Part shown: positions 1 to 64,000 of the stretch, in pieces
Position numbering within the stretch: the stretch's first letter is position 1
Layout of the letters: the number at the start of each line of letters is the position of its first letter
Assembly (NCBI GenBank): GCA_963666285.1
Contig: OY762711.1
Reading direction: 5' to 3' (one strand)
DNA length: 64,000 bases
Origin: Sedimentisphaerales bacterium
GTDB lineage: Bacteria > Planctomycetota > Phycisphaerae > Sedimentisphaerales > SM23-30
Translations under genes and position numbers: made by a program
The notes under the pieces: model-generated
The model's input: the letters and a program-made list of their open reading frames with translations, nothing else
The model's database searches: none
Told to the model about the DNA's origin: nothing

Positions 1-296
1 GGAATGACAGTGCAGAGGCTGGCTGCAGCGACAAACAGGAAGAGTGTTCCCAGAAATCCGAGATATTTCCGCGGCTTACTCAGGCCTACCTCCTCAATTT
101 GTTTCTCGATGCCAGTGACGACGATTTCCAGAAAATTCTGCCAGCGGGAACGTTTCAGATCCATGGAAAGCTTGCGGGTGATGAGTTTTGAACCGACGGT
201 CAATACGAGCATCAGTCCCCACGTGAAAACAATGGTGGAGTTGAGTTTAAGAAACCCATGTTGCCAAAATATCATCTCATCCGGACTAAGACGCAT
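1..296 (-). CDS. atpB: F0 subunit a of N-type ATPase, 5' part only (runs off window start)
   Basis: Manual translation from ATG at 296: MRLSPDEMIFWQHGFLKLNSTIVFTWGLM...RWQNFLEIVV; expected position after atpR in the N-ATPase order. Absent from the ORF track. Confidence 0.9.
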   Translation of the reverse strand, partial: MRLSPDEMIFWQHGFLKLNSTIVFTWGLMLVLTVGSKLITRKLSMDLKRSRWQNFLEIVVTGIEKQIEEVGLSKPRKYLGFLGTLFLFVAAASLCTVI

Positions 297-603
297 GATT
301 GGACTCCTGTACCTGGAGAGTGGTTTCTTTCTTCGCTCGGGTGAGCCGTGTTACGAAAAGTCGGGCAATGACAAATCCAAGAAAGCACACCAGCATCCTG
401 TCCCAATGACCTCGCCCGATAAAATAGAAACCAGCCAGTGCAATGTTTGTTCGCAGCAACAGGCTGCCAAAGAACCATAACGCCGGGTGTTGAGATGAAA
501 CACCTTTCTGAATCGTCCACCAAAGTCCGCCAAAAAACATCGAACCAAGCAAAACTCCTGTTACCAAAGCAAGTACCAAAGTCAAAGTTTCATTTATCAT
601 CAT
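286..603 (-). CDS. atpR: N-ATPase accessory membrane subunit AtpR
   Basis: Small hydrophobic protein with FFGGLWWT and SLLLR motifs, between atpQ and atpB. Confidence 0.85.
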   Translation of the reverse strand: MMINETLTLVLALVTGVLLGSMFFGGLWWTIQKGVSSQHPALWFFGSLLLRTNIALAGFYFIGRGHWDRMLVCFLGFVIARLFVTRLTRAKKETTLQVQESNHAS

Positions 604-923
604 TATTCTCCTGTTCGTCATGCATTTCCTTATCTTCCTTACTCACCCAATGCCAGGCATTAAGACAGCCGAGACCTAAGCCGATGAACAGCAGCATCAA
701 TGTCCAGGAATAACTTCCCGAATGTTGATTGTCCAGCCAGATGCCAAGCGCCGCACCGAGCAGTGTAGGAACCGCCACTGACCAACCGATAAGCCCCATC
801 ATACCAAGACCAAACCAGACGCCCTGAGTAGAGTTACGTCTCGCCTTAAGCTTGCGTGTAGCCTTCATTCCGACTTCTTGACTTAGTGGCGGCCTGGTCT
901 TTAATGGCTTTTTTTTAAGTTCT

Positions 924-931
<8 letters not shown>
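590..931 (-). CDS. atpQ: N-ATPase AtpQ (AtpI/AtpZ-like)
   Basis: GLGMMGLIGWSVAVPTLLGAALGIWLD...GCLNAWHWV motif; operon position. Confidence 0.85.
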
Positions 932-2826
<1,895 letters not shown>

Positions 2827-2999
2827 TCACTCCGTAAATGTGCTGCCTGTGACGGGAGGAGGGCAAAATCCCCCCCCGCTAGACGCGACGAACATCCCTG
2901 GTATAACAAATTCACAATATGGCAAGTAGTCTGTTGCAGATTGAATTCGCCAACAGATTATTGCGGAGGCGACCAGCTTGTCTATAAGCTCTTGTGTTT

Positions 3000-5408
3000 T
3001 CATTTAAAATTATTCCATTTCCAATTCCGGATTTCGGGTATATCCAATCCGGTCTTGTTAATATGTTTTCTATGTTCAATAAGTTTTTCTTCAAGCATTT
3101 TTTTCAGTTTAGTACCTTTATCACTTAATTGCGGCAAACGATTTATTACATCTATTACCAGGTGAAATCGATCGAGATCGTTGAGCACCAGATTGTCAAA
3201 ATAAGTAGTAATTGTGCCTTCTTCCTTATACCCACGAACATGAATATTTTTATGGTTTGTACGGCGATACGTCAACCTATGCACCAGCCAAGGGTAGCCA
3301 TGAAATGCAAAAACTACCTGCTTGTCTTTGGTAAATAAAGCATCGAAGTCACTATCACTAAGTCCATGGGGATGTTCGGTATCCGGTTCCAGTTTCATTA
3401 GATCAACAACATTAACCACCCTAATTTTCAGTTCAGGTAAATGTTCCCGAAGGATGGAAACTGCTGCCAAGGATTCGAGTGTTGGCACATCACCGCAACT
3501 GGCCATTACTACATCCGGCTGCGAACCTTCATCGTTACTTGCCCATTGCCAGATACTTATTCCTCTGGTGCAATGGTCTATTGCTTCCTCCATATTTAGC
3601 CATTGTGGCGACTGATATTTGCCGGCAATCACAACATTTACATAGTTTCGACTCCTTAAACAATGATCCATAACGGATAATAAGCAGTTGGCATCTGGTG
3701 GCAAATACACCCGAACAACGGATGCTTTTTTATTTACCACATGGTCAATGAATCCCGGATCCTGGTGAGTGTCGCCATTATGTGCCTGTTGCCAGACATG
3801 TGAAGCAAGCAGATAATTCAGGGATGCTATTTTTTTTCTCCAGGGCAATTTATTACTGACTTTCAGCCATTTTGCATATTGATTAAACATTGAATCAATG
3901 ATGTGAATAAACGCCTCATAGCAGCTAAATAGCCCGTGTCTTCCAGTGAGTAAATATCCTTCGAGCCAACCCTCACATTGATGCTCGCTCAACATTTCCA
4001 ATACGCGTCCTTCAGGTGCGAGAAATTCATCATTCTCCTCCATTTGGGCTTCCCACTGCCGGTTGGTGACCTCAAAAATGGAATTCAACCTGTTTGAAAG
4101 TGTTTCATCTGGCCCAAAAACCCTGAAGTTTTGTTTCTTTTGATTGAGAGCAATTACTTCGCGAAGAAATTCTCCAAGTTCGTGTGTGTCGGATGTCTGA
4201 ACCGAACCAGGCGATGGAACACAAACAGCACAGTTCCGAAAATCAGGCATAATCAGGTTTTGCAGTAACAACCCGCCATTTGCATGAGGATTATCGCTCA
4301 TTCTTCGCTGGCCTTTAGGTGCCAGTTCGGCCAATTCAGGCAAAAGGCGACCATTTGCATCAAAGAGTTCATCCGGTTTATAACTTTTCATCCAGTTTTC
4401 AAGAAGTATAAGATGATCGGGATGATCAGAGTCAACCAATAAGGGAATTTGATGTGCTCGAAATGTCCCCTCAATTTGGATACCATCGACAATTTTCGGC
4501 CCTGTCCAGCCCTTTGGTGAGCGAAGTACTATCATAGGCCAGTGTGGACGTGAAGCATCATTATTTCCCCTGGCATGTCTTTGTATTTTTCGGATTTTCA
4601 CAACAGCATTTTCTAATGCAGCAGCCATAGCCTGATGCATTTCTTCTGGCTCATCTCCTTCCACAAAATATGGCATCCAGCCGTATCCCTGAAGCAGATG
4701 CTTCAATTCTTCATGCGTAATACGAGCCATCACAGTAGGGTTTGCTATTTTATAGCCATTAAGATGCAGGATAGGTAGTACCACACCATCGGTTATCGGA
4801 TTGAGAAATTTATTGGAGTGCCATGCTGTAGCCAGCGGACCTGTTTCCGCTTCTCCATCCCCGACAACACAGGAAACTACCAGATCGGGATTGTCAAAGA
4901 CAGCCCCAAATGCATGACTGAGTGAATACCCCAGCTCCCCTCCTTCGTGAATTGATCCGGGGCAATCCGGTGAAACATGACTTGGAATTCCTCCTGGGAA
5001 TGAAAACTGGGTGAACAGTTTTTTTAATCCGGACATATCCTGCGTGATATCTGGATATATTTCGCTATATGTACCTTCAAGATAAGTATTGCCCACCATC
5101 GCAGGGCCGCCATGACCGGGACCAGTAATGCAGATCATATTCAAATCATATTTCTTGATAAGCCGATTCAAGTGCACATAGATAAAATTCAAACCTGGCG
5201 TTGTGCCCCAATGTCCGAGCAACATTGACTTTACATCTGTCAATTTCAGCGGCTCTCGAAGCAAAGGATTGTCACAAAGATAGAGCTGCCCAACTGCTAA
5301 GTAATTGGCTGCTCGCCAGTATGCGTTTATCTTTCGCAGCATATCGAACGACAATAGCTTGTTATTTCCATTTATATCTTCCAATACTTTATTTAATTTC
5401 ATGAACAT
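3000..5408 (-). CDS. xfp: Phosphoketolase (Xfp family)
   Basis: [41 protein letters not shown]; start placed at the ATG following a GAAGGA RBS. Confidence 0.95.
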
Positions 5409-5479
5409 TTTCCTTCGTAATGCTAGTTGATTCATTGAGTCAGTATCCCTGACAATCATAATGTAAATATAGTGGAGTC

Positions 5480-5995
5480 TCATAATCCCGATTCAACAGA
5501 GCCATCTCCATCTGCGGCCATGATGTGATGACCACCCACATCATAATTGTTGCATAAATGAGGCTCCCAAGCTTTCTTACCATGGGTCAATTCTTTCCAT
5601 TTTTCACGGTCACGTACAATGTATGGATAGGGTCCCCACATGTAGAGGCCGCTCCAATATATCGGATATCCATAATACCCGTAGTAAGTTTCTTCGAATT
5701 GACGCGAGACAGGCTTGTCACTGTCCAAGGATGAACTATCCTCAATCTGCTTTTGGGTCAGGTCGATAGTAATATTTTGCTCCTTTTCATTAAAGACGAC
5801 TATTGCATACAAAAAAATCAACACCTGCATGATCTTAAGCCAATTTTCTGTCTCGGCAACCAAGTAGCGAATCGTCCAGTAATAGTCATCGAAGTAGAAT
5901 TCACAAACCTTCCCTATTTCTCCATCAAAACTAAGTAATTTATAGTTATTTAAGATAACTGAATGCCTTTAATAATTGTTAACATTTATGTTCAT
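5480..5995 (-). pseudogene. Degraded PRC-barrel domain protein
   Basis: Frame extends upstream as YKLLSFDGEIGKVCEFYFDDYYWTIRYLVAETENWL but is cut from its ATG by an in-frame TAA; stops at the start of the second barrel (GHHIMAADG). Confidence 0.7.
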
Positions 5996-6029
5996 AATTA
6001 CTACGGAACATTAAATGGTTACTTTTCAT

Positions 6030-7223
6030 CTATTTGTTCAGGTCTAAAATACGATAAACAATATTTGCAATCATCAATTCTTCATCCGTGTCAATAACGC
6101 GGACCACAACCCGACTAGATGCAATGGAAATTATACCTTTATTAACAATGTTCAGTTTTTCTTCGATTTTAATTCCTAGGAATTCCAATTTTTTACAGAT
6201 TCTGGCACGCACTTCTGGTGAGTTCTCACCTATACCGCCAGAAAATACCAGCGTATCCAGACCGCCAAGTGCTGCTGCAAACGCCCCAATCCATTTTCGA
6301 GTATAATAACAAAATAGCTCTACTGCTTCAGCTGCCCTAACGTCGCTCACCTGACACGCTAATAAATCACGCATATCCGAGCTGATTTGAGAAATACCCA
6401 GAAGGCCCGATCCATGATTAACTAAATGATTAAACTGTTCTGGCGTCATATTTTCTATCTGCATCAAATACCATATCACACCTGGGTCCAGATCGCCTGA
6501 ACGAGTACTCATTGGTAGACCGGAACTGGGCGTAAATCCCATACTGGTGTCTATACTTTTGCCCCCAAGAACTGCGGCCAGGCTAGCGCCATTACCTAAA
6601 TGAGCCAGTATCACTCGACTCTGAGATGCTTTTACACCGGCAACATGAGCAAGTTCTTCCAGCAAAAAGGAATATGATAAACCATGGAACCCATATCTAT
6701 GAATTCCTACCTCATCAAAACGACGAGGGATAGGCAGGAGTTGAGCAACACGCGGCATAGTATGGTGAAACGCTGTATCAAAGCAGGCAACTTGACACAG
6801 CCTGGGATATCGCTGTCCAAAAGCCTCAATCAATTCAATTTCGATTGGCAAATGATCCATATCGTAAGGGCAAATACGGTGCAGTTCAGTAAGTAAATCC
6901 GGTGTGACACATTCAGGTTCAGTGTGATTCATGCCGAAAACGACTCGATGGCCAATCCCATTGATTGACGAGAAATCAATCAACTCTTCAAGTCGGTCAA
7001 TCAGAAAATTAGGTATTGAACTTAAATCCAAAGGTTCAAGAATTCGACTGTTTTTCTGATTTCCTGATAAATCACTAAAAGCGAATATCGTATCCGATAA
7101 ACCGATACGTTCAATACTTCCATAGAAACATCGTTTTATAGATTTACCTGACTGATACAATGCAAACTTGACACTCGATGAGCCACCATTGATTGTCAAA
7201 ATAAGCGGATTAGCTGCTTCCAT
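6030..7223 (-). CDS. ackA: Acetate/propionate kinase
   Basis: INGGSSSVK, GHRVV, FDTAFH, RYGFHGLS, HLGNGAS, GGIGENS. Confidence 0.95.
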   Translation of the reverse strand: MEAANPLILTINGGSSSVKFALYQSGKSIKRCFYGSIERIGLSDTIFAFSDLSGNQKNSRILEPLDLSSIPNFLIDRLEELIDFSSINGIGHRVVFGMNHTEPECVTPDLLTELHRICPYDMDHLPIEIELIEAFGQRYPRLCQVACFDTAFHHTMPRVAQLLPIPRRFDEVGIHRYGFHGLSYSFLLEELAHVAGVKASQSRVILAHLGNGASLAAVLGGKSIDTSMGFTPSSGLPMSTRSGDLDPGVIWYLMQIENMTPEQFNHLVNHGSGLLGISQISSDMRDLLACQVSDVRAAEAVELFCYYTRKWIGAFAAALGGLDTLVFSGGIGENSPEVRARICKKLEFLGIKIEEKLNIVNKGIISIASSRVVVRVIDTDEELMIANIVYRILDLNK

Positions 7224-7857
7224 GAACGCTCCTATCTTCATTATATAATCCAAACGAAGCCAGTTTGGTGCACGTTGACTTATAATCCGTGTGACAAATA
7301 CTCCTGATCCCCAAGTCTTCCGCGACCTGGACTAACTTTGGGAGATTCTCAATATAGACCACCTGATCGGCTTGGACTTGTGCGATATCAAACGCCATCC
7401 GAAAAATATCGGCGTCAGGCTTTCGCAGATGGACGAAACAGGAAGAAATGAATAAATCCACAAAATCATCAAGCCTGAACGTTTGAATCCGATGTAAATT
7501 AAGTTCTCGTGCCTCGTTACTAACCACAACTATCTTTAATCCATACCGTGCTTTAACTCGACGAACCAACTCAATCATTTCCAGATATGGCTTTGACTGA
7601 GCGAAAATGAATTTCTGAAACTGAGCTCTCTCGAATGGTCGCTTCTTGTAAAACACCACGCGTCCAAGGTATTCATCAATGGTAAGTTCACCTAACTCGT
7701 ATGCATCTAAAACAATATTATGCCTGCTATTTATCTCATCAAGTTCCAGATTAAATGTTTTTGCCGCTAATTTTCGGGATTGATGCCCAAACCCATCGGT
7801 AAGTAATACACCGCCAACATCGACAAACAAACTTTTGATACCAGTTATTTTACTCAT
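7210..7857 (-). CDS. HAD-superfamily phosphatase
   Basis: DVGGVL motif I, SN motif II, RKPD motif III. Confidence 0.85.
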   Translation of the reverse strand: MSKITGIKSLFVDVGGVLLTDGFGHQSRKLAAKTFNLELDEINSRHNIVLDAYELGELTIDEYLGRVVFYKKRPFERAQFQKFIFAQSKPYLEMIELVRRVKARYGLKIVVVSNEARELNLHRIQTFRLDDFVDLFISSCFVHLRKPDADIFRMAFDIAQVQADQVVYIENLPKLVQVAEDLGIRSICHTDYKSTCTKLASFGLYNEDRSVHGSS

Positions 7858-7881
7858 AATATTTAATTCCGTAGGGTTATA

Positions 7882-10425
7882 TCATCGATGCCATAGTATG
7901 TGAGCAGCTTCCAATGGGACAGCAGCATTTTCATAATAAGGTATCACCCTTGCAGTATAGTCTGTAGCAGGTCGGGTTGCAGCTATCGCTATACTGTAGT
8001 TGCTGCCCACGTTTGCGTCCACAGTTTGCCCATTTTGATTCATTCCATGCTGTTCAGGACAATGGTCATTTAATCCATCTGCAAATAGCTCCACTCGAAT
8101 TGCATTCGAGTCAATGCCGTTGAGATGAACCTCGACTCTAAATAGATGCTGTTGCCCTCTGGTCTCAACCGAAACTTTGCCAAAATGGATTGCCGCCCAT
8201 TTTTGTTTAAGAGTTTGCTGCCAATTTACCAGCTGATTTCCCATTTCCCCATTATTAGACGCACGCGATTGATAGGAAGCTGATGCCGGAAGATAATACT
8301 TCTCTGTATAATCCTGCACAGTGCGATTGGCCGAAAACCGAGGTGAGAGTTGCGACATGCTTTCTCGCATTCGCCTGACCCATGCAGTAGGAATACCGTT
8401 TTCATCTCTATTATAAAACTCCGGAATAACCTCCAATTCAAGCAGTTCATAGAGTTCCTCAGCTTCGACAGCATCCCAGGCAGGATCTTTGCCATGCTCT
8501 TGACCGTCACCGATTGCCCAGCCAACTTCCGGGGTGAAAGCTTCCGCCCACCAACCGTCCAACTCTGATAGATTAATGCCTCCATTGACTAGTACTTTCA
8601 TGCCACTGGTTCCACTTGCTTCCCATGGACGTCTTGGTGTGTTAATCCAAACATCCACCCCACGTACCAGGTGCTCTGTCAAATGCATATCATAGTCACT
8701 GAGAAATACCGCATTAAATCGCACTTCGGAACGCCGGATAAAACGCACCCATTCCTGAATCATTTTTTGACCGGCCATGTCATTCGGATGAGCTTTACCG
8801 GCGATAATAAGCTGAACAGGACGATGAATGTCGGTTAACAAGCGAAGTAATCGTTCGGAATCATACAGGAGCAGATTCGGTCTCTTATAGGATGTAAAAC
8901 GGCGAGCAAAACCAAGTGTTAACGCATTTGGATTTAATAAATGCTCAACATCGTTAACTGACTCAGTCGATGCACCAGACTCTTCAAGTTGTCGAGATAG
9001 TCTTTGGCGAGCATATTCAACAAGAGCCTTGCTGGCATCTGTTCTAAATTTCCAGAGTCTGCTGTCAGAAATACATCGAATATTTTCTTTCAAGGTATCC
9101 ATTTTTCCGAGCCAGCGGTCTTTCCCGCAAGACTCAGTCCAAAGTTCATCGGCCGCAGCCGAATCCCAGGTTGGCGTGTGAACTCCATTGGTAACAGAGC
9201 TAATGGGCACTTCGTCTGCCGGCCAACGTTTAAATAGAGGTTCAAACAGATTCCGACTAACTTTGCCATGTAAACGGCTGACACCGTTTATTGCTCCACT
9301 TCCTCTTATCGCCAAATATGCCATATTAAATGGTTCTGTCAAATCTTCAGGATTTTCTCTGCCAAGTGCAAGCAAATCAAAGAGTGATATACCAAGCCGC
9401 TCTTGGGCATACCAACTTAAATATTGTTCAATAAGAGCTGGAGAAAAACGATCAAAACCTGCGGCAACAGGTGTGTGTGTTGTAAAAATGTTCCCTGCTC
9501 GCGTAACTGCCAGTGCAGTTTCAAATGACTGGCCAGAGTCTTCCATAAAATTTCTTGCTCGCTCCAGTACAGCAAAAGCAGCATGCCCTTCATTTAAGTG
9601 ACAAACCTCAGGCTTTATACCAAGCTCACAGAGCAATCTCCACCCTCCTATTCCCAGTATAAGCTCTTGTTTAAGTCGCAACTCGTGACCACCACCGTAA
9701 AGTTCACTCGTAATTCCTCTATGTGCAGGAAAGTTAGCCGCATCATTGGTATCCAGCAGGTAAAGTTTTACTCTACCAACCTGGACATGCCAGGCACGCA
9801 GCCATACCGAATAACCTGGGAGCTTTATTTCCAACCGCAGCCACTCCCCATTTGATTTTCGCAAGGGCGAAATTGGCAATTGACCGGGATCATTGTAAGG
9901 ATAGAGGGCTTGTTGTACACCATCCTTATCAATCACCTGGCGAAAATACCCTTGTTGATAGAGCAACCCAACCCCAACCACCGGAACACCAAGGTCGCTG
10001 GCAGCTTTGAGCTGATCGCCGGCAACGTTACCAAGGCCGCCCGAGTATATTGGCAGAGCTTCGCTCAGCATAAATTCCATACAAAAATATGCTACACAAG
10101 TCAAAGAAGTTTGTGGATGATTCTGTTGAAACCATGCCGGGGCTGCAGATTTACGATCTTTGAGCTTTAATAGTTCATTCACTTCGTTACGAAATTCCGT
10201 ATTCGCCAGTAATTTTCTAAGTTTTTCTCTTGAGACAGTCTGCAAAACAACCCATGGATTTTGTGTCATTTCCCACAATTCAGGGTCAAGCTGACTCCAG
10301 ACTTTATCACCATAATGACTCCATGACCATCGCATATCCAATGCAAGTTCAGCAAGACAATCGAAACCATCAACTTCTATAGGAAGAAAAGACTGTAATT
10401 TGTCAAGACATTTTCGTTTACTCAT
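7882..10425 (-). CDS. glgP: Alpha-glucan (glycogen) phosphorylase
   Basis: YSGGLG, HLNEGH, ARRFTSYKR, EASGTSGMK PLP-lysine motif. Confidence 0.95.
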   Translation of the reverse strand: MSKRKCLDKLQSFLPIEVDGFDCLAELALDMRWSWSHYGDKVWSQLDPELWEMTQNPWVVLQTVSREKLRKLLANTEFRNEVNELLKLKDRKSAAPAWFQQNHPQTSLTCVAYFCMEFMLSEALPIYSGGLGNVAGDQLKAASDLGVPVVGVGLLYQQGYFRQVIDKDGVQQALYPYNDPGQLPISPLRKSNGEWLRLEIKLPGYSVWLRAWHVQVGRVKLYLLDTNDAANFPAHRGITSELYGGGHELRLKQELILGIGGWRLLCELGIKPEVCHLNEGHAAFAVLERARNFMEDSGQSFETALAVTRAGNIFTTHTPVAAGFDRFSPALIEQYLSWYAQERLGISLFDLLALGRENPEDLTEPFNMAYLAIRGSGAINGVSRLHGKVSRNLFEPLFKRWPADEVPISSVTNGVHTPTWDSAAADELWTESCGKDRWLGKMDTLKENIRCISDSRLWKFRTDASKALVEYARQRLSRQLEESGASTESVNDVEHLLNPNALTLGFARRFTSYKRPNLLLYDSERLLRLLTDIHRPVQLIIAGKAHPNDMAGQKMIQEWVRFIRRSEVRFNAVFLSDYDMHLTEHLVRGVDVWINTPRRPWEASGTSGMKVLVNGGINLSELDGWWAEAFTPEVGWAIGDGQEHGKDPAWDAVEAEELYELLELEVIPEFYNRDENGIPTAWVRRMRESMSQLSPRFSANRTVQDYTEKYYLPASASYQSRASNNGEMGNQLVNWQQTLKQKWAAIHFGKVSVETRGQQHLFRVEVHLNGIDSNAIRVELFADGLNDHCPEQHGMNQNGQTVDANVGSNYSIAIAATRPATDYTARVIPYYENAAVPLEAAHILWHR

Positions 10426-11558
10426 AGTTTTCCCATAACAGTTTCGGATGATTTTATTGTTATGACCTCCATTAACTTGTCGAAGGGAACGATAAATTTT
10501 TTAACACCTTCATCTTCAAGCTGTTGAGTTATCTTATTGATGTCTATCCCAAGTCCAGGCAAACTTTCCAAAACCAAATTTGCTTCCATTACGGCATTTT
10601 CGAGGGTTGACTTTGATTCGCCGTGGTCACGATAGGCATCAATTGTTTCTAACGGAGCTGTATTTATAGTATCCGGCCCAATGAACTGTTCTATGTATTT
10701 GACATCACTATAGCTGGAGTCTTTAGTGCCTGTGCTAGCCCATAGTAAACGCTGTGGACGGGCTCCCTGACCAGCCAGTCGCACAAAACTATCACCTTCG
10801 AAGATTTCCTTGTATATCTGATAAGCAGCCTTTGCACTTGCTATTGCCACCTGCCCATGCACTTTCTTGGCAATTTCAACTTTCTGACCACCCGACACAA
10901 AGAAATTATCCACCAGTGGATCCACCAAGGTATCAATACGGCTTAAAAAGAAGCTCGCAACTGAAACGATATGGTTAACAGGCTTTCCTTGAGCTATACG
11001 CATTTTTAAACCTGAAATGTAGTTGGCGACAACCTGTCGATAGCGATGTACCCCAAAGATCAGGGTAGCATTAACATTGATCCCTTCGCTGATTAGTTGT
11101 TTTATTGCCGGCAGACCATCGGATGTTGCCGGAACTTTGATAAGTACATTCGGCCTATCCAGAGCGACCCACAATCGGCGGGCTTCTTCAACTGTGCCCT
11201 GCGTATTGTATGCCAGATGTGGGTTAACCTCCAGACTGACATATCCATCTCCTCCATTAGTCTTGTCATACAAAGATCTAAACTCATCAGCAGCACTCTT
11301 TACATCGCACTGACTTAGAGTTTCATAGATAGATTTAGCCTCCATTTGCTTGAGTGCCATCTCGCGAATGTCCTGATCGTAAATATCACTTTCGGCAATC
11401 GCCTTTTCAAAGATGGATGGGTTAGAGGTCATCCCTCGAAGCCCATCATCCTTAATTAAATACCGAAGTGTACCATCTGATATCAAATCACGTCTGATAT
11501 AATCGAGCCAAAGTGATTGACCGAGCGTTTCCAATTTTATCAAGTGATTGTCTTTCAT
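10422..11558 (-). CDS. tal: Transaldolase (long type)
   Basis: GQSLWLD, TSNPSIF, IKVPAT, RLLWASTG. Confidence 0.93.
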   Translation of the reverse strand: MKDNHLIKLETLGQSLWLDYIRRDLISDGTLRYLIKDDGLRGMTSNPSIFEKAIAESDIYDQDIREMALKQMEAKSIYETLSQCDVKSAADEFRSLYDKTNGGDGYVSLEVNPHLAYNTQGTVEEARRLWVALDRPNVLIKVPATSDGLPAIKQLISEGINVNATLIFGVHRYRQVVANYISGLKMRIAQGKPVNHIVSVASFFLSRIDTLVDPLVDNFFVSGGQKVEIAKKVHGQVAIASAKAAYQIYKEIFEGDSFVRLAGQGARPQRLLWASTGTKDSSYSDVKYIEQFIGPDTINTAPLETIDAYRDHGESKSTLENAVMEANLVLESLPGLGIDINKITQQLEDEGVKKFIVPFDKLMEVITIKSSETVMGKL

Positions 11559-11684
11559 GATTTCATCTCCTTCTGCTGCAATATTGCAACTTCATCCAGC
11601 CCGCCTTGTATGGTGATCAATAAATAATCCATATATTTACTCATTTCGATCTCATCTAATCATAATGACAGCACATACATCATA

Positions 11685-14381
11685 TTAGGCAGAGAATATA
11701 TTGACTCCTCTCCGAACGAAAAACTTTCTGATTTCCTCTATCCCGAATATCACAAAAGGTGACAGTACAATCACAGGCCATATCCACAGGGGAAGTGGTG
11801 CCGTGGTGAAAAAGTTACCAATTACATCCAAAGGCAGGTAAAGTACCCCAAAAATAAAGGTCAGTTCTACAAGTAAGCCGACAGTAATCCATGAGTTATA
11901 CTTGAAGATATGTCGGACAGCACTCTGTCGGTTGGTTCTACAAGCCATCACGTTCCCTATTTGACAGAAAATAATAGTGACAAGAAACCCTGCTGCTGCT
12001 TGCCGATAGAGCGTAGTTGTAGCCAATAATCTTTCCCCCCAAATCCACGCTCCTCCATTGAGAATAAGAAAAAAAACAACGAAAGAAAGGACAGCTTCGG
12101 CCGGACCTATAATGCCGTAACTTCTCAGAAAGGTCTTCAAGCTAACCAGCCGTTCAGTTCTTCTCCTGGGTGGCCGCATCATAATGTCCGGCTCAGGCGG
12201 TTCATTACCCAAACCAATAGCAGGGAGGATATCCGTTATAAGGTCTATAGACAAGATTTGTATGACGGTGATCGGTAGAGGAATGGGAAAGAGGACATAT
12301 AATATGAAGGGTAAGATCTCTGGTATGTTGCTCGTAAGAATATAGGTAATGAACTTCTTGATATTATCATAGACGGCACGCCCCTCCTCGATCGCATTTA
12401 CTATGGTAGCGAAGTTATCATCCAAAAGGATAATATCGGAAGCCTCCTTAGCCACATCAGTTCCACTCAAACCCATCGAAACTCCAATATCAGCCTTCTT
12501 TAAGGCCGGAGCATCGTTAACTCCATCACCAGTTACAGCTACGACTTCCCCCATCTCTTTCAAAACGTTTACAATCTTTAGTTTTTGCTCTGGTGCTGTT
12601 CTGGCAAAGATTATTTCATAATTATCTTTCAATATCTTCTTAAGGATATCTGCATCCATCTCGTCCAGCTTATCTCCTGTCACAATATAAGGATTCTCGG
12701 CAATTCCGACTTTACGCGTAATGCTTCTCACTGTTTCCGCTTTGTCACCACTTATCACAATCACCCTGACACCGGCATTCTTGCAAGCCTCAACCGCCTT
12801 GGGCACCTCCGGTCTAGGCATGTCCATCATGGCAATAAGGCCTGTGAATACAAGATCATAAGCCTTCGAATCAGGTTCCTTCACCTCCTTGTAAGCGACA
12901 GATAGTACACGAAGGCCATCTTCGGCATACTCATTTGCGATAGATAGTATTTTCTGTTTCTCTTCCACCTTCAGTTCCCGTATCCCAACTTCGGTGTGAA
13001 CCAGGGTACATATATCTAATAAAACTTCCGAAGCTCCCTTTGCCGTCAGGTAGTATGTGTCTCCATCGGTCTTGTAGGTTGAATACATATATTTAGCCTC
13101 AGAGGAGAAAGACTGCCCTCCAACCACCTCAAAATCTGAGCGAATACTATCATATCCCGACATTTTCGCTGCAAACTCAGCCAATGCAACCTCGGTAGGG
13201 TCACCCTTAAACGATTGTTTACCAATTTTATCTGTCGTTACAACAACATCATTACACAAGGTCATTATATCATTAAGAGGCTTCGTTACAGATATCTTCT
13301 TCAATTCTTCCGTCTTATCAGACAAATATTTTGTAAAGTCAAGGTAGATACTGACTACATGGAGCTTATTTTGCGTAAGAGTTCCTGTTTTATCAGTACA
13401 GATGACAGTAGTGGAGCCCAATGTTTCCACCGACAGAATGTTCTTTACAACAGCATGCCGCTTACCCATTCTTGCAGAGGCCTGGGTCAAAGCCAGCGTA
13501 ACAGTAGGGAGAAGTCCCTCAGGAACATTGGCTACTATAATGCCAATGGCAAATATAAGATTGGTCCAGAACGTATTGCCAATCAGGAATCCTACCAGAA
13601 AGAACGTAAAACCCAGAGCAATTGCCAGGTATGTGATCTTTTGTACAAATATCTTGAGCTCTTTCTGCATCGGAGTTAAATCACGCGTTACAGTCTGTGA
13701 CAAGTTGGAAATTGAGCCTATCTTTGTCTCTTTTGCCGTCCTGACGACAAGGATAGTTGCTGAGCCTTTCATAACTGTGGACCCGGAGAATGCCTCGCAT
13801 GATTGCTGGCCCTCTGTCCCAAACTCAGCTTTTTCCAGAGGTTCAGACTCTCCGGTCAATATACTTTCATCTACCATCAGCCCCGTGGACGAGAGAATTA
13901 TCCCATCCGCTGATATCCTATCACCTTCCTGAACAAGGAGTATATCTCCCGGAACAATTTCTTTTGCATTGAGAATATTGCGATTTCCATTACGCACCAG
14001 AGCGACTTGCTTGGGAATATAATCCTGGAATGCCTGCATCAGTTTCTCAACTTTGTACCGCTGAATAAAAGATACAGATGCATTTAAAACAACTACCCCC
14101 AGTAGAGCAAAGCCGATGAAGTTGTAACCCTCACCTGAACTCAGTGTATTTGCAAAAAAACACAATATTGCAGATACCAGCAACAATATTGGAAACATAC
14201 CCTTGAATTCCTCGAACAGCATAACGAATGGAGATATCTCCCGATGAAATACAAGTTGGTTAAGACCATACTTATTCTTTCTCCTTGTCACCTCATCAGA
14301 CATCAGCCCATTTGCAGTTGAGCCCAGAGACTTTAACAATTCCTCCTTGGTTTTTCCCTCGAATTCAATAAATATACCCAT
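11685..14381 (-). CDS. P2-type cation-transporting ATPase
   Basis: TGES, VANVPEGL, DKTGTLT, GDGVNDAPAL. Confidence 0.95.
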   Translation of the reverse strand: MGIFIEFEGKTKEELLKSLGSTANGLMSDEVTRRKNKYGLNQLVFHREISPFVMLFEEFKGMFPILLLVSAILCFFANTLSSGEGYNFIGFALLGVVVLNASVSFIQRYKVEKLMQAFQDYIPKQVALVRNGNRNILNAKEIVPGDILLVQEGDRISADGIILSSTGLMVDESILTGESEPLEKAEFGTEGQQSCEAFSGSTVMKGSATILVVRTAKETKIGSISNLSQTVTRDLTPMQKELKIFVQKITYLAIALGFTFFLVGFLIGNTFWTNLIFAIGIIVANVPEGLLPTVTLALTQASARMGKRHAVVKNILSVETLGSTTVICTDKTGTLTQNKLHVVSIYLDFTKYLSDKTEELKKISVTKPLNDIMTLCNDVVVTTDKIGKQSFKGDPTEVALAEFAAKMSGYDSIRSDFEVVGGQSFSSEAKYMYSTYKTDGDTYYLTAKGASEVLLDICTLVHTEVGIRELKVEEKQKILSIANEYAEDGLRVLSVAYKEVKEPDSKAYDLVFTGLIAMMDMPRPEVPKAVEACKNAGVRVIVISGDKAETVRSITRKVGIAENPYIVTGDKLDEMDADILKKILKDNYEIIFARTAPEQKLKIVNVLKEMGEVVAVTGDGVNDAPALKKADIGVSMGLSGTDVAKEASDIILLDDNFATIVNAIEEGRAVYDNIKKFITYILTSNIPEILPFILYVLFPIPLPITVIQILSIDLITDILPAIGLGNEPPEPDIMMRPPRRRTERLVSLKTFLRSYGIIGPAEAVLSFVVFFLILNGGAWIWGERLLATTTLYRQAAAGFLVTIIFCQIGNVMACRTNRQSAVRHIFKYNSWITVGLLVELTFIFGVLYLPLDVIGNFFTTAPLPLWIWPVIVLSPFVIFGIEEIRKFFVRRGVNIFSA

Positions 14382-14687
14382 TGACCTTACCTTCCTGTCG
14401 AAAGACTATCATTACTCTCCTAGCAGGAATATCTTCCATCACAAATAAAAATATCGTACAAATTGGCCTTTACCTCCGAAAGTAATTGAAGTAATATGTC
14501 GCAATATTACATAAAGTTATCACACAACTCATTCTATCATTGCTAACTCAGAACCTTTCGACATCTTCGCCGTAAACTATTAATTACCTCTAGTTTCCAA
14601 AATTCCCATCAATACATTAAAACAACATAAAATAAGACATATACCCACATATAGTCAATAGCATTAAATGCATAAATTTAGATTAAT

Positions 14688-14912
14688 TCAGCTATTTTCC
14701 TTAGACTTAGCTGGTATATGTAAAACATGGCTGGCTATAATAAGTCCTCCAACAATCCCCATTACAAATGTCAGTAAAAGCAAAAGGACTCTCGGCATTG
14801 TTACAGTCACAAAGAGTAACCTGGTCTCAACAGCTTGCGTGTTTTGAATAGAAACAATCAGAGTCAGTAGTAAAATTCCAACTATAATAATTATTTTTAT
14901 TTTATCTTTCAC
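14688..14912 (-). CDS. LapA/DUF1049-like small membrane protein
   Basis: Two hydrophobic segments around QNTQAVETRLLF. Confidence 0.65.
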   Translation of the reverse strand: MKDKIKIIIIVGILLLTLIVSIQNTQAVETRLLFVTVTMPRVLLLLLTFVMGIVGGLIIASHVLHIPAKSKENS

Positions 14913-15070
14913 TGCATAATCCCCTACGATTCACATTAAAACTAGTTTGACATTGACGCCGAAGTAGAGATACGCCTTATATAGTAAATACTGAAAGCTG
15001 TATCAGAAGTTGTCAACAGGAGAGTCTGAGTCTATCAGTACAAGTCATAATTTACATTAGCACGAAATCA

Positions 15071-15523
15071 TTACTGGCTTTTTATTTTTACTTTTAATGG
15101 TTTTATTTTTTCGTTTTTGGGTACAGTTATGGTAAGTACACCGTCTTTACAAGTAGCCTCGATTCTGGCAGGATCAACTTCAACTGCCAGATTTAGATCA
15201 CGTCTAAAGTTACCATAGGACCTTTCTGTATGATAATATCCTTTCTCTATTCTCTCCTCTTCAGTTTTCTTTTCACCGCTGATGGTCAATATATTCCCGT
15301 GTACAGATATATTAACATCCTCAGCTTTGCATCCCGCAACTTCAGCCTTTACAATAAATTCGTTATCTTTTTCGGCAATGTCAATTACTGGCCAGTGACT
15401 ATCGTCCCAGACTGGCCGGCCACCGTCTCCCATAATTATTCTAATAAAATTATCCATCTCATTATGAAGTCTCGATAACTCAGCTCTACCTCTTTCAATT
15501 TTGTTTATAGGTAATAGTACCAT
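15071..15523 (-). CDS. Hsp20/alpha-crystallin small heat-shock protein
   Basis: LTISGEK, ERSYGNFRR, DGVLTITVPK. Confidence 0.92.
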   Translation of the reverse strand: MVLLPINKIERGRAELSRLHNEMDNFIRIIMGDGGRPVWDDSHWPVIDIAEKDNEFIVKAEVAGCKAEDVNISVHGNILTISGEKKTEEERIEKGYYHTERSYGNFRRDLNLAVEVDPARIEATCKDGVLTITVPKNEKIKPLKVKIKSQ

Positions 15524-15609
15524 GATAAGCCCCTTTGTTGAACATTTACATATTCTGTTTGGTTAAATATAATTTATATTTCGATTTGTTTACTTAGATT
15601 AGTACAAAG

Positions 15610-16125
15610 CTAAACTTTATGAAATTCTGTCTCAATAACATTTGTATTCACTAGTATCTGACTGGCTTTTTCTACTTCCTCTGATGTGCCATGAACAATC
15701 AAAAGAAATTTATTTGATTTAAGAGAAGTTTCGTATTTCAGGACACTATCTTTGGGAATACCTACGCTATACATAGCAGCCCCGACAACACTTAAGCTTC
15801 CTCCAACTGCAGCACCTTCAATCGCTCCAATTATCCAGGATACTAATGGACCTCCAACGACTATTGGCCCAATACCTGGGATAAAAAAGAATGCAGATCC
15901 AAATAGTAACCCCCACATTCCTCCCCAGAAAGCCCCAAGTTTCCCCCAATACTTAATGCGGTCACCTGAATTATAATATCCTACTACATGCTCATTAGAG
16001 TGATAATCTTTGCCTACTATAGACAACTTTTTTATATCAAATCCAGACTTCTGCAGTTCCTTAACTGCTTTTTCGGCATCTTTATGACCATCAAAAATAG
16101 CAACATTTGTATTTTTTTTTGACAT
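15610..16125 (-). CDS. General stress protein (17M/DUF1269-like)
   Basis: ELQKSGFDIKKLSIVGKD, glycine-rich hydrophobic core, IPGIGP. Confidence 0.75.
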   Translation of the reverse strand: MSKKNTNVAIFDGHKDAEKAVKELQKSGFDIKKLSIVGKDYHSNEHVVGYYNSGDRIKYWGKLGAFWGGMWGLLFGSAFFFIPGIGPIVVGGPLVSWIIGAIEGAAVGGSLSVVGAAMYSVGIPKDSVLKYETSLKSNKFLLIVHGTSEEVEKASQILVNTNVIETEFHKV

Positions 16126-16672
16126 TAAACATCTCCATTCTTGTCATTATTTATTGTTATATATAATAATGTTTGCATTACAAACATACTTTGAACCTTA
16201 ATAACATAATCAGATATTAATAATATTATATTTAATGAATTTGTAAATCAGAGTAGACTCTTTTCTTAATGTAGGTCATATTACTTCTTTTGGTATCAGG
16301 AATATCAGAATGTAGTTCAGACATTAGATTGCATTAGTTCTAAAATGTTTCAAATTGGTAAACGATCAAGATTTTTAAAATTTATCTTACATTCCACTAT
16401 TAATAGAATGGCACTTAAACTCAACTTTATGACACAAATATAGTCATTTTATCCGACAAAAGATTGAAACTCGTATTTGATTTACTATTACTATTTTCCT
16501 GCTATCATAAGACTATATTAAACATTGTAAGCGTTAAACTCTGCGAAAGACAAACTCTGGTATTTTTTACCAGAATAAATCATTGTCATTACATAAGAAT
16601 CAAAACCCTATAGGAATAATTGTATTGATGCTAAACTTAGACATGATTACCTAGAAGCAACCGGATATTAAT

Positions 16673-17011
16673 ATGAAAATTGCAATAATATCAACAGGAC
16701 CCAAAATAGATGATTCGATTGGAACAGTGCCTGATTCGAGTCCCTACTGGCTGTTTGTTGCTCTTGAAACAATGAAATGTGAGGCAATGCCAAACCCTTT
16801 AACAAGCATAGGTGGACCCGCCAAACTACAATTGATCATTCAACAATAGCCAAGTAAAATATATTTTTGCTGGCGGTTACGGCACTATCCAATTAAAAGA
16901 GCTTAAAAAAAACGGAATCAAAGTGCTTTTTGGACTGAAAGGGTCTGTAAGAAAAACCGTTGAAAAATCTCATCGGCGAAACTGTATTTTAGCCCCTTAT
17001 ATAAAAGGTTG
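16673..17011 (+). pseudogene. NifB/NifX-family (FeMo-cofactor-binding-like) pseudogene
   Basis: MKIAIISTG... ends at TAG 16847-16849; family-like sequence resumes as IFAGGYG...LKKNGIKVLFGLKGSVRKTV; end coordinate approximate. Confidence 0.6.
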
Positions 17012-17060
17012 ATTATTTCACTGACAGACTCGTATTATATGGCATCCGTCCACCATACCA

Positions 17061-17624
17061 TTATACATCTTCTTGCTTATCACCCACTCTCTGCACAACG
17101 CGTATATTTCCCAGCATTTCCTTCAACCGTTCCATCCGTTCCTGTGGTGTCAATTCCAGAATATCCTGCCTCACTAACTGCTTACACTGCCCGCCGCTGC
17201 TTTGATTAGCATCTTTACCATACTTATCAGGCATGCGTGCTGCCAGGAACTTTGATATTGCTGAAACATTTGGTGGTACATGAACCTCCTGCTTTACAGT
17301 CTTGAGCCTTTCAATAGGAATTTGACTGCCATCATTTGCAATCACCACATCATTTACCACTTCTTCCCTGGACTTAATATAATTATACCCCATACATCGC
17401 TTAATAAGCTTGTTTTCAACTTTCTCGGTGGCAAATTCACTTTTACCTTCATTTACCGCCTCCCGAAACTCTAGATACTTTTTCATCCAGTTATCCCAGG
17501 TTCTGTGAGTTATCTCCATAAATTCACAAATACAGTTGATCTTCCAGCCCAGCTTCAATAATTTCTTGGCTATCTTTGGCATGTGATGATTATATTTTGA
17601 TTGATTATCAGTTAACTTGCTCAT
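17061..17624 (-). CDS. Phage terminase small subunit-like HTH protein
   Basis: N-terminal HTH (ITHRTWDNWMKKY), VENKLIKRCMGY, HVPPNVSAISKFLAARMPDKY. Confidence 0.6.
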   Translation of the reverse strand: MSKLTDNQSKYNHHMPKIAKKLLKLGWKINCICEFMEITHRTWDNWMKKYLEFREAVNEGKSEFATEKVENKLIKRCMGYNYIKSREEVVNDVVIANDGSQIPIERLKTVKQEVHVPPNVSAISKFLAARMPDKYGKDANQSSGGQCKQLVRQDILELTPQERMERLKEMLGNIRVVQRVGDKQEDV

Positions 17625-17730
17625 TATTTTGTTTTCTCTCTTATCTTATATATTATATTATTCGCTATAGCTCTGCTCATGGCCTAATATTATTACCAGA
17701 CCACAGAGCAGAACCATACAAAATACTGTA

Positions 17731-18819
17731 TTACAGCTTTCCCCAATCCAACTCGGATATTCTACTTTCCTGCAATCTGGCAAATTCAGCCATTGATAAC
17801 GGTTCAACATAATGTCGAACAGTGGTCATCAGATTCTTATGCCCGGCCATCTGCTGCACCCAGCATAAATCAAAACCGGCACGCTTCCACCTGGAAATAC
17901 AACTCTTTCGCAAATCATGCAAAGTGTAAAGATTCCAGCCGATGTTATCAACCAGCCCGGAATTTCGACATATAATACCAAATCTTGTACTGGCCTGATC
18001 GCTACACCGCTGTGTCATATTACCTCTGGCTGAAATATCTCTCACAACAAACTCACCAGAGAGATCACATCTCTGCAAATAACTATACAGAGTATCAAAT
18101 ATGCGTACCTCTCTGCCGTTACCGGTTTTAGTACGCCATCTTTTATCCTTATAGCTATAAACATAGATGATTCGCTTTTCCATATCTATATCACATGGCC
18201 TGAGTCCCAGAATCTCACCTATCCGCAAACCGGCATAATAGCCCAAATACAATATCAAACGCCAAGCATCTGTTGGACATGCCGAGAGTAGTTTTTCGAA
18301 CTCACTTTCTGAGATTACCCGAACAGGTTTCTCATCAACCGATAATTTTAACGGAGCTTTACAACTGGCACGTAATGACCTGCTGGCAGCTCTTGAAGCG
18401 ACCGGATTATCTTTGATATAGCCAAGATCAACTGCCCGATACAACGCCGCCTTCAAAACAGTTAACTCACTATTAAATGTTGATGCCTGTATTCCTGATT
18501 CAATACGCCTGTTGCGATATTGAAGCATCAACTCATAGCTCACATCCAACAGCAAATCAGGCTGAAACATCTCAGTTATCCTTCGATAAAGACCTTCAAG
18601 CTTAAGCACAGTACTTCCCCTTACCTGGGCTGAATAATTATTCAGGTCAAGCTCAACCCAGTCATCCCAAAGTACTCCTTTAGCTCTAACCTTTCGCATC
18701 TTGCGAATTTCACTATAATCTAACCCTTCCGGCAGATAATAAGTCTTTTCCTGACCATTTTCCTGCCAGCGTTCATAATACCGATCTTTTGATCTATCAT
18801 AAAATATTGATTTTAACAT
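17731..18819 (-). CDS. Tyrosine recombinase/integrase
   Basis: GLRIGE, HDLRKS, AGHKNLMTTVRHY catalytic set. Confidence 0.92.
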   Translation of the reverse strand: MLKSIFYDRSKDRYYERWQENGQEKTYYLPEGLDYSEIRKMRKVRAKGVLWDDWVELDLNNYSAQVRGSTVLKLEGLYRRITEMFQPDLLLDVSYELMLQYRNRRIESGIQASTFNSELTVLKAALYRAVDLGYIKDNPVASRAASRSLRASCKAPLKLSVDEKPVRVISESEFEKLLSACPTDAWRLILYLGYYAGLRIGEILGLRPCDIDMEKRIIYVYSYKDKRWRTKTGNGREVRIFDTLYSYLQRCDLSGEFVVRDISARGNMTQRCSDQASTRFGIICRNSGLVDNIGWNLYTLHDLRKSCISRWKRAGFDLCWVQQMAGHKNLMTTVRHYVEPLSMAEFARLQESRISELDWGKL

Positions 18820-19222
18820 CGTAAAATCCTTTCGTATTTATATTCACGCAAACTTCCAGTGGAAATTTTACTGATGTCACATATAAATAGCTGGAAAACC
18901 ATACTTTTTCAGACATTGCCGAGATACTAACCTGAGCTTTTGACGTAATTTCTTTAGTATTCCTGGTTTCTCTTGCCTGTCAATAAAGCAACTATATTCT
19001 TCTATAAGAACTTTGTTACTATTTTGAAAAACCACTGCTTCCAAACCATAAAAATGAGACGCAAATATTACATAAAAACTAACAAATAATACACTTACAA
19101 ACATATAGAACCCAAGTTCAAAACAAGCATTACAAACCAATGTAATACATGTAATACTTGCAGCATTACTTGAACCTGGCTTGCAAAACTGACAACAGAT
19201 AAACACTCCATATCCCGAAACC

Positions 19223-19460
19223 TTCGACAATTCGACAATAAGACTTAAACCTCTGTCAATAAAGCAGATAAAATGTCGAACACCTTTTTCGACATTTCGA
19301 CAATAAAAACTCTTACCACTACCAATCTGGACATGCCAAAACCAATTAGCATTACCAAATCGCTGTTTTAATGTCGAATTGTCGAATTTTGGTTTTAATC
19401 GTTCTGACATTTTATCCCCTTATATATCAATGACTTATCCTTTATTGTCGAATTGTCGAA
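19223..19460. repeat. Iteron-like array, putative replication origin of the element
   Basis: Nine WTGTCGAA/TTCGACAW 8-mers, mostly in tandem pairs, immediately downstream of the primase gene. Confidence 0.7.
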
Positions 19461-19466
19461 TAATTC

Positions 19467-21749
19467 CTAAGAGTACAGAAAAAATACCGGCCCACGCTTT
19501 TTACCTTTGCCATTCCTGACATGCTCCCTAATCCTGCCGACACCTACCTTTTCAAGCTGTTCAAAATACTTGCGTGCCATAGCAGAGGTGTATTTCAGGG
19601 ATTTATGGCGAACCCAATCGCGAACAGTAACCTGACCACCATTATTCTGGATCCAGCGAATATCCTTGATAAATTCTTTCTTATCATCAACCAAAATAAG
19701 ATTGTTAACCTTATAAGCCTGATCCATAAACCAAGAACACATCCTGATAGCTTCGGACATAGTTTCTTCTGAAACCATATCACCACTATGCAAACCATAA
19801 GCAGCTTTTAACTCATGCAGGATAAGAGCAATCCTTGCGGCATAACTATCAGCCTTGCCTAGTATTGACTCCAGTATGCCGCCATGCTTGATAGCCTTAT
19901 CCTTACTCTGGTCATGGAATCTGCCGAACAGACAGGATGCCTCCGGTGAAAACTTCACGGTTTCAGGAGTAACACTATCAACATGCTTCCAACTTCGTTT
20001 CAGAAGCTTCAGATATATACGCTTCAAATCATCGATCAGATATTGAGGTACTCCAGATTCTGTCCATGAAGTTCTTTTGCTCTCAGGAACAGCATACAGA
20101 AACCTCGCCGCCATTCCATTATAAGAGTTTTCACCTCTCAATGATGAAGCCAATACTTCTGGCTGAATAGTACCTACAACACTGACAAATGATTTTTCAA
20201 CAGAGATAGCTGGTTTATCACTACTCTTTCGGTCAACAGTAATTTGACTCGCTCGCCATATACTAAGCCAGTTCTGCTTATCATCTCCACCAGCTTTATA
20301 CTTATTGAATGAATTAAACCATCCAGCTAGTTCATCTCTATGTAAAAGCAGACCATGTGGATTTTCTGATAGTTTGTTGGCTAATGCCTCAACTGTAATA
20401 TCTGATACTATCAACCTCTGAGAATATGGCGGCTTATTGAATTCACCATCAATATCACCTGAACCCTGTAAATCTAACAGATTCTGATGCGATTGATTAA
20501 GAATCAGATTCTCCAGGTCATAAAGAGGCTGCAAGATAGAATTTAATGCCGGGCTTTTACCAACTGAACTTCCCGCCACTAGAGCCCCCCAGACAGCGGC
20601 AGGTTCATACCATCCTTCCTTAACCTGCAATTGCCTGGTGTTACCTATTGCAGCTGAAACCGCACACAATAAAGCCAAAGCTGGCATAGATTCATCACAT
20701 CCAATAGATTCTGCTATACATTCGATTGTTTCTTTTGCCTTTTCCGGCAGGCAATCAGTTGGAAATGGCTTGTTTTCTGTTGCTATATTACTACAAGGCT
20801 TATACTCTTGAGCCTCAGATATAGCTGATAATATCTTGTCAACTATCTTGTCAACAGAAACACCTTTTTGTTCACATTTTTCTATAAAGTCATAAGCATC
20901 TTCACCTGGCTCAGTTATTCCAAGAACGTCCGGGTCAAGTATTCTGATTTCCGACTCTGGTATCATACCATCCAGCAGCCATGCTACATTGTTGGCATAA
21001 TCCATACCAGGATCATCATTATCCGGCCAGATAATTACTTTTTTTCCTGCCAGAATGGACCAGTCTGATTTATCTGAACCATTACTGCCTCCTGCACTGG
21101 TTGTAGCAGGCAAGCCGATACTCCATAAAGCGTCGGCAGTTTTTTCGCCTTCACAGACAAACACCATAGGTACTTTGGCTATTTCAACTGCCTTATATAA
21201 TGGAATATCGCTACTTAAACCTTTAATAACATAGCGATAATCCTCTGTAATCACCTGCCTGAAAGTCTTTACACCATTTTTATCTACTAAACGATATACG
21301 TACAAAACTACCACTTCTGTATCTGGACATTCATATACATATTCATTTTCTATCTTATAACCCTGATATTCGAAAAGTCTTTCAATATCTTCCAGGCTTT
21401 CATACATTTTGTTATCACTTTGTTTATTTATCTGTTTATTGTTTACCGGCATTTTATTGCCCTCCTGTTGATTTGAATCTGAATTAACATACTTAGCGAT
21501 AACTTCTCCTGAAGTCCTGCCTTCGATTTCAGCTAATGCTGTATATACATCACCTTTTGCGCCGCAGGCATAACATTTATAGAACCATATATGGTTATCA
21601 CCCTGAAAAATATGTGCTGATGGGTTGCTGTCATTATGAAATGGGCATCGAAAATAACTGCTGCCCTCATGCCGAAATTCCGCCCCAGCTCTGATTAGAG
21701 TCTGTCTCAAAAATGATTCATCCTGCTGCAATTTAATTTTATTATCCAT
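19467..21749 (-). CDS. Primase/replication protein: CHC2 zinc finger + TOPRIM + DUF3987
   Basis: CPFHNDSNPS...CYAC, VCEGEKTAD, WPDNDDPG, GSSVGKS P-loop, RDELAGW. Confidence 0.85.
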   Translation of the reverse strand: MDNKIKLQQDESFLRQTLIRAGAEFRHEGSSYFRCPFHNDSNPSAHIFQGDNHIWFYKCYACGAKGDVYTALAEIEGRTSGEVIAKYVNSDSNQQEGNKMPVNNKQINKQSDNKMYESLEDIERLFEYQGYKIENEYVYECPDTEVVVLYVYRLVDKNGVKTFRQVITEDYRYVIKGLSSDIPLYKAVEIAKVPMVFVCEGEKTADALWSIGLPATTSAGGSNGSDKSDWSILAGKKVIIWPDNDDPGMDYANNVAWLLDGMIPESEIRILDPDVLGITEPGEDAYDFIEKCEQKGVSVDKIVDKILSAISEAQEYKPCSNIATENKPFPTDCLPEKAKETIECIAESIGCDESMPALALLCAVSAAIGNTRQLQVKEGWYEPAAVWGALVAGSSVGKSPALNSILQPLYDLENLILNQSHQNLLDLQGSGDIDGEFNKPPYSQRLIVSDITVEALANKLSENPHGLLLHRDELAGWFNSFNKYKAGGDDKQNWLSIWRASQITVDRKSSDKPAISVEKSFVSVVGTIQPEVLASSLRGENSYNGMAARFLYAVPESKRTSWTESGVPQYLIDDLKRIYLKLLKRSWKHVDSVTPETVKFSPEASCLFGRFHDQSKDKAIKHGGILESILGKADSYAARIALILHELKAAYGLHSGDMVSEETMSEAIRMCSWFMDQAYKVNNLILVDDKKEFIKDIRWIQNNGGQVTVRDWVRHKSLKYTSAMARKYFEQLEKVGVGRIREHVRNGKGKKRGPVFFLYS

Positions 21750-22081
21750 TAAAGTACTCCTTCCTCTCTCAAAAATCTTTCTGTTTCAGTCATACGTTCA
21801 TCTTTGAACTTATCCGGTTTTACTGCCGGAACCTGCATCTGCTCCTGCTGCTCGAAATACTCAGTGTCAGCTTTTGCCAGTGAACTGAAAAACTGCTCAA
21901 TTGCATCTTCTGTCACATATATCTTGCCGCCGATCCGACAATGCTCCATGCGGACAATATTACCGTTGCGAGCCTTCAAACCTCGTCTGCACCACCGCCA
22001 GAATGCGTTGGTACTAGGCTTACTTGGGATCATCTCAACCGCTTCACTTAATGATAGATATGAAAACATAACTACCTCCAT
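21749..22081 (-). CDS. DUF1580-like HTH protein (excisionase/regulator-like)
   Basis: FWRWCRRG...RIGGKIYVTEDAIEQFF; its stop overlaps the primase ATG. Confidence 0.7.
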   Translation of the reverse strand: MEVVMFSYLSLSEAVEMIPSKPSTNAFWRWCRRGLKARNGNIVRMEHCRIGGKIYVTEDAIEQFFSSLAKADTEYFEQQEQMQVPAVKPDKFKDERMTETERFLREEGVL

Positions 22082-22346
22082 AGAACTATGGAATACAACC
22101 TTTTGTATTCCTGTTTGCTTTATGCCCTGCTTTACACATTTTGCAAGGCTTTCACAAACGGGTGCCTGGGGTAGGTTTAAATAAAAAATGCAGCAGTAAC
22201 CCGAAAGTTACTACTGCATTTGTGATATTAAAAACATTAAAAGCCTAGAAGTACCTTACGTAAACAATTGCACCAAAAAGACTTACGTTAAACACTACCA
22301 ACCTGTAAATTTTTCATTATATTTTTTTAATTTTATTGTTTCATAC

Positions 22347-23420
22347 CTATACCTTAAAGGTAGGAAAAAGCTTTCTGAACCTTTCTTCATCTATTTCAAG
22401 GTGACCAACCACAAATCTGAACCTGTATTTTTTCTGCTTATGGTCGAAATAATATGGTTTTTTTCGGCCTACAACTCTAATCCCAATACCTGCCATTCGT
22501 TCCAATAGTTGCCGATTGATGTCATTCGCTATATTTGATGGCTGTTGCCCTTTTCCTTTTTGTAGTTTGAATTCTTTTTGTATATACTTAGTCGTCAAAT
22601 TACTTTCATTATCCAATAACCTATATAGCTTGCTTCCGGTTTTAATAAAAACTTCCTTACATTGACCATCACAAACCAAAGCATATCTATATGCTCCCAA
22701 GCCCAATAGTCTAATTAACTTGAAATCTTCCGGCCAATCTTCCAGATTCTCATCTTTTGGTATCTTCAGACCTTCTTTACTAACTCGTTCATATTCATTA
22801 TCTAAAGCCAATACTACCTCTCTGGCTGTAGCTCCAATCCTGCTATACGACCAGTCTGTAACCGGATAATCAGCCTGCATTGAATCAATCACATCTATCA
22901 TCCAGCCCCAGAAATGCTCATCACCCAGCTTTGCCTGCTCAAGTCTGGGCCACATCTCATCGTGAGCTTCCATGACAACTTCATCATCTGGATGATCTGC
23001 TCTCGGATCAACCCGGTATTGCCATGAAATATACCCCTGCCTATATCTCCAATATACATCTTTGATAAAGTCAATTGCCGCTACCAGGGCAGAGTTATCT
23101 ACCTTGGTAAAACATCTGGCAATATCCTTACCGGCAAAAACCTTCTTCCAGTCAACGAATTTACGGCAATTATCATCAATTATCGATAAACATGCATGTA
23201 ACTGGGAATAATATACCGGAAGCATATCAGTATGAATAATAAAACCGCCATCTTCCTGAATGGCATTGTCCTTTATCTGGGCAGGTAATAGCTCTGATGC
23301 CGCAAATACTCCCTGCTGGACAAAATAATAAAACTTATGCTCATCGGAATACCTTTCGATCTGTGAATACTGACCTGCAAGATATTCCTCTCTGAACTCC
23401 TCAAAACTTTGTTCAAACAT
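22347..23420 (-). CDS. Hypothetical protein
   Basis: 357-aa ORF co-oriented within the element; no motif recognised. Confidence 0.7.
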   Translation of the reverse strand: MFEQSFEEFREEYLAGQYSQIERYSDEHKFYYFVQQGVFAASELLPAQIKDNAIQEDGGFIIHTDMLPVYYSQLHACLSIIDDNCRKFVDWKKVFAGKDIARCFTKVDNSALVAAIDFIKDVYWRYRQGYISWQYRVDPRADHPDDEVVMEAHDEMWPRLEQAKLGDEHFWGWMIDVIDSMQADYPVTDWSYSRIGATAREVVLALDNEYERVSKEGLKIPKDENLEDWPEDFKLIRLLGLGAYRYALVCDGQCKEVFIKTGSKLYRLLDNESNLTTKYIQKEFKLQKGKGQQPSNIANDINRQLLERMAGIGIRVVGRKKPYYFDHKQKKYRFRFVVGHLEIDEERFRKLFPTFKV

Positions 23421-23456
23421 TAAATATCTTTCCGTAAATACAACTCTTAATATTAA

Positions 23457-24611
23457 CTAACCTATGTTCTTTGCTATTTCTTTTGCCTTCTCCCGGTCCC
23501 GTTCGGCATATATCTGGGTAACATCTGCCCTGGCATGGCCTAACATTACCTGCGCAGCTTCCACTCCATATTCCTTGCGAATAACAGTACCAGCATTATG
23601 TCTCAACTGGTTCGGACTCCACTTTTCCACTCCGGCTTTTTCACATGCCCTGTGGATTGCCTTGCGATATGAACTGGTAGTATAATGATTGCCTATTGTT
23701 CTGGCAGTCTTGGCCTTACCTGACTTTTGATCCTCACGACGCTTACTATCTGCATTTTTCTGTTTAGCTTCAGCATTGGCTTCTTTCGGGGAAAAAATAT
23801 AATCAGCTTCAAATCTGCCAAACAAAAAGGGTGTCAATATCTCCTGGGCTTTCAAACCAAGATAGATTTCCCGGTCCATATCTCGATGTTGGTTCTTATG
23901 TTTCTCAGGTTTATAAATCCACACCTGCTCAGACCTGTCTATATCCATAATACGAATTATAACAATCTCCCCTGGCCTTGCGGCAGTATATAACTGTAAC
24001 TGGATCATTGCCCATACCTGCCTGCTCAGGTAAGGTTTTATTGCCTCAATATCATCAACTGGAACAGGCTTAACATCTTCACCTTCTGGAATATCAGGAC
24101 AACGGCCCTTTTTCAATGGGATCATGGTAGCAAGATAATCTGCCATCCCCTTTACTATCAGCTCTTTTGACTCCGCCCATCGGAAAATTGACCTGACTCT
24201 CATAACCTGCTTATTGATAGATGAACGCTGCCAGCCTTTTTCGATCATAACCTGGCGAACTGCCTCAAGCTTTTTAGGGCCAAACTCATTGGCATTGGTT
24301 GATCCATACAAGCTTAGAAGTATCTTTACTACAGTTTTATAATTACCATACTCTGTTGACCCTGAATAATTCAACTTAGCGTACTTGAGGTATCTGGCGG
24401 CCATTTCCTGAATTGTAATCGCTGAATCACCTGTCGGAAGGAATTTACCACCTGACAACCACTCTGCGATAAGAGCTTTGTATTTTTCCTTTGCTTCCTG
24501 ACCATCCGGGCCTAAGCTAATACGTTTACCGTTTAGAGTAACATAAGCATAAGTTTTGCCAGATGAATTATTTTTGAGACAATATGATGGCAGACGGGTC
24601 TTTGACACCAC
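23457..24611 (-). CDS. Tyrosine integrase (planctomycete type)
   Basis: N-terminal arm-binding-like AYVTLNGKRISLG; ARPGE, PNQLRH, LGHARADVTQIY. Confidence 0.93.
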   Translation of the reverse strand: MVSKTRLPSYCLKNNSSGKTYAYVTLNGKRISLGPDGQEAKEKYKALIAEWLSGGKFLPTGDSAITIQEMAARYLKYAKLNYSGSTEYGNYKTVVKILLSLYGSTNANEFGPKKLEAVRQVMIEKGWQRSSINKQVMRVRSIFRWAESKELIVKGMADYLATMIPLKKGRCPDIPEGEDVKPVPVDDIEAIKPYLSRQVWAMIQLQLYTAARPGEIVIIRIMDIDRSEQVWIYKPEKHKNQHRDMDREIYLGLKAQEILTPFLFGRFEADYIFSPKEANAEAKQKNADSKRREDQKSGKAKTARTIGNHYTTSSYRKAIHRACEKAGVEKWSPNQLRHNAGTVIRKEYGVEAAQVMLGHARADVTQIYAERDREKAKEIAKNIG

Positions 24612-24829
24612 ACAACCTCCTTGCTGATAATGATTTATACATATACATTATATTATCAATCCGATTATACCTTGTCAAGACCATGGAAAACAGTGTAAAT
24701 GAGTCTTCACATATATTTAAATGCCGACATTTTTACACAGCATTTCCAAAGGCCACGCATTCAATACCCCATATAAATATATTAACAACAGATATTTACA
24801 TATCTTTAATATATTGCCACCATAACAAT

Positions 24830-24947
24830 TTTCCTAAAACAAACTACTTTCCTACTTAGGAAAATTATTTATTTTAGGAAATTCGCTATTGATACTTTTC
24901 TAAAAATACGATATATCCTATATAGGAAATTGATATTTTTTAGGAAA
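24830..24947. promoter_or_regulatory. Duplicated symmetric operator upstream of the AbiEi-like gene
   Basis: Two 52-bp units at 24830-24881 and 24896-24947 built from TTTCCTA/TAGGAAA half-sites. Confidence 0.75.
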
Positions 24948-24953
24948 TTCACA

Positions 24954-26027
24954 ATGAGACTAACAGAACAAGAAATAATAGATAAGCTAAACACCCGAAT
25001 AAATGAATGCCTGCCGCTTTCATTAATTGAGGCTGCTCAGGAAGGTAATTACAATACCGATGCTGTAATAGACTTTGCAATTCAAGATGGGCCAAGAATC
25101 AAGGCCGCTATTGAGCTGCTCACCACCGCAACACCAAAGGCAATTATTGAGAAAATCAATACCTTAAAGAATGCTTTAACAGAAAACAGTATGCAGGAAA
25201 TTGTTCCAATGATTGTTGCGCCATACATTGGCAACAAACAGGCAGAGCTACTATCAAAAAACAATATATCATGGATAGACTTATCCGGAAATATGCTTAT
25301 CAGTATCCCTCCCAATATTTATATTGAAAGAACCGGAAACCCTAACAAGTATCCCGATACAGCCCCAATCAAAAAGATATATCAAGGTACTTCATCGCTG
25401 GTAAGCAGAGCATTACTGCTGAATCCAGATGGATTTTCTTCTTTGAATCAGATAGTTGAATTCATTAATGAAAGAAGCGGAAAAATTACTACCGGAACAG
25501 TGTCAAAAGTGCTAAAGTCACTGGAAGAAGAATTACTGATAAACCGAACCAGATCAAACATCTTGGTGAAACAGCCTGAACAATTGCTCGAAAACCTAAC
25601 TGAAGGTTATGCAGAATATGCCAGGAGCAAAAAAGAGAAAAGATACAAATACGAAGTTGAGAATATCGATTCCCTTTGTAAGATATTATCTGATTCGGGT
25701 ATTGATTATGCTAATTGCGGCTTCTATGCGGCCAGGATCAAAGGTTTTGGCATGACCGGCCAGATTACAATATTTATTAAATCAATAAATGACATAATTA
25801 ATATATCAGAAGATAAACAGAACCTAATATGTCCGGATGAAGAATTTGGACAATTGACATTCATTGAATCTAAAAATCCTTGTGTCTGGTTCAACCTGCA
25901 AGGCAACCCAAGCGATAGAATAGTAGATGATCTGGAGCTATATTTAGAAATGGTTAACGATAGGCCAAGAGGCCCCAAAATAGCTAATCAGCTTAAACAG
26001 GTCATTTTAGGGAGAAATAATGGATAA
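24954..26027 (+). CDS. Type IV TA antitoxin, AbiEi-like
   Basis: VAPYI...ISWIDLSGN, wHTH-like GTVSKVLKSLEEE, LYLEM...PRG; overlaps the downstream nucleotidyltransferase gene. Confidence 0.7.
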   Translation: MRLTEQEIIDKLNTRINECLPLSLIEAAQEGNYNTDAVIDFAIQDGPRIKAAIELLTTATPKAIIEKINTLKNALTENSMQEIVPMIVAPYIGNKQAELLSKNNISWIDLSGNMLISIPPNIYIERTGNPNKYPDTAPIKKIYQGTSSLVSRALLLNPDGFSSLNQIVEFINERSGKITTGTVSKVLKSLEEELLINRTRSNILVKQPEQLLENLTEGYAEYARSKKEKRYKYEVENIDSLCKILSDSGIDYANCGFYAARIKGFGMTGQITIFIKSINDIINISEDKQNLICPDEEFGQLTFIESKNPCVWFNLQGNPSDRIVDDLELYLEMVNDRPRGPKIANQLKQVILGRNNG

Positions 26028-26850
26028 CATGATAATTCAACAACTGGCAGAGCTGGCAAGAGCCTGTGAGAAAAAAGATATCAAACCTATTATTTGTGGC
26101 GGGCTTGGTGTTTATCTCAGTTATTGTAATAAAGAAAACGAAATACAAAATATGATCCGGGCTACCCAGGATATAGACTTGATGCTATGCAAAGAAGACT
26201 TGCTTCAAGAATCCAAAAGAAACGCAATAGCTGAAATAATAACAGATGAGCTTAAATATAGTGTTCAACCTGAAAAACAACTTCACGGCTTCAAAAAAGA
26301 TGACAATATGGAACTGGACATCCTGGTTCCGCCCATTGATGAGCTGACCAAAAAGAATTACAGATTAAGAATTGTGAAATCTATACTGCACGGTCACATT
26401 ACAGAAGAAGCAAAGTTCATTGATGAGGACTTGAACACTATCGAATTATGCAATATTTCAGAAGAATATCGCACCAGTGACATTAGATTATATACACCAT
26501 CTCCAACAAATCTTATGATAATGAAGCTATACGCATTTAACGACAGATGCCAGGGAAAACGCCATGATCCTGATCGGGCTATGGCTCATGCCTGGGATGT
26601 TTATATAATTATCATGCTATCAGATATCGCTGATCTAAAGCCAGGGCAAAAGTTTGTTGCCAGACATTCAGAATCTGAAATACTTCAGAAAACCAAAAAC
26701 ATTGTAGAGAACCATTTCTCAAAGCCTGAACAGCTCGGATGGCAAACGATTCTAAGCAGTTCAAACTTTTATCCAGATACAAGCATGCAGGAAAAAGAAG
26801 AACAGCTCTACCAAGCCACTGCCAGGATTAAGCGATGGTTTGGAATATAG
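26020..26850 (+). CDS. AbiEii-like nucleotidyltransferase toxin
   Basis: ICGGLG, RATQDIDL, MKLYA, HAWDVY. Confidence 0.72.
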   Translation: MDNMIIQQLAELARACEKKDIKPIICGGLGVYLSYCNKENEIQNMIRATQDIDLMLCKEDLLQESKRNAIAEIITDELKYSVQPEKQLHGFKKDDNMELDILVPPIDELTKKNYRLRIVKSILHGHITEEAKFIDEDLNTIELCNISEEYRTSDIRLYTPSPTNLMIMKLYAFNDRCQGKRHDPDRAMAHAWDVYIIIMLSDIADLKPGQKFVARHSESEILQKTKNIVENHFSKPEQLGWQTILSSSNFYPDTSMQEKEEQLYQATARIKRWFGI

Positions 26851-27033
26851 ACTGACCAATAAGGCTCCTTAATAATAAACCTTACGGACTAATTCATAAA
26901 GTACACTGTGTACCCAACACAGCGTAAGTCATTAAAAACAAATGCAAAACATACACTATTGACAAACAATACAGAATCGTTATAATATTTATAAATAAAG
27001 ACTTACAATTGATATAGCTCTTAGAATATTGCC

Positions 27034-27075
27034 CTTACAAGCAGGGGGTCACAGGTTCAAGTCCTGTACCGCCCA
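27034..27075 (+). repeat. 3' half of tRNA-Val(TAC), att-site remnant; not an intact tRNA
   Basis: CTTACAA GCAGG GGGTC ACAGG TTCAAGT CCTGT ACCGCCCA: anticodon loop to acceptor strand; no D-arm or 5' strand upstream. Confidence 0.88.
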
Positions 27076-27083
27076 TTTGATAC

Positions 27084-27118
27084 AAAGCTCTGTAATTATG
27101 ATAGTTACAGAGCTTTTT
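27084..27118 (+). terminator. Terminator-like hairpin following the tRNA fragment
   Basis: AAAGCTCTGTAAT...GTTACAGAGCTTTTT; conserved in the copies at about 42218 and 63944. Confidence 0.7.
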
Positions 27119-27287
27119 CTTTTTATATCACCCCCTGTTTTTATTGGTTTATATGCCTCTGCGCATATATAGCGCACTTTTGATCTGACTTTTGAGTGGG
27201 GAGATGGTTGGGAGGGAATAAATTACCACTGTCCCTAATTATCACATTTGACATAAAACAATCCACATCACCAAATATATAAATCAG

Positions 27288-27992
27288 TTGAAAACTAAGG
27301 ATATTTTTATAGACTTAATGGATGGTTTAAATTTATCCTGGTCGAAAATATATAGGAGTAGTGTTATGTTGCCTAAATATTGTATTTTCATATTATCTCT
27401 CATTTGCATATGCGGATGCGAGAAGGAACCATCTGATTATCAAATAGATGAAATCGATAATACTGTGGCAGGAATGGAAAAATATGAATATCTATGCTCA
27501 GATGGCGGACCTTTTATCGTTATACCAAAGTCATTGGGAACAAAATGGAAAGGACATAAAATAAACATATTTGATCCTTTAGACCCAAAAACGGATTATG
27601 GAAGAGCCTGCTCAGTTGGGGATACTTGGGGTAAGATTAAAGTTGGTGACGGTGAAGCACTTGTCTTTGCTGATCCACCAATGATCTCATGGAAGTATTT
27701 TGAAGATAAAGAATATCTTGAAATATATGTTTTGAAGAATTGGAAAACAACGGATATGGACAGTATTCTTGACGGAGTAATTTCAAATACCAATATTGAT
27801 AGCTTCAAGGATACAAATACTACTATCCAAATTGACAACTCTGGCTTAGTTCTTCTTTTCGCAGGTGATAAGGTTGGAGATGCCATGTATGGAGAATCAT
27901 TCTTATCTGTTAATTCTGGTTTGTACAAAATCTTTATCGCTAATTTCAAAAATGAAAATGAAGAAGTCGATACATATCGACTAATGAGATAA
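27288..27992 (+). CDS. Imm21-like immunity protein, probably a lipoprotein (true start likely at MLPKY)
   Basis: SDGGPFIV...W.G...DYGRACSV...VGDGEALV; hydrophobic signal ending ICGC. Confidence 0.6.
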   Translation: MKTKDIFIDLMDGLNLSWSKIYRSSVMLPKYCIFILSLICICGCEKEPSDYQIDEIDNTVAGMEKYEYLCSDGGPFIVIPKSLGTKWKGHKINIFDPLDPKTDYGRACSVGDTWGKIKVGDGEALVFADPPMISWKYFEDKEYLEIYVLKNWKTTDMDSILDGVISNTNIDSFKDTNTTIQIDNSGLVLLFAGDKVGDAMYGESFLSVNSGLYKIFIANFKNENEEVDTYRLMR

Positions 27993-28041
27993 TTTTTTCT
28001 TTGTGGGTCTGTTAGATAATTAAAACAGGATATTTAACTCT

Positions 28042-28076
28042 TCACTCCCCCATCATCCTGTCGAGAGCTATGACCG
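28042..28076 (-). repeat. Integrase 3'-tail repeat, copy 1 (last codons only)
   Basis: TCACTCCCCCATCATCCTGTCGAGAGCTATGACCG; minus strand reads VIALDRMMGE*. Confidence 0.85.
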
Positions 28077-28155
28077 ACTATTGTTTGTAAAAACAAATCA
28101 TGTATTGTTAGATTATGAACCAAAGACATCATTTAAGAATTGGAGTCAGGCTAAT

Positions 28156-29160
28156 ATGTCCTTCATAAACGATGAAAAAGAACGCTATGCCAAACTAAAG
28201 TCAGTTTTATTCTCCCCTGAAGCTCAACCAGATGGAACTTATAATAAGAAGTCATATCCCTTTTGCCTGGCAGATGGATATTCTCAAGAAAATCTTAATG
28301 AGTCTTTCAGAGATGAAGCTATTGAGTATTTCAAGGAAAGAAAAATCACCTGGCATGATGGAATTGATTTAGATGGAATAAAACACTGTCTCCCCAGCTG
28401 CCACCTCTGCTGCTCTCAGACAATGTGTGTAAATACATTATTCCCTATGACCACTGACCCGGAACTATTTAAAAATGTCTTTCAGGTTTATTTTCCTGAA
28501 ATGAAAGAAGCCATTCCTTTTCATACAGATCAGTCTTTATCTGATGGGAGCTACCCATATATATGTTTTGAATTTGTAGGAGAAAAAACTCATTTTGAAG
28601 GTGAAAAGAAATGGCCGCAACGAGGTGCAAACTGCACCAGTCTTGATTTTGCTTTCTTCTTCAGGAGATATGACGGTAAAAAACAACTGGTCCTGGGAGA
28701 ATGGAAATACACAGAAAAGTATAAGAGCCATAAACTACCGCCCAAAAATGAAATAAATCAGACACGATGGGATACCTATAAAGATGATTTCAAAATATGG
28801 AAGACAGATAAACCTGACATACCTACCTATGAGAATTATTTCGTTGAACCTTTCTATCAACTCATGAGACAAAGTGTTTTAGCTGATAAAATGCAGAGAG
28901 AGAAAGAAATGGACGCTGATATCGTTGTCCACTTGCATATTTCGCCAAAGGCTAATAGAGAATTTTCAGATACTTTTACATCTCCAATATTTTCTAAATA
29001 TGGTAACACCATCTTAGAAGCATGGAGAAGCATATCCCCCAAGGATAAATTTACCAGTATCAATTCTGAAAGTTTAATGACAGTAATTGAACAAGTCGCT
29101 CAAGATGATAAGAAATCATGGGCGGATTGGCTTCTTAAGCGATATGGATGGTGGAGATAA
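28156..29160 (+). CDS. Putative PD-(D/E)xK restriction-endonuclease-like protein (PGN_0703-like)
   Basis: HLCCSQTMCVN, TSLDFAF, GEWKYTE, YQLMRQ. Confidence 0.6.
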   Translation: MSFINDEKERYAKLKSVLFSPEAQPDGTYNKKSYPFCLADGYSQENLNESFRDEAIEYFKERKITWHDGIDLDGIKHCLPSCHLCCSQTMCVNTLFPMTTDPELFKNVFQVYFPEMKEAIPFHTDQSLSDGSYPYICFEFVGEKTHFEGEKKWPQRGANCTSLDFAFFFRRYDGKKQLVLGEWKYTEKYKSHKLPPKNEINQTRWDTYKDDFKIWKTDKPDIPTYENYFVEPFYQLMRQSVLADKMQREKEMDADIVVHLHISPKANREFSDTFTSPIFSKYGNTILEAWRSISPKDKFTSINSESLMTVIEQVAQDDKKSWADWLLKRYGWWR

Positions 29161-29256
29161 TCCTAAAGCTGATAGGTGCCACCCATCAACGTACTTTCGA
29201 TAGACTTGCTTACTACATTTAGATAATTATATTAATTCGAAATAACGGTAAATATA

Positions 29257-30303
29257 ATGAAGAATAATTTAACTAAAATACCACTTAGAGAAGCATGGCC
29301 AAATGAGGCATATGACTTTACTCCATACCTTGCAAAAAGAATAGATGATCTGGGTCAGAAGATTGGCATGGATCTTAAGGTAGAAGGTGTTGAGGTAAAT
29401 GCTGGTGGATACTTTGTTGACATATTAGCTAAGGATAACAAAGATGGTAAAATTGTAATAATAGAAAACCAACTTGCTAGAGCAGATCATAAACATTTGG
29501 GGCAAATATTGCTTTATTGCGCACATTTCGATGCTCATAAAATAGTGTGGATAGCAAGATCTTTTAAGCCCGCCCAACATAATGCACTTTTGGCTTTGCA
29601 AACAAATGGTGTTATTGATGAATTTCATCTTATTTGCTTAAGTGCTTATCGAGATGAGAGAGGAAACATTTATCCTCATTATTGTTCACCCGAAAATATA
29701 CAAGGTGAGCCTGACATGCCAGATATTGTGAGTATTGAAGTCAGTAAAACTATGAATTCACCCCACTGCAAAAGTAGTTTTTGGTTTTGGCTAAAACAGA
29801 AATTTTGTATAAAATCAAAAAAAACGAAAAATCCTATTAATAGAGACAAAATCAATAAAGTTGATGGTGCAAAAGACTGCTTTGAAGAAGCTTCTAGTGG
29901 CTCTAGTGAAATAGTAAAAAATGAAGGAAAGTCATTGGAAGAATGGATTCAGGAAAAACCAATAGCAACTGCTTTGCTATTCGAATTACTTAATCTAATG
30001 CGAACTATTAAAGAATTTGAAAATATCAGCTTAATTTCAAGAAAATCTCATATTGATACTTCGCAAGGAAACTTTATTAAAATTCAACCTAAATCTGGTT
30101 ATTTGTATTTTTCAGCTAATGAATTTCAAGATAAAAACCATATAATTGAAAGAGCCAAAAAAACAGGTATTTATGAAGATGATAATCGTGCAAAAAAACA
30201 TAGACATAGAATTTATCTAAGACATAAAAATGCTGTCAAAGATAATGAATCACTATTAAGAGAAATTTTATCTGAAGCATACTATGACATGTTAAATAAT
30301 TGA
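29257..30303 (+). CDS. NucS/DUF4268-associated nuclease-like protein
   Basis: WPNEAYDFTPYL, VDILAKD, IIENQL, DHKHLGQILLY. Confidence 0.6.
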   Translation: MKNNLTKIPLREAWPNEAYDFTPYLAKRIDDLGQKIGMDLKVEGVEVNAGGYFVDILAKDNKDGKIVIIENQLARADHKHLGQILLYCAHFDAHKIVWIARSFKPAQHNALLALQTNGVIDEFHLICLSAYRDERGNIYPHYCSPENIQGEPDMPDIVSIEVSKTMNSPHCKSSFWFWLKQKFCIKSKKTKNPINRDKINKVDGAKDCFEEASSGSSEIVKNEGKSLEEWIQEKPIATALLFELLNLMRTIKEFENISLISRKSHIDTSQGNFIKIQPKSGYLYFSANEFQDKNHIIERAKKTGIYEDDNRAKKHRHRIYLRHKNAVKDNESLLREILSEAYYDMLNN

Positions 30304-30310
30304 AAAAGAC

Positions 30311-30561
30311 TCACTCTCCCATCATCCTGTCGAGAGCCATGACCGCCTGTTTTTTATTCTGGTTGAGTATCCTGGATATAGAATTCCATGGTCGTCACTA
30401 TCGAGGAATGACCCATGAGTTCTTTTAAGGTCTGGGGAGGACAATGGAGATGCATATTGGAACCATAGCCCTTTCTGAGTGAATGGAGATTGAGTTTTTT
30501 ATGGGTTTTGATCCCTGCCTTTTTACAGTATCGCATGAAAAGATCTAAGGCAGAACCCATT
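30311..30561 (-). pseudogene. Tyrosine integrase C-terminal remnant, copy 2 (longest)
   Basis: LNLHSLRKGY...LMGHSSIVTTMEFY; tail NKKQAVMALDRMMGE* lies in a shifted frame. Confidence 0.88.
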
Positions 30562-33500
30562 AATTCCTCATTTGATATTTTTTGCGTTTTACCCCAAATA
30601 TTACTACTGCTATTAAAATTAATATTAACATACCTAACAAAACAATAGTATTTTTATTCTCCCGGATCGTCTGTTTGATCATGTCCAAGCTCATATCCTG
30701 CTTTTCCAGACGCATGCCTTCAACCTGCTCTTGGTTTTGAGCGGTGCGTACCTGATCAATCTGCTGCAGGTAGCTTGCAGCTGCTTCCGGGGTAATACTA
30801 CCGGCTATCATCTCACGAAGCTTTGCATTATCGCAGACAAAACCGCTGCATCCCGGTTTATATTCAGTAATAAGTTTGACATGCAGCTGTGAGAGCTTAT
30901 TTACTATATCCTGGTCAGCCTGCCAGTATCCCTTGCGAATAGTTTCCAGCATAACCGCAGTCATTTCCTGCAAAGCATAAGGATTCTTTTCCTTGAAGTA
31001 GTTTTCCATATCAAGGTTTAGACTATCGTCAATATAAACATCGTACAGCCCTTCCCAAAGTTCTTTATCAATAGCTCCCGGTTTAAGCACATTCCAGGCA
31101 TAAGTATTCCGAAAACTCTCAGCAAAGGTGTCAGCTGCCGAAGCTCCTTCCTGCTGCATCTCGGTTATAAACTTTGGATTCATCAGCGTTGTACGAGACT
31201 CCACCCAGATAGCTTTTTTGGCATCCTGCATTCCAGGTTGATATTTATTACGCAGGTCGCTAAACATAGCATCGGGCTCATTACCAGTCACATTTCGAAT
31301 AACAGCATTCATGCCGCCCATAAACTCATATACATGATCCAGAGAAAGCGGCCCCCAATTATTTGAAGATCTGCTATGAACAACCGTATCGGTATTTTGC
31401 AATGCCGCTTCGAATATTCCCGGTTGATAGTGCCCCCAGTTATCCTCAGTATATATTGCCCCCATATTCGTTAAATACAGATCTGTTAGCTCGGTGTCAT
31501 CCTCCCATCGATCACCGGATTCTACCATCCCCATAATATTAGAGCCATAGTTGCCGTTAACCCCGCCAAAAACCCTGGCCGTTGAGAACTTACCGGCATC
31601 CAAGGGTGACATACCTCTTTCTTTCATAACTTTTTCAGCTGCGAGCGTGCCTAGCCGGACAAAATTTTCATATTCTCCGGAATCATTAGCTTCTGAAGCC
31701 AGTTTAACTGCTTTATTTATGAGAAACAGCCTGGAAGCGGCAATATCACGTGCCTGACCCGATGTCTGAACAACAATATCAATTCTAGGCCTGTTCAGTT
31801 TTTCCATGGGAACCAGCTTTACATCATGCACTATGCCGCGAGAGTTCCAAACCGGCTCAACACCTAAAAAGTGTAATGCCATGGCAATCTGGGTTCCTTC
31901 GGCACGTATCAATTCCCCTCCCCACAGGGTAATAGCCACCTTTTCAGGATAATCGCCAGTGCTATCGAGTTTGTTCTGAATGGTTGCCTCAGCAAGTTTT
32001 ACACCAACTTTCCACGATTGGGCAGTTGGCGTCTTATCCATATTTATAGCCGTTAAATTACGTCCAGTAGGCACAGATTGCGGGTTGCCCAGCGGATCTC
32101 CTCCAGAAGATGGGGCAATATAACCACCTGACAAGGCATTAGCTATGCCTGCCAACTCAAATTCGGTACAATCAAGCAATCCTTTTTCATAATCAGTAAC
32201 AGACCTCAATGACTCTCGCAAATCACTAACAGCGTCAATATATTCTTTCTCATCAGCCTCTAACCGCTGAAGATGCTGCTTTACTACCCTAACTGCACGT
32301 TCGAGATGCCCCTGCCCCAAACGCAGTATGGCTGCCACAGCCTTATTATCTTTGCCATCCTTCTGCTCGATTTCACCATGTAATTCGATATTATTTGCAT
32401 AAAAACCCAAAACCTCAATATTCTGTTTTGTTGTTTCTTTATCCCACTTAGTAACAATATCTGCTAAGACTTTATCATTTGCTGTTGCAAATAACACAGT
32501 ACTATTAGCAGGATCACAAGCCTTTGCAATTATCAACTGTTGATTCTCATTATTTTCAACACCTGCTGCGATACTATGCCTATTCTCCATATTTTCTTTA
32601 ATCGGGCGGCCGGCTCTCATTGAATGCAATTTCTTTTCATGGTCTTTATTCCATGCTTCCAGCCGAAGAATATCTTCCTCTGGAAGAAATTCCTTCCAGC
32701 TAACGTTACCAGACAGTATTTCATTTATAATAAGTTTAGCTTTATCCTTATAAACATTGACCTCAGATTCTTCACTATGGGCCGGTTGTGGGTTGCTGCC
32801 GTTATTTGATTTTTCTTTAAGCTTATCAAGAACGGATAAGCTGTGAGCTACAGACTCTACTGCCATGAGCATAGCGGTTTCCCTGGCCTGCTCCGGCTCA
32901 TACGACCTTCCCAATACATATAGTCCGCGAGTGATCTTTTCCTGGGCCAGTGAATGCAGATACACATGTATCTTTTCCAGCCGTTCGTCTGTCAATTCAC
33001 TTCCAGCAAAATTTTCCAGCTCCAAATCCTTATCCAGTTCAAGCTCGATTATACCCTGCCTGATACTATTGAGATACTCCGCCTTCAATGCCTCATCCCG
33101 GACATGCTCATATCCTTCAACTGCACTTTCCAGCTCTGACAGCGGCCCGTACAACTCAGATTCCATATAAGGCGGAGTAGTATGGGAAACAATAGCTGCA
33201 TAGCTCCTGCGCTTGGCGATTATCGCTTCACCTATATTATTAATCGTATATACATACGGATGCGGCAGTTCACCAACCAGGGCATCCGCCCAGTCCATAT
33301 CTGATAGAACATTTTGCTTCCACGGTGTAAACTCCAGTGAGCCATGCGTACCAAAATGTATCAAGGCATTAGCCTTAAAGCCTTTCCTCGCCCATAAATA
33401 TCCTGCAATATACGGATGTGGCGGGGCTTGTTTTACGCCATGAACAAGTTTGCTATGATCATCACCAATACCGGGCATAAGCTGGGGCAAAATCACAATA

Positions 33501-34993
33501 TTCCCAAACCTGACACGCGGCAATGCTATATATGACTGTCCATCAACCATTGACGACAGGTAATTGCCAGGTGCCGGACCATACTCAGCTTCAACCTGCT
33601 GGTACATCTCCGGCATGAGACTTTCCTGAACCCAACTTAGATAATCCCGGGTTCTAATCAATTCCGGCTGGCCATGCTCCAGGTATCTCTCAAACTCTCC
33701 CCTGGCATAAGGTCCTAGTACCGGGCCTTCATTCTGAATCCTATTTTCAAACTCCTTCACCGTTTCAGGTAAAACACCTGTATCATATCCCTGCTCTTTA
33801 AGATACCTTAGGACATTAAGAAGTGATTCTGCAACTTCCATCCCACTTGCCACAAGAGAGTTACGTCCCGGACCTTTAAAATAAAATATCGCAACCCTCT
33901 TTTCATTGTTTGGAATATTTTTTAATTTCAGCCAGTTGTCAACACGACTCACAAAGGTATCCATTCGATTTTCTATTGGCATAGATACCATCAAACCACG
34001 CTCGTCAGGATATTCAGCAGACACGGCAAATGGCTCAATTCCTCCATCCAGCTCCGGCATCACTATACTCTGGCTCAGCATACCGCCGGACATCCCGTTC
34101 TGACTATTCAACCATTGATCATACGGCTCATGTACATCAATCGGGCACAGAAGCGGAATATTCTGCTGTTTGAACCAATCAATGACAACATCGGTATTAC
34201 CCATCATATTCAACCTGCCATGAGGGAAATATACCGCAAGATCAGGTTTAATGTCTTTTATAAAATCCAACCACTTTTGAAAACCGGCAACAGGGTAGAC
34301 ATTTATATTCTTAGCTTCCAGCTTGTGGATAAGAGTATTTATTGTGTCACGCTTTGACGATCTTGGGCCTATAATTGATGTAAGTAAACATACCTTGGGG
34401 CCTCCTGCCTTGAACACTCCCTTTTCTTTATAGTATTTCTCATACTCTTCAACTGATGAATAGAAAGCATCCGTCTCCAAATGAAAAAGGGTATCCATTG
34501 GTATAATTTCAGCACCCTGCACTTCACTGCTAAATGCGGTTTTTCCATCAAACTCTACCCTGCAATAATTAAAAAGCCTGGCAGTGTTCTTTTTACCGCC
34601 ATTTTCCAGGTAGGATTCTACCTGTGCTATCTGCTCAGATGTCAAATTGGTAAACTGATCATCTTTGTTTGTAGATGAATGAATATATACCTTTGCACCA
34701 TCTTTTATACAGAATTTAATATGATCTGCCTGATGCTCATCAAGCCTTAGCCCCATACCAAATATAAGGGTCACTGCATAATCAGATAAATCCGTATCAG
34801 CAATTTCAGTTTTTTCCAGTCGATCTATTTTTATAAAGCTGCTGTCAAGCGAATCAAGCATCTGAGCATATTGAAAATCACGAAAATTGATTACAGCAAT
34901 ATGTGTGGCAGAAAAATACTTATTCCATACATACAGCAAAACCAATAATACTATTATTATGCCGGCAATTAGCTTGCGATTTTTTTTAATCAT
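30560..34993 (-). CDS. CobN/Mg-chelatase-family protein, HmuS-like
   Basis: HFGTHGSLEFTPWK, IAKRRSYA, PTGRN, RPRIDIVV, LDHVYEFMGG; N- and C-terminal membrane anchors. Confidence 0.88.
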   Translation of the reverse strand: MIKKNRKLIAGIIIVLLVLLYVWNKYFSATHIAVINFRDFQYAQMLDSLDSSFIKIDRLEKTEIADTDLSDYAVTLIFGMGLRLDEHQADHIKFCIKDGAKVYIHSSTNKDDQFTNLTSEQIAQVESYLENGGKKNTARLFNYCRVEFDGKTAFSSEVQGAEIIPMDTLFHLETDAFYSSVEEYEKYYKEKGVFKAGGPKVCLLTSIIGPRSSKRDTINTLIHKLEAKNINVYPVAGFQKWLDFIKDIKPDLAVYFPHGRLNMMGNTDVVIDWFKQQNIPLLCPIDVHEPYDQWLNSQNGMSGGMLSQSIVMPELDGGIEPFAVSAEYPDERGLMVSMPIENRMDTFVSRVDNWLKLKNIPNNEKRVAIFYFKGPGRNSLVASGMEVAESLLNVLRYLKEQGYDTGVLPETVKEFENRIQNEGPVLGPYARGEFERYLEHGQPELIRTRDYLSWVQESLMPEMYQQVEAEYGPAPGNYLSSMVDGQSYIALPRVRFGNIVILPQLMPGIGDDHSKLVHGVKQAPPHPYIAGYLWARKGFKANALIHFGTHGSLEFTPWKQNVLSDMDWADALVGELPHPYVYTINNIGEAIIAKRRSYAAIVSHTTPPYMESELYGPLSELESAVEGYEHVRDEALKAEYLNSIRQGIIELELDKDLELENFAGSELTDERLEKIHVYLHSLAQEKITRGLYVLGRSYEPEQARETAMLMAVESVAHSLSVLDKLKEKSNNGSNPQPAHSEESEVNVYKDKAKLIINEILSGNVSWKEFLPEEDILRLEAWNKDHEKKLHSMRAGRPIKENMENRHSIAAGVENNENQQLIIAKACDPANSTVLFATANDKVLADIVTKWDKETTKQNIEVLGFYANNIELHGEIEQKDGKDNKAVAAILRLGQGHLERAVRVVKQHLQRLEADEKEYIDAVSDLRESLRSVTDYEKGLLDCTEFELAGIANALSGGYIAPSSGGDPLGNPQSVPTGRNLTAINMDKTPTAQSWKVGVKLAEATIQNKLDSTGDYPEKVAITLWGGELIRAEGTQIAMALHFLGVEPVWNSRGIVHDVKLVPMEKLNRPRIDIVVQTSGQARDIAASRLFLINKAVKLASEANDSGEYENFVRLGTLAAEKVMKERGMSPLDAGKFSTARVFGGVNGNYGSNIMGMVESGDRWEDDTELTDLYLTNMGAIYTEDNWGHYQPGIFEAALQNTDTVVHSRSSNNWGPLSLDHVYEFMGGMNAVIRNVTGNEPDAMFSDLRNKYQPGMQDAKKAIWVESRTTLMNPKFITEMQQEGASAADTFAESFRNTYAWNVLKPGAIDKELWEGLYDVYIDDSLNLDMENYFKEKNPYALQEMTAVMLETIRKGYWQADQDIVNKLSQLHVKLITEYKPGCSGFVCDNAKLREMIAGSITPEAAASYLQQIDQVRTAQNQEQVEGMRLEKQDMSLDMIKQTIRENKNTIVLLGMLILILIAVVIFGVKRKKYQMRN

Positions 34994-34997
34994 TATT

Positions 34998-35342
34998 CTA
35001 CTTACTTTCCTCATGCAAAGTTTCCGGAACATATATTATCTGCCCGTTATCTAATTCATAGGCAATTCCAATACGCCTGCCCTGGCCTTCACCCTGGCCC
35101 TGGGCTGCTTTGTATTGGGTAATTTCATTGCCCTTTTTAACAATTATCTCCATATCGTCTTTACCGGGATTTTTAACCATGGTAACATCTTCCTGGGTAA
35201 ACATCTCTGTCATCTTAAAATTTACCACCATAGCAACCATTAATGCTACCGCAAATACCATGGCAATATCAAAAAGATTTGCCATGCCGGACAACGGATC
35301 ATCATCATGATCATCAAGCACAAAGACATTTTTTCTTTTCAT
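34998..35342 (-). CDS. DUF2149 protein (HmuV-like)
   Basis: DPLSGMANLFDIAMVFAVALM, KNPG, G.AY.L..G.IIYVP. Confidence 0.85.
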   Translation of the reverse strand: MKRKNVFVLDDHDDDPLSGMANLFDIAMVFAVALMVAMVVNFKMTEMFTQEDVTMVKNPGKDDMEIIVKKGNEITQYKAAQGQGEGQGRRIGIAYELDNGQIIYVPETLHEESK

Positions 35343-35934
35343 TTCGCTGCTCCTGTGATAATTCAAATAAATATGCCAATATCGCATAATCTCTTTTGCT
35401 CCATTGACTTTTAGTCAATTGAACAATAAAACCGACGCCTCCGATAAATACACCTATAACAGTTGTTGAAAAAGCCACCTGCATATTGGTTGCCATTGAT
35501 GCTATATCACCAGAAGCAAGACCGGCCAATGCCGGCCCCATAGGAATAAGCGTTCCCATCAGACCAAGCATCGGACCGGTCCGCATCAAAGTTTTTGGCA
35601 TCTTCAGTTCATCACCGACAGCAATTTCAAAGTCACTCAACACCTTTGCCCCATGAATGGAATGCCAGTCACATTCAACTAATTTCTTAACATGACCGGA
35701 AAATAAATCCTTGTGCTGGATAACATTACCATAATCCAGTTTTTCTACAGGATTATCGGCTGCTTCAGCCAGCAATCGTCTTACGTGTTTACTCCATCGT
35801 AATCTGACAGCATAATGTCCGTATAAATCGCCAAGCATCAATAACGAATATCCTAAAGCTATCAAAATTAAAACTATGACCGGGATCATCATCCCGGAAG
35901 ATATCCAGTATAATAGAGTTGTCAATATATTCAT
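35314..35934 (-). CDS. MotA/TolQ/ExbB family protein (HmuU-like)
   Basis: GPMLGLMGTLIPMGPAL, VAFSTTV. Confidence 0.88.
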   Translation of the reverse strand: MNILTTLLYWISSGMMIPVIVLILIALGYSLLMLGDLYGHYAVRLRWSKHVRRLLAEAADNPVEKLDYGNVIQHKDLFSGHVKKLVECDWHSIHGAKVLSDFEIAVGDELKMPKTLMRTGPMLGLMGTLIPMGPALAGLASGDIASMATNMQVAFSTTVIGVFIGGVGFIVQLTKSQWSKRDYAILAYLFELSQEQRNEKKKCLCA

Positions 35935-35940
35935 TTACTT

Positions 35941-36642
35941 TTACTCCTGAGAAGCAGTTTTAACATAACTCGATATAAAAATTCTTATAAAATACGCTGC
36001 TACCAAAATAATAGTCATAGCCGATATGCAAAAAATGAAATCCCGACCCAAGTTGTGATCATATGAATTAGCAATGCTCATCCTTCCACTGACAATCAGC
36101 GGCAAAAACATGGCAATTACGATTTGAACAAAAGCAAGAATCAAAACTATATCCAGCCTGAATTGCCAGCTTAACACAACAAAACGCAGCAGTAGATGAA
36201 ACAATAAAAGAGCAATCAGGGCTCCCGCCAATGACACAAAAGCAAGCAGCCCTAATTGCCAGCCGGATATACAGTTCAACATATATACCAGCCCGATATA
36301 CAAACCTATTATTCCACTGACAGAAGGACACATTACAATAATTTTACTAAAAGTCACCTTCTTATTATTTGAATGATCTGCCAAAAGCCTGGCTGCTAAC
36401 AGTAATATTGAAACAGACTCCGCAATAACAATAATTCCAACATTTACCAGGCTGTCATAATTATTCATAAAGTCAGTTACATCCTGGATATTCATTCTAA
36501 TAGCAGCAGAATACATGCTTCCTACTGCAAGAATTGTAAAAATAACAGCAAGACAGCCATTCAGTGTTTTTTCAAACAGACTAAACTTTATTGCCATATT
36601 TATTGTGCCTGCAAACAGCAGAATAACTAAAAATAACCACAT
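35941..36642 (-). CDS. Polytopic membrane protein (HmuT-like by position)
   Basis: Multiple hydrophobic segments; directly upstream of the ExbB-like gene. Confidence 0.6.
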   Translation of the reverse strand: MWLFLVILLFAGTINMAIKFSLFEKTLNGCLAVIFTILAVGSMYSAAIRMNIQDVTDFMNNYDSLVNVGIIVIAESVSILLLAARLLADHSNNKKVTFSKIIVMCPSVSGIIGLYIGLVYMLNCISGWQLGLLAFVSLAGALIALLLFHLLLRFVVLSWQFRLDIVLILAFVQIVIAMFLPLIVSGRMSIANSYDHNLGRDFIFCISAMTIILVAAYFIRIFISSYVKTASQE

Positions 36643-36669
36643 AACTCTGTACCTTGCTCAAATATTTCT

Positions 36670-37611
36670 TTAATTCCTGCCTACTATATGAAGATAATCT
36701 GATATGGAAGAGTCAAAACATCTGTATTTATCATGTGTAATAGTAATATTCCTGCTCATAGCTTTCTCTTTTTTACTCATTACCAGATTACCGCTATCAC
36801 TTAATATAATTATCCTCTCATTAGTACCAGGCATTCTTCTTTGCAGTCTGGCCGGCGTTCCGGCACTATGCATAACATGGCCAGAACCGCAAATGACAAC
36901 AGATACCACATTATCAACTTTATTGTCATTTATCGCAGCTGCCAGCGAATCAGCCATAGTTTCATCCCGGCAAACCTGCGCTGCATACATCCTTTCCAGC
37001 ATTCCCTTATCATCTCTCACGTGAGCCATAACAAACATTAGCTCCTTCAGATACTTTTTATACGGACTCTCAGAAAAGTCTAGATCGTCAGGAAGCTCGG
37101 CCCGTTCTTTTTCACTCAACTTTTCAATGCCAAACCGTGCAACAGACCTAACGATCTCTTTTCCGGCATTCAATCCGATAATCTTACCACCGGAATCATG
37201 CACTGCTTCCACAATATCACGATAATCCAGATAGTTACTCCACATTGAGGGCCAATCCACTTTAGCAGCCAATGTGTCAAAATCTATTTCGCCACGATTG
37301 TATTTATCAATTACCGGTTGAGACCGTCTTTCCAACTGCTCCATACCTAATATGATTTGTTTACCTTTATCTGCCAGACTCATAACTATTTCAAGCTGAA
37401 TCTCATGATGAAGGTCTATTGTATGCTTCTCTCCAAGATATATTACATCCGCAGTTGAAATATCAGTTATCATATCTGTATAAGACACCGGCTCACCACG
37501 ATATACATCAACCCATGTATCACATTTTGAATTGCACAACCCTCTCATATTACACCCCGAAGAAAACATAACCAATAAAGACAATAACTGTATATACAAA
37601 ATTCTTTTCAT
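36670..37611 (-). CDS. ChaN-family heme-binding lipoprotein
   Basis: Lipobox FSSGC; YLGEKH...HHEIQ, GMEQL, AQVCRDETMA, CGSGH. Confidence 0.8.
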   Translation of the reverse strand: MKRILYIQLLSLLVMFSSGCNMRGLCNSKCDTWVDVYRGEPVSYTDMITDISTADVIYLGEKHTIDLHHEIQLEIVMSLADKGKQIILGMEQLERRSQPVIDKYNRGEIDFDTLAAKVDWPSMWSNYLDYRDIVEAVHDSGGKIIGLNAGKEIVRSVARFGIEKLSEKERAELPDDLDFSESPYKKYLKELMFVMAHVRDDKGMLERMYAAQVCRDETMADSLAAAINDNKVDNVVSVVICGSGHVMHSAGTPARLQRRMPGTNERIIILSDSGNLVMSKKEKAMSRNITITHDKYRCFDSSISDYLHIVGRN

Positions 37612-37682
37612 TTCCGCTTCTTTCAACTTACGAGTAATATATTTTTGACAATATTCAATAGCAAATACTACCAGCCGACATT

Positions 37683-38495
37683 TCAATAACCAGGCCCCCA
37701 TAAAAGTCTGTTTTCTTCTGAATCGGGTAAAGATAATTCCTCCCAATACATATAATTTTGACTTTTAAGAGTGTCAGGGGCTTCAACTTTTTCCGCATCT
37801 ATTCCTTTAACTCGTTCAACATGACCGTCTACAAACATGATATTCATGCCATTATTATGATAAAAACCACTGGTATAGCGATGATGCCCTTGATAGTCAG
37901 GATTATACTTTTTAAGCTTTTTGTTATACATATCATAAACCTGGCCATAATAGCTTGTCTCCATCATAAGCATACATTCACTGCCAAAACGAATCTGGCT
38001 TATCTTGTACCCGCCTGCCGGGCCAAACTTCAGTTCAGGGCTACTGCCGGACCAGCCACTACCGGATGATGCTACCTTATGATACCCATTCATCGCATAG
38101 CTGGTATATTTTTGACCATGCGGCGACAAACCTAACGGATACGGGTCTTTATCAGACGGGCAAAACCATAATTCCGCGGGTTCTTCAAATGAACCTTCCA
38201 AGTCATTTTTATTTTCACCAATATACGGCAGCAAAGACCATATCCACGGTTCACTGCCTTCATCGTCAGACATCACCAGCCGGGCTGTTGGAATCTGGTC
38301 GTCATTATCAATAGAGTAGGTATTAAAAGCCACCGATATCTGTTTCATACCAGAAGCACACACAATTGCCCTCGCCTGCCCTCTTGCCTTATTTAAAGCA
38401 GGCATTAATATTGACACCAGCAATGCAATAATCGAAATCACTACCAGTAATTCAATCAAGGTAAAGCCGCTCTTTTTTATTTTATCTACCATCAT
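37683..38495 (-). CDS. DUF1559 prepilin-type / H-X9-DG protein
   Basis: GFTLIELLVVISIIALL; HNNGMNIMFVDGHV. Confidence 0.9.
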   Translation of the reverse strand: MMVDKIKKSGFTLIELLVVISIIALLVSILMPALNKARGQARAIVCASGMKQISVAFNTYSIDNDDQIPTARLVMSDDEGSEPWIWSLLPYIGENKNDLEGSFEEPAELWFCPSDKDPYPLGLSPHGQKYTSYAMNGYHKVASSGSGWSGSSPELKFGPAGGYKISQIRFGSECMLMMETSYYGQVYDMYNKKLKKYNPDYQGHHRYTSGFYHNNGMNIMFVDGHVERVKGIDAEKVEAPDTLKSQNYMYWEELSLPDSEENRLLWGPGY

Positions 38496-38530
38496 CTAAA
38501 GCACCTGTTTTCTATGACAACTAATCATTT

Positions 38531-38696
38531 AGGGTACTTCTAGAAATTGCTTTTGTTGCGAAAGTGAGGAGTTTTGTTTGCCGGCAAGAAAGATAAAATC
38601 GTGCATGCATATTGGCCATATTCGCGGTTTTATCTGACGCAGATCAGCAAGCAAAAGATCCATCTTTCGCTAAAAATGAATTTTTAGAGGTGTCCT
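38531..38696 (+). repeat. 166-bp nested palindrome (MITE/REP-like element or structured RNA)
   Basis: Stems 38531-48/38679-96, 38572-81/38647-56 and 38591-603/38623-35. Confidence 0.7.
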
Positions 38697-40213
38697 TTAT
38701 ATATATAATTCGACTTCATTAGCCACATTTGCGACAATCTCGCTATATCAGACTGATCAACATATTCACTTCCATCGCAATCCCCTGCCAAACTATCAGC
38801 ATCCAGTAGCCAGTTATTAGAAATAATCGCAAAATCAATCAAGTTAACATAACCATCCATATCAATATCTTCTGTATAACGCAACGGTCCCTCCGGCAAG
38901 TCAATATCCAATGCCGTAAAAACTGAAACAGAATCAAGCCATGGCTCGTCACCAGAAATAACAAAGCCTGCCTTGACTAGACCCGGATTTTTATCAAAAC
39001 GAAATACTTTAGTCGTTCTATACCAGGTATTCTCATACTGGCCGTTGCCGATCTTATGAACTTCAAAATCAAGTGGAGTAATGTCAACCGCACCGTCAAC
39101 TAAAATATTAACATTTCCGCCATCATACCAGTCACACTGAACAAGAACTGTCAGTTCTCCAGACTCAGAACCGGTCGGGATTGTTGCGGTCAACTCATAT
39201 TCCGAATATGAAAGTGCACTATTATACGACCCCGAACTGTTGGGATCTCTAAACACCCCTCCGTATACTCCATCCACCCATGCAGGCTGATAATCATTTG
39301 GCTCTGACTGATCCGGAAACGGATGCCAGGCCAAAAACGGGTTAATCACATCCACTCCATTAAAATCTAACTCCTCCTGCCAGACTATATTTGGATCACC
39401 ATATTCATTCTCTACTTTGCCATCCGGAAGCATCCCCTGATCACACCGCCCTGCACTGGCACTCATAAGCCATTGCTGATAAGTACATCCTGCCTTGTCC
39501 TCCATGGAAGGAACCCACGCATCACCAAAACCATCTTTTTTCTCTGTTATTATTAATGCAGGCGTTATCGAATGCGGCTTAGGAATTACCCCAAGCTCAT
39601 CTGCCGAACTGGAATAAAAACCCGTATGCTGGTTATCATACGAATTTAAAGCCCCTTCATCCTCTCGACCGGTTATTGCTATACCAAGATTTTCCAGGCC
39701 GTCAGAACCGTCAGATTGCTTATACAAAATCCATTGATTAACCAGCTCGGTTACATCCCAGTAACAAACACCGTCCTGATATACCATAACACTGCCATAG
39801 GAATTAAGTATATGATTTTCTTCAACATAAAATTTCTTAGGTGATACCTTTCCATTTTTTATTTCCATAACATCCAGATCAACATTATGAACAGTTACCT
39901 TTATAGGCCTGGACGCACCACTACCCATACTCCCCGCAGGCCCTGACACCATCTTCAGCCATGCGCTGCCAACAGTATCATCTGGCAATTCGCCGGAATC
40001 AATCCTGATAAACAGCAATGTTTCATAACTTACCGGCCCATCACCAAAATCCAGCTTGGCATATGCATTAGATGTCAATAAATAATCACGCCCGGAAAAC
40101 ACATACTGCGACATTGGTGTATAAAAGTCACAATCAACTTCTATGGCATAAGAAGCCATGCAGCTAACTCCTGCCAGCATTAAAACCAGCATACCTTTTA
40201 ATATATTATCCAT
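38684..40213 (-). CDS. Secreted protein with a DNRLRE-like N-terminal domain and dockerin-like C-terminus
   Basis: Signal peptide; WDVTELVNQW...NLGIAI; DIDMDGYVNLIDFAIISNNWL repeat. Confidence 0.7.
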   Translation of the reverse strand: MDNILKGMLVLMLAGVSCMASYAIEVDCDFYTPMSQYVFSGRDYLLTSNAYAKLDFGDGPVSYETLLFIRIDSGELPDDTVGSAWLKMVSGPAGSMGSGASRPIKVTVHNVDLDVMEIKNGKVSPKKFYVEENHILNSYGSVMVYQDGVCYWDVTELVNQWILYKQSDGSDGLENLGIAITGREDEGALNSYDNQHTGFYSSSADELGVIPKPHSITPALIITEKKDGFGDAWVPSMEDKAGCTYQQWLMSASAGRCDQGMLPDGKVENEYGDPNIVWQEELDFNGVDVINPFLAWHPFPDQSEPNDYQPAWVDGVYGGVFRDPNSSGSYNSALSYSEYELTATIPTGSESGELTVLVQCDWYDGGNVNILVDGAVDITPLDFEVHKIGNGQYENTWYRTTKVFRFDKNPGLVKAGFVISGDEPWLDSVSVFTALDIDLPEGPLRYTEDIDMDGYVNLIDFAIISNNWLLDADSLAGDCDGSEYVDQSDIARLSQMWLMKSNYIYKGHL

Positions 40214-40285
40214 GATACATTTCCTGTATATTGCCGCCCCCTGCTATTGTAAAGCAGAGAGCGGCTATAATTTTATTGCCTATGT

Positions 40286-40975
40286 TTATTTACGCCTTCT
40301 CAACGCAGCCAAACCGCCAAGCCCCAGCATCGCCAGTGTAGCAGGCTCTGGTACTGTAACGTCTGAAATATACGGCACAACTCCATCTGCACTGCCAAAA
40401 CTGGCAAACTTCGCTCCGGCACTGGAAAGGATAAGACCATTATTAACTCCACCTGCAGCCCAAAGATTATAAATATCAGTTATTTCAACACTGCACAATC
40501 CTTCGGCGTCAACAATCAATGTCGCTATCGGGGAAAGTGATAATGTCGCATCTTTCACCGCTGCTAAATCTGACTGAGTTGAAACACCTCTGACAAGAGA
40601 TGCCACATCGGAAGGAGCAGCATATACATCTAAGGTGTAGGGAAAACCAGAAGAACCCATTCCACCGGAAACAGGCAGCTGATCCAGAACCAGATAAGCA
40701 GAAGTTGCTGCCTCACTGCCGCTGCTGAATTTCACCCAGGCAAAACCCCACATATCTTCACCGTTCGCACCGCCATCCAATGGCTGAGTCAAAAAATAAT
40801 CCTTTAGATTACTTGTTGAATCAGAAGTATTTGAATACAAACCCATACCACCTCCCATAAAAGTATAGCCGGTTACCTGGCAATCTCCTTCAAGAGCAGC
40901 AGCACTAACACCTGTTACAAAAGACAACATACTTGTCAAAATCGCAGCCAACATCATAAAACATTTCTTCTTCAT
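40286..40975 (-). CDS. PEP-CTERM surface protein
   Basis: Signal peptide; VPEPATLAMLGLGGLAALRRRK. Confidence 0.92.
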   Translation of the reverse strand: MKKKCFMMLAAILTSMLSFVTGVSAAALEGDCQVTGYTFMGGGMGLYSNTSDSTSNLKDYFLTQPLDGGANGEDMWGFAWVKFSSGSEAATSAYLVLDQLPVSGGMGSSGFPYTLDVYAAPSDVASLVRGVSTQSDLAAVKDATLSLSPIATLIVDAEGLCSVEITDIYNLWAAGGVNNGLILSSAGAKFASFGSADGVVPYISDVTVPEPATLAMLGLGGLAALRRRK

Positions 40976-41059
40976 TTTTTTCTCCAGAATAAAAAATTAT
41001 CTTCTTTTTATGTTTTCACTGTGAAAACATAGCACATATTCATTCAGCAAAATCGTGCA

Positions 41060-41115
41060 CAAAAAAAAAGGAGCAACAGATACTCGGCATTTAATACCGT
41101 TTTATCCATTGCTCC
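41060..41115 (-). terminator. Intrinsic-terminator-like hairpin between hemP and the PEP-CTERM gene
   Basis: GGAGCAA...TTGCTCC inverted repeat followed by a T run on the minus strand. Confidence 0.6.
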
Positions 41116-41171
41116 CTTGCTGACTTATTTCGTTTGCTTGGTAGCTTGATTTATTTTAACTTATCAACTCA

Positions 41172-41336
41172 TTACTTATTCATTACCAGTTTCTCATTTT
41201 TTGTAATACGCAACCTGTATTGCTCCTCGTGATATCTGATTATTATTTCATTACTATCACCAAACAGTTCTTTAGCGTCATATTCCTTTTTCACTTTGCA
41301 GTTTTTTATATCAGTTTTTTTACTTGAGTTTTCCAT
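41172..41336 (-). CDS. hemP: Hemin uptake protein HemP-like, 54 aa (below the ORF-track cutoff)
   Basis: MENSSKKTDIKNCKVKKEYDAKELFGDSNEIIIRYHEEQYRLRITKNEKLVMNK* fits the HemP pattern LF....E..I.....Y.LR.T...KL. Confidence 0.85.
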   Translation of the reverse strand: MENSSKKTDIKNCKVKKEYDAKELFGDSNEIIIRYHEEQYRLRITKNEKLVMNK

Positions 41337-41394
41337 TTAGGACTATCCAATTTTTTAAGCTTATTTCAATTTACCTTCTGCTTGAAACTCAATA

Positions 41395-41835
41395 TCAGGC
41401 CACTATATTGTCGTATTCCTGCTTAAATTTCTCAATCAAATCAGTCGATTCAGATTGTATCATTTCTGTAAAGCACACCAACCGGTCAACTAACTCATCT
41501 CCAACATTATGTTCTACACGGCATGCCGCCTTATCTGCAATATCCTGACCAATTCCTAAAATATCTGTAAAAAAATTCTTAAGCACTTGATGTTTATGCG
41601 CTATAGAACTGGCACGCTTCATTCCTTCTTCAGTCAAGGTAATCAACTGGTATGGAGCATAGTTAATATATCCGGCCTTCTGCAGATTCTGTAATGCCCC
41701 GGTTACCGTTCCAGCTTTTACATTGAGACTCTCGGCAATATCTTTTGCCTGAGCAGCTCCTCTTCGGGTTACGGCAAAAAATATCGCCTCAAGGTAATCT
41801 TCCATACTCGCTGATATACTATGTTTTTTCTTCAT
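41395..41835 (-). CDS. DtxR/MntR-family metal-dependent repressor
   Basis: SMEDYLEAI, LTEEG, KHQVLKNFF, ACRVEH. Confidence 0.92.
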   Translation of the reverse strand: MKKKHSISASMEDYLEAIFFAVTRRGAAQAKDIAESLNVKAGTVTGALQNLQKAGYINYAPYQLITLTEEGMKRASSIAHKHQVLKNFFTDILGIGQDIADKAACRVEHNVGDELVDRLVCFTEMIQSESTDLIEKFKQEYDNIVA

Positions 41836-41890
41836 TTGTAACTCTTTTTAAGCTAGATTTAACGCCCCATATAAGGCACAGCTAATAATG

Positions 41891-41904
41891 TAAGGCTAGT
41901 CTAA
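41891..41904. promoter_or_regulatory. Candidate DtxR-family operator
   Basis: TAAGGCTAGTCTAA, an imperfect TTAGG-N4-CCTAA palindrome upstream of the regulator; related TTAGGACTATCCAA at 41337-41350 abuts the hemP start. Confidence 0.5.
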
Positions 41905-42172
41905 CTTTTTTTCAAGAGAAAAAAACAAAATTTCATAAAAACTCTATTATTTTATCTATACAGAACTAAATCTTTCTCTCCCCCCCCCCCCCATTTCTGA
42001 CGCTCAAATAGCGCACTTCTGATCTGACTTTTTTATAGGGTGTTAATATGGGTAGAGTCACACTACTTTGTATAGTTCTTGTCTAATTGTTAAGACAGGA
42101 GGAGTCCAGTGCCTATAAGTTGTTTAATCCACTACGGTTATGGGAGGTAAAATCGCCATTTTCAACCATACT

Positions 42173-42343
42173 AGCATGAGGTCACTGTTATAAATCATGC
42201 ATGAGCCCATTTGATACAAAGCTCTGTAATTATAATAGTTACAGAGTTTTTTCTTTTTTAATACCCCCCTGTTTTTTATTGGTTTATGTGTCTCTGTGCG
42301 TATATAGCGTATTTTTGATCTGACTTTTGAGTGGGGAATAAAT
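42173..42343 (+). repeat. Degenerate tRNA-Val att + arm repeat, copy 2
   Basis: GCCCATTTGATACAAAGCTCTGTAAT...TTTTGATCTGACTTTTGAGTGGGG aligns with 27040-27201; a partial arm copy also lies at 42008-42033. Confidence 0.88.
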
Positions 42344-42580
42344 GACGAGTTTCTGTTCTTAATATTTGTCGCGGACTAATATTTGCAACTCCATCTTAAA
42401 ATGTTAATATTTTTGTCTAGACAATGGGGAGGGGTACATATTATAGCTTCTATTTAACACGCATATTAGGCTTATAAATGCGCCAAAAAAGTGGATAAAA
42501 TCATATAATATCTTGACATACCACTTAAGTTTGACGATATTTATAATAATATGTAAATTATATTGATTCAGGGAAATACA

Positions 42581-43888
42581 ATGACAACAGAAATAGCTAT
42601 AATGAACAAATCTGCTGTAGCATTAGCAGCGGATAGTGCCGTAACAATTAGCACACGATCACCTCACCGTAATGGACAAAAGATACTAAATAGTGCTAAT
42701 AAATTATTTTCTCTATCAAAATACGCCCCAATAGGATTAATGATATATGGAAATGCTAGCATGCTTGGTATTCCATGGGAAACTATTGTAAAAATGTACC
42801 GTAAAAAATTGGGGCAAAAACAGTTTAATTATTGCATTGATTACTGCAACGATTTTTTTAGTTTTCTTGACAAGTTTGACGTTTCTGAAGAACTTCAAGA
42901 GCAATATGTTGCCATGGGAGCCTTTGGTTTATTCCAACAAATAAAAGATGAACTAGACAAGTGGGCAGAAACTCAAATATCACAAAACAAACATGTTACT
43001 CCAAATATTGTTAAAGCCAAACTTAAGGATCTGATATCTGAAAAATACAAAGAGTTTCTTGAATATGGAAAACAATCAGTTTTTTCTAGCTCGAAGAGAT
43101 CTGGACTTAGGAAGAAATATAATGCTATAATAAAAGAGATAGCCAAAAAGGTGTTTGAAAAACACCCTCTTACAGAATTGCAACATTCAAACCTTTTGAC
43201 GATTGCGATTAATGCTGCATCTATTGGACCAATGGATCAATCAGGAGTTGTGATAGCTGGATTTGGTACAAAAGAATTATTTCCTAGTTGTTACAGTTTT
43301 GATGTTGCTGCAGTATTTGCTGGCAAAACTGTCAAAAGAGATGGAAGAAAGCAAAATATAACAAATGACAACAGCGCTGTCATCATACCTTTTGCACAAT
43401 CAGACGATGTCAAAACATTCATGGAAGGAATAGGACCAATGCTTGAGTTATTCCTAAAAAATGTTTTTTATAAAATTATGACCCAAACATTACCTGACCG
43501 ACTTCGTAATGATATTGGCGACAAGCTTGAACTAAATGAAAAAGAGAAAAATGAATTCCGAAAAATCACAAGCCAAATGTGCAAAGGAGCTTGTGACGAA
43601 GCTTTTATGGAATTAAGAAAGCAACAACAAAGATACTATATAGACCCTGTTGTACAAGCAACTGGTTTTTTAAATGTATCTGAATTGGTTGCGATGGCAG
43701 AAACCCTCGTAAACCTTGTCTCTTTTAGAAAACAAGTATCGATGGAATCAGAAACCGTAGGTGGCCCTATTGATGTAGCAACTATAACAAAAGGAGACGG
43801 CCTTGTATGGATTAAAAGGAAACATTATTTTCCACCAGAATTAAATCACCACTTTTTTGGAAGATATTTTGAAGAGGTAAAATTATGA
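42581..43888 (+). CDS. Hypothetical protein, proteasome-beta/Ntn-hydrolase-like
   Basis: N-terminus (M)TTEIAIMNKSAVALAADSAVT, ANKLF, C-terminal ETVGGPIDVATITKGDG. Confidence 0.55.
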   Translation: MTTEIAIMNKSAVALAADSAVTISTRSPHRNGQKILNSANKLFSLSKYAPIGLMIYGNASMLGIPWETIVKMYRKKLGQKQFNYCIDYCNDFFSFLDKFDVSEELQEQYVAMGAFGLFQQIKDELDKWAETQISQNKHVTPNIVKAKLKDLISEKYKEFLEYGKQSVFSSSKRSGLRKKYNAIIKEIAKKVFEKHPLTELQHSNLLTIAINAASIGPMDQSGVVIAGFGTKELFPSCYSFDVAAVFAGKTVKRDGRKQNITNDNSAVIIPFAQSDDVKTFMEGIGPMLELFLKNVFYKIMTQTLPDRLRNDIGDKLELNEKEKNEFRKITSQMCKGACDEAFMELRKQQQRYYIDPVVQATGFLNVSELVAMAETLVNLVSFRKQVSMESETVGGPIDVATITKGDGLVWIKRKHYFPPELNHHFFGRYFEEVKL

Positions 43889-44064
43889 AGAAAAAAAAGC
43901 AAATAACATTTAAAACTATGGAAGAATTTAACACTTATTACGCTTCTCAAGAACCTAAGGAAAAACAACCTAAAAACAATACTTACTACCAAATTGGTAA
44001 AAACATAGCAAAGATGGCTTGCGAGCAAGCTATAAAAGATATTTCAACTAGTCATCAATATTAA
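43885..44064 (+). CDS. Small 59-aa protein translationally coupled to the upstream gene
   Basis: ATGA overlap, GAGGT RBS, MKKKKQITFKTMEEFNTYY...; terminator follows. Confidence 0.6.
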   Translation: MKKKKQITFKTMEEFNTYYASQEPKEKQPKNNTYYQIGKNIAKMACEQAIKDISTSHQY

Positions 44065-44098
44065 CAAATATTGTTTAAAATAATGTTAATATCAACCA

Positions 44099-44130
44099 TA
44101 AAGTTACATCTCTTTGATGTAACTTTTTTT
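44099..44130 (+). terminator. Intrinsic terminator
   Basis: AAAGTTACATC-TCTTT-GATGTAACTTTTTTTT. Confidence 0.75.
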
Positions 44131-44220
44131 ATCGTCTTTTACAATGCAACCTTAGAAACCTAATCCTGAATACCGAGACCAAGTCTTAATTATAACAATA
44201 TATTCTAAAATATTATCATT

Positions 44221-44324
44221 TCATCATCCTGTCGAGAGCTATGACCGCCTGTTTTTTATTCTGGTTAAGTATCCTGGATATAGAATTCCATGGTTGTCAC
44301 TATCGAGGAATGACCCATGAGTTC
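44221..44324 (-). repeat. Integrase 3'-tail repeat, copy 3
   Basis: Near-identical to about 30320-30422 (ELMGHSSIVTTMEFY...). Confidence 0.88.
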
Positions 44325-44364
44325 ATTACTGCCCCCAAGATCGTGATACTTCCCTGTATGTGTT

Positions 44365-46146
44365 TTACTTATTGAAACCCTTGTGGTTCATAAATTCCCA
44401 AATGCGATCCATCCAGGTATAGCTGCCCGTACCAGGAGCGGCCGTCCTCTGAAAGCAGTGATTGCGTCCGACGAGCGTGTGGAGATCGGACTGAATTCCC
44501 ATCCGACGAAGCTGCTCCCAGCATTTCACTGAATTCATCGCCGCCCAACCATCATTATCACCGTGGATAAACAGGATCGGACACGTCGCGACATCGAACG
44601 AGAACTCAGGGACGAGCCGCGCATCGTCTTCGTTGCCGCCGTTTGCGTTCGGGGATTGCTCGCCGTCTGTGAGCGCATACGCCGGGTAAATCGCGACCGC
44701 CCACTGCACGTTACAGGAAAGCTTGTCAAGGTCGTCGATCGGCCAATAAGAACGGTGTTTCGAGCTGGTCGCACCCATAAGTGTCAGATGTCCACCGGCC
44801 GAGGAGCCCATTATGCCGATGCGGTCGGGGTCAAGCCCCTTGGCTGCTGCCTGGCTGCGGACGATTCGTACGGCTCGCTGCAGATCCTGCCACGCCGTTG
44901 TGTGCTTGGCCAGCCCACCCTGCGGACGCGGCGTGCGGTATTTCATCGTCACAACCGTCATACCCTTTTCGTTCAGGTAACGCCGCGCCGGTGCAACTTC
45001 AAATCCGTCCGGACCATTATCCATATAGCTGCCGCCCGAATAGATAATCTGGATTGCATTGGCCTTGAGTTCCTTCGGCATATGCCACTCGATATATGGC
45101 ACGCACTGATTCGTCTGCATATCCGGCATCTTGCCTTCCGGCCAGACCGCCTCCTTGTAGTATTCGCCGCGTGCATCGTTGTTCGGATAGCGAGCCATCA
45201 GATCGACTTCATTACCAAGACGCCCGTCAAAATTCATCTGACGGACAAACTCGGCGACACGGTCGAGCCAGTGGTCATAGGCGGTGCCGTCCTCGCCCTT
45301 GTCCGGGTTGCCCATGAACCCGTGGGGACGATCCGCAAAGAGATGAATCTCGGCCGGGATTTTCATCCTGCGGAGCTGGCGGTAGATCTGCGTGGAGCCG
45401 TTCGGCGAATATATGTCGATCCCGCCATGGAAGAGCGACATCGGACACGTCTTCTCGTCGAACTTGAACACGTCCGAGAGCTTTACATCGATCGCATCAC
45501 CCTCACGCGTGTTGGGGCCGGTAAGCCCGTCCGTAAGCGCGTAGGCGGTATATATCGGCACAGCCCAGTTTACGTGACACGGAAGCTGATCAAGTTCGTC
45601 GATCGGTCCATACGCCGGTGTAAGTGAACTTGTCGCCAGCAGAACCGTCAGGTGCGAACCGGCAGAGAACCCGAGCACGCCGATCTTTTCCGGGTCGAAT
45701 CCACGTTTCATCGCATCGTTGCGGACTAGCCGAACGGCGCGTTGCCCATCCTCCCACGCACTCTGGTAGATCGGCAGCCCTTGCGGACGCGGCGTACGAT
45801 AGGTAAGACTCACGCAAACGAAACCGAGTTCGGTAAACTTCTTTGCGACCCGGTCAATCCACTCCCCGTCGCAACAACACTGATAAGCGCCGCCAGAAAT
45901 AAACAACATGCATCCGCCGTTTTTCTCCGCAGGCGATTCATACCAGTCGAGATACGGCATCGTATAGTCTGCCGCCTTGAATCCTGGAGCATTCACTTCC
46001 TGGGTGGTAGCTGCTATCTGACCGGTCTGAAAATCCGGAATCTGTCCTTCCGGCCACAACGCGACCCGCTCCCCGGCAAACGCCTGAACGACAACCAGTA
46101 ACAAATAACAAAGAAACGCTGATAGATGTTTTGCTTTTATTTTCAT
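44365..46146 (-). CDS. Secreted tandem alpha/beta-hydrolase (carbohydrate esterase-like, two domains)
   Basis: Signal peptide; GFSAGSH and GSSAGGH nucleophile elbows; internal duplication; visibly GC-rich. Confidence 0.85.
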   Translation of the reverse strand: MKIKAKHLSAFLCYLLLVVVQAFAGERVALWPEGQIPDFQTGQIAATTQEVNAPGFKAADYTMPYLDWYESPAEKNGGCMLFISGGAYQCCCDGEWIDRVAKKFTELGFVCVSLTYRTPRPQGLPIYQSAWEDGQRAVRLVRNDAMKRGFDPEKIGVLGFSAGSHLTVLLATSSLTPAYGPIDELDQLPCHVNWAVPIYTAYALTDGLTGPNTREGDAIDVKLSDVFKFDEKTCPMSLFHGGIDIYSPNGSTQIYRQLRRMKIPAEIHLFADRPHGFMGNPDKGEDGTAYDHWLDRVAEFVRQMNFDGRLGNEVDLMARYPNNDARGEYYKEAVWPEGKMPDMQTNQCVPYIEWHMPKELKANAIQIIYSGGSYMDNGPDGFEVAPARRYLNEKGMTVVTMKYRTPRPQGGLAKHTTAWQDLQRAVRIVRSQAAAKGLDPDRIGIMGSSAGGHLTLMGATSSKHRSYWPIDDLDKLSCNVQWAVAIYPAYALTDGEQSPNANGGNEDDARLVPEFSFDVATCPILFIHGDNDGWAAMNSVKCWEQLRRMGIQSDLHTLVGRNHCFQRTAAPGTGSYTWMDRIWEFMNHKGFNK

Positions 46147-46342
46147 GATAAAATTATATCGCCAGCAGTTAACACTTCAAGGAAAAAATCAGTTCATGGG
46201 GCTAACTGTGGCGACAAGAGATCACTTTGATGCTGACCAGGATGGAGATATATACGAATGGATGCCGTACGACCTGGACGGCAGCGGCAAGGTAGATATT
46301 GCTGACTTTGCGATAATGGCAGAAAACTGGCTAAAAGAGTAA
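46145..46342 (+). pseudogene. Orphan dockerin-like C-terminal fragment
   Basis: DLDGSGKVDIADFAIMAENWL with no upstream body or signal peptide. Confidence 0.55.
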
Positions 46343-46412
46343 AGCGGGTTTGCATTTTAAAATGCCGTTTATAATCACAAAATATATCTGTTTAGTCAAC
46401 TGACAAATGCAT

Positions 46413-46518
46413 ACTCCCTCATCATCCTGCTCCTTTGTGAGTGGAGATTGAGTTTTTATGAGTCACAATTCCTGCCATTTTACAGTATCGCTTGAAAAGA
46501 TCTAAGGCAGAACCCATT
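46413..46518 (-). repeat. Integrase 3'-tail repeat, copy 4 (internally deleted)
   Basis: ACTCCCTCATCATCCTG joined to GGAGATTGAGTTTTTATG...AGATCTAAGGCAGAACCCATT. Confidence 0.82.
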
Positions 46519-46680
46519 GGCAACAATTTTCAGCATTTGGTCAGGATCGGTACCTGCTTTAACCGGCTTGCCATGCAAAGCCAGGATTATCATCCACCAT
46601 ATATTGGCAGCAAAATGTCCAGAGCAGGCCTGCCTGACATTCGCATCAGATCTAATAATAGCGGCAAACACATTATACTC

Positions 46681-47226
46681 CTATTCTGGAAATTGTATAT
46701 ACTCCACTGGCACACTTTCTGTCAGCCAGACATTATTAGTTGAAATATAGAAGGCAAAGTCATCTTTTTGCATTGTTCCAGCAAGAATTTCTAGCAGAAC
46801 CGGTTTACCGTACCTCTGTCCAACGGCAAGAGCGGTATCTTTATCATGTGACAAATGCACATGGTGACGGTTACCTTTTACTAAGCCTTTGGCACGTATC
46901 AAATCAAGATTTTTCAAAGCCGTACCATGATAAAGAATCTCAGGCGGTTCTGCCGGACTATAACCCAGGTCGACCTTAACAGAATGGCCCTGACTGGCAC
47001 GAATCATAGATTTATCATCATTAAACTCGAACCGCTTTTTATCATTACTGCCGACAATATGACATAGCCTGTCAAACCAAATAGAATAACCGTTTTTGTC
47101 TATTTTAGACAGCAGCTCATCAACCGGTACCCAACCGGCATCATCAAGAACAACACCGGCATCATCCGGCTTATGCCTGAGAATGTAACTCAGATATTTA
47201 CTTATCTGTTTATCATCTTTACTCAT
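46681..47226 (-). CDS. kptA: RNA 2'-phosphotransferase Tpt1/KptA
   Basis: SKYLSYILRH, KKRF, IRASQGHS, YHGT, HVHLS. Confidence 0.95.
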   Translation of the reverse strand: MSKDDKQISKYLSYILRHKPDDAGVVLDDAGWVPVDELLSKIDKNGYSIWFDRLCHIVGSNDKKRFEFNDDKSMIRASQGHSVKVDLGYSPAEPPEILYHGTALKNLDLIRAKGLVKGNRHHVHLSHDKDTALAVGQRYGKPVLLEILAGTMQKDDFAFYISTNNVWLTESVPVEYIQFPE

Positions 47227-47241
47227 TTTTATATCCCATTC

Positions 47242-47760
47242 TTATCCTATAATACTGTAAAGCATACAATACAGTTTGATATCAACAGCACATCCCTGCT
47301 GCTGCTTCTCTTTTAACCAGTCGAATACATCACCAACCGGTACTTCATGAATCCGGATATTCTCCGATTCGTCACCGCCGCCGGGTGATACTTTTGTCAG
47401 GCCGGTTGCCTTGAATACAGTTACAAGTTCATCGCTTAAGCCGGGAGATATTACACCTTCAAACAAGAATGTCATCTTTTGAGCTTCGTAGCCGGTTTCT
47501 TCAAGCAGTTCACGACGGGCGGCCAGTTCATATGCTTCATGCTCCTGGCCGGGAATATCGCCGGCAAGACCGGCAGGAAATTCGATAACATCCTTGCCAA
47601 CAGGAGGACGGTACTGCTGGATCAATACAAGCTTGCCATCATCAGTAACTGGAATTATCCCGACAATGCCGGAAAGATTTTTCCTGGTAACGTATTCCCA
47701 GTTGCCAAGCTTCACAAGATCCATGAAATGGCCTGAATAGACTTTTTCCGGTTTATTCAT
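47242..47760 (-). CDS. Nudix hydrolase, ADP-ribose pyrophosphatase-like
   Basis: QYRPPV...EFPAGL, AARRELLEETGY, SPG, DESENI. Confidence 0.88.
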   Translation of the reverse strand: MNKPEKVYSGHFMDLVKLGNWEYVTRKNLSGIVGIIPVTDDGKLVLIQQYRPPVGKDVIEFPAGLAGDIPGQEHEAYELAARRELLEETGYEAQKMTFLFEGVISPGLSDELVTVFKATGLTKVSPGGGDESENIRIHEVPVGDVFDWLKEKQQQGCAVDIKLYCMLYSIIG

Positions 47761-47784
47761 TTAATGATTCCTTTATATTATCAT

Positions 47785-49017
47785 TTAATTATGTAAATGC
47801 AATTGCGGGCTCTTATCATCAGCGATCCTGATCAGCTTGTCAGGATTTTGATATTGAGCCACGAGATACCGAGTCAAATCAACCTGCATGCCTTCAATTG
47901 CCTTGAGATAGTTGACCTTTTCGTTATTTGTCGCCTGCAGGTGCTTAACTTCTTCGGCATTAGCTGCCTGCAGATACCGCAACTCTAATTCATTACTATT
48001 CTGCTTAGCGGCCAGTTCACATTTCTGCTCGGCTTCCAGCTTTCTCAAGGTCTCTTCATGGGCAAGCTTTTCCAGTTTGAGCTTATGCTGCTGACTTTTC
48101 TGCTCCATTTCCTGTTTTTGAAGATCTCGCTGGGCCTCCCGCTGCAGCTTCAGGTCTGCCAGTTCCTGTGCCTGGGATTCGGTTTCGGCTTCAAGTTTCA
48201 GCCTAGTCCTGGTTTCGATAGCGTTATTATGCATTTCCTGAAGCTTGTCATTTGCCTTGTAGCCGCGATATACCACCTTGTTGATCTTATAACCGATCCG
48301 CTGGGCACGATAGTTAAGATTTTCGAAGGTTTCCAGCTTATTCAGCTGTTCAATATGCTGCTTGAACCCTTCAAAACTCAGGCCACTGACAAAATCAATT
48401 ACATCAGCTGAGACAGCATTAATGAAATCTGCAATTGGATCGTGGGTCTGGTCCAGCATCTTTTCGACTTCAACCAGTTCGAAAAAGATCATCAGCTTAA
48501 CCTCTACCAGGGCATCGTCACTGGTTCGCACCCTGCTGACATCGTAATACATCTGGTCGGGTATGGTACGCAGCCTGGAAAAGTTTAATGCTCGTGGTAT
48601 CTTGCGATACGGATCTTTGGGATCAGCTCCATGCCAGCTGAATTTATGCAGCCATTCATTTTCGCAAGGCACATATACAGCAGGCCCGCTCAACACCCGC
48701 CTTGCAACAGTTTCATCGGTTCTTTTATAAACAACCACGGCTTCATGTGAGTTGATCGCCAGAGCCTGCTTGACGTCTATTTGCTTATGGTGAACCGGAT
48801 CGTACCAGACCGCAGCCGGTCCCGCTATATTTTCACAGTGACCATCCTGATATTCAACTGCCAGATACTGCTCAGAACCGGCACTGAAATGAACCATATC
48901 CTGAATGGTACGATCATAGATAAACATCCGTCTCGGGCCGTCTACAAATTCAACTTTACCTTTTCTATCCCACACAGCAATCCGCTGTCCATCTTTAACT
49001 GTAACAAAACCAAACAT
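47785..49017 (-). CDS. Short major-vault-protein-like / SPFH-domain protein
   Basis: Three GP-ending beta repeats, an SPFH/shoulder-like domain and a long C-terminal coiled coil. Confidence 0.7.
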   Translation of the reverse strand: MFGFVTVKDGQRIAVWDRKGKVEFVDGPRRMFIYDRTIQDMVHFSAGSEQYLAVEYQDGHCENIAGPAAVWYDPVHHKQIDVKQALAINSHEAVVVYKRTDETVARRVLSGPAVYVPCENEWLHKFSWHGADPKDPYRKIPRALNFSRLRTIPDQMYYDVSRVRTSDDALVEVKLMIFFELVEVEKMLDQTHDPIADFINAVSADVIDFVSGLSFEGFKQHIEQLNKLETFENLNYRAQRIGYKINKVVYRGYKANDKLQEMHNNAIETRTRLKLEAETESQAQELADLKLQREAQRDLQKQEMEQKSQQHKLKLEKLAHEETLRKLEAEQKCELAAKQNSNELELRYLQAANAEEVKHLQATNNEKVNYLKAIEGMQVDLTRYLVAQYQNPDKLIRIADDKSPQLHLHN

Positions 49018-49031
49018 AACTTACCTCAATT

Positions 49032-49982
49032 CTATTGTTGATAAATACGTTCATAAAGCTGATTAGCCAGCGTATCAATATAACCAATTCCTTTTGGCCC
49101 ATTTTCACACATATCAATAAGATGTTGCGGGATAGCTTGTATCCCTAAATGAGTTCCGCATATAGCACCTGCCATAGCAGCAACCGTATCAGTATCATCA
49201 CCTAAGGATATTGCACGGCCAATTACATTCCCATAACTGTCCGGCTCAATAGAAAAGCAGGCAATAGCGGTAACAACTGAACGGTGAGCTTCCAAAGAAC
49301 TTCCCAATGATGACAGCAGTGTATTTCCAAGTTCAAGATTTTCGGCAACAGACAAAAGCCAGTGATATTCTTCTTCTGAAACATAAGTTTTCAGGTCATC
49401 ATAAAATGCTTGTCTATTAAAAACAGGTTCACGGACCATATGGGCAATTGCTGCGGCAATAAGAACAGCACCTTCAATACCTAAAGGGTGAACATGAGTT
49501 GGAGCAGCTGACAAATATACTTGTTCTTTAAGTTTTTCTTTATCATTGCTAAACATAAGCCCCAGCGGAGCTACTCGCATGGCAGCTCCATTACCATAAG
49601 AACCACCAGGAAAAAGGGTATTGGTAAGAGTTTGCCAATCGCCGCCAGTAGCCATAGCGTCAAGGATCTTTCTGCAACCTGCACCATAACCTCGATTTTC
49701 TTCGTAGTTACTCACAAAGTTATTGCATAAAGTTTCGGTTACGATCTCACCATGTTCAATCAATGTCTCAGCAACACTTATCATCATTTGAGTATCATCA
49801 GTATAGAACAACTCTTCGACCGGTGGTTTGGCTACAATATCTTTACCAAGCCCGAAAGAGTCATATATTATACCAGATGAAAGCCCCTCAAAAGGAGCTC
49901 CAATGGAATCACCTACCGCAAGGCCAAGAAGACAGCCGCGAAATCTTTCAAGTTTTGTTGGAGTGTTCATAGTTCTGTCCAA
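49032..49982 (-). CDS. ADP-ribosylglycohydrolase (ARH/DraG family)
   Basis: GLAVGDSIG, YTDDTQM, GNGAAMR, GDDTDT. Confidence 0.93.
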   Translation of the reverse strand: MDRTMNTPTKLERFRGCLLGLAVGDSIGAPFEGLSSGIIYDSFGLGKDIVAKPPVEELFYTDDTQMMISVAETLIEHGEIVTETLCNNFVSNYEENRGYGAGCRKILDAMATGGDWQTLTNTLFPGGSYGNGAAMRVAPLGLMFSNDKEKLKEQVYLSAAPTHVHPLGIEGAVLIAAAIAHMVREPVFNRQAFYDDLKTYVSEEEYHWLLSVAENLELGNTLLSSLGSSLEAHRSVVTAIACFSIEPDSYGNVIGRAISLGDDTDTVAAMAGAICGTHLGIQAIPQHLIDMCENGPKGIGYIDTLANQLYERIYQQ

Positions 49983-50020
49983 TTCGCTATTTATTAATAT
50001 ACAATGACAAAATTCATAGA

Positions 50021-51088
50021 TTAAATATTTATCGCTTTTCTTAAGCTCGTAGGCAACGCTCTTAATGCTATATGTCCAAATACTATAAGTGCCATAAAAA
50101 CATTCCTGGGTATTATGGCAGGCCAGAAGTATTTTACAGGTTTACGGCCTGAGCTCTCATCAGCAAGCTTTTCCGCCGCCTGACATAACACGTTAACAGT
50201 GCGCGGATATTCTAGAATATTAGCTATCCATTCTTTTGGTATGCCATCTTCACCAACGGTTGCCCCGGCAAGAGCTCCGGTAATAGCACCAACAGTATCT
50301 GTATCACCACCAAGATTTAATACAGCGGTAAGTGTTGCTCGATAATCTCCATAATGCCTCAGCCAGGCATAGATTGCAACCGGTACAGTATGGTATATAT
50401 AGCCCGTAACTCTGTCGCGAAGCTCTAACTCTTTTGCAAATCCCGAAACAGTCATGCCGCTATCGAATGAATTCCCCATATTCTCTACAATAGTTTGCCA
50501 TTCCGGATCGTTATCAATACTCCTCAGCAATTCAAATAGTTCTTTACTATTCGGCTTTCTGCTATCATTTGAGATGGCAACTGCCGCTGTGTAACTAATT
50601 GCCAGTGCACCTGTCATGGCACGTGGGTCAGTATGGGTCAGCTCGGTAGAAGCTTTGGTATATTGATATATTATATTTCTATCATTTTTGAAATATGCCC
50701 CTATAACGGCACATCGCATTGCCGGGCCGTTACCAGCAGTATATATACCTGACTTTGACAATGGTAAAAAGAACCATAGTTTCAGGATTGCACGCAACGT
50801 GCCAAGCCCGATACCTGCCGGGATACCCAGCAGCCAGAACCGAAGCTTCCAAGCCAGTGACTTTTTGAAACTCTCAACATTATCAGCATGAGCAATAAGT
50901 GCCTGAAAGACAAATAGTGTATGTTCGGTATCATCGCTAACCATACCTTTTCCAAAGAAGAATCTATGCTTCCACTCCTGCCAGCCAAGCCTGGCAATGA
51001 TCGTGGCACTGAGATTCTCAGCAGGCAGACCAATCGCATCACCAACGGCAGTGCCGAGGATGAGTCCGCGTAGTTTATTATTTGTCAT
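50021..51088 (-). CDS. ADP-ribosylglycohydrolase, second paralog
   Basis: GTAVGDAIG, SDDTEH, GNGPAMR, GGDTDT. Confidence 0.92.
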   Translation of the reverse strand: MTNNKLRGLILGTAVGDAIGLPAENLSATIIARLGWQEWKHRFFFGKGMVSDDTEHTLFVFQALIAHADNVESFKKSLAWKLRFWLLGIPAGIGLGTLRAILKLWFFLPLSKSGIYTAGNGPAMRCAVIGAYFKNDRNIIYQYTKASTELTHTDPRAMTGALAISYTAAVAISNDSRKPNSKELFELLRSIDNDPEWQTIVENMGNSFDSGMTVSGFAKELELRDRVTGYIYHTVPVAIYAWLRHYGDYRATLTAVLNLGGDTDTVGAITGALAGATVGEDGIPKEWIANILEYPRTVNVLCQAAEKLADESSGRKPVKYFWPAIIPRNVFMALIVFGHIALRALPTSLRKAINI

Positions 51089-51117
51089 GTTATTGCCCTT
51101 AGCATTTTCCATAAATA

Positions 51118-51732
51118 CTACATCCTTTGAGCCTGGCTTATAATAACTCCTGCTTCTTTCATTTCTATTACAGCCTTCTCGCAATCGCCCGGGCTTAATT
51201 CTACACCTCGGCAACCATCTAAGACAACAGTTGTCTGGTAGCCAAGAGAGACAGCATCAAGAGCAGAGAATTTTACACAATAGTCTGTTGCCAGGCCAAC
51301 AATGCAAACTTCATCTACGTCCTGAGCTTTCAGATAATCATCCAAGCCAGTTGATTTCCGGCGGGCATTGTCAAAGAAGCAGCTATAGCTGTCTATATTA
51401 GGGTCGGTACCTTTGTGAATAATTTTGTTAATCTTATCGACATCCAAACCGGCTGCAAATTCTGCTCCACCGGTTTGTTGAACGCAGTGGTCAGGCCATA
51501 GTATCTGCTGCAAGCCGTCAAGTTCTATCAGATCACCTATATTTTTACACTCATGCTGGCTGGCGAATGATTTATGCCCGACTGGATGCCAGTCCTGGCT
51601 GGCAACTACCAGATCATACTTATCCATTAAAGCATTTGCTACCGGAACAACTTTATCACCATCGGTTACTGCTAACGCACCACCGGGGATAAAATCATTT
51701 TGAATATCTATAAGTATCAATACCTTTTTCAT
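51118..51732 (-). CDS. pncA: Nicotinamidase
   Basis: DIQNDF, DWHP, WPDHC, GLATDYCV. Confidence 0.95.
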   Translation of the reverse strand: MKKVLILIDIQNDFIPGGALAVTDGDKVVPVANALMDKYDLVVASQDWHPVGHKSFASQHECKNIGDLIELDGLQQILWPDHCVQQTGGAEFAAGLDVDKINKIIHKGTDPNIDSYSCFFDNARRKSTGLDDYLKAQDVDEVCIVGLATDYCVKFSALDAVSLGYQTTVVLDGCRGVELSPGDCEKAVIEMKEAGVIISQAQRM

Positions 51733-51748
51733 TTTCGTAACTCTCTTT

Positions 51749-52438
51749 CTATATTTCAAAATTAAAACCCTGTTTAACCAGCTGGTCATATTTCTTTTTA
51801 TCGAAACTGTACAAACGGGCAGCACGATGCGATACATCAGTTTCAATCTCGTCAAGCTCTTTAAGGATGTCCATACTCAGTATCTTTTTCCTGAAATTGC
51901 GTTTATCCAGTTTACGATCCAAAACCTGCTCGTATAAATTCTGCAGCTGACGCAGGGCAAACTTGTGCGGCAGCAATTCAAAGCCGATCGGCTGATAACG
52001 AACTTTGCCGCGTAATCTTTCCAGGGCAGTAGATAATATCCGGTCGTGATCAAAGGCAAGAGCGGGTATGTCTTCCAGGGCAAACCATGCTGCCTTGCTG
52101 GCATCTGTTGCCGCCTGGACCTTATGATCGACAAGATTGACAAGAGCATAATGCGCTACTGTCACAACATGCTCTCTCGGATCGCGATCTGCCTCGCCAA
52201 AGGTATACAGCTGCTCCAAAAAGATATCCTTCACACCTGTTTCCTCCATAAGCTCACGACGAGCGGCATCTTCCGGAGATTCGCCAACATGGACAAAACC
52301 GCCTGGCAAAGCCCAGCTCCCGGCATAAGGTTCTAACGCCCTCTGGATAAGAAGTATTTTCAGTTCATCTTCATCCAGGGCGAATACCACACAGTCAACT
52401 GTCAGTGCCGGTCTTGCATATTCGTATTGAAAGCTCAT
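51749..52438 (-). CDS. nrtR: NrtR regulator (Nudix + wHTH)
   Basis: [38 protein letters not shown]. Confidence 0.92.
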
Positions 52439-52477
52439 ATACTGTTCCTTTAATCTCTAAATTTACAAATCAAAACT

Positions 52478-52518
52478 TAGTGTCTCATTTACACTATTAT
52501 GGTGTCAAAATTACACTA
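52478..52518. promoter_or_regulatory. Tandem NrtR boxes
   Basis: TAGTGT-N7-ACACTA (52478-52496) and TGGTGT-N7-ACACTA (52500-52518); GT-N7-AC core. Confidence 0.85.
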
Positions 52519-52589
52519 TGTCAAATTAAAAAATTATCTCTATCCATAAAATTAAACTTAAACATTTTAACATCAACCACTTAAAGTAA

Positions 52590-54551
52590 TTATTTATTTT
52601 GCATTTCATTCAACTCTCGCCTATAGCCGCCAGAAAGAATGGGGAACCTACACCAGGTTTTAGGGTCCAGATTCTTATCATCCACATGAAATGAAGGTGC
52701 ATACCTTTCTCGTTTCCATTGATTGCGGCACCAGAGAGAAAAGAAACGTTCAACCCAGATTATCAGCTGATCCCGGCTATACTGGTCAAATTGCACAGCA
52801 ATAATGTCTAACACCTCCAATGGAGTCATTTTATCTCGAATTGCGGCACACTCACAGGCATCCAGCAGGCCATAAGGCATAAGATCATCTTCATCTGTTT
52901 GAGATGCATCCTGCGGACGCAATTCAGCTGTCGGAATCTGCTGATTAACACATTTCAATGATTTGACAGGCTCAATACCAAGCGGCCCATCGACCTCCAT
53001 CCATCTTAGCCACTGACGCAAAAATGCCTTGTCGATGCCCGCAATCGGGCTTAACCCGCCACAGGTATCACCATCCATGGTAGCATAACCAACCGCCGCT
53101 TCCGAACGATTGCTGGTTGACAATAACAGAGCATTTTTCAGGTTCGCCAGCATCCACACGCCGGGAGCTCTTACCCTGGCCTGTATGTTTTGCAATGCGA
53201 TATCATCAGTTTCCCAGGTAAGTGACCTGCCAAAGCTTTCTTCTACAATTTTGATATAACCTTTCACAAGATCATTAACATCAAAAACCATAAATTCAGC
53301 TCCAAGGTCTTTGGCAAGAGTCTCCGCTGAATTAAGCGTTGTTTCACTACTGTTTTCCGTTGCCTGATAAACACAGGTTAATAGTACCGATAACAAATTA
53401 TCCATATCTATATTCTTCAACCCAGATTTTGCAATAAAACCATCGACACCAAGCTCTTTAACTGCAAATTGCACCATTAGCGACACAAGCACAGCAACTG
53501 CAGAAGAATCTGCCCCGCCGCTCAGCGAGACGATAAAACCCTGAGACCTGCTTTTTCGCATATAGTCAAACAAACCCAAAGCTATAGCCCTGGAAAATTC
53601 TTCTTCTTTTTTACAATCACTATTTTCCCAATCAGATATATTTATATCTTGCTTCTCTGGCTTTTGAGTTGGGAATTCAAACGAAACATCAACTATATTA
53701 CCCACATTGCTGCAAGCTTCATAGTTACTACCGCTTTTAGCCTGGGCCATCCTGCTTTCATCAATATCCACAACTGCGGCAGTAAGATGATAATTGCCAA
53801 AAACAAATCTCGGCCCTGCTGAAATAAGTGCTCCGTTTGATGCTATCAAAGCACCACCATCATATATCGCGCGCCCGGCTTCATTGCCAACCAGGTTACT
53901 ATAAATATACGAGACGCCAAATGCCCTTGACCCTTCGAGAACAAACCGCTTTCTGACCTCATGTTTGCCAAATGCAAAATGGCTGGCACTTGGATTCATT
54001 ATTATATCTATTCCCTGTGAATATAAATTGCCGCCGGGACGCTTGGCAACCCAGGCATCTTCACATATTTCGAAGCCTAGTTTCACCCCGTTTACATTAA
54101 AGATAATATCGCCGATAGGGTAATCTTTACCATCGTAGCTAACAGTTTCAATATCACCTTCCGGCCATGGTCTGAACCACCTGGGTTCATAATGCAGGCC
54201 TTCACGAGCGAGGAATCGCTTGGCTACAAAACCCCTTATTTCACCATCAACAACAAGACATATTGTATTAAACAGGCTATTGCGATGCAAAACAGGCAGG
54301 CCCAGAGTTACAATGATACCTTTTGTTTCAGGAAGTATCTCTGCTAAAACCTGGCGAGCCATCCTTCTTAAACCGGCTGAATAAAAGGCATCCTCGCAGC
54401 CATAACCACTAATTGCAAGCTCCGGCAAACATAAAACACTAACACCACAATCTCGAGCTTCTTTGATTGCAGCAATAATATTTGCCTTATTATTATCCCA
54501 ATCTAAAGGTGTCTGGTTTATTATAGCAGCACCACATTTTATCAATTTCAT
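52590..54551 (-). CDS. nadE: Glutamine-dependent NAD+ synthetase
   Basis: Nitrilase domain (PEL, EICED), SLSGGADS, QNIQAR, NQWKR. Confidence 0.95.
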   Translation of the reverse strand: MKLIKCGAAIINQTPLDWDNNKANIIAAIKEARDCGVSVLCLPELAISGYGCEDAFYSAGLRRMARQVLAEILPETKGIIVTLGLPVLHRNSLFNTICLVVDGEIRGFVAKRFLAREGLHYEPRWFRPWPEGDIETVSYDGKDYPIGDIIFNVNGVKLGFEICEDAWVAKRPGGNLYSQGIDIIMNPSASHFAFGKHEVRKRFVLEGSRAFGVSYIYSNLVGNEAGRAIYDGGALIASNGALISAGPRFVFGNYHLTAAVVDIDESRMAQAKSGSNYEACSNVGNIVDVSFEFPTQKPEKQDINISDWENSDCKKEEEFSRAIALGLFDYMRKSRSQGFIVSLSGGADSSAVAVLVSLMVQFAVKELGVDGFIAKSGLKNIDMDNLLSVLLTCVYQATENSSETTLNSAETLAKDLGAEFMVFDVNDLVKGYIKIVEESFGRSLTWETDDIALQNIQARVRAPGVWMLANLKNALLLSTSNRSEAAVGYATMDGDTCGGLSPIAGIDKAFLRQWLRWMEVDGPLGIEPVKSLKCVNQQIPTAELRPQDASQTDEDDLMPYGLLDACECAAIRDKMTPLEVLDIIAVQFDQYSRDQLIIWVERFFSLWCRNQWKRERYAPSFHVDDKNLDPKTWCRFPILSGGYRRELNEMQNK

Positions 54552-54580
54552 AATACACCTGCTAATATACAAACTTATAT

Positions 54581-56047
54581 TTATTCGTTTCTGGCTTTTT
54601 GAATAAGATCTGTCTTAAATGCATGAAGCTGCTTCTCTAAACCCGCCGGATATTCATGAGGGTTAACAAACCTTTTTATACCGGCATGCAGGCAAGTCAA
54701 CTGCTGCAAACATCTTTCACGGGCTTCATTTGCCTCTAAAGGCGTATAAATACATTTACCACTTCGGAAAATCGGCTTGAGCATATCTTCAAACCGTGTA
54801 TTGGCTGGTATGGTTTTATGCCTTGTATGGTCTTTATTATCCACAATTACAGCCGGCACAGATATACCCATCTGCTCATCAAATATCGCATCTGCAATAA
54901 AACCATTTTCATTACAAAAGCGTCTGACCTGCTGGATACCGGGCACACTAACCTTAATAGCCTGTTCAGACAGTTTAACCTTGTATTGCCAATCTTCACC
55001 TGGTTTCCTTATGGCCGCTAATTTATACACCCCGCCCAAAGCAGGTTGGTCGTATGCAGTTGCCAGCTTGGTACCAACACCCCAAACAGCTATTTTTGCC
55101 CCCTGGTCTTTCAGGTCCTTGATAATATTTTCATCCAGGTCATTACTGGCAACAATGGCGGCACATTCAAAACCGGCGGCATCCAGAAGTTTACGAGCTT
55201 CTATACTCAGATATGCCAGGTCACCTGAATCCAGGCGAATACCAACCATTTCATGACCTTGCTCTCGCAGCTGTTTGCCAACATTAATAGCCTTCCTAAC
55301 ACCTTCGATTGTATCATAAGTATCAACCAGGAAAACGCAATTATTCGGCATGGCCTGGCTATACGCTTCAAAAGACTGCTGTTCATCATCAAAAGACATC
55401 ACCCAGCTATGGGCATGTGTGCCTTTAACAGGAATACCAAACAGCTTTCCGGCAAGCACATTTGAGGTTGCAGCACTACCGCCAATATATGCCGCTCTAC
55501 TGGCAGCTAAAGCACCATCTATGCCCTGGGCACGCCTTAAGCCAAACTCCAGAACAGGCTCGCCTTTGGCTGAATGACATATACGTGAAGATTTAGTCGC
55601 GATCAATGTCTGGAAATTTACCATATTCAGAAGCGTGGTTTCAATTAGCTGGCATTGCAATAGAGGGCCTTTAACCCGAATAAGCGGCTGATTTGGAAAC
55701 ACAACCGTACCTTCTTCTACGGCATCAATATCCAGGCAGAACTCCAGATTAGCCAGATACTGCATAAAACCTTCATTAAACAATGGGTTACCATCATTAC
55801 CACAAAGCGTTGCCAGGTAGTCAATGTCATCCTGATCAAAACTCAGGTTTTCGATAAAATCAACCACATATGCCAGGCCTGCGGCAACAGTATAACCACC
55901 GCCAAAAGGATGCTTTCGGAAAAAAAGATTAAATACCGCCTCATCATCTGCCCTGTCGAGCTTCCAATAGCCATATGCCATGGTCAACTGATACAAATCA
56001 GTCAATAAAGATAAAGAACACTTATAAATACTTGTCGGCTTTGCCAT
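54581..56047 (-). CDS. pncB: Nicotinate phosphoribosyltransferase
   Basis: LLTDLYQLTM, EFGLRRAQ, GTHAHS, RLDSGDL. Confidence 0.95.
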   Translation of the reverse strand: MAKPTSIYKCSLSLLTDLYQLTMAYGYWKLDRADDEAVFNLFFRKHPFGGGYTVAAGLAYVVDFIENLSFDQDDIDYLATLCGNDGNPLFNEGFMQYLANLEFCLDIDAVEEGTVVFPNQPLIRVKGPLLQCQLIETTLLNMVNFQTLIATKSSRICHSAKGEPVLEFGLRRAQGIDGALAASRAAYIGGSAATSNVLAGKLFGIPVKGTHAHSWVMSFDDEQQSFEAYSQAMPNNCVFLVDTYDTIEGVRKAINVGKQLREQGHEMVGIRLDSGDLAYLSIEARKLLDAAGFECAAIVASNDLDENIIKDLKDQGAKIAVWGVGTKLATAYDQPALGGVYKLAAIRKPGEDWQYKVKLSEQAIKVSVPGIQQVRRFCNENGFIADAIFDEQMGISVPAVIVDNKDHTRHKTIPANTRFEDMLKPIFRSGKCIYTPLEANEARERCLQQLTCLHAGIKRFVNPHEYPAGLEKQLHAFKTDLIQKARNE

Positions 56048-56086
56048 TTTCCATCTCCTGAACAAAAATATTTAACGCTTACTTGT

Positions 56087-56105
56087 TAGTGTTAAATATA
56101 CACTA
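56087..56105. promoter_or_regulatory. NrtR box upstream of pncB-nadE
   Basis: TAGTGT-TAAATAT-ACACTA, same half-sites as the boxes upstream of nrtR. Confidence 0.85.
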
Positions 56106-56153
56106 TGCTTTATAGCGATGCAAATGCAAAATAAAAAATATTTAGAAAAAAAA

Positions 56154-57302
56154 CTACTGTTTCCTGGTAGTATGCAGATCAGCTTCGGCGGCCCACTGAT
56201 TAATATCCTGCTTGTTGATTGCGGCAGCCATAAGGTCAGGAAACAATTCCGGGGTACAGGCAAATGACGGGATGCCCATCGAGCTGAGTTTAGCAGCAAT
56301 ATTATGGTCGAAACATGGCGAGCCTTCATCACTCAAAGCAAGAAGAGTTATAAATTGCACGCCGGAAGTTACCAATGTAGCAGCTCGTTTTAGAAGTCCA
56401 TCTTCTACTCCACCTTCATACAAATCGCTGATAAGTATAAATATTGTTTCAGATGGATTTGTTATCAATCCCTGACAGTATGCAACTGCCCTGTTTATAT
56501 CAGTACCACCCCCTAATTGAGTCGAGAAAAGCAGTTCAACCGGGTCATCAAGCTGGTCAGAAAGATCGACAACTGATGTATCAAACACAACAAGCTTTGT
56601 CTGTACTGCAGGAAGAGAAGCCATAACTGCGCCAAATATGCCAGAATATACAATTGAAGTTGCCATTGAACCGCTCTGGTCGATACAGAGTATAACCTGA
56701 CGTAATGCAGATTGTTTTCTGCCGTACCCTACTCTTCTAACCGGTATTACCGTTTTATATTCCGGCTGATAGTGCTTGAGATTAAGTTTTATGGTCCGAT
56801 CCCAATCTATTTCTTTATGCTTAGGCCGATTATTTCTGGTCGCCTTATTTAATGCTCCCATAATGGCCTGCCTCATAGGGTTAGTCAGTTTATTCTGCAA
56901 TTCTTCAACTACTTTTCTGACTACCAGGCGAGCCGTTTCTTTTGTCTTTGCCGGAATAATGCCGCGCATCGCAAGCAGATTCGCAACAAGATGAACATCT
57001 GGCTCAACTGCTTCAAGCATTTCAGGCTCGGTTAGCATACGAGACATATCCAGCCTGTCAAAGGCATCACGCTGCATAACCTGAACAACTGATTTTGGGA
57101 AATATTCCCGGATATCGCCAAGCCACCTGGGAACGGATGGACAGGAACTGCCCAGGCCTCCCCTTCTATCTGAATCATACAAAGCATGCAGGGCATTATC
57201 TATCCTGATATCAGATTGCGAAAGTTCATTATTTATGCCGTCAGCCTGATCAGCCCCAAGTATTAAACGCCATCGCCTGAGTTTTTCTTCCCGGTCAATC
57301 AT
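56154..57302 (-). CDS. vWA (CoxE/YehP-like) protein
   Basis: RRWRLILG, DQSGSM MIDAS, GGGTDI, ISDLYEGG. Confidence 0.88.
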   Translation of the reverse strand: MIDREEKLRRWRLILGADQADGINNELSQSDIRIDNALHALYDSDRRGGLGSSCPSVPRWLGDIREYFPKSVVQVMQRDAFDRLDMSRMLTEPEMLEAVEPDVHLVANLLAMRGIIPAKTKETARLVVRKVVEELQNKLTNPMRQAIMGALNKATRNNRPKHKEIDWDRTIKLNLKHYQPEYKTVIPVRRVGYGRKQSALRQVILCIDQSGSMATSIVYSGIFGAVMASLPAVQTKLVVFDTSVVDLSDQLDDPVELLFSTQLGGGTDINRAVAYCQGLITNPSETIFILISDLYEGGVEDGLLKRAATLVTSGVQFITLLALSDEGSPCFDHNIAAKLSSMGIPSFACTPELFPDLMAAAINKQDINQWAAEADLHTTRKQ

Positions 57303-59538
57303 CGATCACAATTTCCTCCTGTAGAATTTTACTCAACAGCGGCAACACTTTTTTCGCACGTTCGATATCAAATGCCTGACCTGCTGACTTTTGGGCTGCT
57401 GCTGCAGAAGTGGAACTCTTTGCCTGTTGACCGATCTGTCTTCGCTCGGGCAGTGCAAAAGTTGAAAACGTTCGCTTTAGAAGCGGTAATATCTCGATAA
57501 AATGGTCAGATTTCAGGTCACATACCCACCTGTCAATTAAAGACCACAAGCTGCGGTCATGTATTAAAACCAGGCCGCTCCCCCTGAGAAAACCTTCCAG
57601 CCAGGCCGCCGCATTTACAGAATCGTTTGCAGCAGAAAGGGACAAATTCATTTTTGTTGCAGTTTCATCCGAAGAGATACTACCCCCGTCATAGAGCAGC
57701 CTGCAAGCCCTGCCATTAATTAGATTATGACCATTATTAAGATTAGTGAGTTGTTTTAAAACCAGCTCCCATCCATTAGCCAACTCGTCATCCTGCAAAA
57801 GCGATATAGCTGTGTGAGTTGAGTTGATCAATTCAAAAAAGTGTTCAGCCGCCTCATCATTGATATTACAGCAGGCACCGGGTAAATTTATCATAACACG
57901 AGAGGCAAGACCACGGACAACTTTAACCAGCATACCTTTATCTGTCTGACGAACGTTGCCATATCTCATTACCCGGGCCAGAGGGACAAGAGCTTCCATC
58001 ATCTGCTCGACATCACCACTTACAGCTGTTCGTTCCTGGATAGCAGCAATAAGAGCATTTGCAGCCTCCGGAAGATCTGCCAGTAACGCACTATCAAGAA
58101 GCATGGCGATCTCTTTTATATTTTGCATACTTTCCACGGCATTTATACATTTAGCAGATGCCGCTTTTTCAATGGTATTGCCCCAGCGTGAAGCCTGGAT
58201 AATATTAATAACAAATTCAGGCTTCCATTGAAGTTCCCAGAACTCGTGAAAAGTACCTGCTTTTTTACCATGACTATGAGATAAAGTTCCCCAAGGTATA
58301 TCAAGCAAAAGCAATCTATGCAATAAACGACTTCGCTCTAGATCATTAGGCTTCCTGAGATCAAAATCATATTCCTTACTGTCTTCTTTCACCGGAAGAC
58401 GCAGTTTCTTTTGCAGTTTAGCCAGGTCCTGCTGGATAGGTACAACAGGGGCATCCTGTGGAATCTGGCCCATCCTGCTGCCGACAATCATCTGCTTTCG
58501 AATCAACTTCATCGGAGCTTCTTCACCAAAGCACATTACGGTAAGAGCCGCTTCGTCCATCTCTTCAAGGCCGGGATGAGGATAACCGCGTATGGCAGCG
58601 AGGGTATCAGCCAAACGAACAGCTTCAATAGCATGAGCAGAAGAAACATCCAGCTGGTGCTCTCTCATCAACCTGGCAGCACGAGTCATCCAGCTGGTTA
58701 CAAGATTATTTTCACCTTCCCAAAGCATATGATACCATTCTGGCGAACGAACTCCGGCACCATAACCGGTCAAATATGAAATGCGACTATATGACCATGG
58801 TGCCCAGGCTGATTGAGTTTTTACTTTTGGCAGGCCTTTCAATAATTCATTATCGCTTTTCACTGGCGGCATGTTCAAAAATGCCGGACTATGCCAGGCA
58901 CCGCAAACGATTGCAATATTTTCAAAACCTTCCTTCTGGGCAGCCCTAAGAGTCTTTCTCATATATGCTTCACGTCTCTGCTCTAACATAGTATATCGAT
59001 CGGCACAATCAAGACATTCTCTCAATGTTGACATGCCTTCCAGAACAGCCTGAAAGATTTCAGAATCATTCTGACTGCGTGCCTCAACCATATTCTCCCA
59101 CCATCGTTCGCTATCGACATACCCGGCGGCTGTTGCTAAATAGCTGATAGGGTCAATTCGGATTTCACGCTCACCGTCTTCCTCCTGGACAATTTCAGGA
59201 GTTTCCTGTTCAATCGCCAGGACATGAAACTGCGGTAAATCCATGAATCGAACTGGAATATTATTTCGCAGGCCATACTGAATAGCCTGCCACTCCGGTG
59301 AAAAAACAGTAAAAGGATAAAATGCCGATTTCTGAGGATCATCCGGCGAATAGACGAGAAGCGCAACCGGCGGTTTCATTTCAACATTGCCGGCAAGCCC
59401 AATTTCACCTTGAGCATCTGCCGGACCTTCTACCAGGACAATATCAGGCTTGCACTCTTCCAGCGACTTGACAAGACTTTTTGCTGAACCGGGGCCGTGA
59501 TGACGGATACCGAAAATATGTAAATTGCTATCAGACAA
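57295..59538 (-). CDS. DUF5682 / YehM-like protein
   Basis: GIRHHGPGSA, FSPEWQA, REAYM, CGAWH, GYGAG; start placed at the TTG just past the AAA gene stop. Confidence 0.8.
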   Translation of the reverse strand: MSDSNLHIFGIRHHGPGSAKSLVKSLEECKPDIVLVEGPADAQGEIGLAGNVEMKPPVALLVYSPDDPQKSAFYPFTVFSPEWQAIQYGLRNNIPVRFMDLPQFHVLAIEQETPEIVQEEDGEREIRIDPISYLATAAGYVDSERWWENMVEARSQNDSEIFQAVLEGMSTLRECLDCADRYTMLEQRREAYMRKTLRAAQKEGFENIAIVCGAWHSPAFLNMPPVKSDNELLKGLPKVKTQSAWAPWSYSRISYLTGYGAGVRSPEWYHMLWEGENNLVTSWMTRAARLMREHQLDVSSAHAIEAVRLADTLAAIRGYPHPGLEEMDEAALTVMCFGEEAPMKLIRKQMIVGSRMGQIPQDAPVVPIQQDLAKLQKKLRLPVKEDSKEYDFDLRKPNDLERSRLLHRLLLLDIPWGTLSHSHGKKAGTFHEFWELQWKPEFVINIIQASRWGNTIEKAASAKCINAVESMQNIKEIAMLLDSALLADLPEAANALIAAIQERTAVSGDVEQMMEALVPLARVMRYGNVRQTDKGMLVKVVRGLASRVMINLPGACCNINDEAAEHFFELINSTHTAISLLQDDELANGWELVLKQLTNLNNGHNLINGRACRLLYDGGSISSDETATKMNLSLSAANDSVNAAAWLEGFLRGSGLVLIHDRSLWSLIDRWVCDLKSDHFIEILPLLKRTFSTFALPERRQIGQQAKSSTSAAAAQKSAGQAFDIERAKKVLPLLSKILQEEIVIDD

Positions 59539-59539
59539 A

Positions 59540-60649
59540 TTACAGAATCTCCCTGCATGATCGATATATATCTTTCCAGCCATCCCGTTCTTTGACTACA
59601 GTTTCCAGGTATTCCTGCCAGACAACCGTATCCTGAACCGGGTCTTTTACAACTGCGCCGGTTATGCCGGAAGCTATATCAGCTGCCCGCAGCGTACCAT
59701 CACCAAAATGACAGGCCAGAGATAAGCCGCTAGTCATTACACTAATGGCCTCAGCGGTTGAAAGTGTACTGGTTGGAGATTTCAATTTGGTCTTGCCGTC
59801 CGTGGTCTTCCCTTCACGCAATTCCCTGAAAATTGTAACAACGCGGCGAATCTCTTCCAGGGCAGGTTTTTCCTGCGGCAGCTCGAGAGCTCTACCTATA
59901 GAATCAACTCGTTTTTGCACTATTTCAACTTCTTCATCTGCAGTAGCAGGTACCGGAAGTATTACAGTATTGAAACGACGCTTCAACGCACTTGACAATT
60001 CATTAACGCCTCGATCGCGATTATTGGCAGTTGCGATAACATTAAAACCCTGTACAGCCTGGATTTCCTCGCTGAGCTCTGGCACAGGCAATGTCTTTTC
60101 TGATAAAATTGTAATCAGCGTATCCTGGACATCAGATGGGATACGAGTTAATTCTTCCACTCGCACCATCTTTCCCGTCTGCATGGCATTCATAACCGGG
60201 CTGTGAACAAGAGCTTCGCTTGATGGACCTTTTGCAAGCAGCAAGGCATAATTCCAGCCGTAACGAATAGCTTCCTCGGGAGTTCCGGCTGTCCCCTGCA
60301 CCAGCAAAGTTGAATCGCCGCTGATTGCCGCAGATAAATGTTCGCTTACCCATGTCTTAGCTGTGCCAGGTACGCCAAGCAATAGTAAAGCTCTATCTGT
60401 GGCCAGAGTGGCAATAGCAATCTCCATCAGGCGGCGGTTGCCTATATATTTTGCACTTATCTCAAAACCATTATCTAGTGTACCACCCAGCAAATACGTT
60501 AAAACAGCCGATGGTGACATGTTCCAGTTTGACGGCCGCTGGGCTTTATCCTGTTTTATTAGATTCTCAATTTCTTCTGCAAACTGCTGTTCGGCATGCT
60601 GACGCAATACCTTTTTTGGTTCATTAGATTCCACTGTGAAGCTCCTCAA
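59540..60649 (-). CDS. MoxR-like AAA+ ATPase (YehL-like)
   Basis: GVPGTAKT, VEELTR, TANNRDRG, SALKRRF. Confidence 0.9.
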   Translation of the reverse strand: MRSFTVESNEPKKVLRQHAEQQFAEEIENLIKQDKAQRPSNWNMSPSAVLTYLLGGTLDNGFEISAKYIGNRRLMEIAIATLATDRALLLLGVPGTAKTWVSEHLSAAISGDSTLLVQGTAGTPEEAIRYGWNYALLLAKGPSSEALVHSPVMNAMQTGKMVRVEELTRIPSDVQDTLITILSEKTLPVPELSEEIQAVQGFNVIATANNRDRGVNELSSALKRRFNTVILPVPATADEEVEIVQKRVDSIGRALELPQEKPALEEIRRVVTIFRELREGKTTDGKTKLKSPTSTLSTAEAISVMTSGLSLACHFGDGTLRAADIASGITGAVVKDPVQDTVVWQEYLETVVKERDGWKDIYRSCREIL

Positions 60650-62180
60650 TATTTTGTTGACGGAATTTTAAAATTGAAATGATGTTATCGATTTGTGTCT
60701 GCACTCTATCATTGAATGAACTTGATTTTGTCGGCCAGCCATTTTCCAGTTGCGGTACAATTGATGGATGTAAATGGGTAGCTAAATACATCATATACCT
60801 TTTATCATAACCAATATGACATTTATGGAATTCCTTTTGGTTGGCTTTTATAACGTCAGACGAAAAATCTCGACTCCAAACATGATCGCAGGCATACAAG
60901 AATTTATCCAGAATAGCAAAATTAAGCGAACCGGAATACTGACTTAGATATCTCTGAGCTGCCTCTTCTTTTTCATAATCCTCAAAAAAAGAAATAAGAT
61001 CTGATATATCCACTGCAAATTTACCGGCCAGACTAAAAATATCATCATTTCGTGCATGACAGTTTAAAATTAAAACCTTAGCCCAGTCTTTGTCTTGCTG
61101 CCGCACAGCTGCTATTGAAAAACCCAAGGCAAAAGATGTTGAAAACTCGGAAGACATACAAGTCATAATAAATGATTCTATATCGCTTTCATACTGGCTC
61201 CAGAAACTCAACGGAGTCATACCGATAATATTTGCCATCGCCACAGCCTTTTGCCCCATCTTGCCGGCTTTTACAGGGTCAGCGCCATCACGAAGCAATT
61301 CCTTATCTTTTATATCCGGTAGCGTTACTTCTATTTCGGCTTTTTTCTTTTTCAGTAAGCCTTTTTGGACTGGCTGGTATTTTATTAGCTCTTTTACTCT
61401 GGCTGACATTCTTTGACACAATTTTGCCCCGGATATCCTCGCCAGTAAATCTGCTGCAGCTGTTCGCACTGGTTTTCTTTTATCATCCAGAGATTGCTCC
61501 AGGAAATCTTCATCATCAAGAGATATACCCGCCTTCATACATTCCAGAAATGCTGCACGGTCATCTGGTGTTTCCTCAGGCCAGGTCTGCTCTAACAGAC
61601 CACGGGCTTTAGCAGGACTTATCACTCGCAGATGTTTCAGCAAAGCAAGTCTTTCTTCCCTGCTGCCGGTTAGCCACTGTTCTTCGCTCAATTCCTTGAT
61701 AACAAAAACATCTTTCCATCTGGCGTTATGCAGAGATAACCATTGTCCTCTTTTTCCGATTACTCTCTGTATAACATATCGTTGCTTTTCCGGCAGCTTC
61801 ATAGCAGATTCAAATATATCAGGAAGATATTCAGGAGGTACAACAATGTCATTTGAACTTGCAATCAAGCACCATTCTGTAAGCATCTCATTGAAATTAT
61901 TATTCAAAATCTCCCGCAGATTGTCCGCGGCATTCTGCGAGCAGATATTTTCTGGCTCACTAAAAATATTTAAACTCACATCTGAACATTTTCCAGCTGT
62001 CGCACCAGATTTATTAATAACTGAAAGAGCTGCAATTTTATTCATAAACTCCAGCCGGACATTATCGTCTGCATATTCACCATTGCGGTCCAACCCTAAA
62101 ACAGAAGTACTGACTAAATTGTTCCACTGCTGAATTGTATTACTACTCAATTTCACTTTATCCGACACCTCGCAAACCAA
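60624..62180 (-). CDS. DUF5691-like helical protein
   Basis: GKRGQWL, DEDFLEQSLDDKRKPVR; typical position in this operon type. Confidence 0.7.
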   Translation of the reverse strand: MVCEVSDKVKLSSNTIQQWNNLVSTSVLGLDRNGEYADDNVRLEFMNKIAALSVINKSGATAGKCSDVSLNIFSEPENICSQNAADNLREILNNNFNEMLTEWCLIASSNDIVVPPEYLPDIFESAMKLPEKQRYVIQRVIGKRGQWLSLHNARWKDVFVIKELSEEQWLTGSREERLALLKHLRVISPAKARGLLEQTWPEETPDDRAAFLECMKAGISLDDEDFLEQSLDDKRKPVRTAAADLLARISGAKLCQRMSARVKELIKYQPVQKGLLKKKKAEIEVTLPDIKDKELLRDGADPVKAGKMGQKAVAMANIIGMTPLSFWSQYESDIESFIMTCMSSEFSTSFALGFSIAAVRQQDKDWAKVLILNCHARNDDIFSLAGKFAVDISDLISFFEDYEKEEAAQRYLSQYSGSLNFAILDKFLYACDHVWSRDFSSDVIKANQKEFHKCHIGYDKRYMMYLATHLHPSIVPQLENGWPTKSSSFNDRVQTQIDNIISILKFRQQNIEELHSGI

Positions 62181-63531
62181 TAATAGGATTATCTACTGCA
62201 CTGTAATATTTCGAACCATAAAATAAACTTAAAGGAGCAAAATAATTTCCGTCCCACAAACCAAACATACTTATTGAGTCTCCGCCAGAAACAGAGAGTA
62301 TATGCCAGCCTTGCTTAAAGTCCGGTGATATTTTAATGCATTTATTCGCCGAATCGACAAGCTGCCATACATCCTCGTTTCCTGGCAAACTACTTTCAGG
62401 CAATAACCTAACCGGACCCAGCATGGCCGGAACAGATTCAGTCCATGGATTCATCGCTAATTGCCCGGAAAAACTTTCAATTAACATATCAATATTATTA
62501 TCTGACTGTATCGCTTCTACTATAACAGGATTATCTTTACGACTTTTTATCAATGCTCTTAACGGGAAAGAACCCGGGTAAAATACAAGTTCAGCTTCTA
62601 TTTGGGTACCGGTAATTAATGTTTTTTCTAAAACAGCATTTCCTGCGGCAAAATCAAGGATAAGGGCATACCTGTTAGTCTCTTTCCCAAATAGCCATGT
62701 CCGCTGAATTTTAAGATTATCCTGCTGTTCAACCTGTTGAGCCAATACAGCCCAGGTATCGTTTATAGATTCAGCTTCTAAAACCTGTTCCTTTGGAACA
62801 TTCCAGCCAACAAGAGAACGAATATCAGCCTGCAGATCTTCATCGAAAATTTCAATATTCCTATATGCCTTTATCAGCATATACAATTTCCCTATCTCGG
62901 CAGTCAAAGTGTCCTGCCAGCCTGGATCTCCCATGGAAACTTCAGCCATTTTCTTAATACGACCTGATAAACCTGACACCTGGGCATCTACCATACGGGC
63001 AGCCATATCATTCCAATAAGAATATGACTGACTATGAGCCCAGGCCAGACCTTGCCTGAGCATATCACCCAACCAGAGTGATATTTCGTCCAGGCCGGAG
63101 CGGATCTTCTTTTCTCTCTGGGCTATCCGTTTGGCTTGTGCTTCAGGATCCGGCGGCTTACTTGCTTCTTTTGCTTTTTGCTCTTTTATTTCAGTTCGAT
63201 GGTCTCTGCCGTCTAGCCATTCACTTACCCAGCCGGGTGCCGCAGTATCAGCAAATGCCTTCGTCTCATTTGCATACAACAGAAACAATGCCAGTGAATG
63301 CTTACAGGGAAATTTCCTGCTGGGACAACTGCATTTAAAGGCAGGTCCATTAAGATCGATGCGCGTTTGATAAGGTTTTTTCCCGCTGCCCTTGCATTGA
63401 CCCCAGACAGCACGGTCTGAATAACCGAGATCCGACCATTTACTCAAACTGGTAAGACCTTTTGCAGCTTTGACCGAAGCACTATCCGGCGATAACTCAA
63501 GAACCTTATCCGTTGTCCAAAAATTACCCAA
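62158..63531 (-). CDS. SWIM zinc-finger protein (YehQ-like)
   Basis: WGQCKGSG..PY, CSCPSRKFPCKH. Confidence 0.88.
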   Translation of the reverse strand: MGNFWTTDKVLELSPDSASVKAAKGLTSLSKWSDLGYSDRAVWGQCKGSGKKPYQTRIDLNGPAFKCSCPSRKFPCKHSLALFLLYANETKAFADTAAPGWVSEWLDGRDHRTEIKEQKAKEASKPPDPEAQAKRIAQREKKIRSGLDEISLWLGDMLRQGLAWAHSQSYSYWNDMAARMVDAQVSGLSGRIKKMAEVSMGDPGWQDTLTAEIGKLYMLIKAYRNIEIFDEDLQADIRSLVGWNVPKEQVLEAESINDTWAVLAQQVEQQDNLKIQRTWLFGKETNRYALILDFAAGNAVLEKTLITGTQIEAELVFYPGSFPLRALIKSRKDNPVIVEAIQSDNNIDMLIESFSGQLAMNPWTESVPAMLGPVRLLPESSLPGNEDVWQLVDSANKCIKISPDFKQGWHILSVSGGDSISMFGLWDGNYFAPLSLFYGSKYYSAVDNPIIGLRGVG

Positions 63532-63894
63532 ACTATCTCCTTTTTAATTTGGCTTATTTCTGGGATACATAAACCCGTTAAATCCAACAGAAATCATTAT
63601 AGAATTATTCGCCCGCTTATCAATTACAAAATGCTTATTGATACATATATGTAAATCAAATATATAATTCGTGGCATTATATTGTTCTTTAGATAAAAAC
63701 TAATATTACTGATGTAAGAAAACCACAATAAAGTAAACAATCACTGTGTCAGATCTGTGCCAGTTGCCACTGCTGATTAATGTTATCGAGTTGTTAGGGA
63801 AGTTGCATTTCACTTGAAACTAAGTTTTTTGACACCAAAACCAGGCCTTTACCCCTTATAAAATAGTAGCTTACAAACAAAAAACGCAACTTCC

Positions 63895-64000
63895 GAGGAG
63901 GTGACACTGGTTCAAGTCCTGCATAAGCTCATTTGATATAACACTCTGTAATTTTGACAGTTACAGAGCTTTTTCTTTTTATATCCCCCCTGTTTTTTAT
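63895..64000 (+). repeat. Degenerate tRNA-Val att + arm repeat, copy 3 (runs off window end)
   Basis: GGTTCAAGTCCTG...CATTTGATA...CTCTGTAAT...GTTACAGAGCTTTTTC...CCCCCTGTTTTT. Confidence 0.85.

Follow-up and report, generated by a model that had tools for sequence, protein, structure and literature searches.

Tandem units at one target gene characterize CIMEs and ICESt1-type tandem accretion (PMC7563491, PMC5704250), and among the S. salivarius composites the classical CIMEs measure 1.2-13 kb (PMC7563491). The ssrA islands of Dehalococcoides, likewise hosted by an environmental bacterium, also stand several in tandem with direct repeats between them, many without an integration module (PMC3146451), and in the tycheposon islands of Prochlorococcus newer elements displace older ones, leaving integrase fragments and partial tRNAs scattered (bioRxiv 10.1101/2020.12.28.424599). 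For P2 and PICIs, the slot between att and integrase has been noted, and defective elements retain intact defence genes (PMC9122126, PMC13586616). The locus described here resembles all of these; its array probably represents a known route of genomic-island building, not a new cassette system. The window, a stretch of 64,000 nt from contig OY762711.1 of a Sedimentisphaerales bacterium (GCA_963666285.1, 6.35-Mb genome), carries the following features.

1..27032, no strand: distal part of island 1, a younger, 47.5-kb island that begins at the tRNA-Val gene; its integrase family differs from that of the tails
27033..27078, plus: att1, perfect copy of the tRNA-Val(TAC) 3′ half (46/46); closes island 1 on its right and opens unit A on its left
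27079..27215, plus: left arm 1, a hairpin, then an arm block about 100 nt past the tRNA end
27288..27992, plus: Imm21-family protein (Pfam PF15589, E 5.5e-14)
28042..28086, minus: tail 1, 45 nt, the final ~15 integrase codons
28081..29160, plus: REase-ARP / PD-(D/E)XK nuclease (Pfam PF22558, E 4.7e-38)
29257..30303, plus: PDC-S11-like candidate defence protein (PADLOC, E 8.6e-43; N-terminal match, residues 4-114)
30311..30568, minus: tail 2, about 258 nt, covering residues ~330-411 as numbered in P0001, with a frameshift, and reaching across the CobN-like stop codon
30560..41835, minus: unit A distal cargo, CobN/Mg-chelatase-like, DUF2149, MotA/ExbB, ChaN, prepilin-type, dockerin, PEP-CTERM and DtxR/MntR (Pfam)
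41930..42165, plus: unit A right arm, an arm block 195 nt ahead of the att2 end, preceded by a decayed left-arm hairpin copy
42166..42337, plus: att2, at 33/47 identity with the tRNA half, along with left arm 2
42563..44064, plus: cargo, a 441-aa ORF and a 59-aa ORF of no confident family
44221..44327, minus: tail 3, about 107 nt, residues ~377-409 without the last codons; frameshift as in tail 2
44365..46146, minus: two-domain alpha/beta-hydrolase (esterase; Pfam BD-FAE, E 4.8e-32; G+C about 0.5-0.56)
46190..46343, plus: 3′ fragment of a lost cargo gene, from its translation presumably a dockerin-like end
46413..46518, minus: tail 4, about 20 + 83 nt, residues ~331-362 joined to the last ~6 codons
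46681..63531, minus: unit B distal cargo, first KptA, NUDIX, two ADP-ribosylglycohydrolases, isochorismatase-like, NrtR and NAD synthase, then NAPRTase, vWA, DUF5682, MoxR-like AAA, DUF5691 and SWIM (Pfam)
63888..64000, plus: att3, at 34/48 identity with the tRNA half, plus the first part of left arm 3, which extends to 64058 outside the window

The att copies of the original prediction are real; the window contains no whole tRNA, the tRNA-Val(TAC) gene itself lying at window position -20493, that is, 20.5 kb ahead. On its right, island 1 is bounded at 27033 by a direct repeat that matches the 3′ half of the tRNA in 46/46 positions. Behind it att1 to att3 sit in tandem, and their match to the tRNA half forms an age gradient. 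Compared with the same-genus genome G003, island 1 is 99.5-99.7% identical and the flank 71% identical; in G003 the island has displaced another arm-cargo-tail unit, bearing a retron XI RT-protease. These comparisons show that older units were displaced outward by the insertion of island 1 beside tRNA-Val. A search with att plus arm across 401 genomes returned mostly tRNA genes.

Four copies of one integrase 3′ end had been noticed at 28042, 30311, 44221 and 46413, two after each of the first two att copies. All four are present in this arrangement, and BLASTN of tail 2 against the genome matched these sites alone, but the copies are not equivalent, differing in length as listed; tail 4 has also lost about 140 nt internally. 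After att3 there is no tail of this family. Also as first described, the CobN-like stop codon (30560-30562) falls within tail 2, and tails 2 and 3, 96% identical over 106 nt, have a common +1 frameshift before NKKQAV, while the DNA on both sides of them differs. Because they carry one frameshift, one dead integrase end was copied; the common inactivating lesion between unlike flanks implies that a dead tail was copied, or served as a homology patch, at least once. Tails 2 and 3 descend from a single, already dead copy.

The tails derive from a family of ~411-aa tyrosine integrases with phage-type SAM domains, whose best relative, P0001 (411 aa), is 89% identical. That the remnant resembles neither integrase in the window is confirmed by the family profile, which gives the gene at 17731-18819 a domain E-value of at least 10 and does not list the one at 23457-24611; the best intact integrase of the source genome is 26% identical. 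No close intact parent with its DNA context emerged from the scans, which recovered nothing from viral contigs, one tail from genome contigs and at least 17 loci from metagenomes. A split integrase of the SSV type, with att lying within the gene, was rejected, since the genome holds no N-terminal part of the tail integrase. Among 28 three-kb loci from other genomes, the integrase stop faces the tRNA in all 17 that bear one. In one full-length relative, G031, the closest tRNA lies on the 5′ side of the integrase start. Cargo lies between att and integrase stop at L100, L104, L057, G003, G017, G208 and G231, and an intact 53-kb relative bounded by an 88-bp direct repeat (G078) holds int, xis and cargo among its ORFs. 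A variable cargo slot is thereby shown to separate the left att arm from the integrase stop in this order's element family. Since the integrase of the relatives faces the tRNA, often with intervening cargo, the order att arm, cargo, integrase end is simply an element's left end.

The arm blocks are putative arm-type integrase binding sites. Left arm 1 is absent downstream of the real tRNA, and intact relatives show the same layout; in three genomes a block lies ~100 nt after and ~190-195 nt before att (on the right-arm side, G078 has 190 nt and G017 194 nt). The arm-like copy at 41930-42040, additional to those first noticed, was considered as a fourth decayed left arm, a reading dropped in favour of a right arm after comparison of the spacings. 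The score of its decayed hairpin was matched by none of 1574 control windows, and the hairpin likeness suggests a left/right hybrid. Unit A thus has both arms at the family spacing; before att3 there is no convincing match to a right arm of unit B, the likeness there being weak and displaced. It is the arm block, not the tail, that resembles a cis site kept in place.

Units A and B have lost their integration genes, and the integrase tails alone are left. By Pfam, the 29 ORFs of the two units include no relaxase, VirB4 or coupling-protein family, and no replication genes were found. The distal operon of unit A, which may serve haem or metal uptake, is closely matched in 1 of 250 other genomes, where no tail of this integrase family adjoins it. 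Similar arrays occur elsewhere: G017, of another genus, has one at tRNA-Met with five att or arm copies and two tails that are 94% identical and have unlike breakpoints, and G043 also has two tails, 8 kb apart. Fused junctions without an att core were seen in G078 (814086) and G017 (62656).

On the basis of these data, we consider it likely that the array is a composite island formed by repeated element insertion at tRNA-Val and subsequent deletion, in a CIME-like tandem accretion. Related elements would have inserted repeatedly at tRNA-Val(TAC), each newcomer displacing older ones as island 1 did. Deletions may have begun inside each integrase and taken the element core, sparing the tRNA-side cargo and useful distal operons, so that each tail would be the near edge of one such deletion; the two tails per unit would represent neighbouring elements fused when a deletion also removed the intervening att. 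Unit A (27033-42212) is predicted to behave as a CIME, immobile alone yet movable by an incoming cognate integrase. Some observations sit uneasily with accretion and decay. Independent decay does not account for the lesion common to tails 2 and 3 amid unrelated flanks, which requires either recombination or that a dead unit was copied. The ends of tails 2 and 4 also lie just 5-8 nt apart, a near-coincidence with a chance of 0.08-0.21.

The original prediction saw in the tail a possible cis recombination or homology site for cassette accretion; accretion of cargo units at a single tRNA is supported, and the dedicated site is not. The claim that tails 2 and 4 stop matching at the same base holds for any pairwise alignment and marks the end of tail 4; against outgroups the match of tail 2 continues 5-8 nt further. 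On this and the scatter of breakpoints, a shared-base breakpoint was rejected as a recombination site. Among the matches listed, 31 other tail-only remnants start anywhere between profile positions 229 and 386, with no strand preference for the gene past the break: same strand in 13 remnants, opposite in 15, uncalled in 3. (This set leaves aside the contig-edge tails L109, G136a and G084, the head-bearing loci G081b, G015b and G048b, a distant integrase match in G029 and the duplicates L098 and L102; of the three head-bearing loci, checked with 150 of 223 matches listed, two have a downstream piece and one is at a contig end.) Six of the 31 start at 340-347, which may reflect a detection limit or a mild hotspot. 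A site-specific element in the tail, whether attC-like or a secondary att built on CCCATT as its core, would capture operons as an integron does. In its favour, that hexamer occurs both at the tRNA 3′ end and where the tail 2/4 match stops, and some breakpoints adjoin a same-strand stop codon (G000 tail 2, L099, G099). Tail 2, however, continues beyond CCCATT, tails 1 and 3 and that of G003 end at other places, the genome has no close intact integrase, and the repeats listed include no inverted repeat inside the tails. The four longer tail pairs have pN/pS values of 0.21, 0.28, 0.13 and 0.07 and so diverged while live protein-coding genes; two short pairs have too few codons to judge (0.86 for tail 1 with 16 codons, 0.48 with 13). 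Synonymous conservation over the last 20 codons shows no excess (1.12 versus 0.94-1.26 across the gene, 27 sequences), and a DNA-level motif was rejected on this test, whose power is limited because the sequences are about 30-70% identical. Together with the native layout of the family, this largely refutes the site-specific element, to which we assign a very remote probability.

It is improbable, if slightly less so, that the repeats arose through misassembly or because one att-arm-cargo-tail unit underwent a single segmental duplication. Tails 2 and 3 are near-identical, and duplication can account for that pair alone; but no cargo gene is duplicated, the arms differ from one another by 9-13%, and the differences between tails 2 and 4 fall mostly at silent sites. 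Misassembly is refuted as far as contigs allow: contigs of run X1, which may be the source sample, cross each tail junction and att2 with no other letters at an even depth of 19-30, although no single X1 piece covers the whole stretch and a piece bridging 38560-38662 is absent among those listed. Among the joints listed for contigs of X1, X3, X4 and X5, which drop rare variants, none links att copies or tails by excision or skipping. In one X4 contig an arm-like piece runs into an esterase-like end, a match too weak to serve as evidence (side 37 nt, likeness 88). Somewhat more credible, though still unlikely, are dead tails and arm acting as homology anchors for RecA-type swapping of cargo or distal operons among related elements; such tails would help remodelling, doubtful as we hold this to be, but not as a target of site-specific recombination. 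Tails 2 and 3, with one frameshift in differing flanks, and arms that are 87-91% identical are what anchors predict, and P2/P4 hotspots flanked by integrases are described as swapping their contents rapidly (PMC13586616, PMC9122126). In G000 and G003 all five of five tails lose homology no more than about 10 nt from the integrase stop, but in G017 and G043 it continues past the stop for 18 and 85 nt, so the stop is no fixed edge. Moreover, the stretches in common span just 45-106 nt, the tails shrink to unequal lengths and gain lesions such as the tail 4 deletion, and no swap was found in any strain pair. A related and equally tentative idea is that dead att-arm-cargo-tail units are non-autonomous shuttles, moved by visiting integrases via their end arm blocks, fused where recombination between these direct repeats removes the att core, and refilled with new defence cargo through recombination that uses arm and dead end as anchors; the dead end in tails 2 and 3 would then be the footprint of one shuttle spreading.

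If composite accretion at tRNA-Val holds, the locus is a planctomycete example of tRNA-anchored islands that collect defence genes and metabolic operons, and the likely arm sites at fixed spacing could offer an integration tool for Planctomycetota. The att-side slot of this integrase family is a place to seek new defence genes; its contents so far are PDC-S11-like, REase-ARP, retron XI, AbiEii and unknown ORFs. Knowledge of how islands form is unchanged. In the open-access literature, we found no paper on the tail integrase family or its host order.

With integrons the array shares, superficially, a short repeated sequence between cargo genes. Unlike them, it has no IntI (24.9 bits for the tRNA-adjacent integrase, where the cut-off is 435) and no conserved palindromic site; in place of the fixed recombination point of attC, breakpoints vary between tails and remnants, and cargo lies on both strands, as do the genes beside the other remnants listed. 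In tycheposons the integrase faces inward and hallmark replication genes are present, whereas the tail family's integrase faces outward and converges on the tRNA, and units A and B have none of these genes by Pfam. The P2/P4 and PICI defence hotspots likewise place a variable slot, often used for defence, next to the integrase stop (PMC9122126, PMC13586616), but units A and B are without phage or satellite core genes and belong to another host phylum. The Dehalococcoides islands target tmRNA; the array here is at tRNA-Val, with defence-like and metabolic cargo and another integrase layout. CIMEs have likewise lost integration genes while keeping cargo, with the most decayed units farthest from the target; they also keep both att sites, as unit A may do, with its two arms at the family spacing but an att2 core of 33/47; units A and B differ in their size of 15-22 kb and their two integrase ends apiece. 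The CIME class derives from ICE/IME and is mobilised in cis by neighbouring elements; units A and B are CIME-like by their tandem att sites, lost integration genes and kept cargo.

The 3′ end of one integrase gene occurs at four places in the window, as the original prediction had it, and BLASTN of this tail against its own genome returned those places and none besides:

Starting at 28042, minus strand: tail 1, 45 nt
Starting at 30311, minus strand: tail 2, ~258 nt
Starting at 44221, minus strand: tail 3, ~107 nt, without the last codons
Starting at 46413, minus strand: tail 4, ~20 + 83 nt flanking an internal deletion of ~140 nt

Tails 2 and 3 share 96% identity and the same +1 frameshift. 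Misassembly is unlikely to be the source of these repeats: contigs of run X1, which may be the source sample, cross every tail junction, the arm at 42 kb and the tRNA-half copy att2 with no other letters at a depth of 19-30; no single piece spans the whole stretch. Tail 3 plus both flanks lies on a single X1 contig.

Of the 28 candidates that the 68-residue tail brought up in a search for the intact parent integrase, 23 were longer proteins; the best is 411 residues long and 89% identical. The genome holding the window (G000) has no close intact copy; its best match, at tRNA-Lys, is 26% identical. Within the order, Sedimentisphaerales, 37 of 401 genomes have a tail match. Other genomes supplied 28 three-kb loci; 17 of these include a tRNA, with the integrase converging on it in every case; among larger stretches, genome G031 is the exception, its tRNA lying 5′ of the integrase. 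An intact 53-kb element in G078 consists of tRNA-Val, arm, integrase, an HTH_17 excisionase-like gene, cargo and an 88-nt direct repeat, and many relatives have 0.5-8 kb of gene content between att and the integrase stop. The succession of att arm, cargo and integrase end is thus how the left end of the element is natively built, and it can be accounted for without giving the tail a special role. It is also a habit of this family rather than a one-off: in G017, from another genus, a tRNA-Met is the site of five att or arm copies, toxin-antitoxin-like cargo and a pair of tails that are 94% identical but break at different points, and in G043 a pair of tails is separated by 8 kb. Contigs C2, C3 and C4 of G000 hold three related elements of ~65 kb each, 75-95% identical in blocks and each with a distant tyrosine recombinase.

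ARAGORN found no tRNA genes inside the window; the target lies ahead of it (negative positions precede the window start), and the match of the att copies to it falls with distance:

-20493: tRNA-Val(TAC), followed by a plus-strand integrase
27033, plus strand: att1, perfect 46-nt repeat (46/46)
42166, plus strand: att2 (33/47)
63888, plus strand: att3 (34/48)
-20493 to 27078 (G000:C1:4843508-4891078): island 1, 47.5 kb, closed by att1
G003:C1:753599-799772: island 1 at the same tRNA in a second species, of the same genus
L017:4997-6919: type XI retron RT-protease gene of G003, lying between arm and integrase, with 3 nt separating the two stop codons

The two island copies are 99.5-99.7% identical and the flank 71%, which, at the same tRNA, argues for a very recent transfer. 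Beyond island 1, G003 has a related arm (~75% identical), the retron XI gene (PADLOC E 4e-146) and an integrase tail that extends ~15 codons past the extent of tail 2. From this arrangement and the perfect repeat at att1, the newest island adjoins the tRNA and has displaced the older units in tandem.

Island 1 carries a second F-type ATP synthase operon, phosphoketolase, acetate kinase, phosphorylase, transaldolase and a P-type ATPase. At 17061-24611 lies a satellite-like core with an integrase (DNA 66% identical to the tRNA-adjacent integrase and pointing towards it), an HTH excisionase-like gene, a DUF3987/CHC2 primase and a second recombinase; a small HTH protein there has a very weak terminase-like match. 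Two of the core genes are separated by short repeats that run in both directions (19223-19463), possibly a replication origin. At the right end (24930-26850), the second gene of a pair matches AbiEii nucleotidyltransferase. A 1427-bp insertion (G000:C1:4848114-4849540), missing from the G003 copy, has terminal inverted repeats, seven full-length relatives (89%) on the G000 chromosome and no Pfam match in the one frame scanned; it is probably an insertion sequence.

Four tests speak against the tail as a dedicated recombination site. Tails 2 and 4 had been said to stop matching at the same base, as any two sequences do; compared with G003 and locus L099, the match of tail 2 continues through the E-L codons, 5-8 nt beyond the end of tail 4. 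With four breakpoints placed at random, some pair would come within 8 nt of each other with a probability of 0.21 if the span is 450 nt and of 0.08 if it is the whole gene. Breakpoints are scattered: 31 tail-only remnants outside G000 (counted after dropping three contig-edge tails, three head-bearing loci and one more distant integrase match, duplicates not entered) start at profile positions 229-386, six of them at 340-347; for distant remnants the apparent start may be the detection limit. The gene past the break lies on the same strand in 13 remnants and on the opposite strand in 15, with no call for the other 3, so the predicted capture of a minus-strand operon is not a rule. The longer tails have diverged as protein: differences are mainly silent (pN/pS 0.21 for tail 2/G003 over 65 codons, 0.28 for tails 2/4 over 21, 0.13 for the G017 pair over 69 and 0.07 for the G043 pair over 39), and the values for two short pairs were 0.86 and 0.48. 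No extra codon conservation was found in the last 20 codons of 27 family members (observed/expected identity 1.12; gene-wide range 0.94-1.26).

Shorter repeats kept in cis are the 17-nt arm blocks, of which the chromosome has four copies:

27171: in the left arm of att1, ~100 nt past the att end
42010: 195 nt ahead of att2
42306: in the left arm of att2
64027: in the left arm of att3

The three left-arm copies lie ~100 nt past an att end, as measured for att1. Both spacings are conserved and return, though the sequences differ, in G078 (99 and 190) and the G017 tRNA-Met array (97-98 and 194). Both arms are therefore present in unit A (27033-42212). No convincing right arm was found before att3. 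We take the blocks for putative arm-type integrase sites, to which a sub-threshold Arm-DNA-bind_4 match (E 0.032) is the sole protein-side hint. Being a direct repeat at both element ends, the block can fuse neighbours: in G078 a right arm adjoins a perfect 59-nt piece of left arm without an att core separating them, and in G017 one block stands alone, no tRNA end lying within 13 kb of it.

At least four elements bearing an integrase would have arrived and been trimmed and fused into units A and B; a dockerin-like gene fragment before tail 4 may be leftover att-side cargo of the fourth. Plain decay leaves the lesion common to tails 2 and 3 unexplained: since both carry it, a dead end was copied, either when a dead unit re-integrated or through recombination. 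This gives the tails a small probability of acting as homology anchors. The stop codon of the CobN-like gene sits in integrase-derived DNA; the closest homologue, in G155 (67% identical, the sole strong match among 250 other genomes), stops four residues sooner and has no tail of the parent family beside it, which fits a deletion ending at the extreme end of a gene worth keeping.

Elsewhere, the att-side cargo slot at 42563-43888 holds a 441-residue ORF that Pfam, PADLOC and NCBIfam place in no family with confidence; it is a candidate defence gene. A 17-kb ADP-ribose/NAD salvage run (46681-63531; KptA, NUDIX, two ADP-ribosylglycohydrolases, NrtR, NadE, PncB) is linked to a SWIM/DUF5691/MoxR/DUF5682/vWA cluster; as a guess, these genes might serve repair after NAD- or RNA-directed attack. 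Past att3, a TetR regulator and RND-type efflux genes follow (L003:1177-9000, window 64177-71981); no integrase tail was found there, and a coarse scan to about 186000 found no further att copy.

The locus is real, well assembled and accounted for by a known process. The proposed likeness to integrons or tycheposons did not hold, as the locus fails the tests for both. Papers on related systems describe tandem islands without integration modules at Dehalococcoides ssrA (PMC3146451), integrase fragments and incomplete tRNAs displaced into islands in Prochlorococcus (10.1101/2020.12.28.424599), and integrase-flanked and att-side defence slots in P4, P2 and PICIs (PMC9122126, PMC13586616); the pipolin preprint (10.1101/2024.05.22.595293) only mentions tandem accretion. 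CIMEs are described as decayed elements in which the att sites persist while recombination and transfer genes are gone, the most decayed lying farthest from the target (PMC7563491; PMC5704250). The locus would work like such a CIME array.

Follow-up and report, generated by a model that had tools for sequence, protein, structure and literature searches.

Within the window (the whole 64,000-nucleotide stretch of DNA that was analysed), genes of NAD salvage and ADP-ribose metabolism surround a gene for a short major vault protein (MVP) homolog, with all of these genes lying on the − strand. The first unit comprises pncB, encoding nicotinate phosphoribosyltransferase (54581..56047; Pfam NAPRTase, NCBIfam above cut-off), and nadE, encoding glutamine-dependent NAD synthetase (52590..54551; Pfam NAD_synthase and CN_hydrolase), whereas the second has the order nrtR-pncA-ARH-ARH-MVP-like-Nudix-kptA. 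Here nrtR (51749..52438) encodes a Nudix-HTH repressor of the ADP-ribose-sensing family (Pfam NUDIX and NrtR_WHD), and is followed by pncA for nicotinamidase (51118..51732; NCBIfam PRK11609 above cut-off) and by two ADP-ribosylglycohydrolase (ARH) genes, one at 50021..51088 with an alternative start at 51112 (Pfam ADP_ribosyl_GH, E 5.6e-60) and one at 49032..49970 (same family, E 3.7e-62). The MVP-like gene (47785..49017) encodes the 410-residue protein P0001, has a good ribosome-binding site and is separated from the flanking genes by 14 and 24 nt. Beyond it lie a gene for a NudE/NudF-like Nudix hydrolase (47242..47760; Pfam NUDIX; NCBIfam NudE E 6.5e-15, below cut-off), by inference an ADP-ribose pyrophosphatase, and kptA/Tpt1 for RNA 2'-phosphotransferase (46681..47226; Pfam PTS_2-RNA, NCBIfam above cut-off). 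The ORF, its motifs and its ADP-ribose/NAD neighbours, the last assigned by Pfam and NCBIfam, are as originally predicted. The predicted function in RNA-end repair has KptA as its sole support: the neighbour gene families scanned include no RtcB, ligase, TROVE, PARP4 or TEP1, and positions 40000–64000 gave no Rfam match at gathering score. Unlike eukaryotic vaults, the locus has no visible TEP1/TROVE gene or vault RNA, and the operon has no listed RNA holder.

NrtR-type operators precede both units. A 21-bp palindrome with a GT-N7-AC core lies upstream of pncB (56086..56106, − strand), and a tandem pair (52499–52519 and 52477–52497, together 52477..52519, − strand) lies upstream of nrtR, where the boxes overlap a sigma70-like promoter, TTGACA-17-CATAAT (52496..52524, − strand; 11/12, the top of 38 regional sites). 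The box pattern, derived from the observed 21-bp palindromes themselves, matches three sites, a number reached in 0 of 100 shuffles (mean 0.03), and nowhere else in the 6.35-Mb genome does it match exactly; a looser form that tolerates 2 mismatches lacks significance (6 of 100 shuffles). Similar boxes precede pncB in 28 of 33 related loci and nrtR in 56 of 62, as against 0 of 31 for nadE, 0 of 34 for kptA and 0 of 44 for the Nudix gene. In the main text of the NrtR regulon study (Rodionov 2008, PMC2330246), the same regulator has a 21-bp GT-N7-AC consensus box, ADP-ribose as effector and pncA, pncB and nadE as targets, and ADP-ribose-dependent release from DNA is demonstrated for other NrtR proteins. 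That text also gives the Blastopirellula layouts #pncB-nrtR-pncA and nrtR<#>nrtX-nrtY, with nrtX and nrtY 'of unknown function', and names no MVP-like gene. Co-regulation of the MVP-like gene by NrtR is very likely. Of the single NrtR-boxed operon first proposed, the boxes and the shared direction stand; pncB-nadE and nrtR…kptA are separately boxed units with 151 nt between them.

The translation of P0001 contains GP motifs, the stretch PDQMYYDV..VRTSDDA..DPIADFINAVSADV and, towards the C-terminus, LIRIADDKSPQLHLHN. Residues 1–84 (48766..49017, − strand) form vault repeats 1 and 2, aligned to about R7–R8 of MVP, and residues 85–148 (48574..48765, − strand) form a third GP unit, at about R9, together with a keyhole-like hairpin, whose modelled strands 126–131 and 139–146 are aligned to MVP 498–513. 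The three GP units are indeed repeats, as predicted, with unit-versus-unit profile-profile probabilities of 95.7, 89.0 and 80.5. In the structural model the SPFH/shoulder domain spans residues 149–256 (48250..48573, − strand) and leads into a continuous 120-residue helix (DSSP of the model; residues 257–376; 47890..48249, − strand), the equivalent of the cap helix, which aligns to MVP as far as residue 787, the MVP helix being longer. A second model of the whole protein, built from a shallower alignment, has identical secondary structure. The C-terminal tail (47788..47889, − strand), a short helix and then PD..IRI...LHLH, is conserved within the family and might, by inference only, help to close a ring. 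The cap ring that had been predicted there was not recovered: residues 350–410 have no profile match to the tails of long bacterial MVPs (probability 0.5), and residues 390–410 have pLDDT <50 in the monomer model.

The fold is closest to that of MVP. In Foldseek searches with the AlphaFold model of P0001, ranks 1–12 are all MVP (E 2.3e-15 to 1.7e-11) and the best non-MVP match is flotillin (E 1.1e-7), so that the MVP-versus-flotillin check favours MVP. Among 48,161 chains searched with VIA, MVP is again at the top (Z 15.4 over 379 residues at rmsd 7.2), ahead of stomatin (Z 13.1 over 106 residues) and of SPFH proteins generally (Z 11–13). The top ten VIA rows are all MVP and are the only rows to cover residues 1–58, no chain but MVP aligning from residues 1–5, in agreement with the assignment of the N-terminal repeats as vault repeats. 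Sequence profiles concur with the proposed half-length kinship, in that residues 1–125 match the repeats of bacterial proteins annotated as MVP (probability 93.9, E 1.5e-7), residues 1–90 match Vault families in Atlas, 3 out of the 28 relatives scanned score above the cut-off of Pfam Vault_3, and the best PDB matches of the family profile are MVP, albeit weak (E 0.04). As a single sequence P0001 has no match in Pfam, PDB, NCBIfam or PADLOC; neither the narrow profile A2 nor an 809-aa relative reached MVP in PDB searches, and Pfam MVP_shoulder has no match anywhere in the Sedimentisphaerales bacterium genome. With N-terminal vault repeats bearing the GP motif, an SPFH-type shoulder with keyhole hairpin, and a long cap helix, P0001 almost certainly belongs to the MVP family, as a short, soluble member.

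The SPFH proteins, as the next structural matches, raise the alternative of a membrane-surface scaffold, in which a flotillin- or HflK/C-like dome would gather stress-repair enzymes, the repeats being an add-on and no nucleotide being bound. Eukaryotic vaults can occupy membranes (PMC13100048). In addition, a second, unrelated and repeat-less SPFH family fills the same slot behind nrtR in at least three loci without the MVP-like gene. By its gene layout, this repeat-less gene may be nrtX. However, P0001 has no hydrophobic helix (top Kyte-Doolittle 19-mer 1.31) and no transmembrane or signal segment, and its N-terminus, where membrane SPFH proteins typically carry the anchor, consists of beta repeats in the model; structure comparison shows nothing equivalent to residues 1–84 in stomatin, prohibitin, flotillin or HflK/C. 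A membrane scaffold is accordingly improbable.

Eukaryotic MVP (human 9BW5/9MXJ, rat 4V60/6BP7) shares with P0001 the order of repeats, keyhole hairpin, SPFH shoulder and long helix, at 12–17% identity, but has about 890 aa and nine repeats against 410 aa and three. Since the alignment is confined to MVP residues from about 272/321 to 787, the waist repeat R1 and the PARP4 site R3–R5 of the canonical vault are absent. Eukaryotic vaults likewise have an ADP-ribose/NAD theme, in PARP4, the TEP1 NADase and the shoulder ligand, though their partners are a writer and an NADase whereas those of P0001 are erasers and salvage enzymes. The long MVPs of bacteria and phages (Myxococcota and others; bioRxiv 872010, 2023.11.10.566534) have a repeat profile that matches P0001, and the Arg of their 'YLRV' corresponds to R150; unlike P0001 they have about 810–850 aa and pass Pfam MVP_shoulder, and their scanned neighbours are an OPT transporter, an M17 peptidase and a kinase, not NAD genes. 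Long and short kinds co-occur in four genomes, which makes the short family a separate, paralogous one. Compact prokaryotic MVPs are already published: the available descriptions give archaeal proteins of 317–396 aa with one repeat, SPFH domain and tail (PMC13607799), and an Asgard MVP with five repeats and a modelled decamer (PMC12962969). These resemble P0001 in their short repeat-shoulder-tail architecture and are set apart by description, which mentions no bacterial PVC family, NrtR or ADP-ribose context. The family of P0001 is also represented in diverse protists; eukaryotic members offer no operon context.

Related loci place the gene in the same setting elsewhere. Among the best 80 of 173 relatives, a sample biased to close relatives, NAD/ADP-ribose genes are present in 70 loci with shuffled gene order, as expected of a conserved ADP-ribose neighbourhood; 54 have an ADP-ribose remover gene, 54 have PncA, PncB or NadE, and 347 of 348 NAD/ADP-ribose gene hits share the strand of the MVP-like gene, the direct neighbours of which differ between genomes. 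The spread is patchy (13 of 401 genomes), and in an even draw the stretch examined contains no NAD gene in 6 of 13 carrier genomes. The MVP-like gene, linked in 7 of 52 NrtR-bearing genomes, is an optional, dispensable member of the NrtR regulon. Cultured carriers among the relatives are Adhaeretor, Poriferisphaera, Haloferula, Cerasicoccus and Oceaniferula; searches of viral contigs, phage records and plasmids turned up no relatives.

Optional presence, together with unlinked copies (L133, L049, L051 and a long-N-terminus clade), would suit a passenger gene that moves with the NAD cassette and has no functional tie to it. Against this, the link spans several clades and phyla (by a quick tree, with no clade test) despite the reshuffling of direct neighbours, and the adjacent vWA-DUF5682-MoxR-DUF5691-SWIM cluster upstream is left behind, being linked in only 0 to 1 of 80 relatives (best 80 of 173); that cluster was rejected as part of the system, and the passenger reading is very improbable. 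The vWA protein of the cluster recalls the vWA of PARP4.

Whether the protein encloses the neighbouring enzymes, as originally predicted, is a separate question. In a true mini-vault nanocompartment, two domes would join into a closed barrel around ARH, Nudix, KptA and their substrates. The MVP domain order and fold are retained, and the number of repeats differs between members as that of a wall-length module would: 490-aa operon-linked members have a duplicated repeat pair, and family members reach 809 aa, with one repeat type matched 5 times (no forms of 959–2735 aa were found when sought, which is weak evidence). At least three enzyme types occur in 6 of 6 linked loci of the even draw versus 4 of 28 NrtR loci without the gene. 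Yet R1, the repeat at the waist, and R3–R5, where PARP4 docks in human vaults, are missing and the partner enzymes are interchangeable; because the gene is optional and the enzymes are often present without it (14 of those 28 loci), the cage housing enzymes is weakened. Such a nanocompartment is distinctly unlikely, and a closed two-half barrel with enzyme cargo is likewise unlikely.

The setting also recalls the ARH-centred counter-ADP-ribosylation systems of Iyer et al. 2022 (PMC9503650), described in section 3.8 as NrtR-type-regulated and as having ARH, a Nudix-HTH repressor, variable Macro/NADAR genes, few writers and a patchy spread, with interchangeable chaperones, in planctomycetes and others. 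P0001 might thus be a holdase or chaperone for ADP-ribosylated proteins, in the slot taken there by vWA, SseB and TY-chaperones, a reading in keeping with the patchy distribution, with the failure to find nrtR in 3 of 3 same-genus genomes and with the scarcity of writers near the locus (one Sir2 and two FRG genes in 36 further ORFs scanned). However, that paper mentions no vault, MVP, SPFH or Band protein, and the added parts there are phosphatases and chaperones, whereas at the present locus an MVP homolog accompanies KptA and NAD salvage; the loci tilt towards NAD salvage, and PADLOC gave no match. A chaperone is quite improbable. We note that this reading overlaps with a ligand-binding ring or dome, the sole difference being the ligand.

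The strongest lead to such a ligand, unused by the original prediction, is the human protein, in which NAD, ADP and ADP-ribose bind between adjacent shoulder domains (PMC12280208; bioRxiv 2026.05.01.722283). P0001 was mapped to the human pocket by a weak sequence alignment rather than by coordinates. By this mapping K506, P508 and D521 are retained, W545 is replaced by Phe, R150 and N200 occupy the places of L517 and K573, and R504, R507, R511 and R437 are lost, so that K506 alone among the human pocket's six basic residues (R437, R504, K506, R507, R511 and K573) is matched by a similar residue. In the unlinked clade R150 is naturally replaced by Trp. K139 (K506 in human), D154 (D521), H192 (P565) and N200 (K573) are invariant where present in the 80 loci (best 80 of 173). 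Conservation of the mapped positions is 0.85 versus 0.76 for the domain in operon loci, and equals that of the domain (0.62) in the broad family. A three-copy model of residues 1–310 with ADP-ribose gave a median of 0.37 (mark 0.42), which is not evidence either way. The putative pocket thus appears only partly conserved, and the chance that P0001 binds ADP-ribose or NAD at the shoulder is about even.

In sum, the original interpretation is partly supported, and we favour, with a probability of about 0.55, a ring or dome that is induced by ADP-ribose and has ADP-ribose/NAD or ADP-ribosylated substrates as ligands of the shoulder pocket known from human vaults. ADP-ribose would rise through an incoming ADP-ribosyltransferase or NADase from a phage or a rival, or through KptA turnover, and would derepress the operon. 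The MVP-like protein would then assemble through the SPFH domain and long helix, a ring or dome being the probable oligomer, and its many inter-subunit pockets would take up ADP-ribose/NAD or ADP-ribosylated substrates. ARH, Macro, NADAR and PARG take ADP-ribose off macromolecules, Nudix splits it, and PncA-PncB-NadE rebuild NAD; alongside these erasers the protein would serve as a sink or scaffold, without being a container on which they depend. More speculative, and rather unlikely, is the reading as a bacterial vault in minimal form, a shell induced by ADP-ribose with shoulder pockets that capture ADP-ribose or ADP-ribosylated RNA and protein under phage or toxin attack and pass them to erasers and NAD salvage.

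Our literature search, which covered the main text of the Rodionov study, found no report of compact prokaryotic MVPs in an NrtR/ADP-ribose setting. A review on RNA repair systems may link Band-7 genes to such loci and so bear on novelty. The function of vaults has been open for decades, and in 2025–2026 the MVP shoulder was reported to bind NAD and ADP-ribose and TEP1 to have NADase activity (PMC12280208; bioRxiv 2026.05.01.722283; 2026.09.04.749371). An MVP homolog under an ADP-ribose-sensing repressor, amid erasers and NAD salvage in several bacterial phyla, is independent evidence of a kind unavailable from eukaryotes, and offers a simple route to testing whether vaults handle ADP-ribose; because carriers are cultured and a 410-aa protein is easily expressed, ligand binding, assembly and phenotype are directly testable. 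P0001 could also serve as a compact cage for engineering. If the minimal-vault reading is true, many protists would retain a second, overlooked short vault family, and vaults would have handled ADP-ribose ancestrally, as perhaps did soluble SPFH proteins generally, since two SPFH families occur in NrtR regulons.

The closest relatives of P0001, the 410-residue product of the minus-strand ORF 47785–49017, are from Planctomycetota, and its family is large: one search gathers 1264 proteins, another 1148 representatives at 50% identity. Single-sequence scans of P0001 found no match in Pfam, PDB sequences or NCBIfam. The structure predicted from a 129-sequence alignment (mean pLDDT 91) comprises three beta units and a hairpin, followed by an SPFH domain, a helix of 120 residues and a tail of low confidence; a search for a hydrophobic helix in the protein found none. 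In Foldseek with this model, the first twelve chains are all major vault protein (MVP; E 2.3e-15 to 1.7e-11), with flotillin next (1.1e-7). An unbiased VIA structure search of 48,161 chains ranks MVP best (Z 15.4, rmsd 7.2, 379 residues aligned, model residues 2–398 on chain residues 321–786), followed by stomatin (Z 13.1, rmsd 2.4, 106 aligned), and MVP fills the top ten rows of a second VIA look. Because non-MVP SPFH proteins in that second look align mostly from residue 85 (earliest start 59), it is residues 1–84 that, as modelled, set P0001 apart from ordinary SPFH proteins.

Sequence comparisons agree with the predicted structural kinship to MVP. The five best PDB matches of the family profile are MVP, at weak scores (E 0.037–0.054), and among 28 relatives scanned with Pfam three pass the Vault_3 cut-off and two that of Band_7, with a weak MVP_shoulder match in one. 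Residues 1–125 resemble the repeats found in long bacterial proteins annotated as MVP (profile comparison, 93.9%, E 1.5e-7), the core matches them more weakly (36.8%), and the tail, in which the original prediction had placed a cap ring, gives no match to them (0.5%). The three beta units match one another, and every Atlas match to residues 1–90 with a named family is to Vault repeats. These structure and sequence matches thus support MVP-type repeats and argue against a place among ordinary SPFH proteins. Repeat expansion is seen within the family (loci L024 and L032; proteins P0129, P0149 and P0232): the repeat pair is duplicated in operon-linked members of about 490 residues, and up to five matches of one repeat type occur in members of 677–809 residues.

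MVPs already described include long bacterial (bioRxiv 872010), phage (bioRxiv 2023.11.10.566534), five-repeat Asgard (PMC12962969) and compact archaeal forms (PMC13607799); work on trypanosome vaults (PMC12547018) is not relevant here. Passages of the phage report gave no match for NAD or gene neighbours, and passages of the report on a TEP1 NADase (bioRxiv 2026.09.04.749371) gave none for the term MVP. The literature searched, with subscription journals and supplements outside its scope and the terms in PMC9503650 within it, yielded no MVP homolog joined to NrtR/ADP-ribose operons. Since four Myxococcota-type genomes encode both, the P0001 family is separate from the long MVPs. The latter (about 841 residues; loci L144–L147) adjoin an OPT oligopeptide transporter in 3/3 loci scanned and an M17 peptidase in two. 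Ten of the 30 family representatives looked up are EukProt proteins (P0130, P0135, P0123, P0132, P0141, P0143, P0147, P0151, P0157 and P0162), with contamination of single transcriptomes possible; they come from amoebozoans, breviates, a rhodelphid, a rhizarian, euglenozoans, a choanoflagellate and a dinoflagellate. The nearest Atlas cluster has a eukaryotic share of 67%, for the most part Mollusca. Eukaryotes may therefore possess a second vault-protein family that has been overlooked.

Contig C1, which contains the window, belongs to a 6.35-Mb genome with one copy of P0001. Nine genes occupy the minus strand between 56047 and 46681, in the order pncB, nadE, nrtR, pncA, two ADP-ribosylglycohydrolase genes (ARH), P0001, Nudix hydrolase and kptA, with intergenic gaps of 14–50 nt except for 151 nt ahead of nrtR. 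The longer gap holds two 21-bp palindromes in tandem, overlapped by the region's best sigma70-like promoter (11/12), and a third lies upstream of pncB; all three agree with the NrtR consensus GT-N7-AC (PMC2330246). The same number of pattern matches is reached in 0/100 shuffled sequences, a flattering test because the pattern was built from the window's own sites. The better test is the survey in relatives, where a box precedes nrtR in 56/62 and pncB in 28/33 cases, and rarely or never nadE (0/31), kptA (0/34), Nudix (0/44), pncA (4/53) or the MVP-like gene (5/78). A cluster of SWIM, DUF5691, MoxR AAA, DUF5682 and vWA-CoxE genes (56154–63531, minus strand) adjoins pncB on its upstream side; it was rejected as a part of the system, having no link to the MVP-like gene in relatives. 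Just downstream of kptA, a gene for a tandem alpha/beta hydrolase (44365–46146, minus strand), whose GC content is higher (52%), appears unrelated. On the strand opposite to the operon, a 441-residue ORF (42563–43888, plus strand) in a low-GC patch (34%) has no match in Pfam and PADLOC scans, and we take its N-terminus, MTTEIAIMNKSAVALAADS, to resemble an N-terminal-nucleophile/proteasome-beta motif.

The ADP-ribose/NAD neighbourhood is conserved in homologs: among the best 80 of 173 loci from GTDB genomes, 70 carry at least one such gene (NrtR 63, PncA 54, ARH 50, Nudix 44, PncB 38, NadE 34, KptA 34). Also recurrent in these 80 are microbial PARG (15), NADAR (9), Macro (7), DUF4291 (6) and a nucleoside deoxyribosyltransferase-like gene (4), clusters identified from two to four scanned members each. 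The MVP-like gene is immediately preceded by PncA in 26, NrtR in 11, ARH in 8, KptA in 6 and PARG in 6 of the 80, and followed by Nudix in 31 and ARH in 8. Recurrence of DUF4291 within ADP-ribose operons (L003, L020, L026 and three more loci) is a hint to its function. In a quick tree of 74 rows, with half of the linked loci included, linked members are spread over several clades of Planctomycetota and Verrucomicrobiota, and Bacteroidota, Acidobacteriota and Omnitrophota contribute a single case each. In the same tree 7 of the 10 unlinked loci make up a single clade on a long branch (support 100), whose proteins have long N-termini (L072, L077 and L080; also L073–L075 and L078). Three of its members, of Gemmata/Isosphaera type, carry an MshEN domain, which belongs to a c-di-GMP-binding family. 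This clade has W at the place of R150, a residue present in 67/70 linked members; this amounts to one event, and is taken as no more than a lead.

As a control for sampling bias, 401 genomes of the phylum were drawn evenly, this one counted in, from the collection that supplied the 80 loci, with genomes possibly shared. The MVP-like gene occurs in 13 and a close NrtR in 52 of the 401, the two being linked in seven; six MVP-like copies have no NAD gene within the 10–17 kb fetched. An nrtR query found nothing in 3/3 same-genus genomes. Of 45 NrtR loci without a linked MVP-like gene, the 28 best-scoring were fetched (a few cut by contig ends); 14 of these have at least one ADP-ribose enzyme, and at least three enzyme types are found in 4/28 as against 6/6 linked loci. 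On these counts the MVP-like gene is an accessory of richer operons and not required for salvage or erasing.

At least three of those 28 loci have a different SPFH protein directly after nrtR, then an NAD-kinase-like gene (weak calls, E 0.002–0.03, from selected ORFs). This second, repeat-less family, found behind nrtR at L100:8700–10678, L124:4832–7323, L125:761–2793 and L149 (a plasmid), is barely akin to P0001 (6%) and matches 57 plasmid records. In Rhizobium its gene and a Nudix gene face away from each other, the nrtR<#>nrtX-nrtY layout of NrtR regulons (PMC2330246); in Kitasatospora the divergent gene has no name. We infer that the pair is probably the nrtX-nrtY of Rodionov 2008. The position of this second family behind nrtR suggests that ADP-ribose regulons have recruited SPFH domains on two occasions.

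In human MVP, NAD and ADP bind between two shoulders at tens of micromolar, with R437, R504, K506, R507, P508, H509, R511, L517, D521, F522, W545, P565 and K573 lining the pocket (PMC12280208), and ADP-ribose has been seen at the same site both in reconstituted vaults and in vaults from brain (bioRxiv 2026.05.01.722283). Counting along the weak family-profile alignment to MVP PDB sequences places K139, P141, R150, D154, F179, H192 and N200 of P0001 at human K506, P508, L517, D521, W545, P565 and K573, respectively; R504, R507 and R511 are replaced by D132, I140 and L144, and nothing corresponds to R437. Positions K139, D154, H192 and N200 do not vary across the best 80 of 173 loci where the region is present; in the broad family the mapped set is no more conserved than the whole domain. 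By this alignment the pocket appears to be present in outline, and the odds that P0001 binds a nucleotide there are about even.

Repeats, boxes and neighbourhood together uphold the core of the original prediction, an MVP-like gene within NrtR-boxed ADP-ribose/NAD genes: a three-repeat MVP homolog in a predicted ADP-ribose-responsive regulon is a real variant of the known MVP kind. ADP-ribose would release NrtR from the regulon; ARH, PARG, Macro and NADAR would strip off ADP-ribose, Nudix would split it, and PncA, PncB and NadE would rebuild NAD, all steps of established family chemistry. The MVP-like protein may form a ring or dome and bind ADP-ribose, NAD or modified substrates. Of the predicted vault-like cage, the kinship in fold and repeats stands, but enclosure of the operon's enzymes is less likely, because MVP repeats R1 and R3–R5 are missing from P0001 and the partners vary. 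Writers are rare: of 47 further in-operon ORFs, 36 were scanned, and these include one Sir2 gene and two FRG genes, FRG being an ART-family domain (PMC9503650). In these NAD-consuming cases the gene that immediately follows the MVP-like gene is FRG at two loci, and Sir2 is present at one (L069:9170–9970, L071:9023–9973, L058:10378–11073). Given the rarity of writers, the operon would suit a reaction to ADP-ribosylation from outside or to loss of NAD, as has been proposed for ARH-centred systems (PMC9503650).
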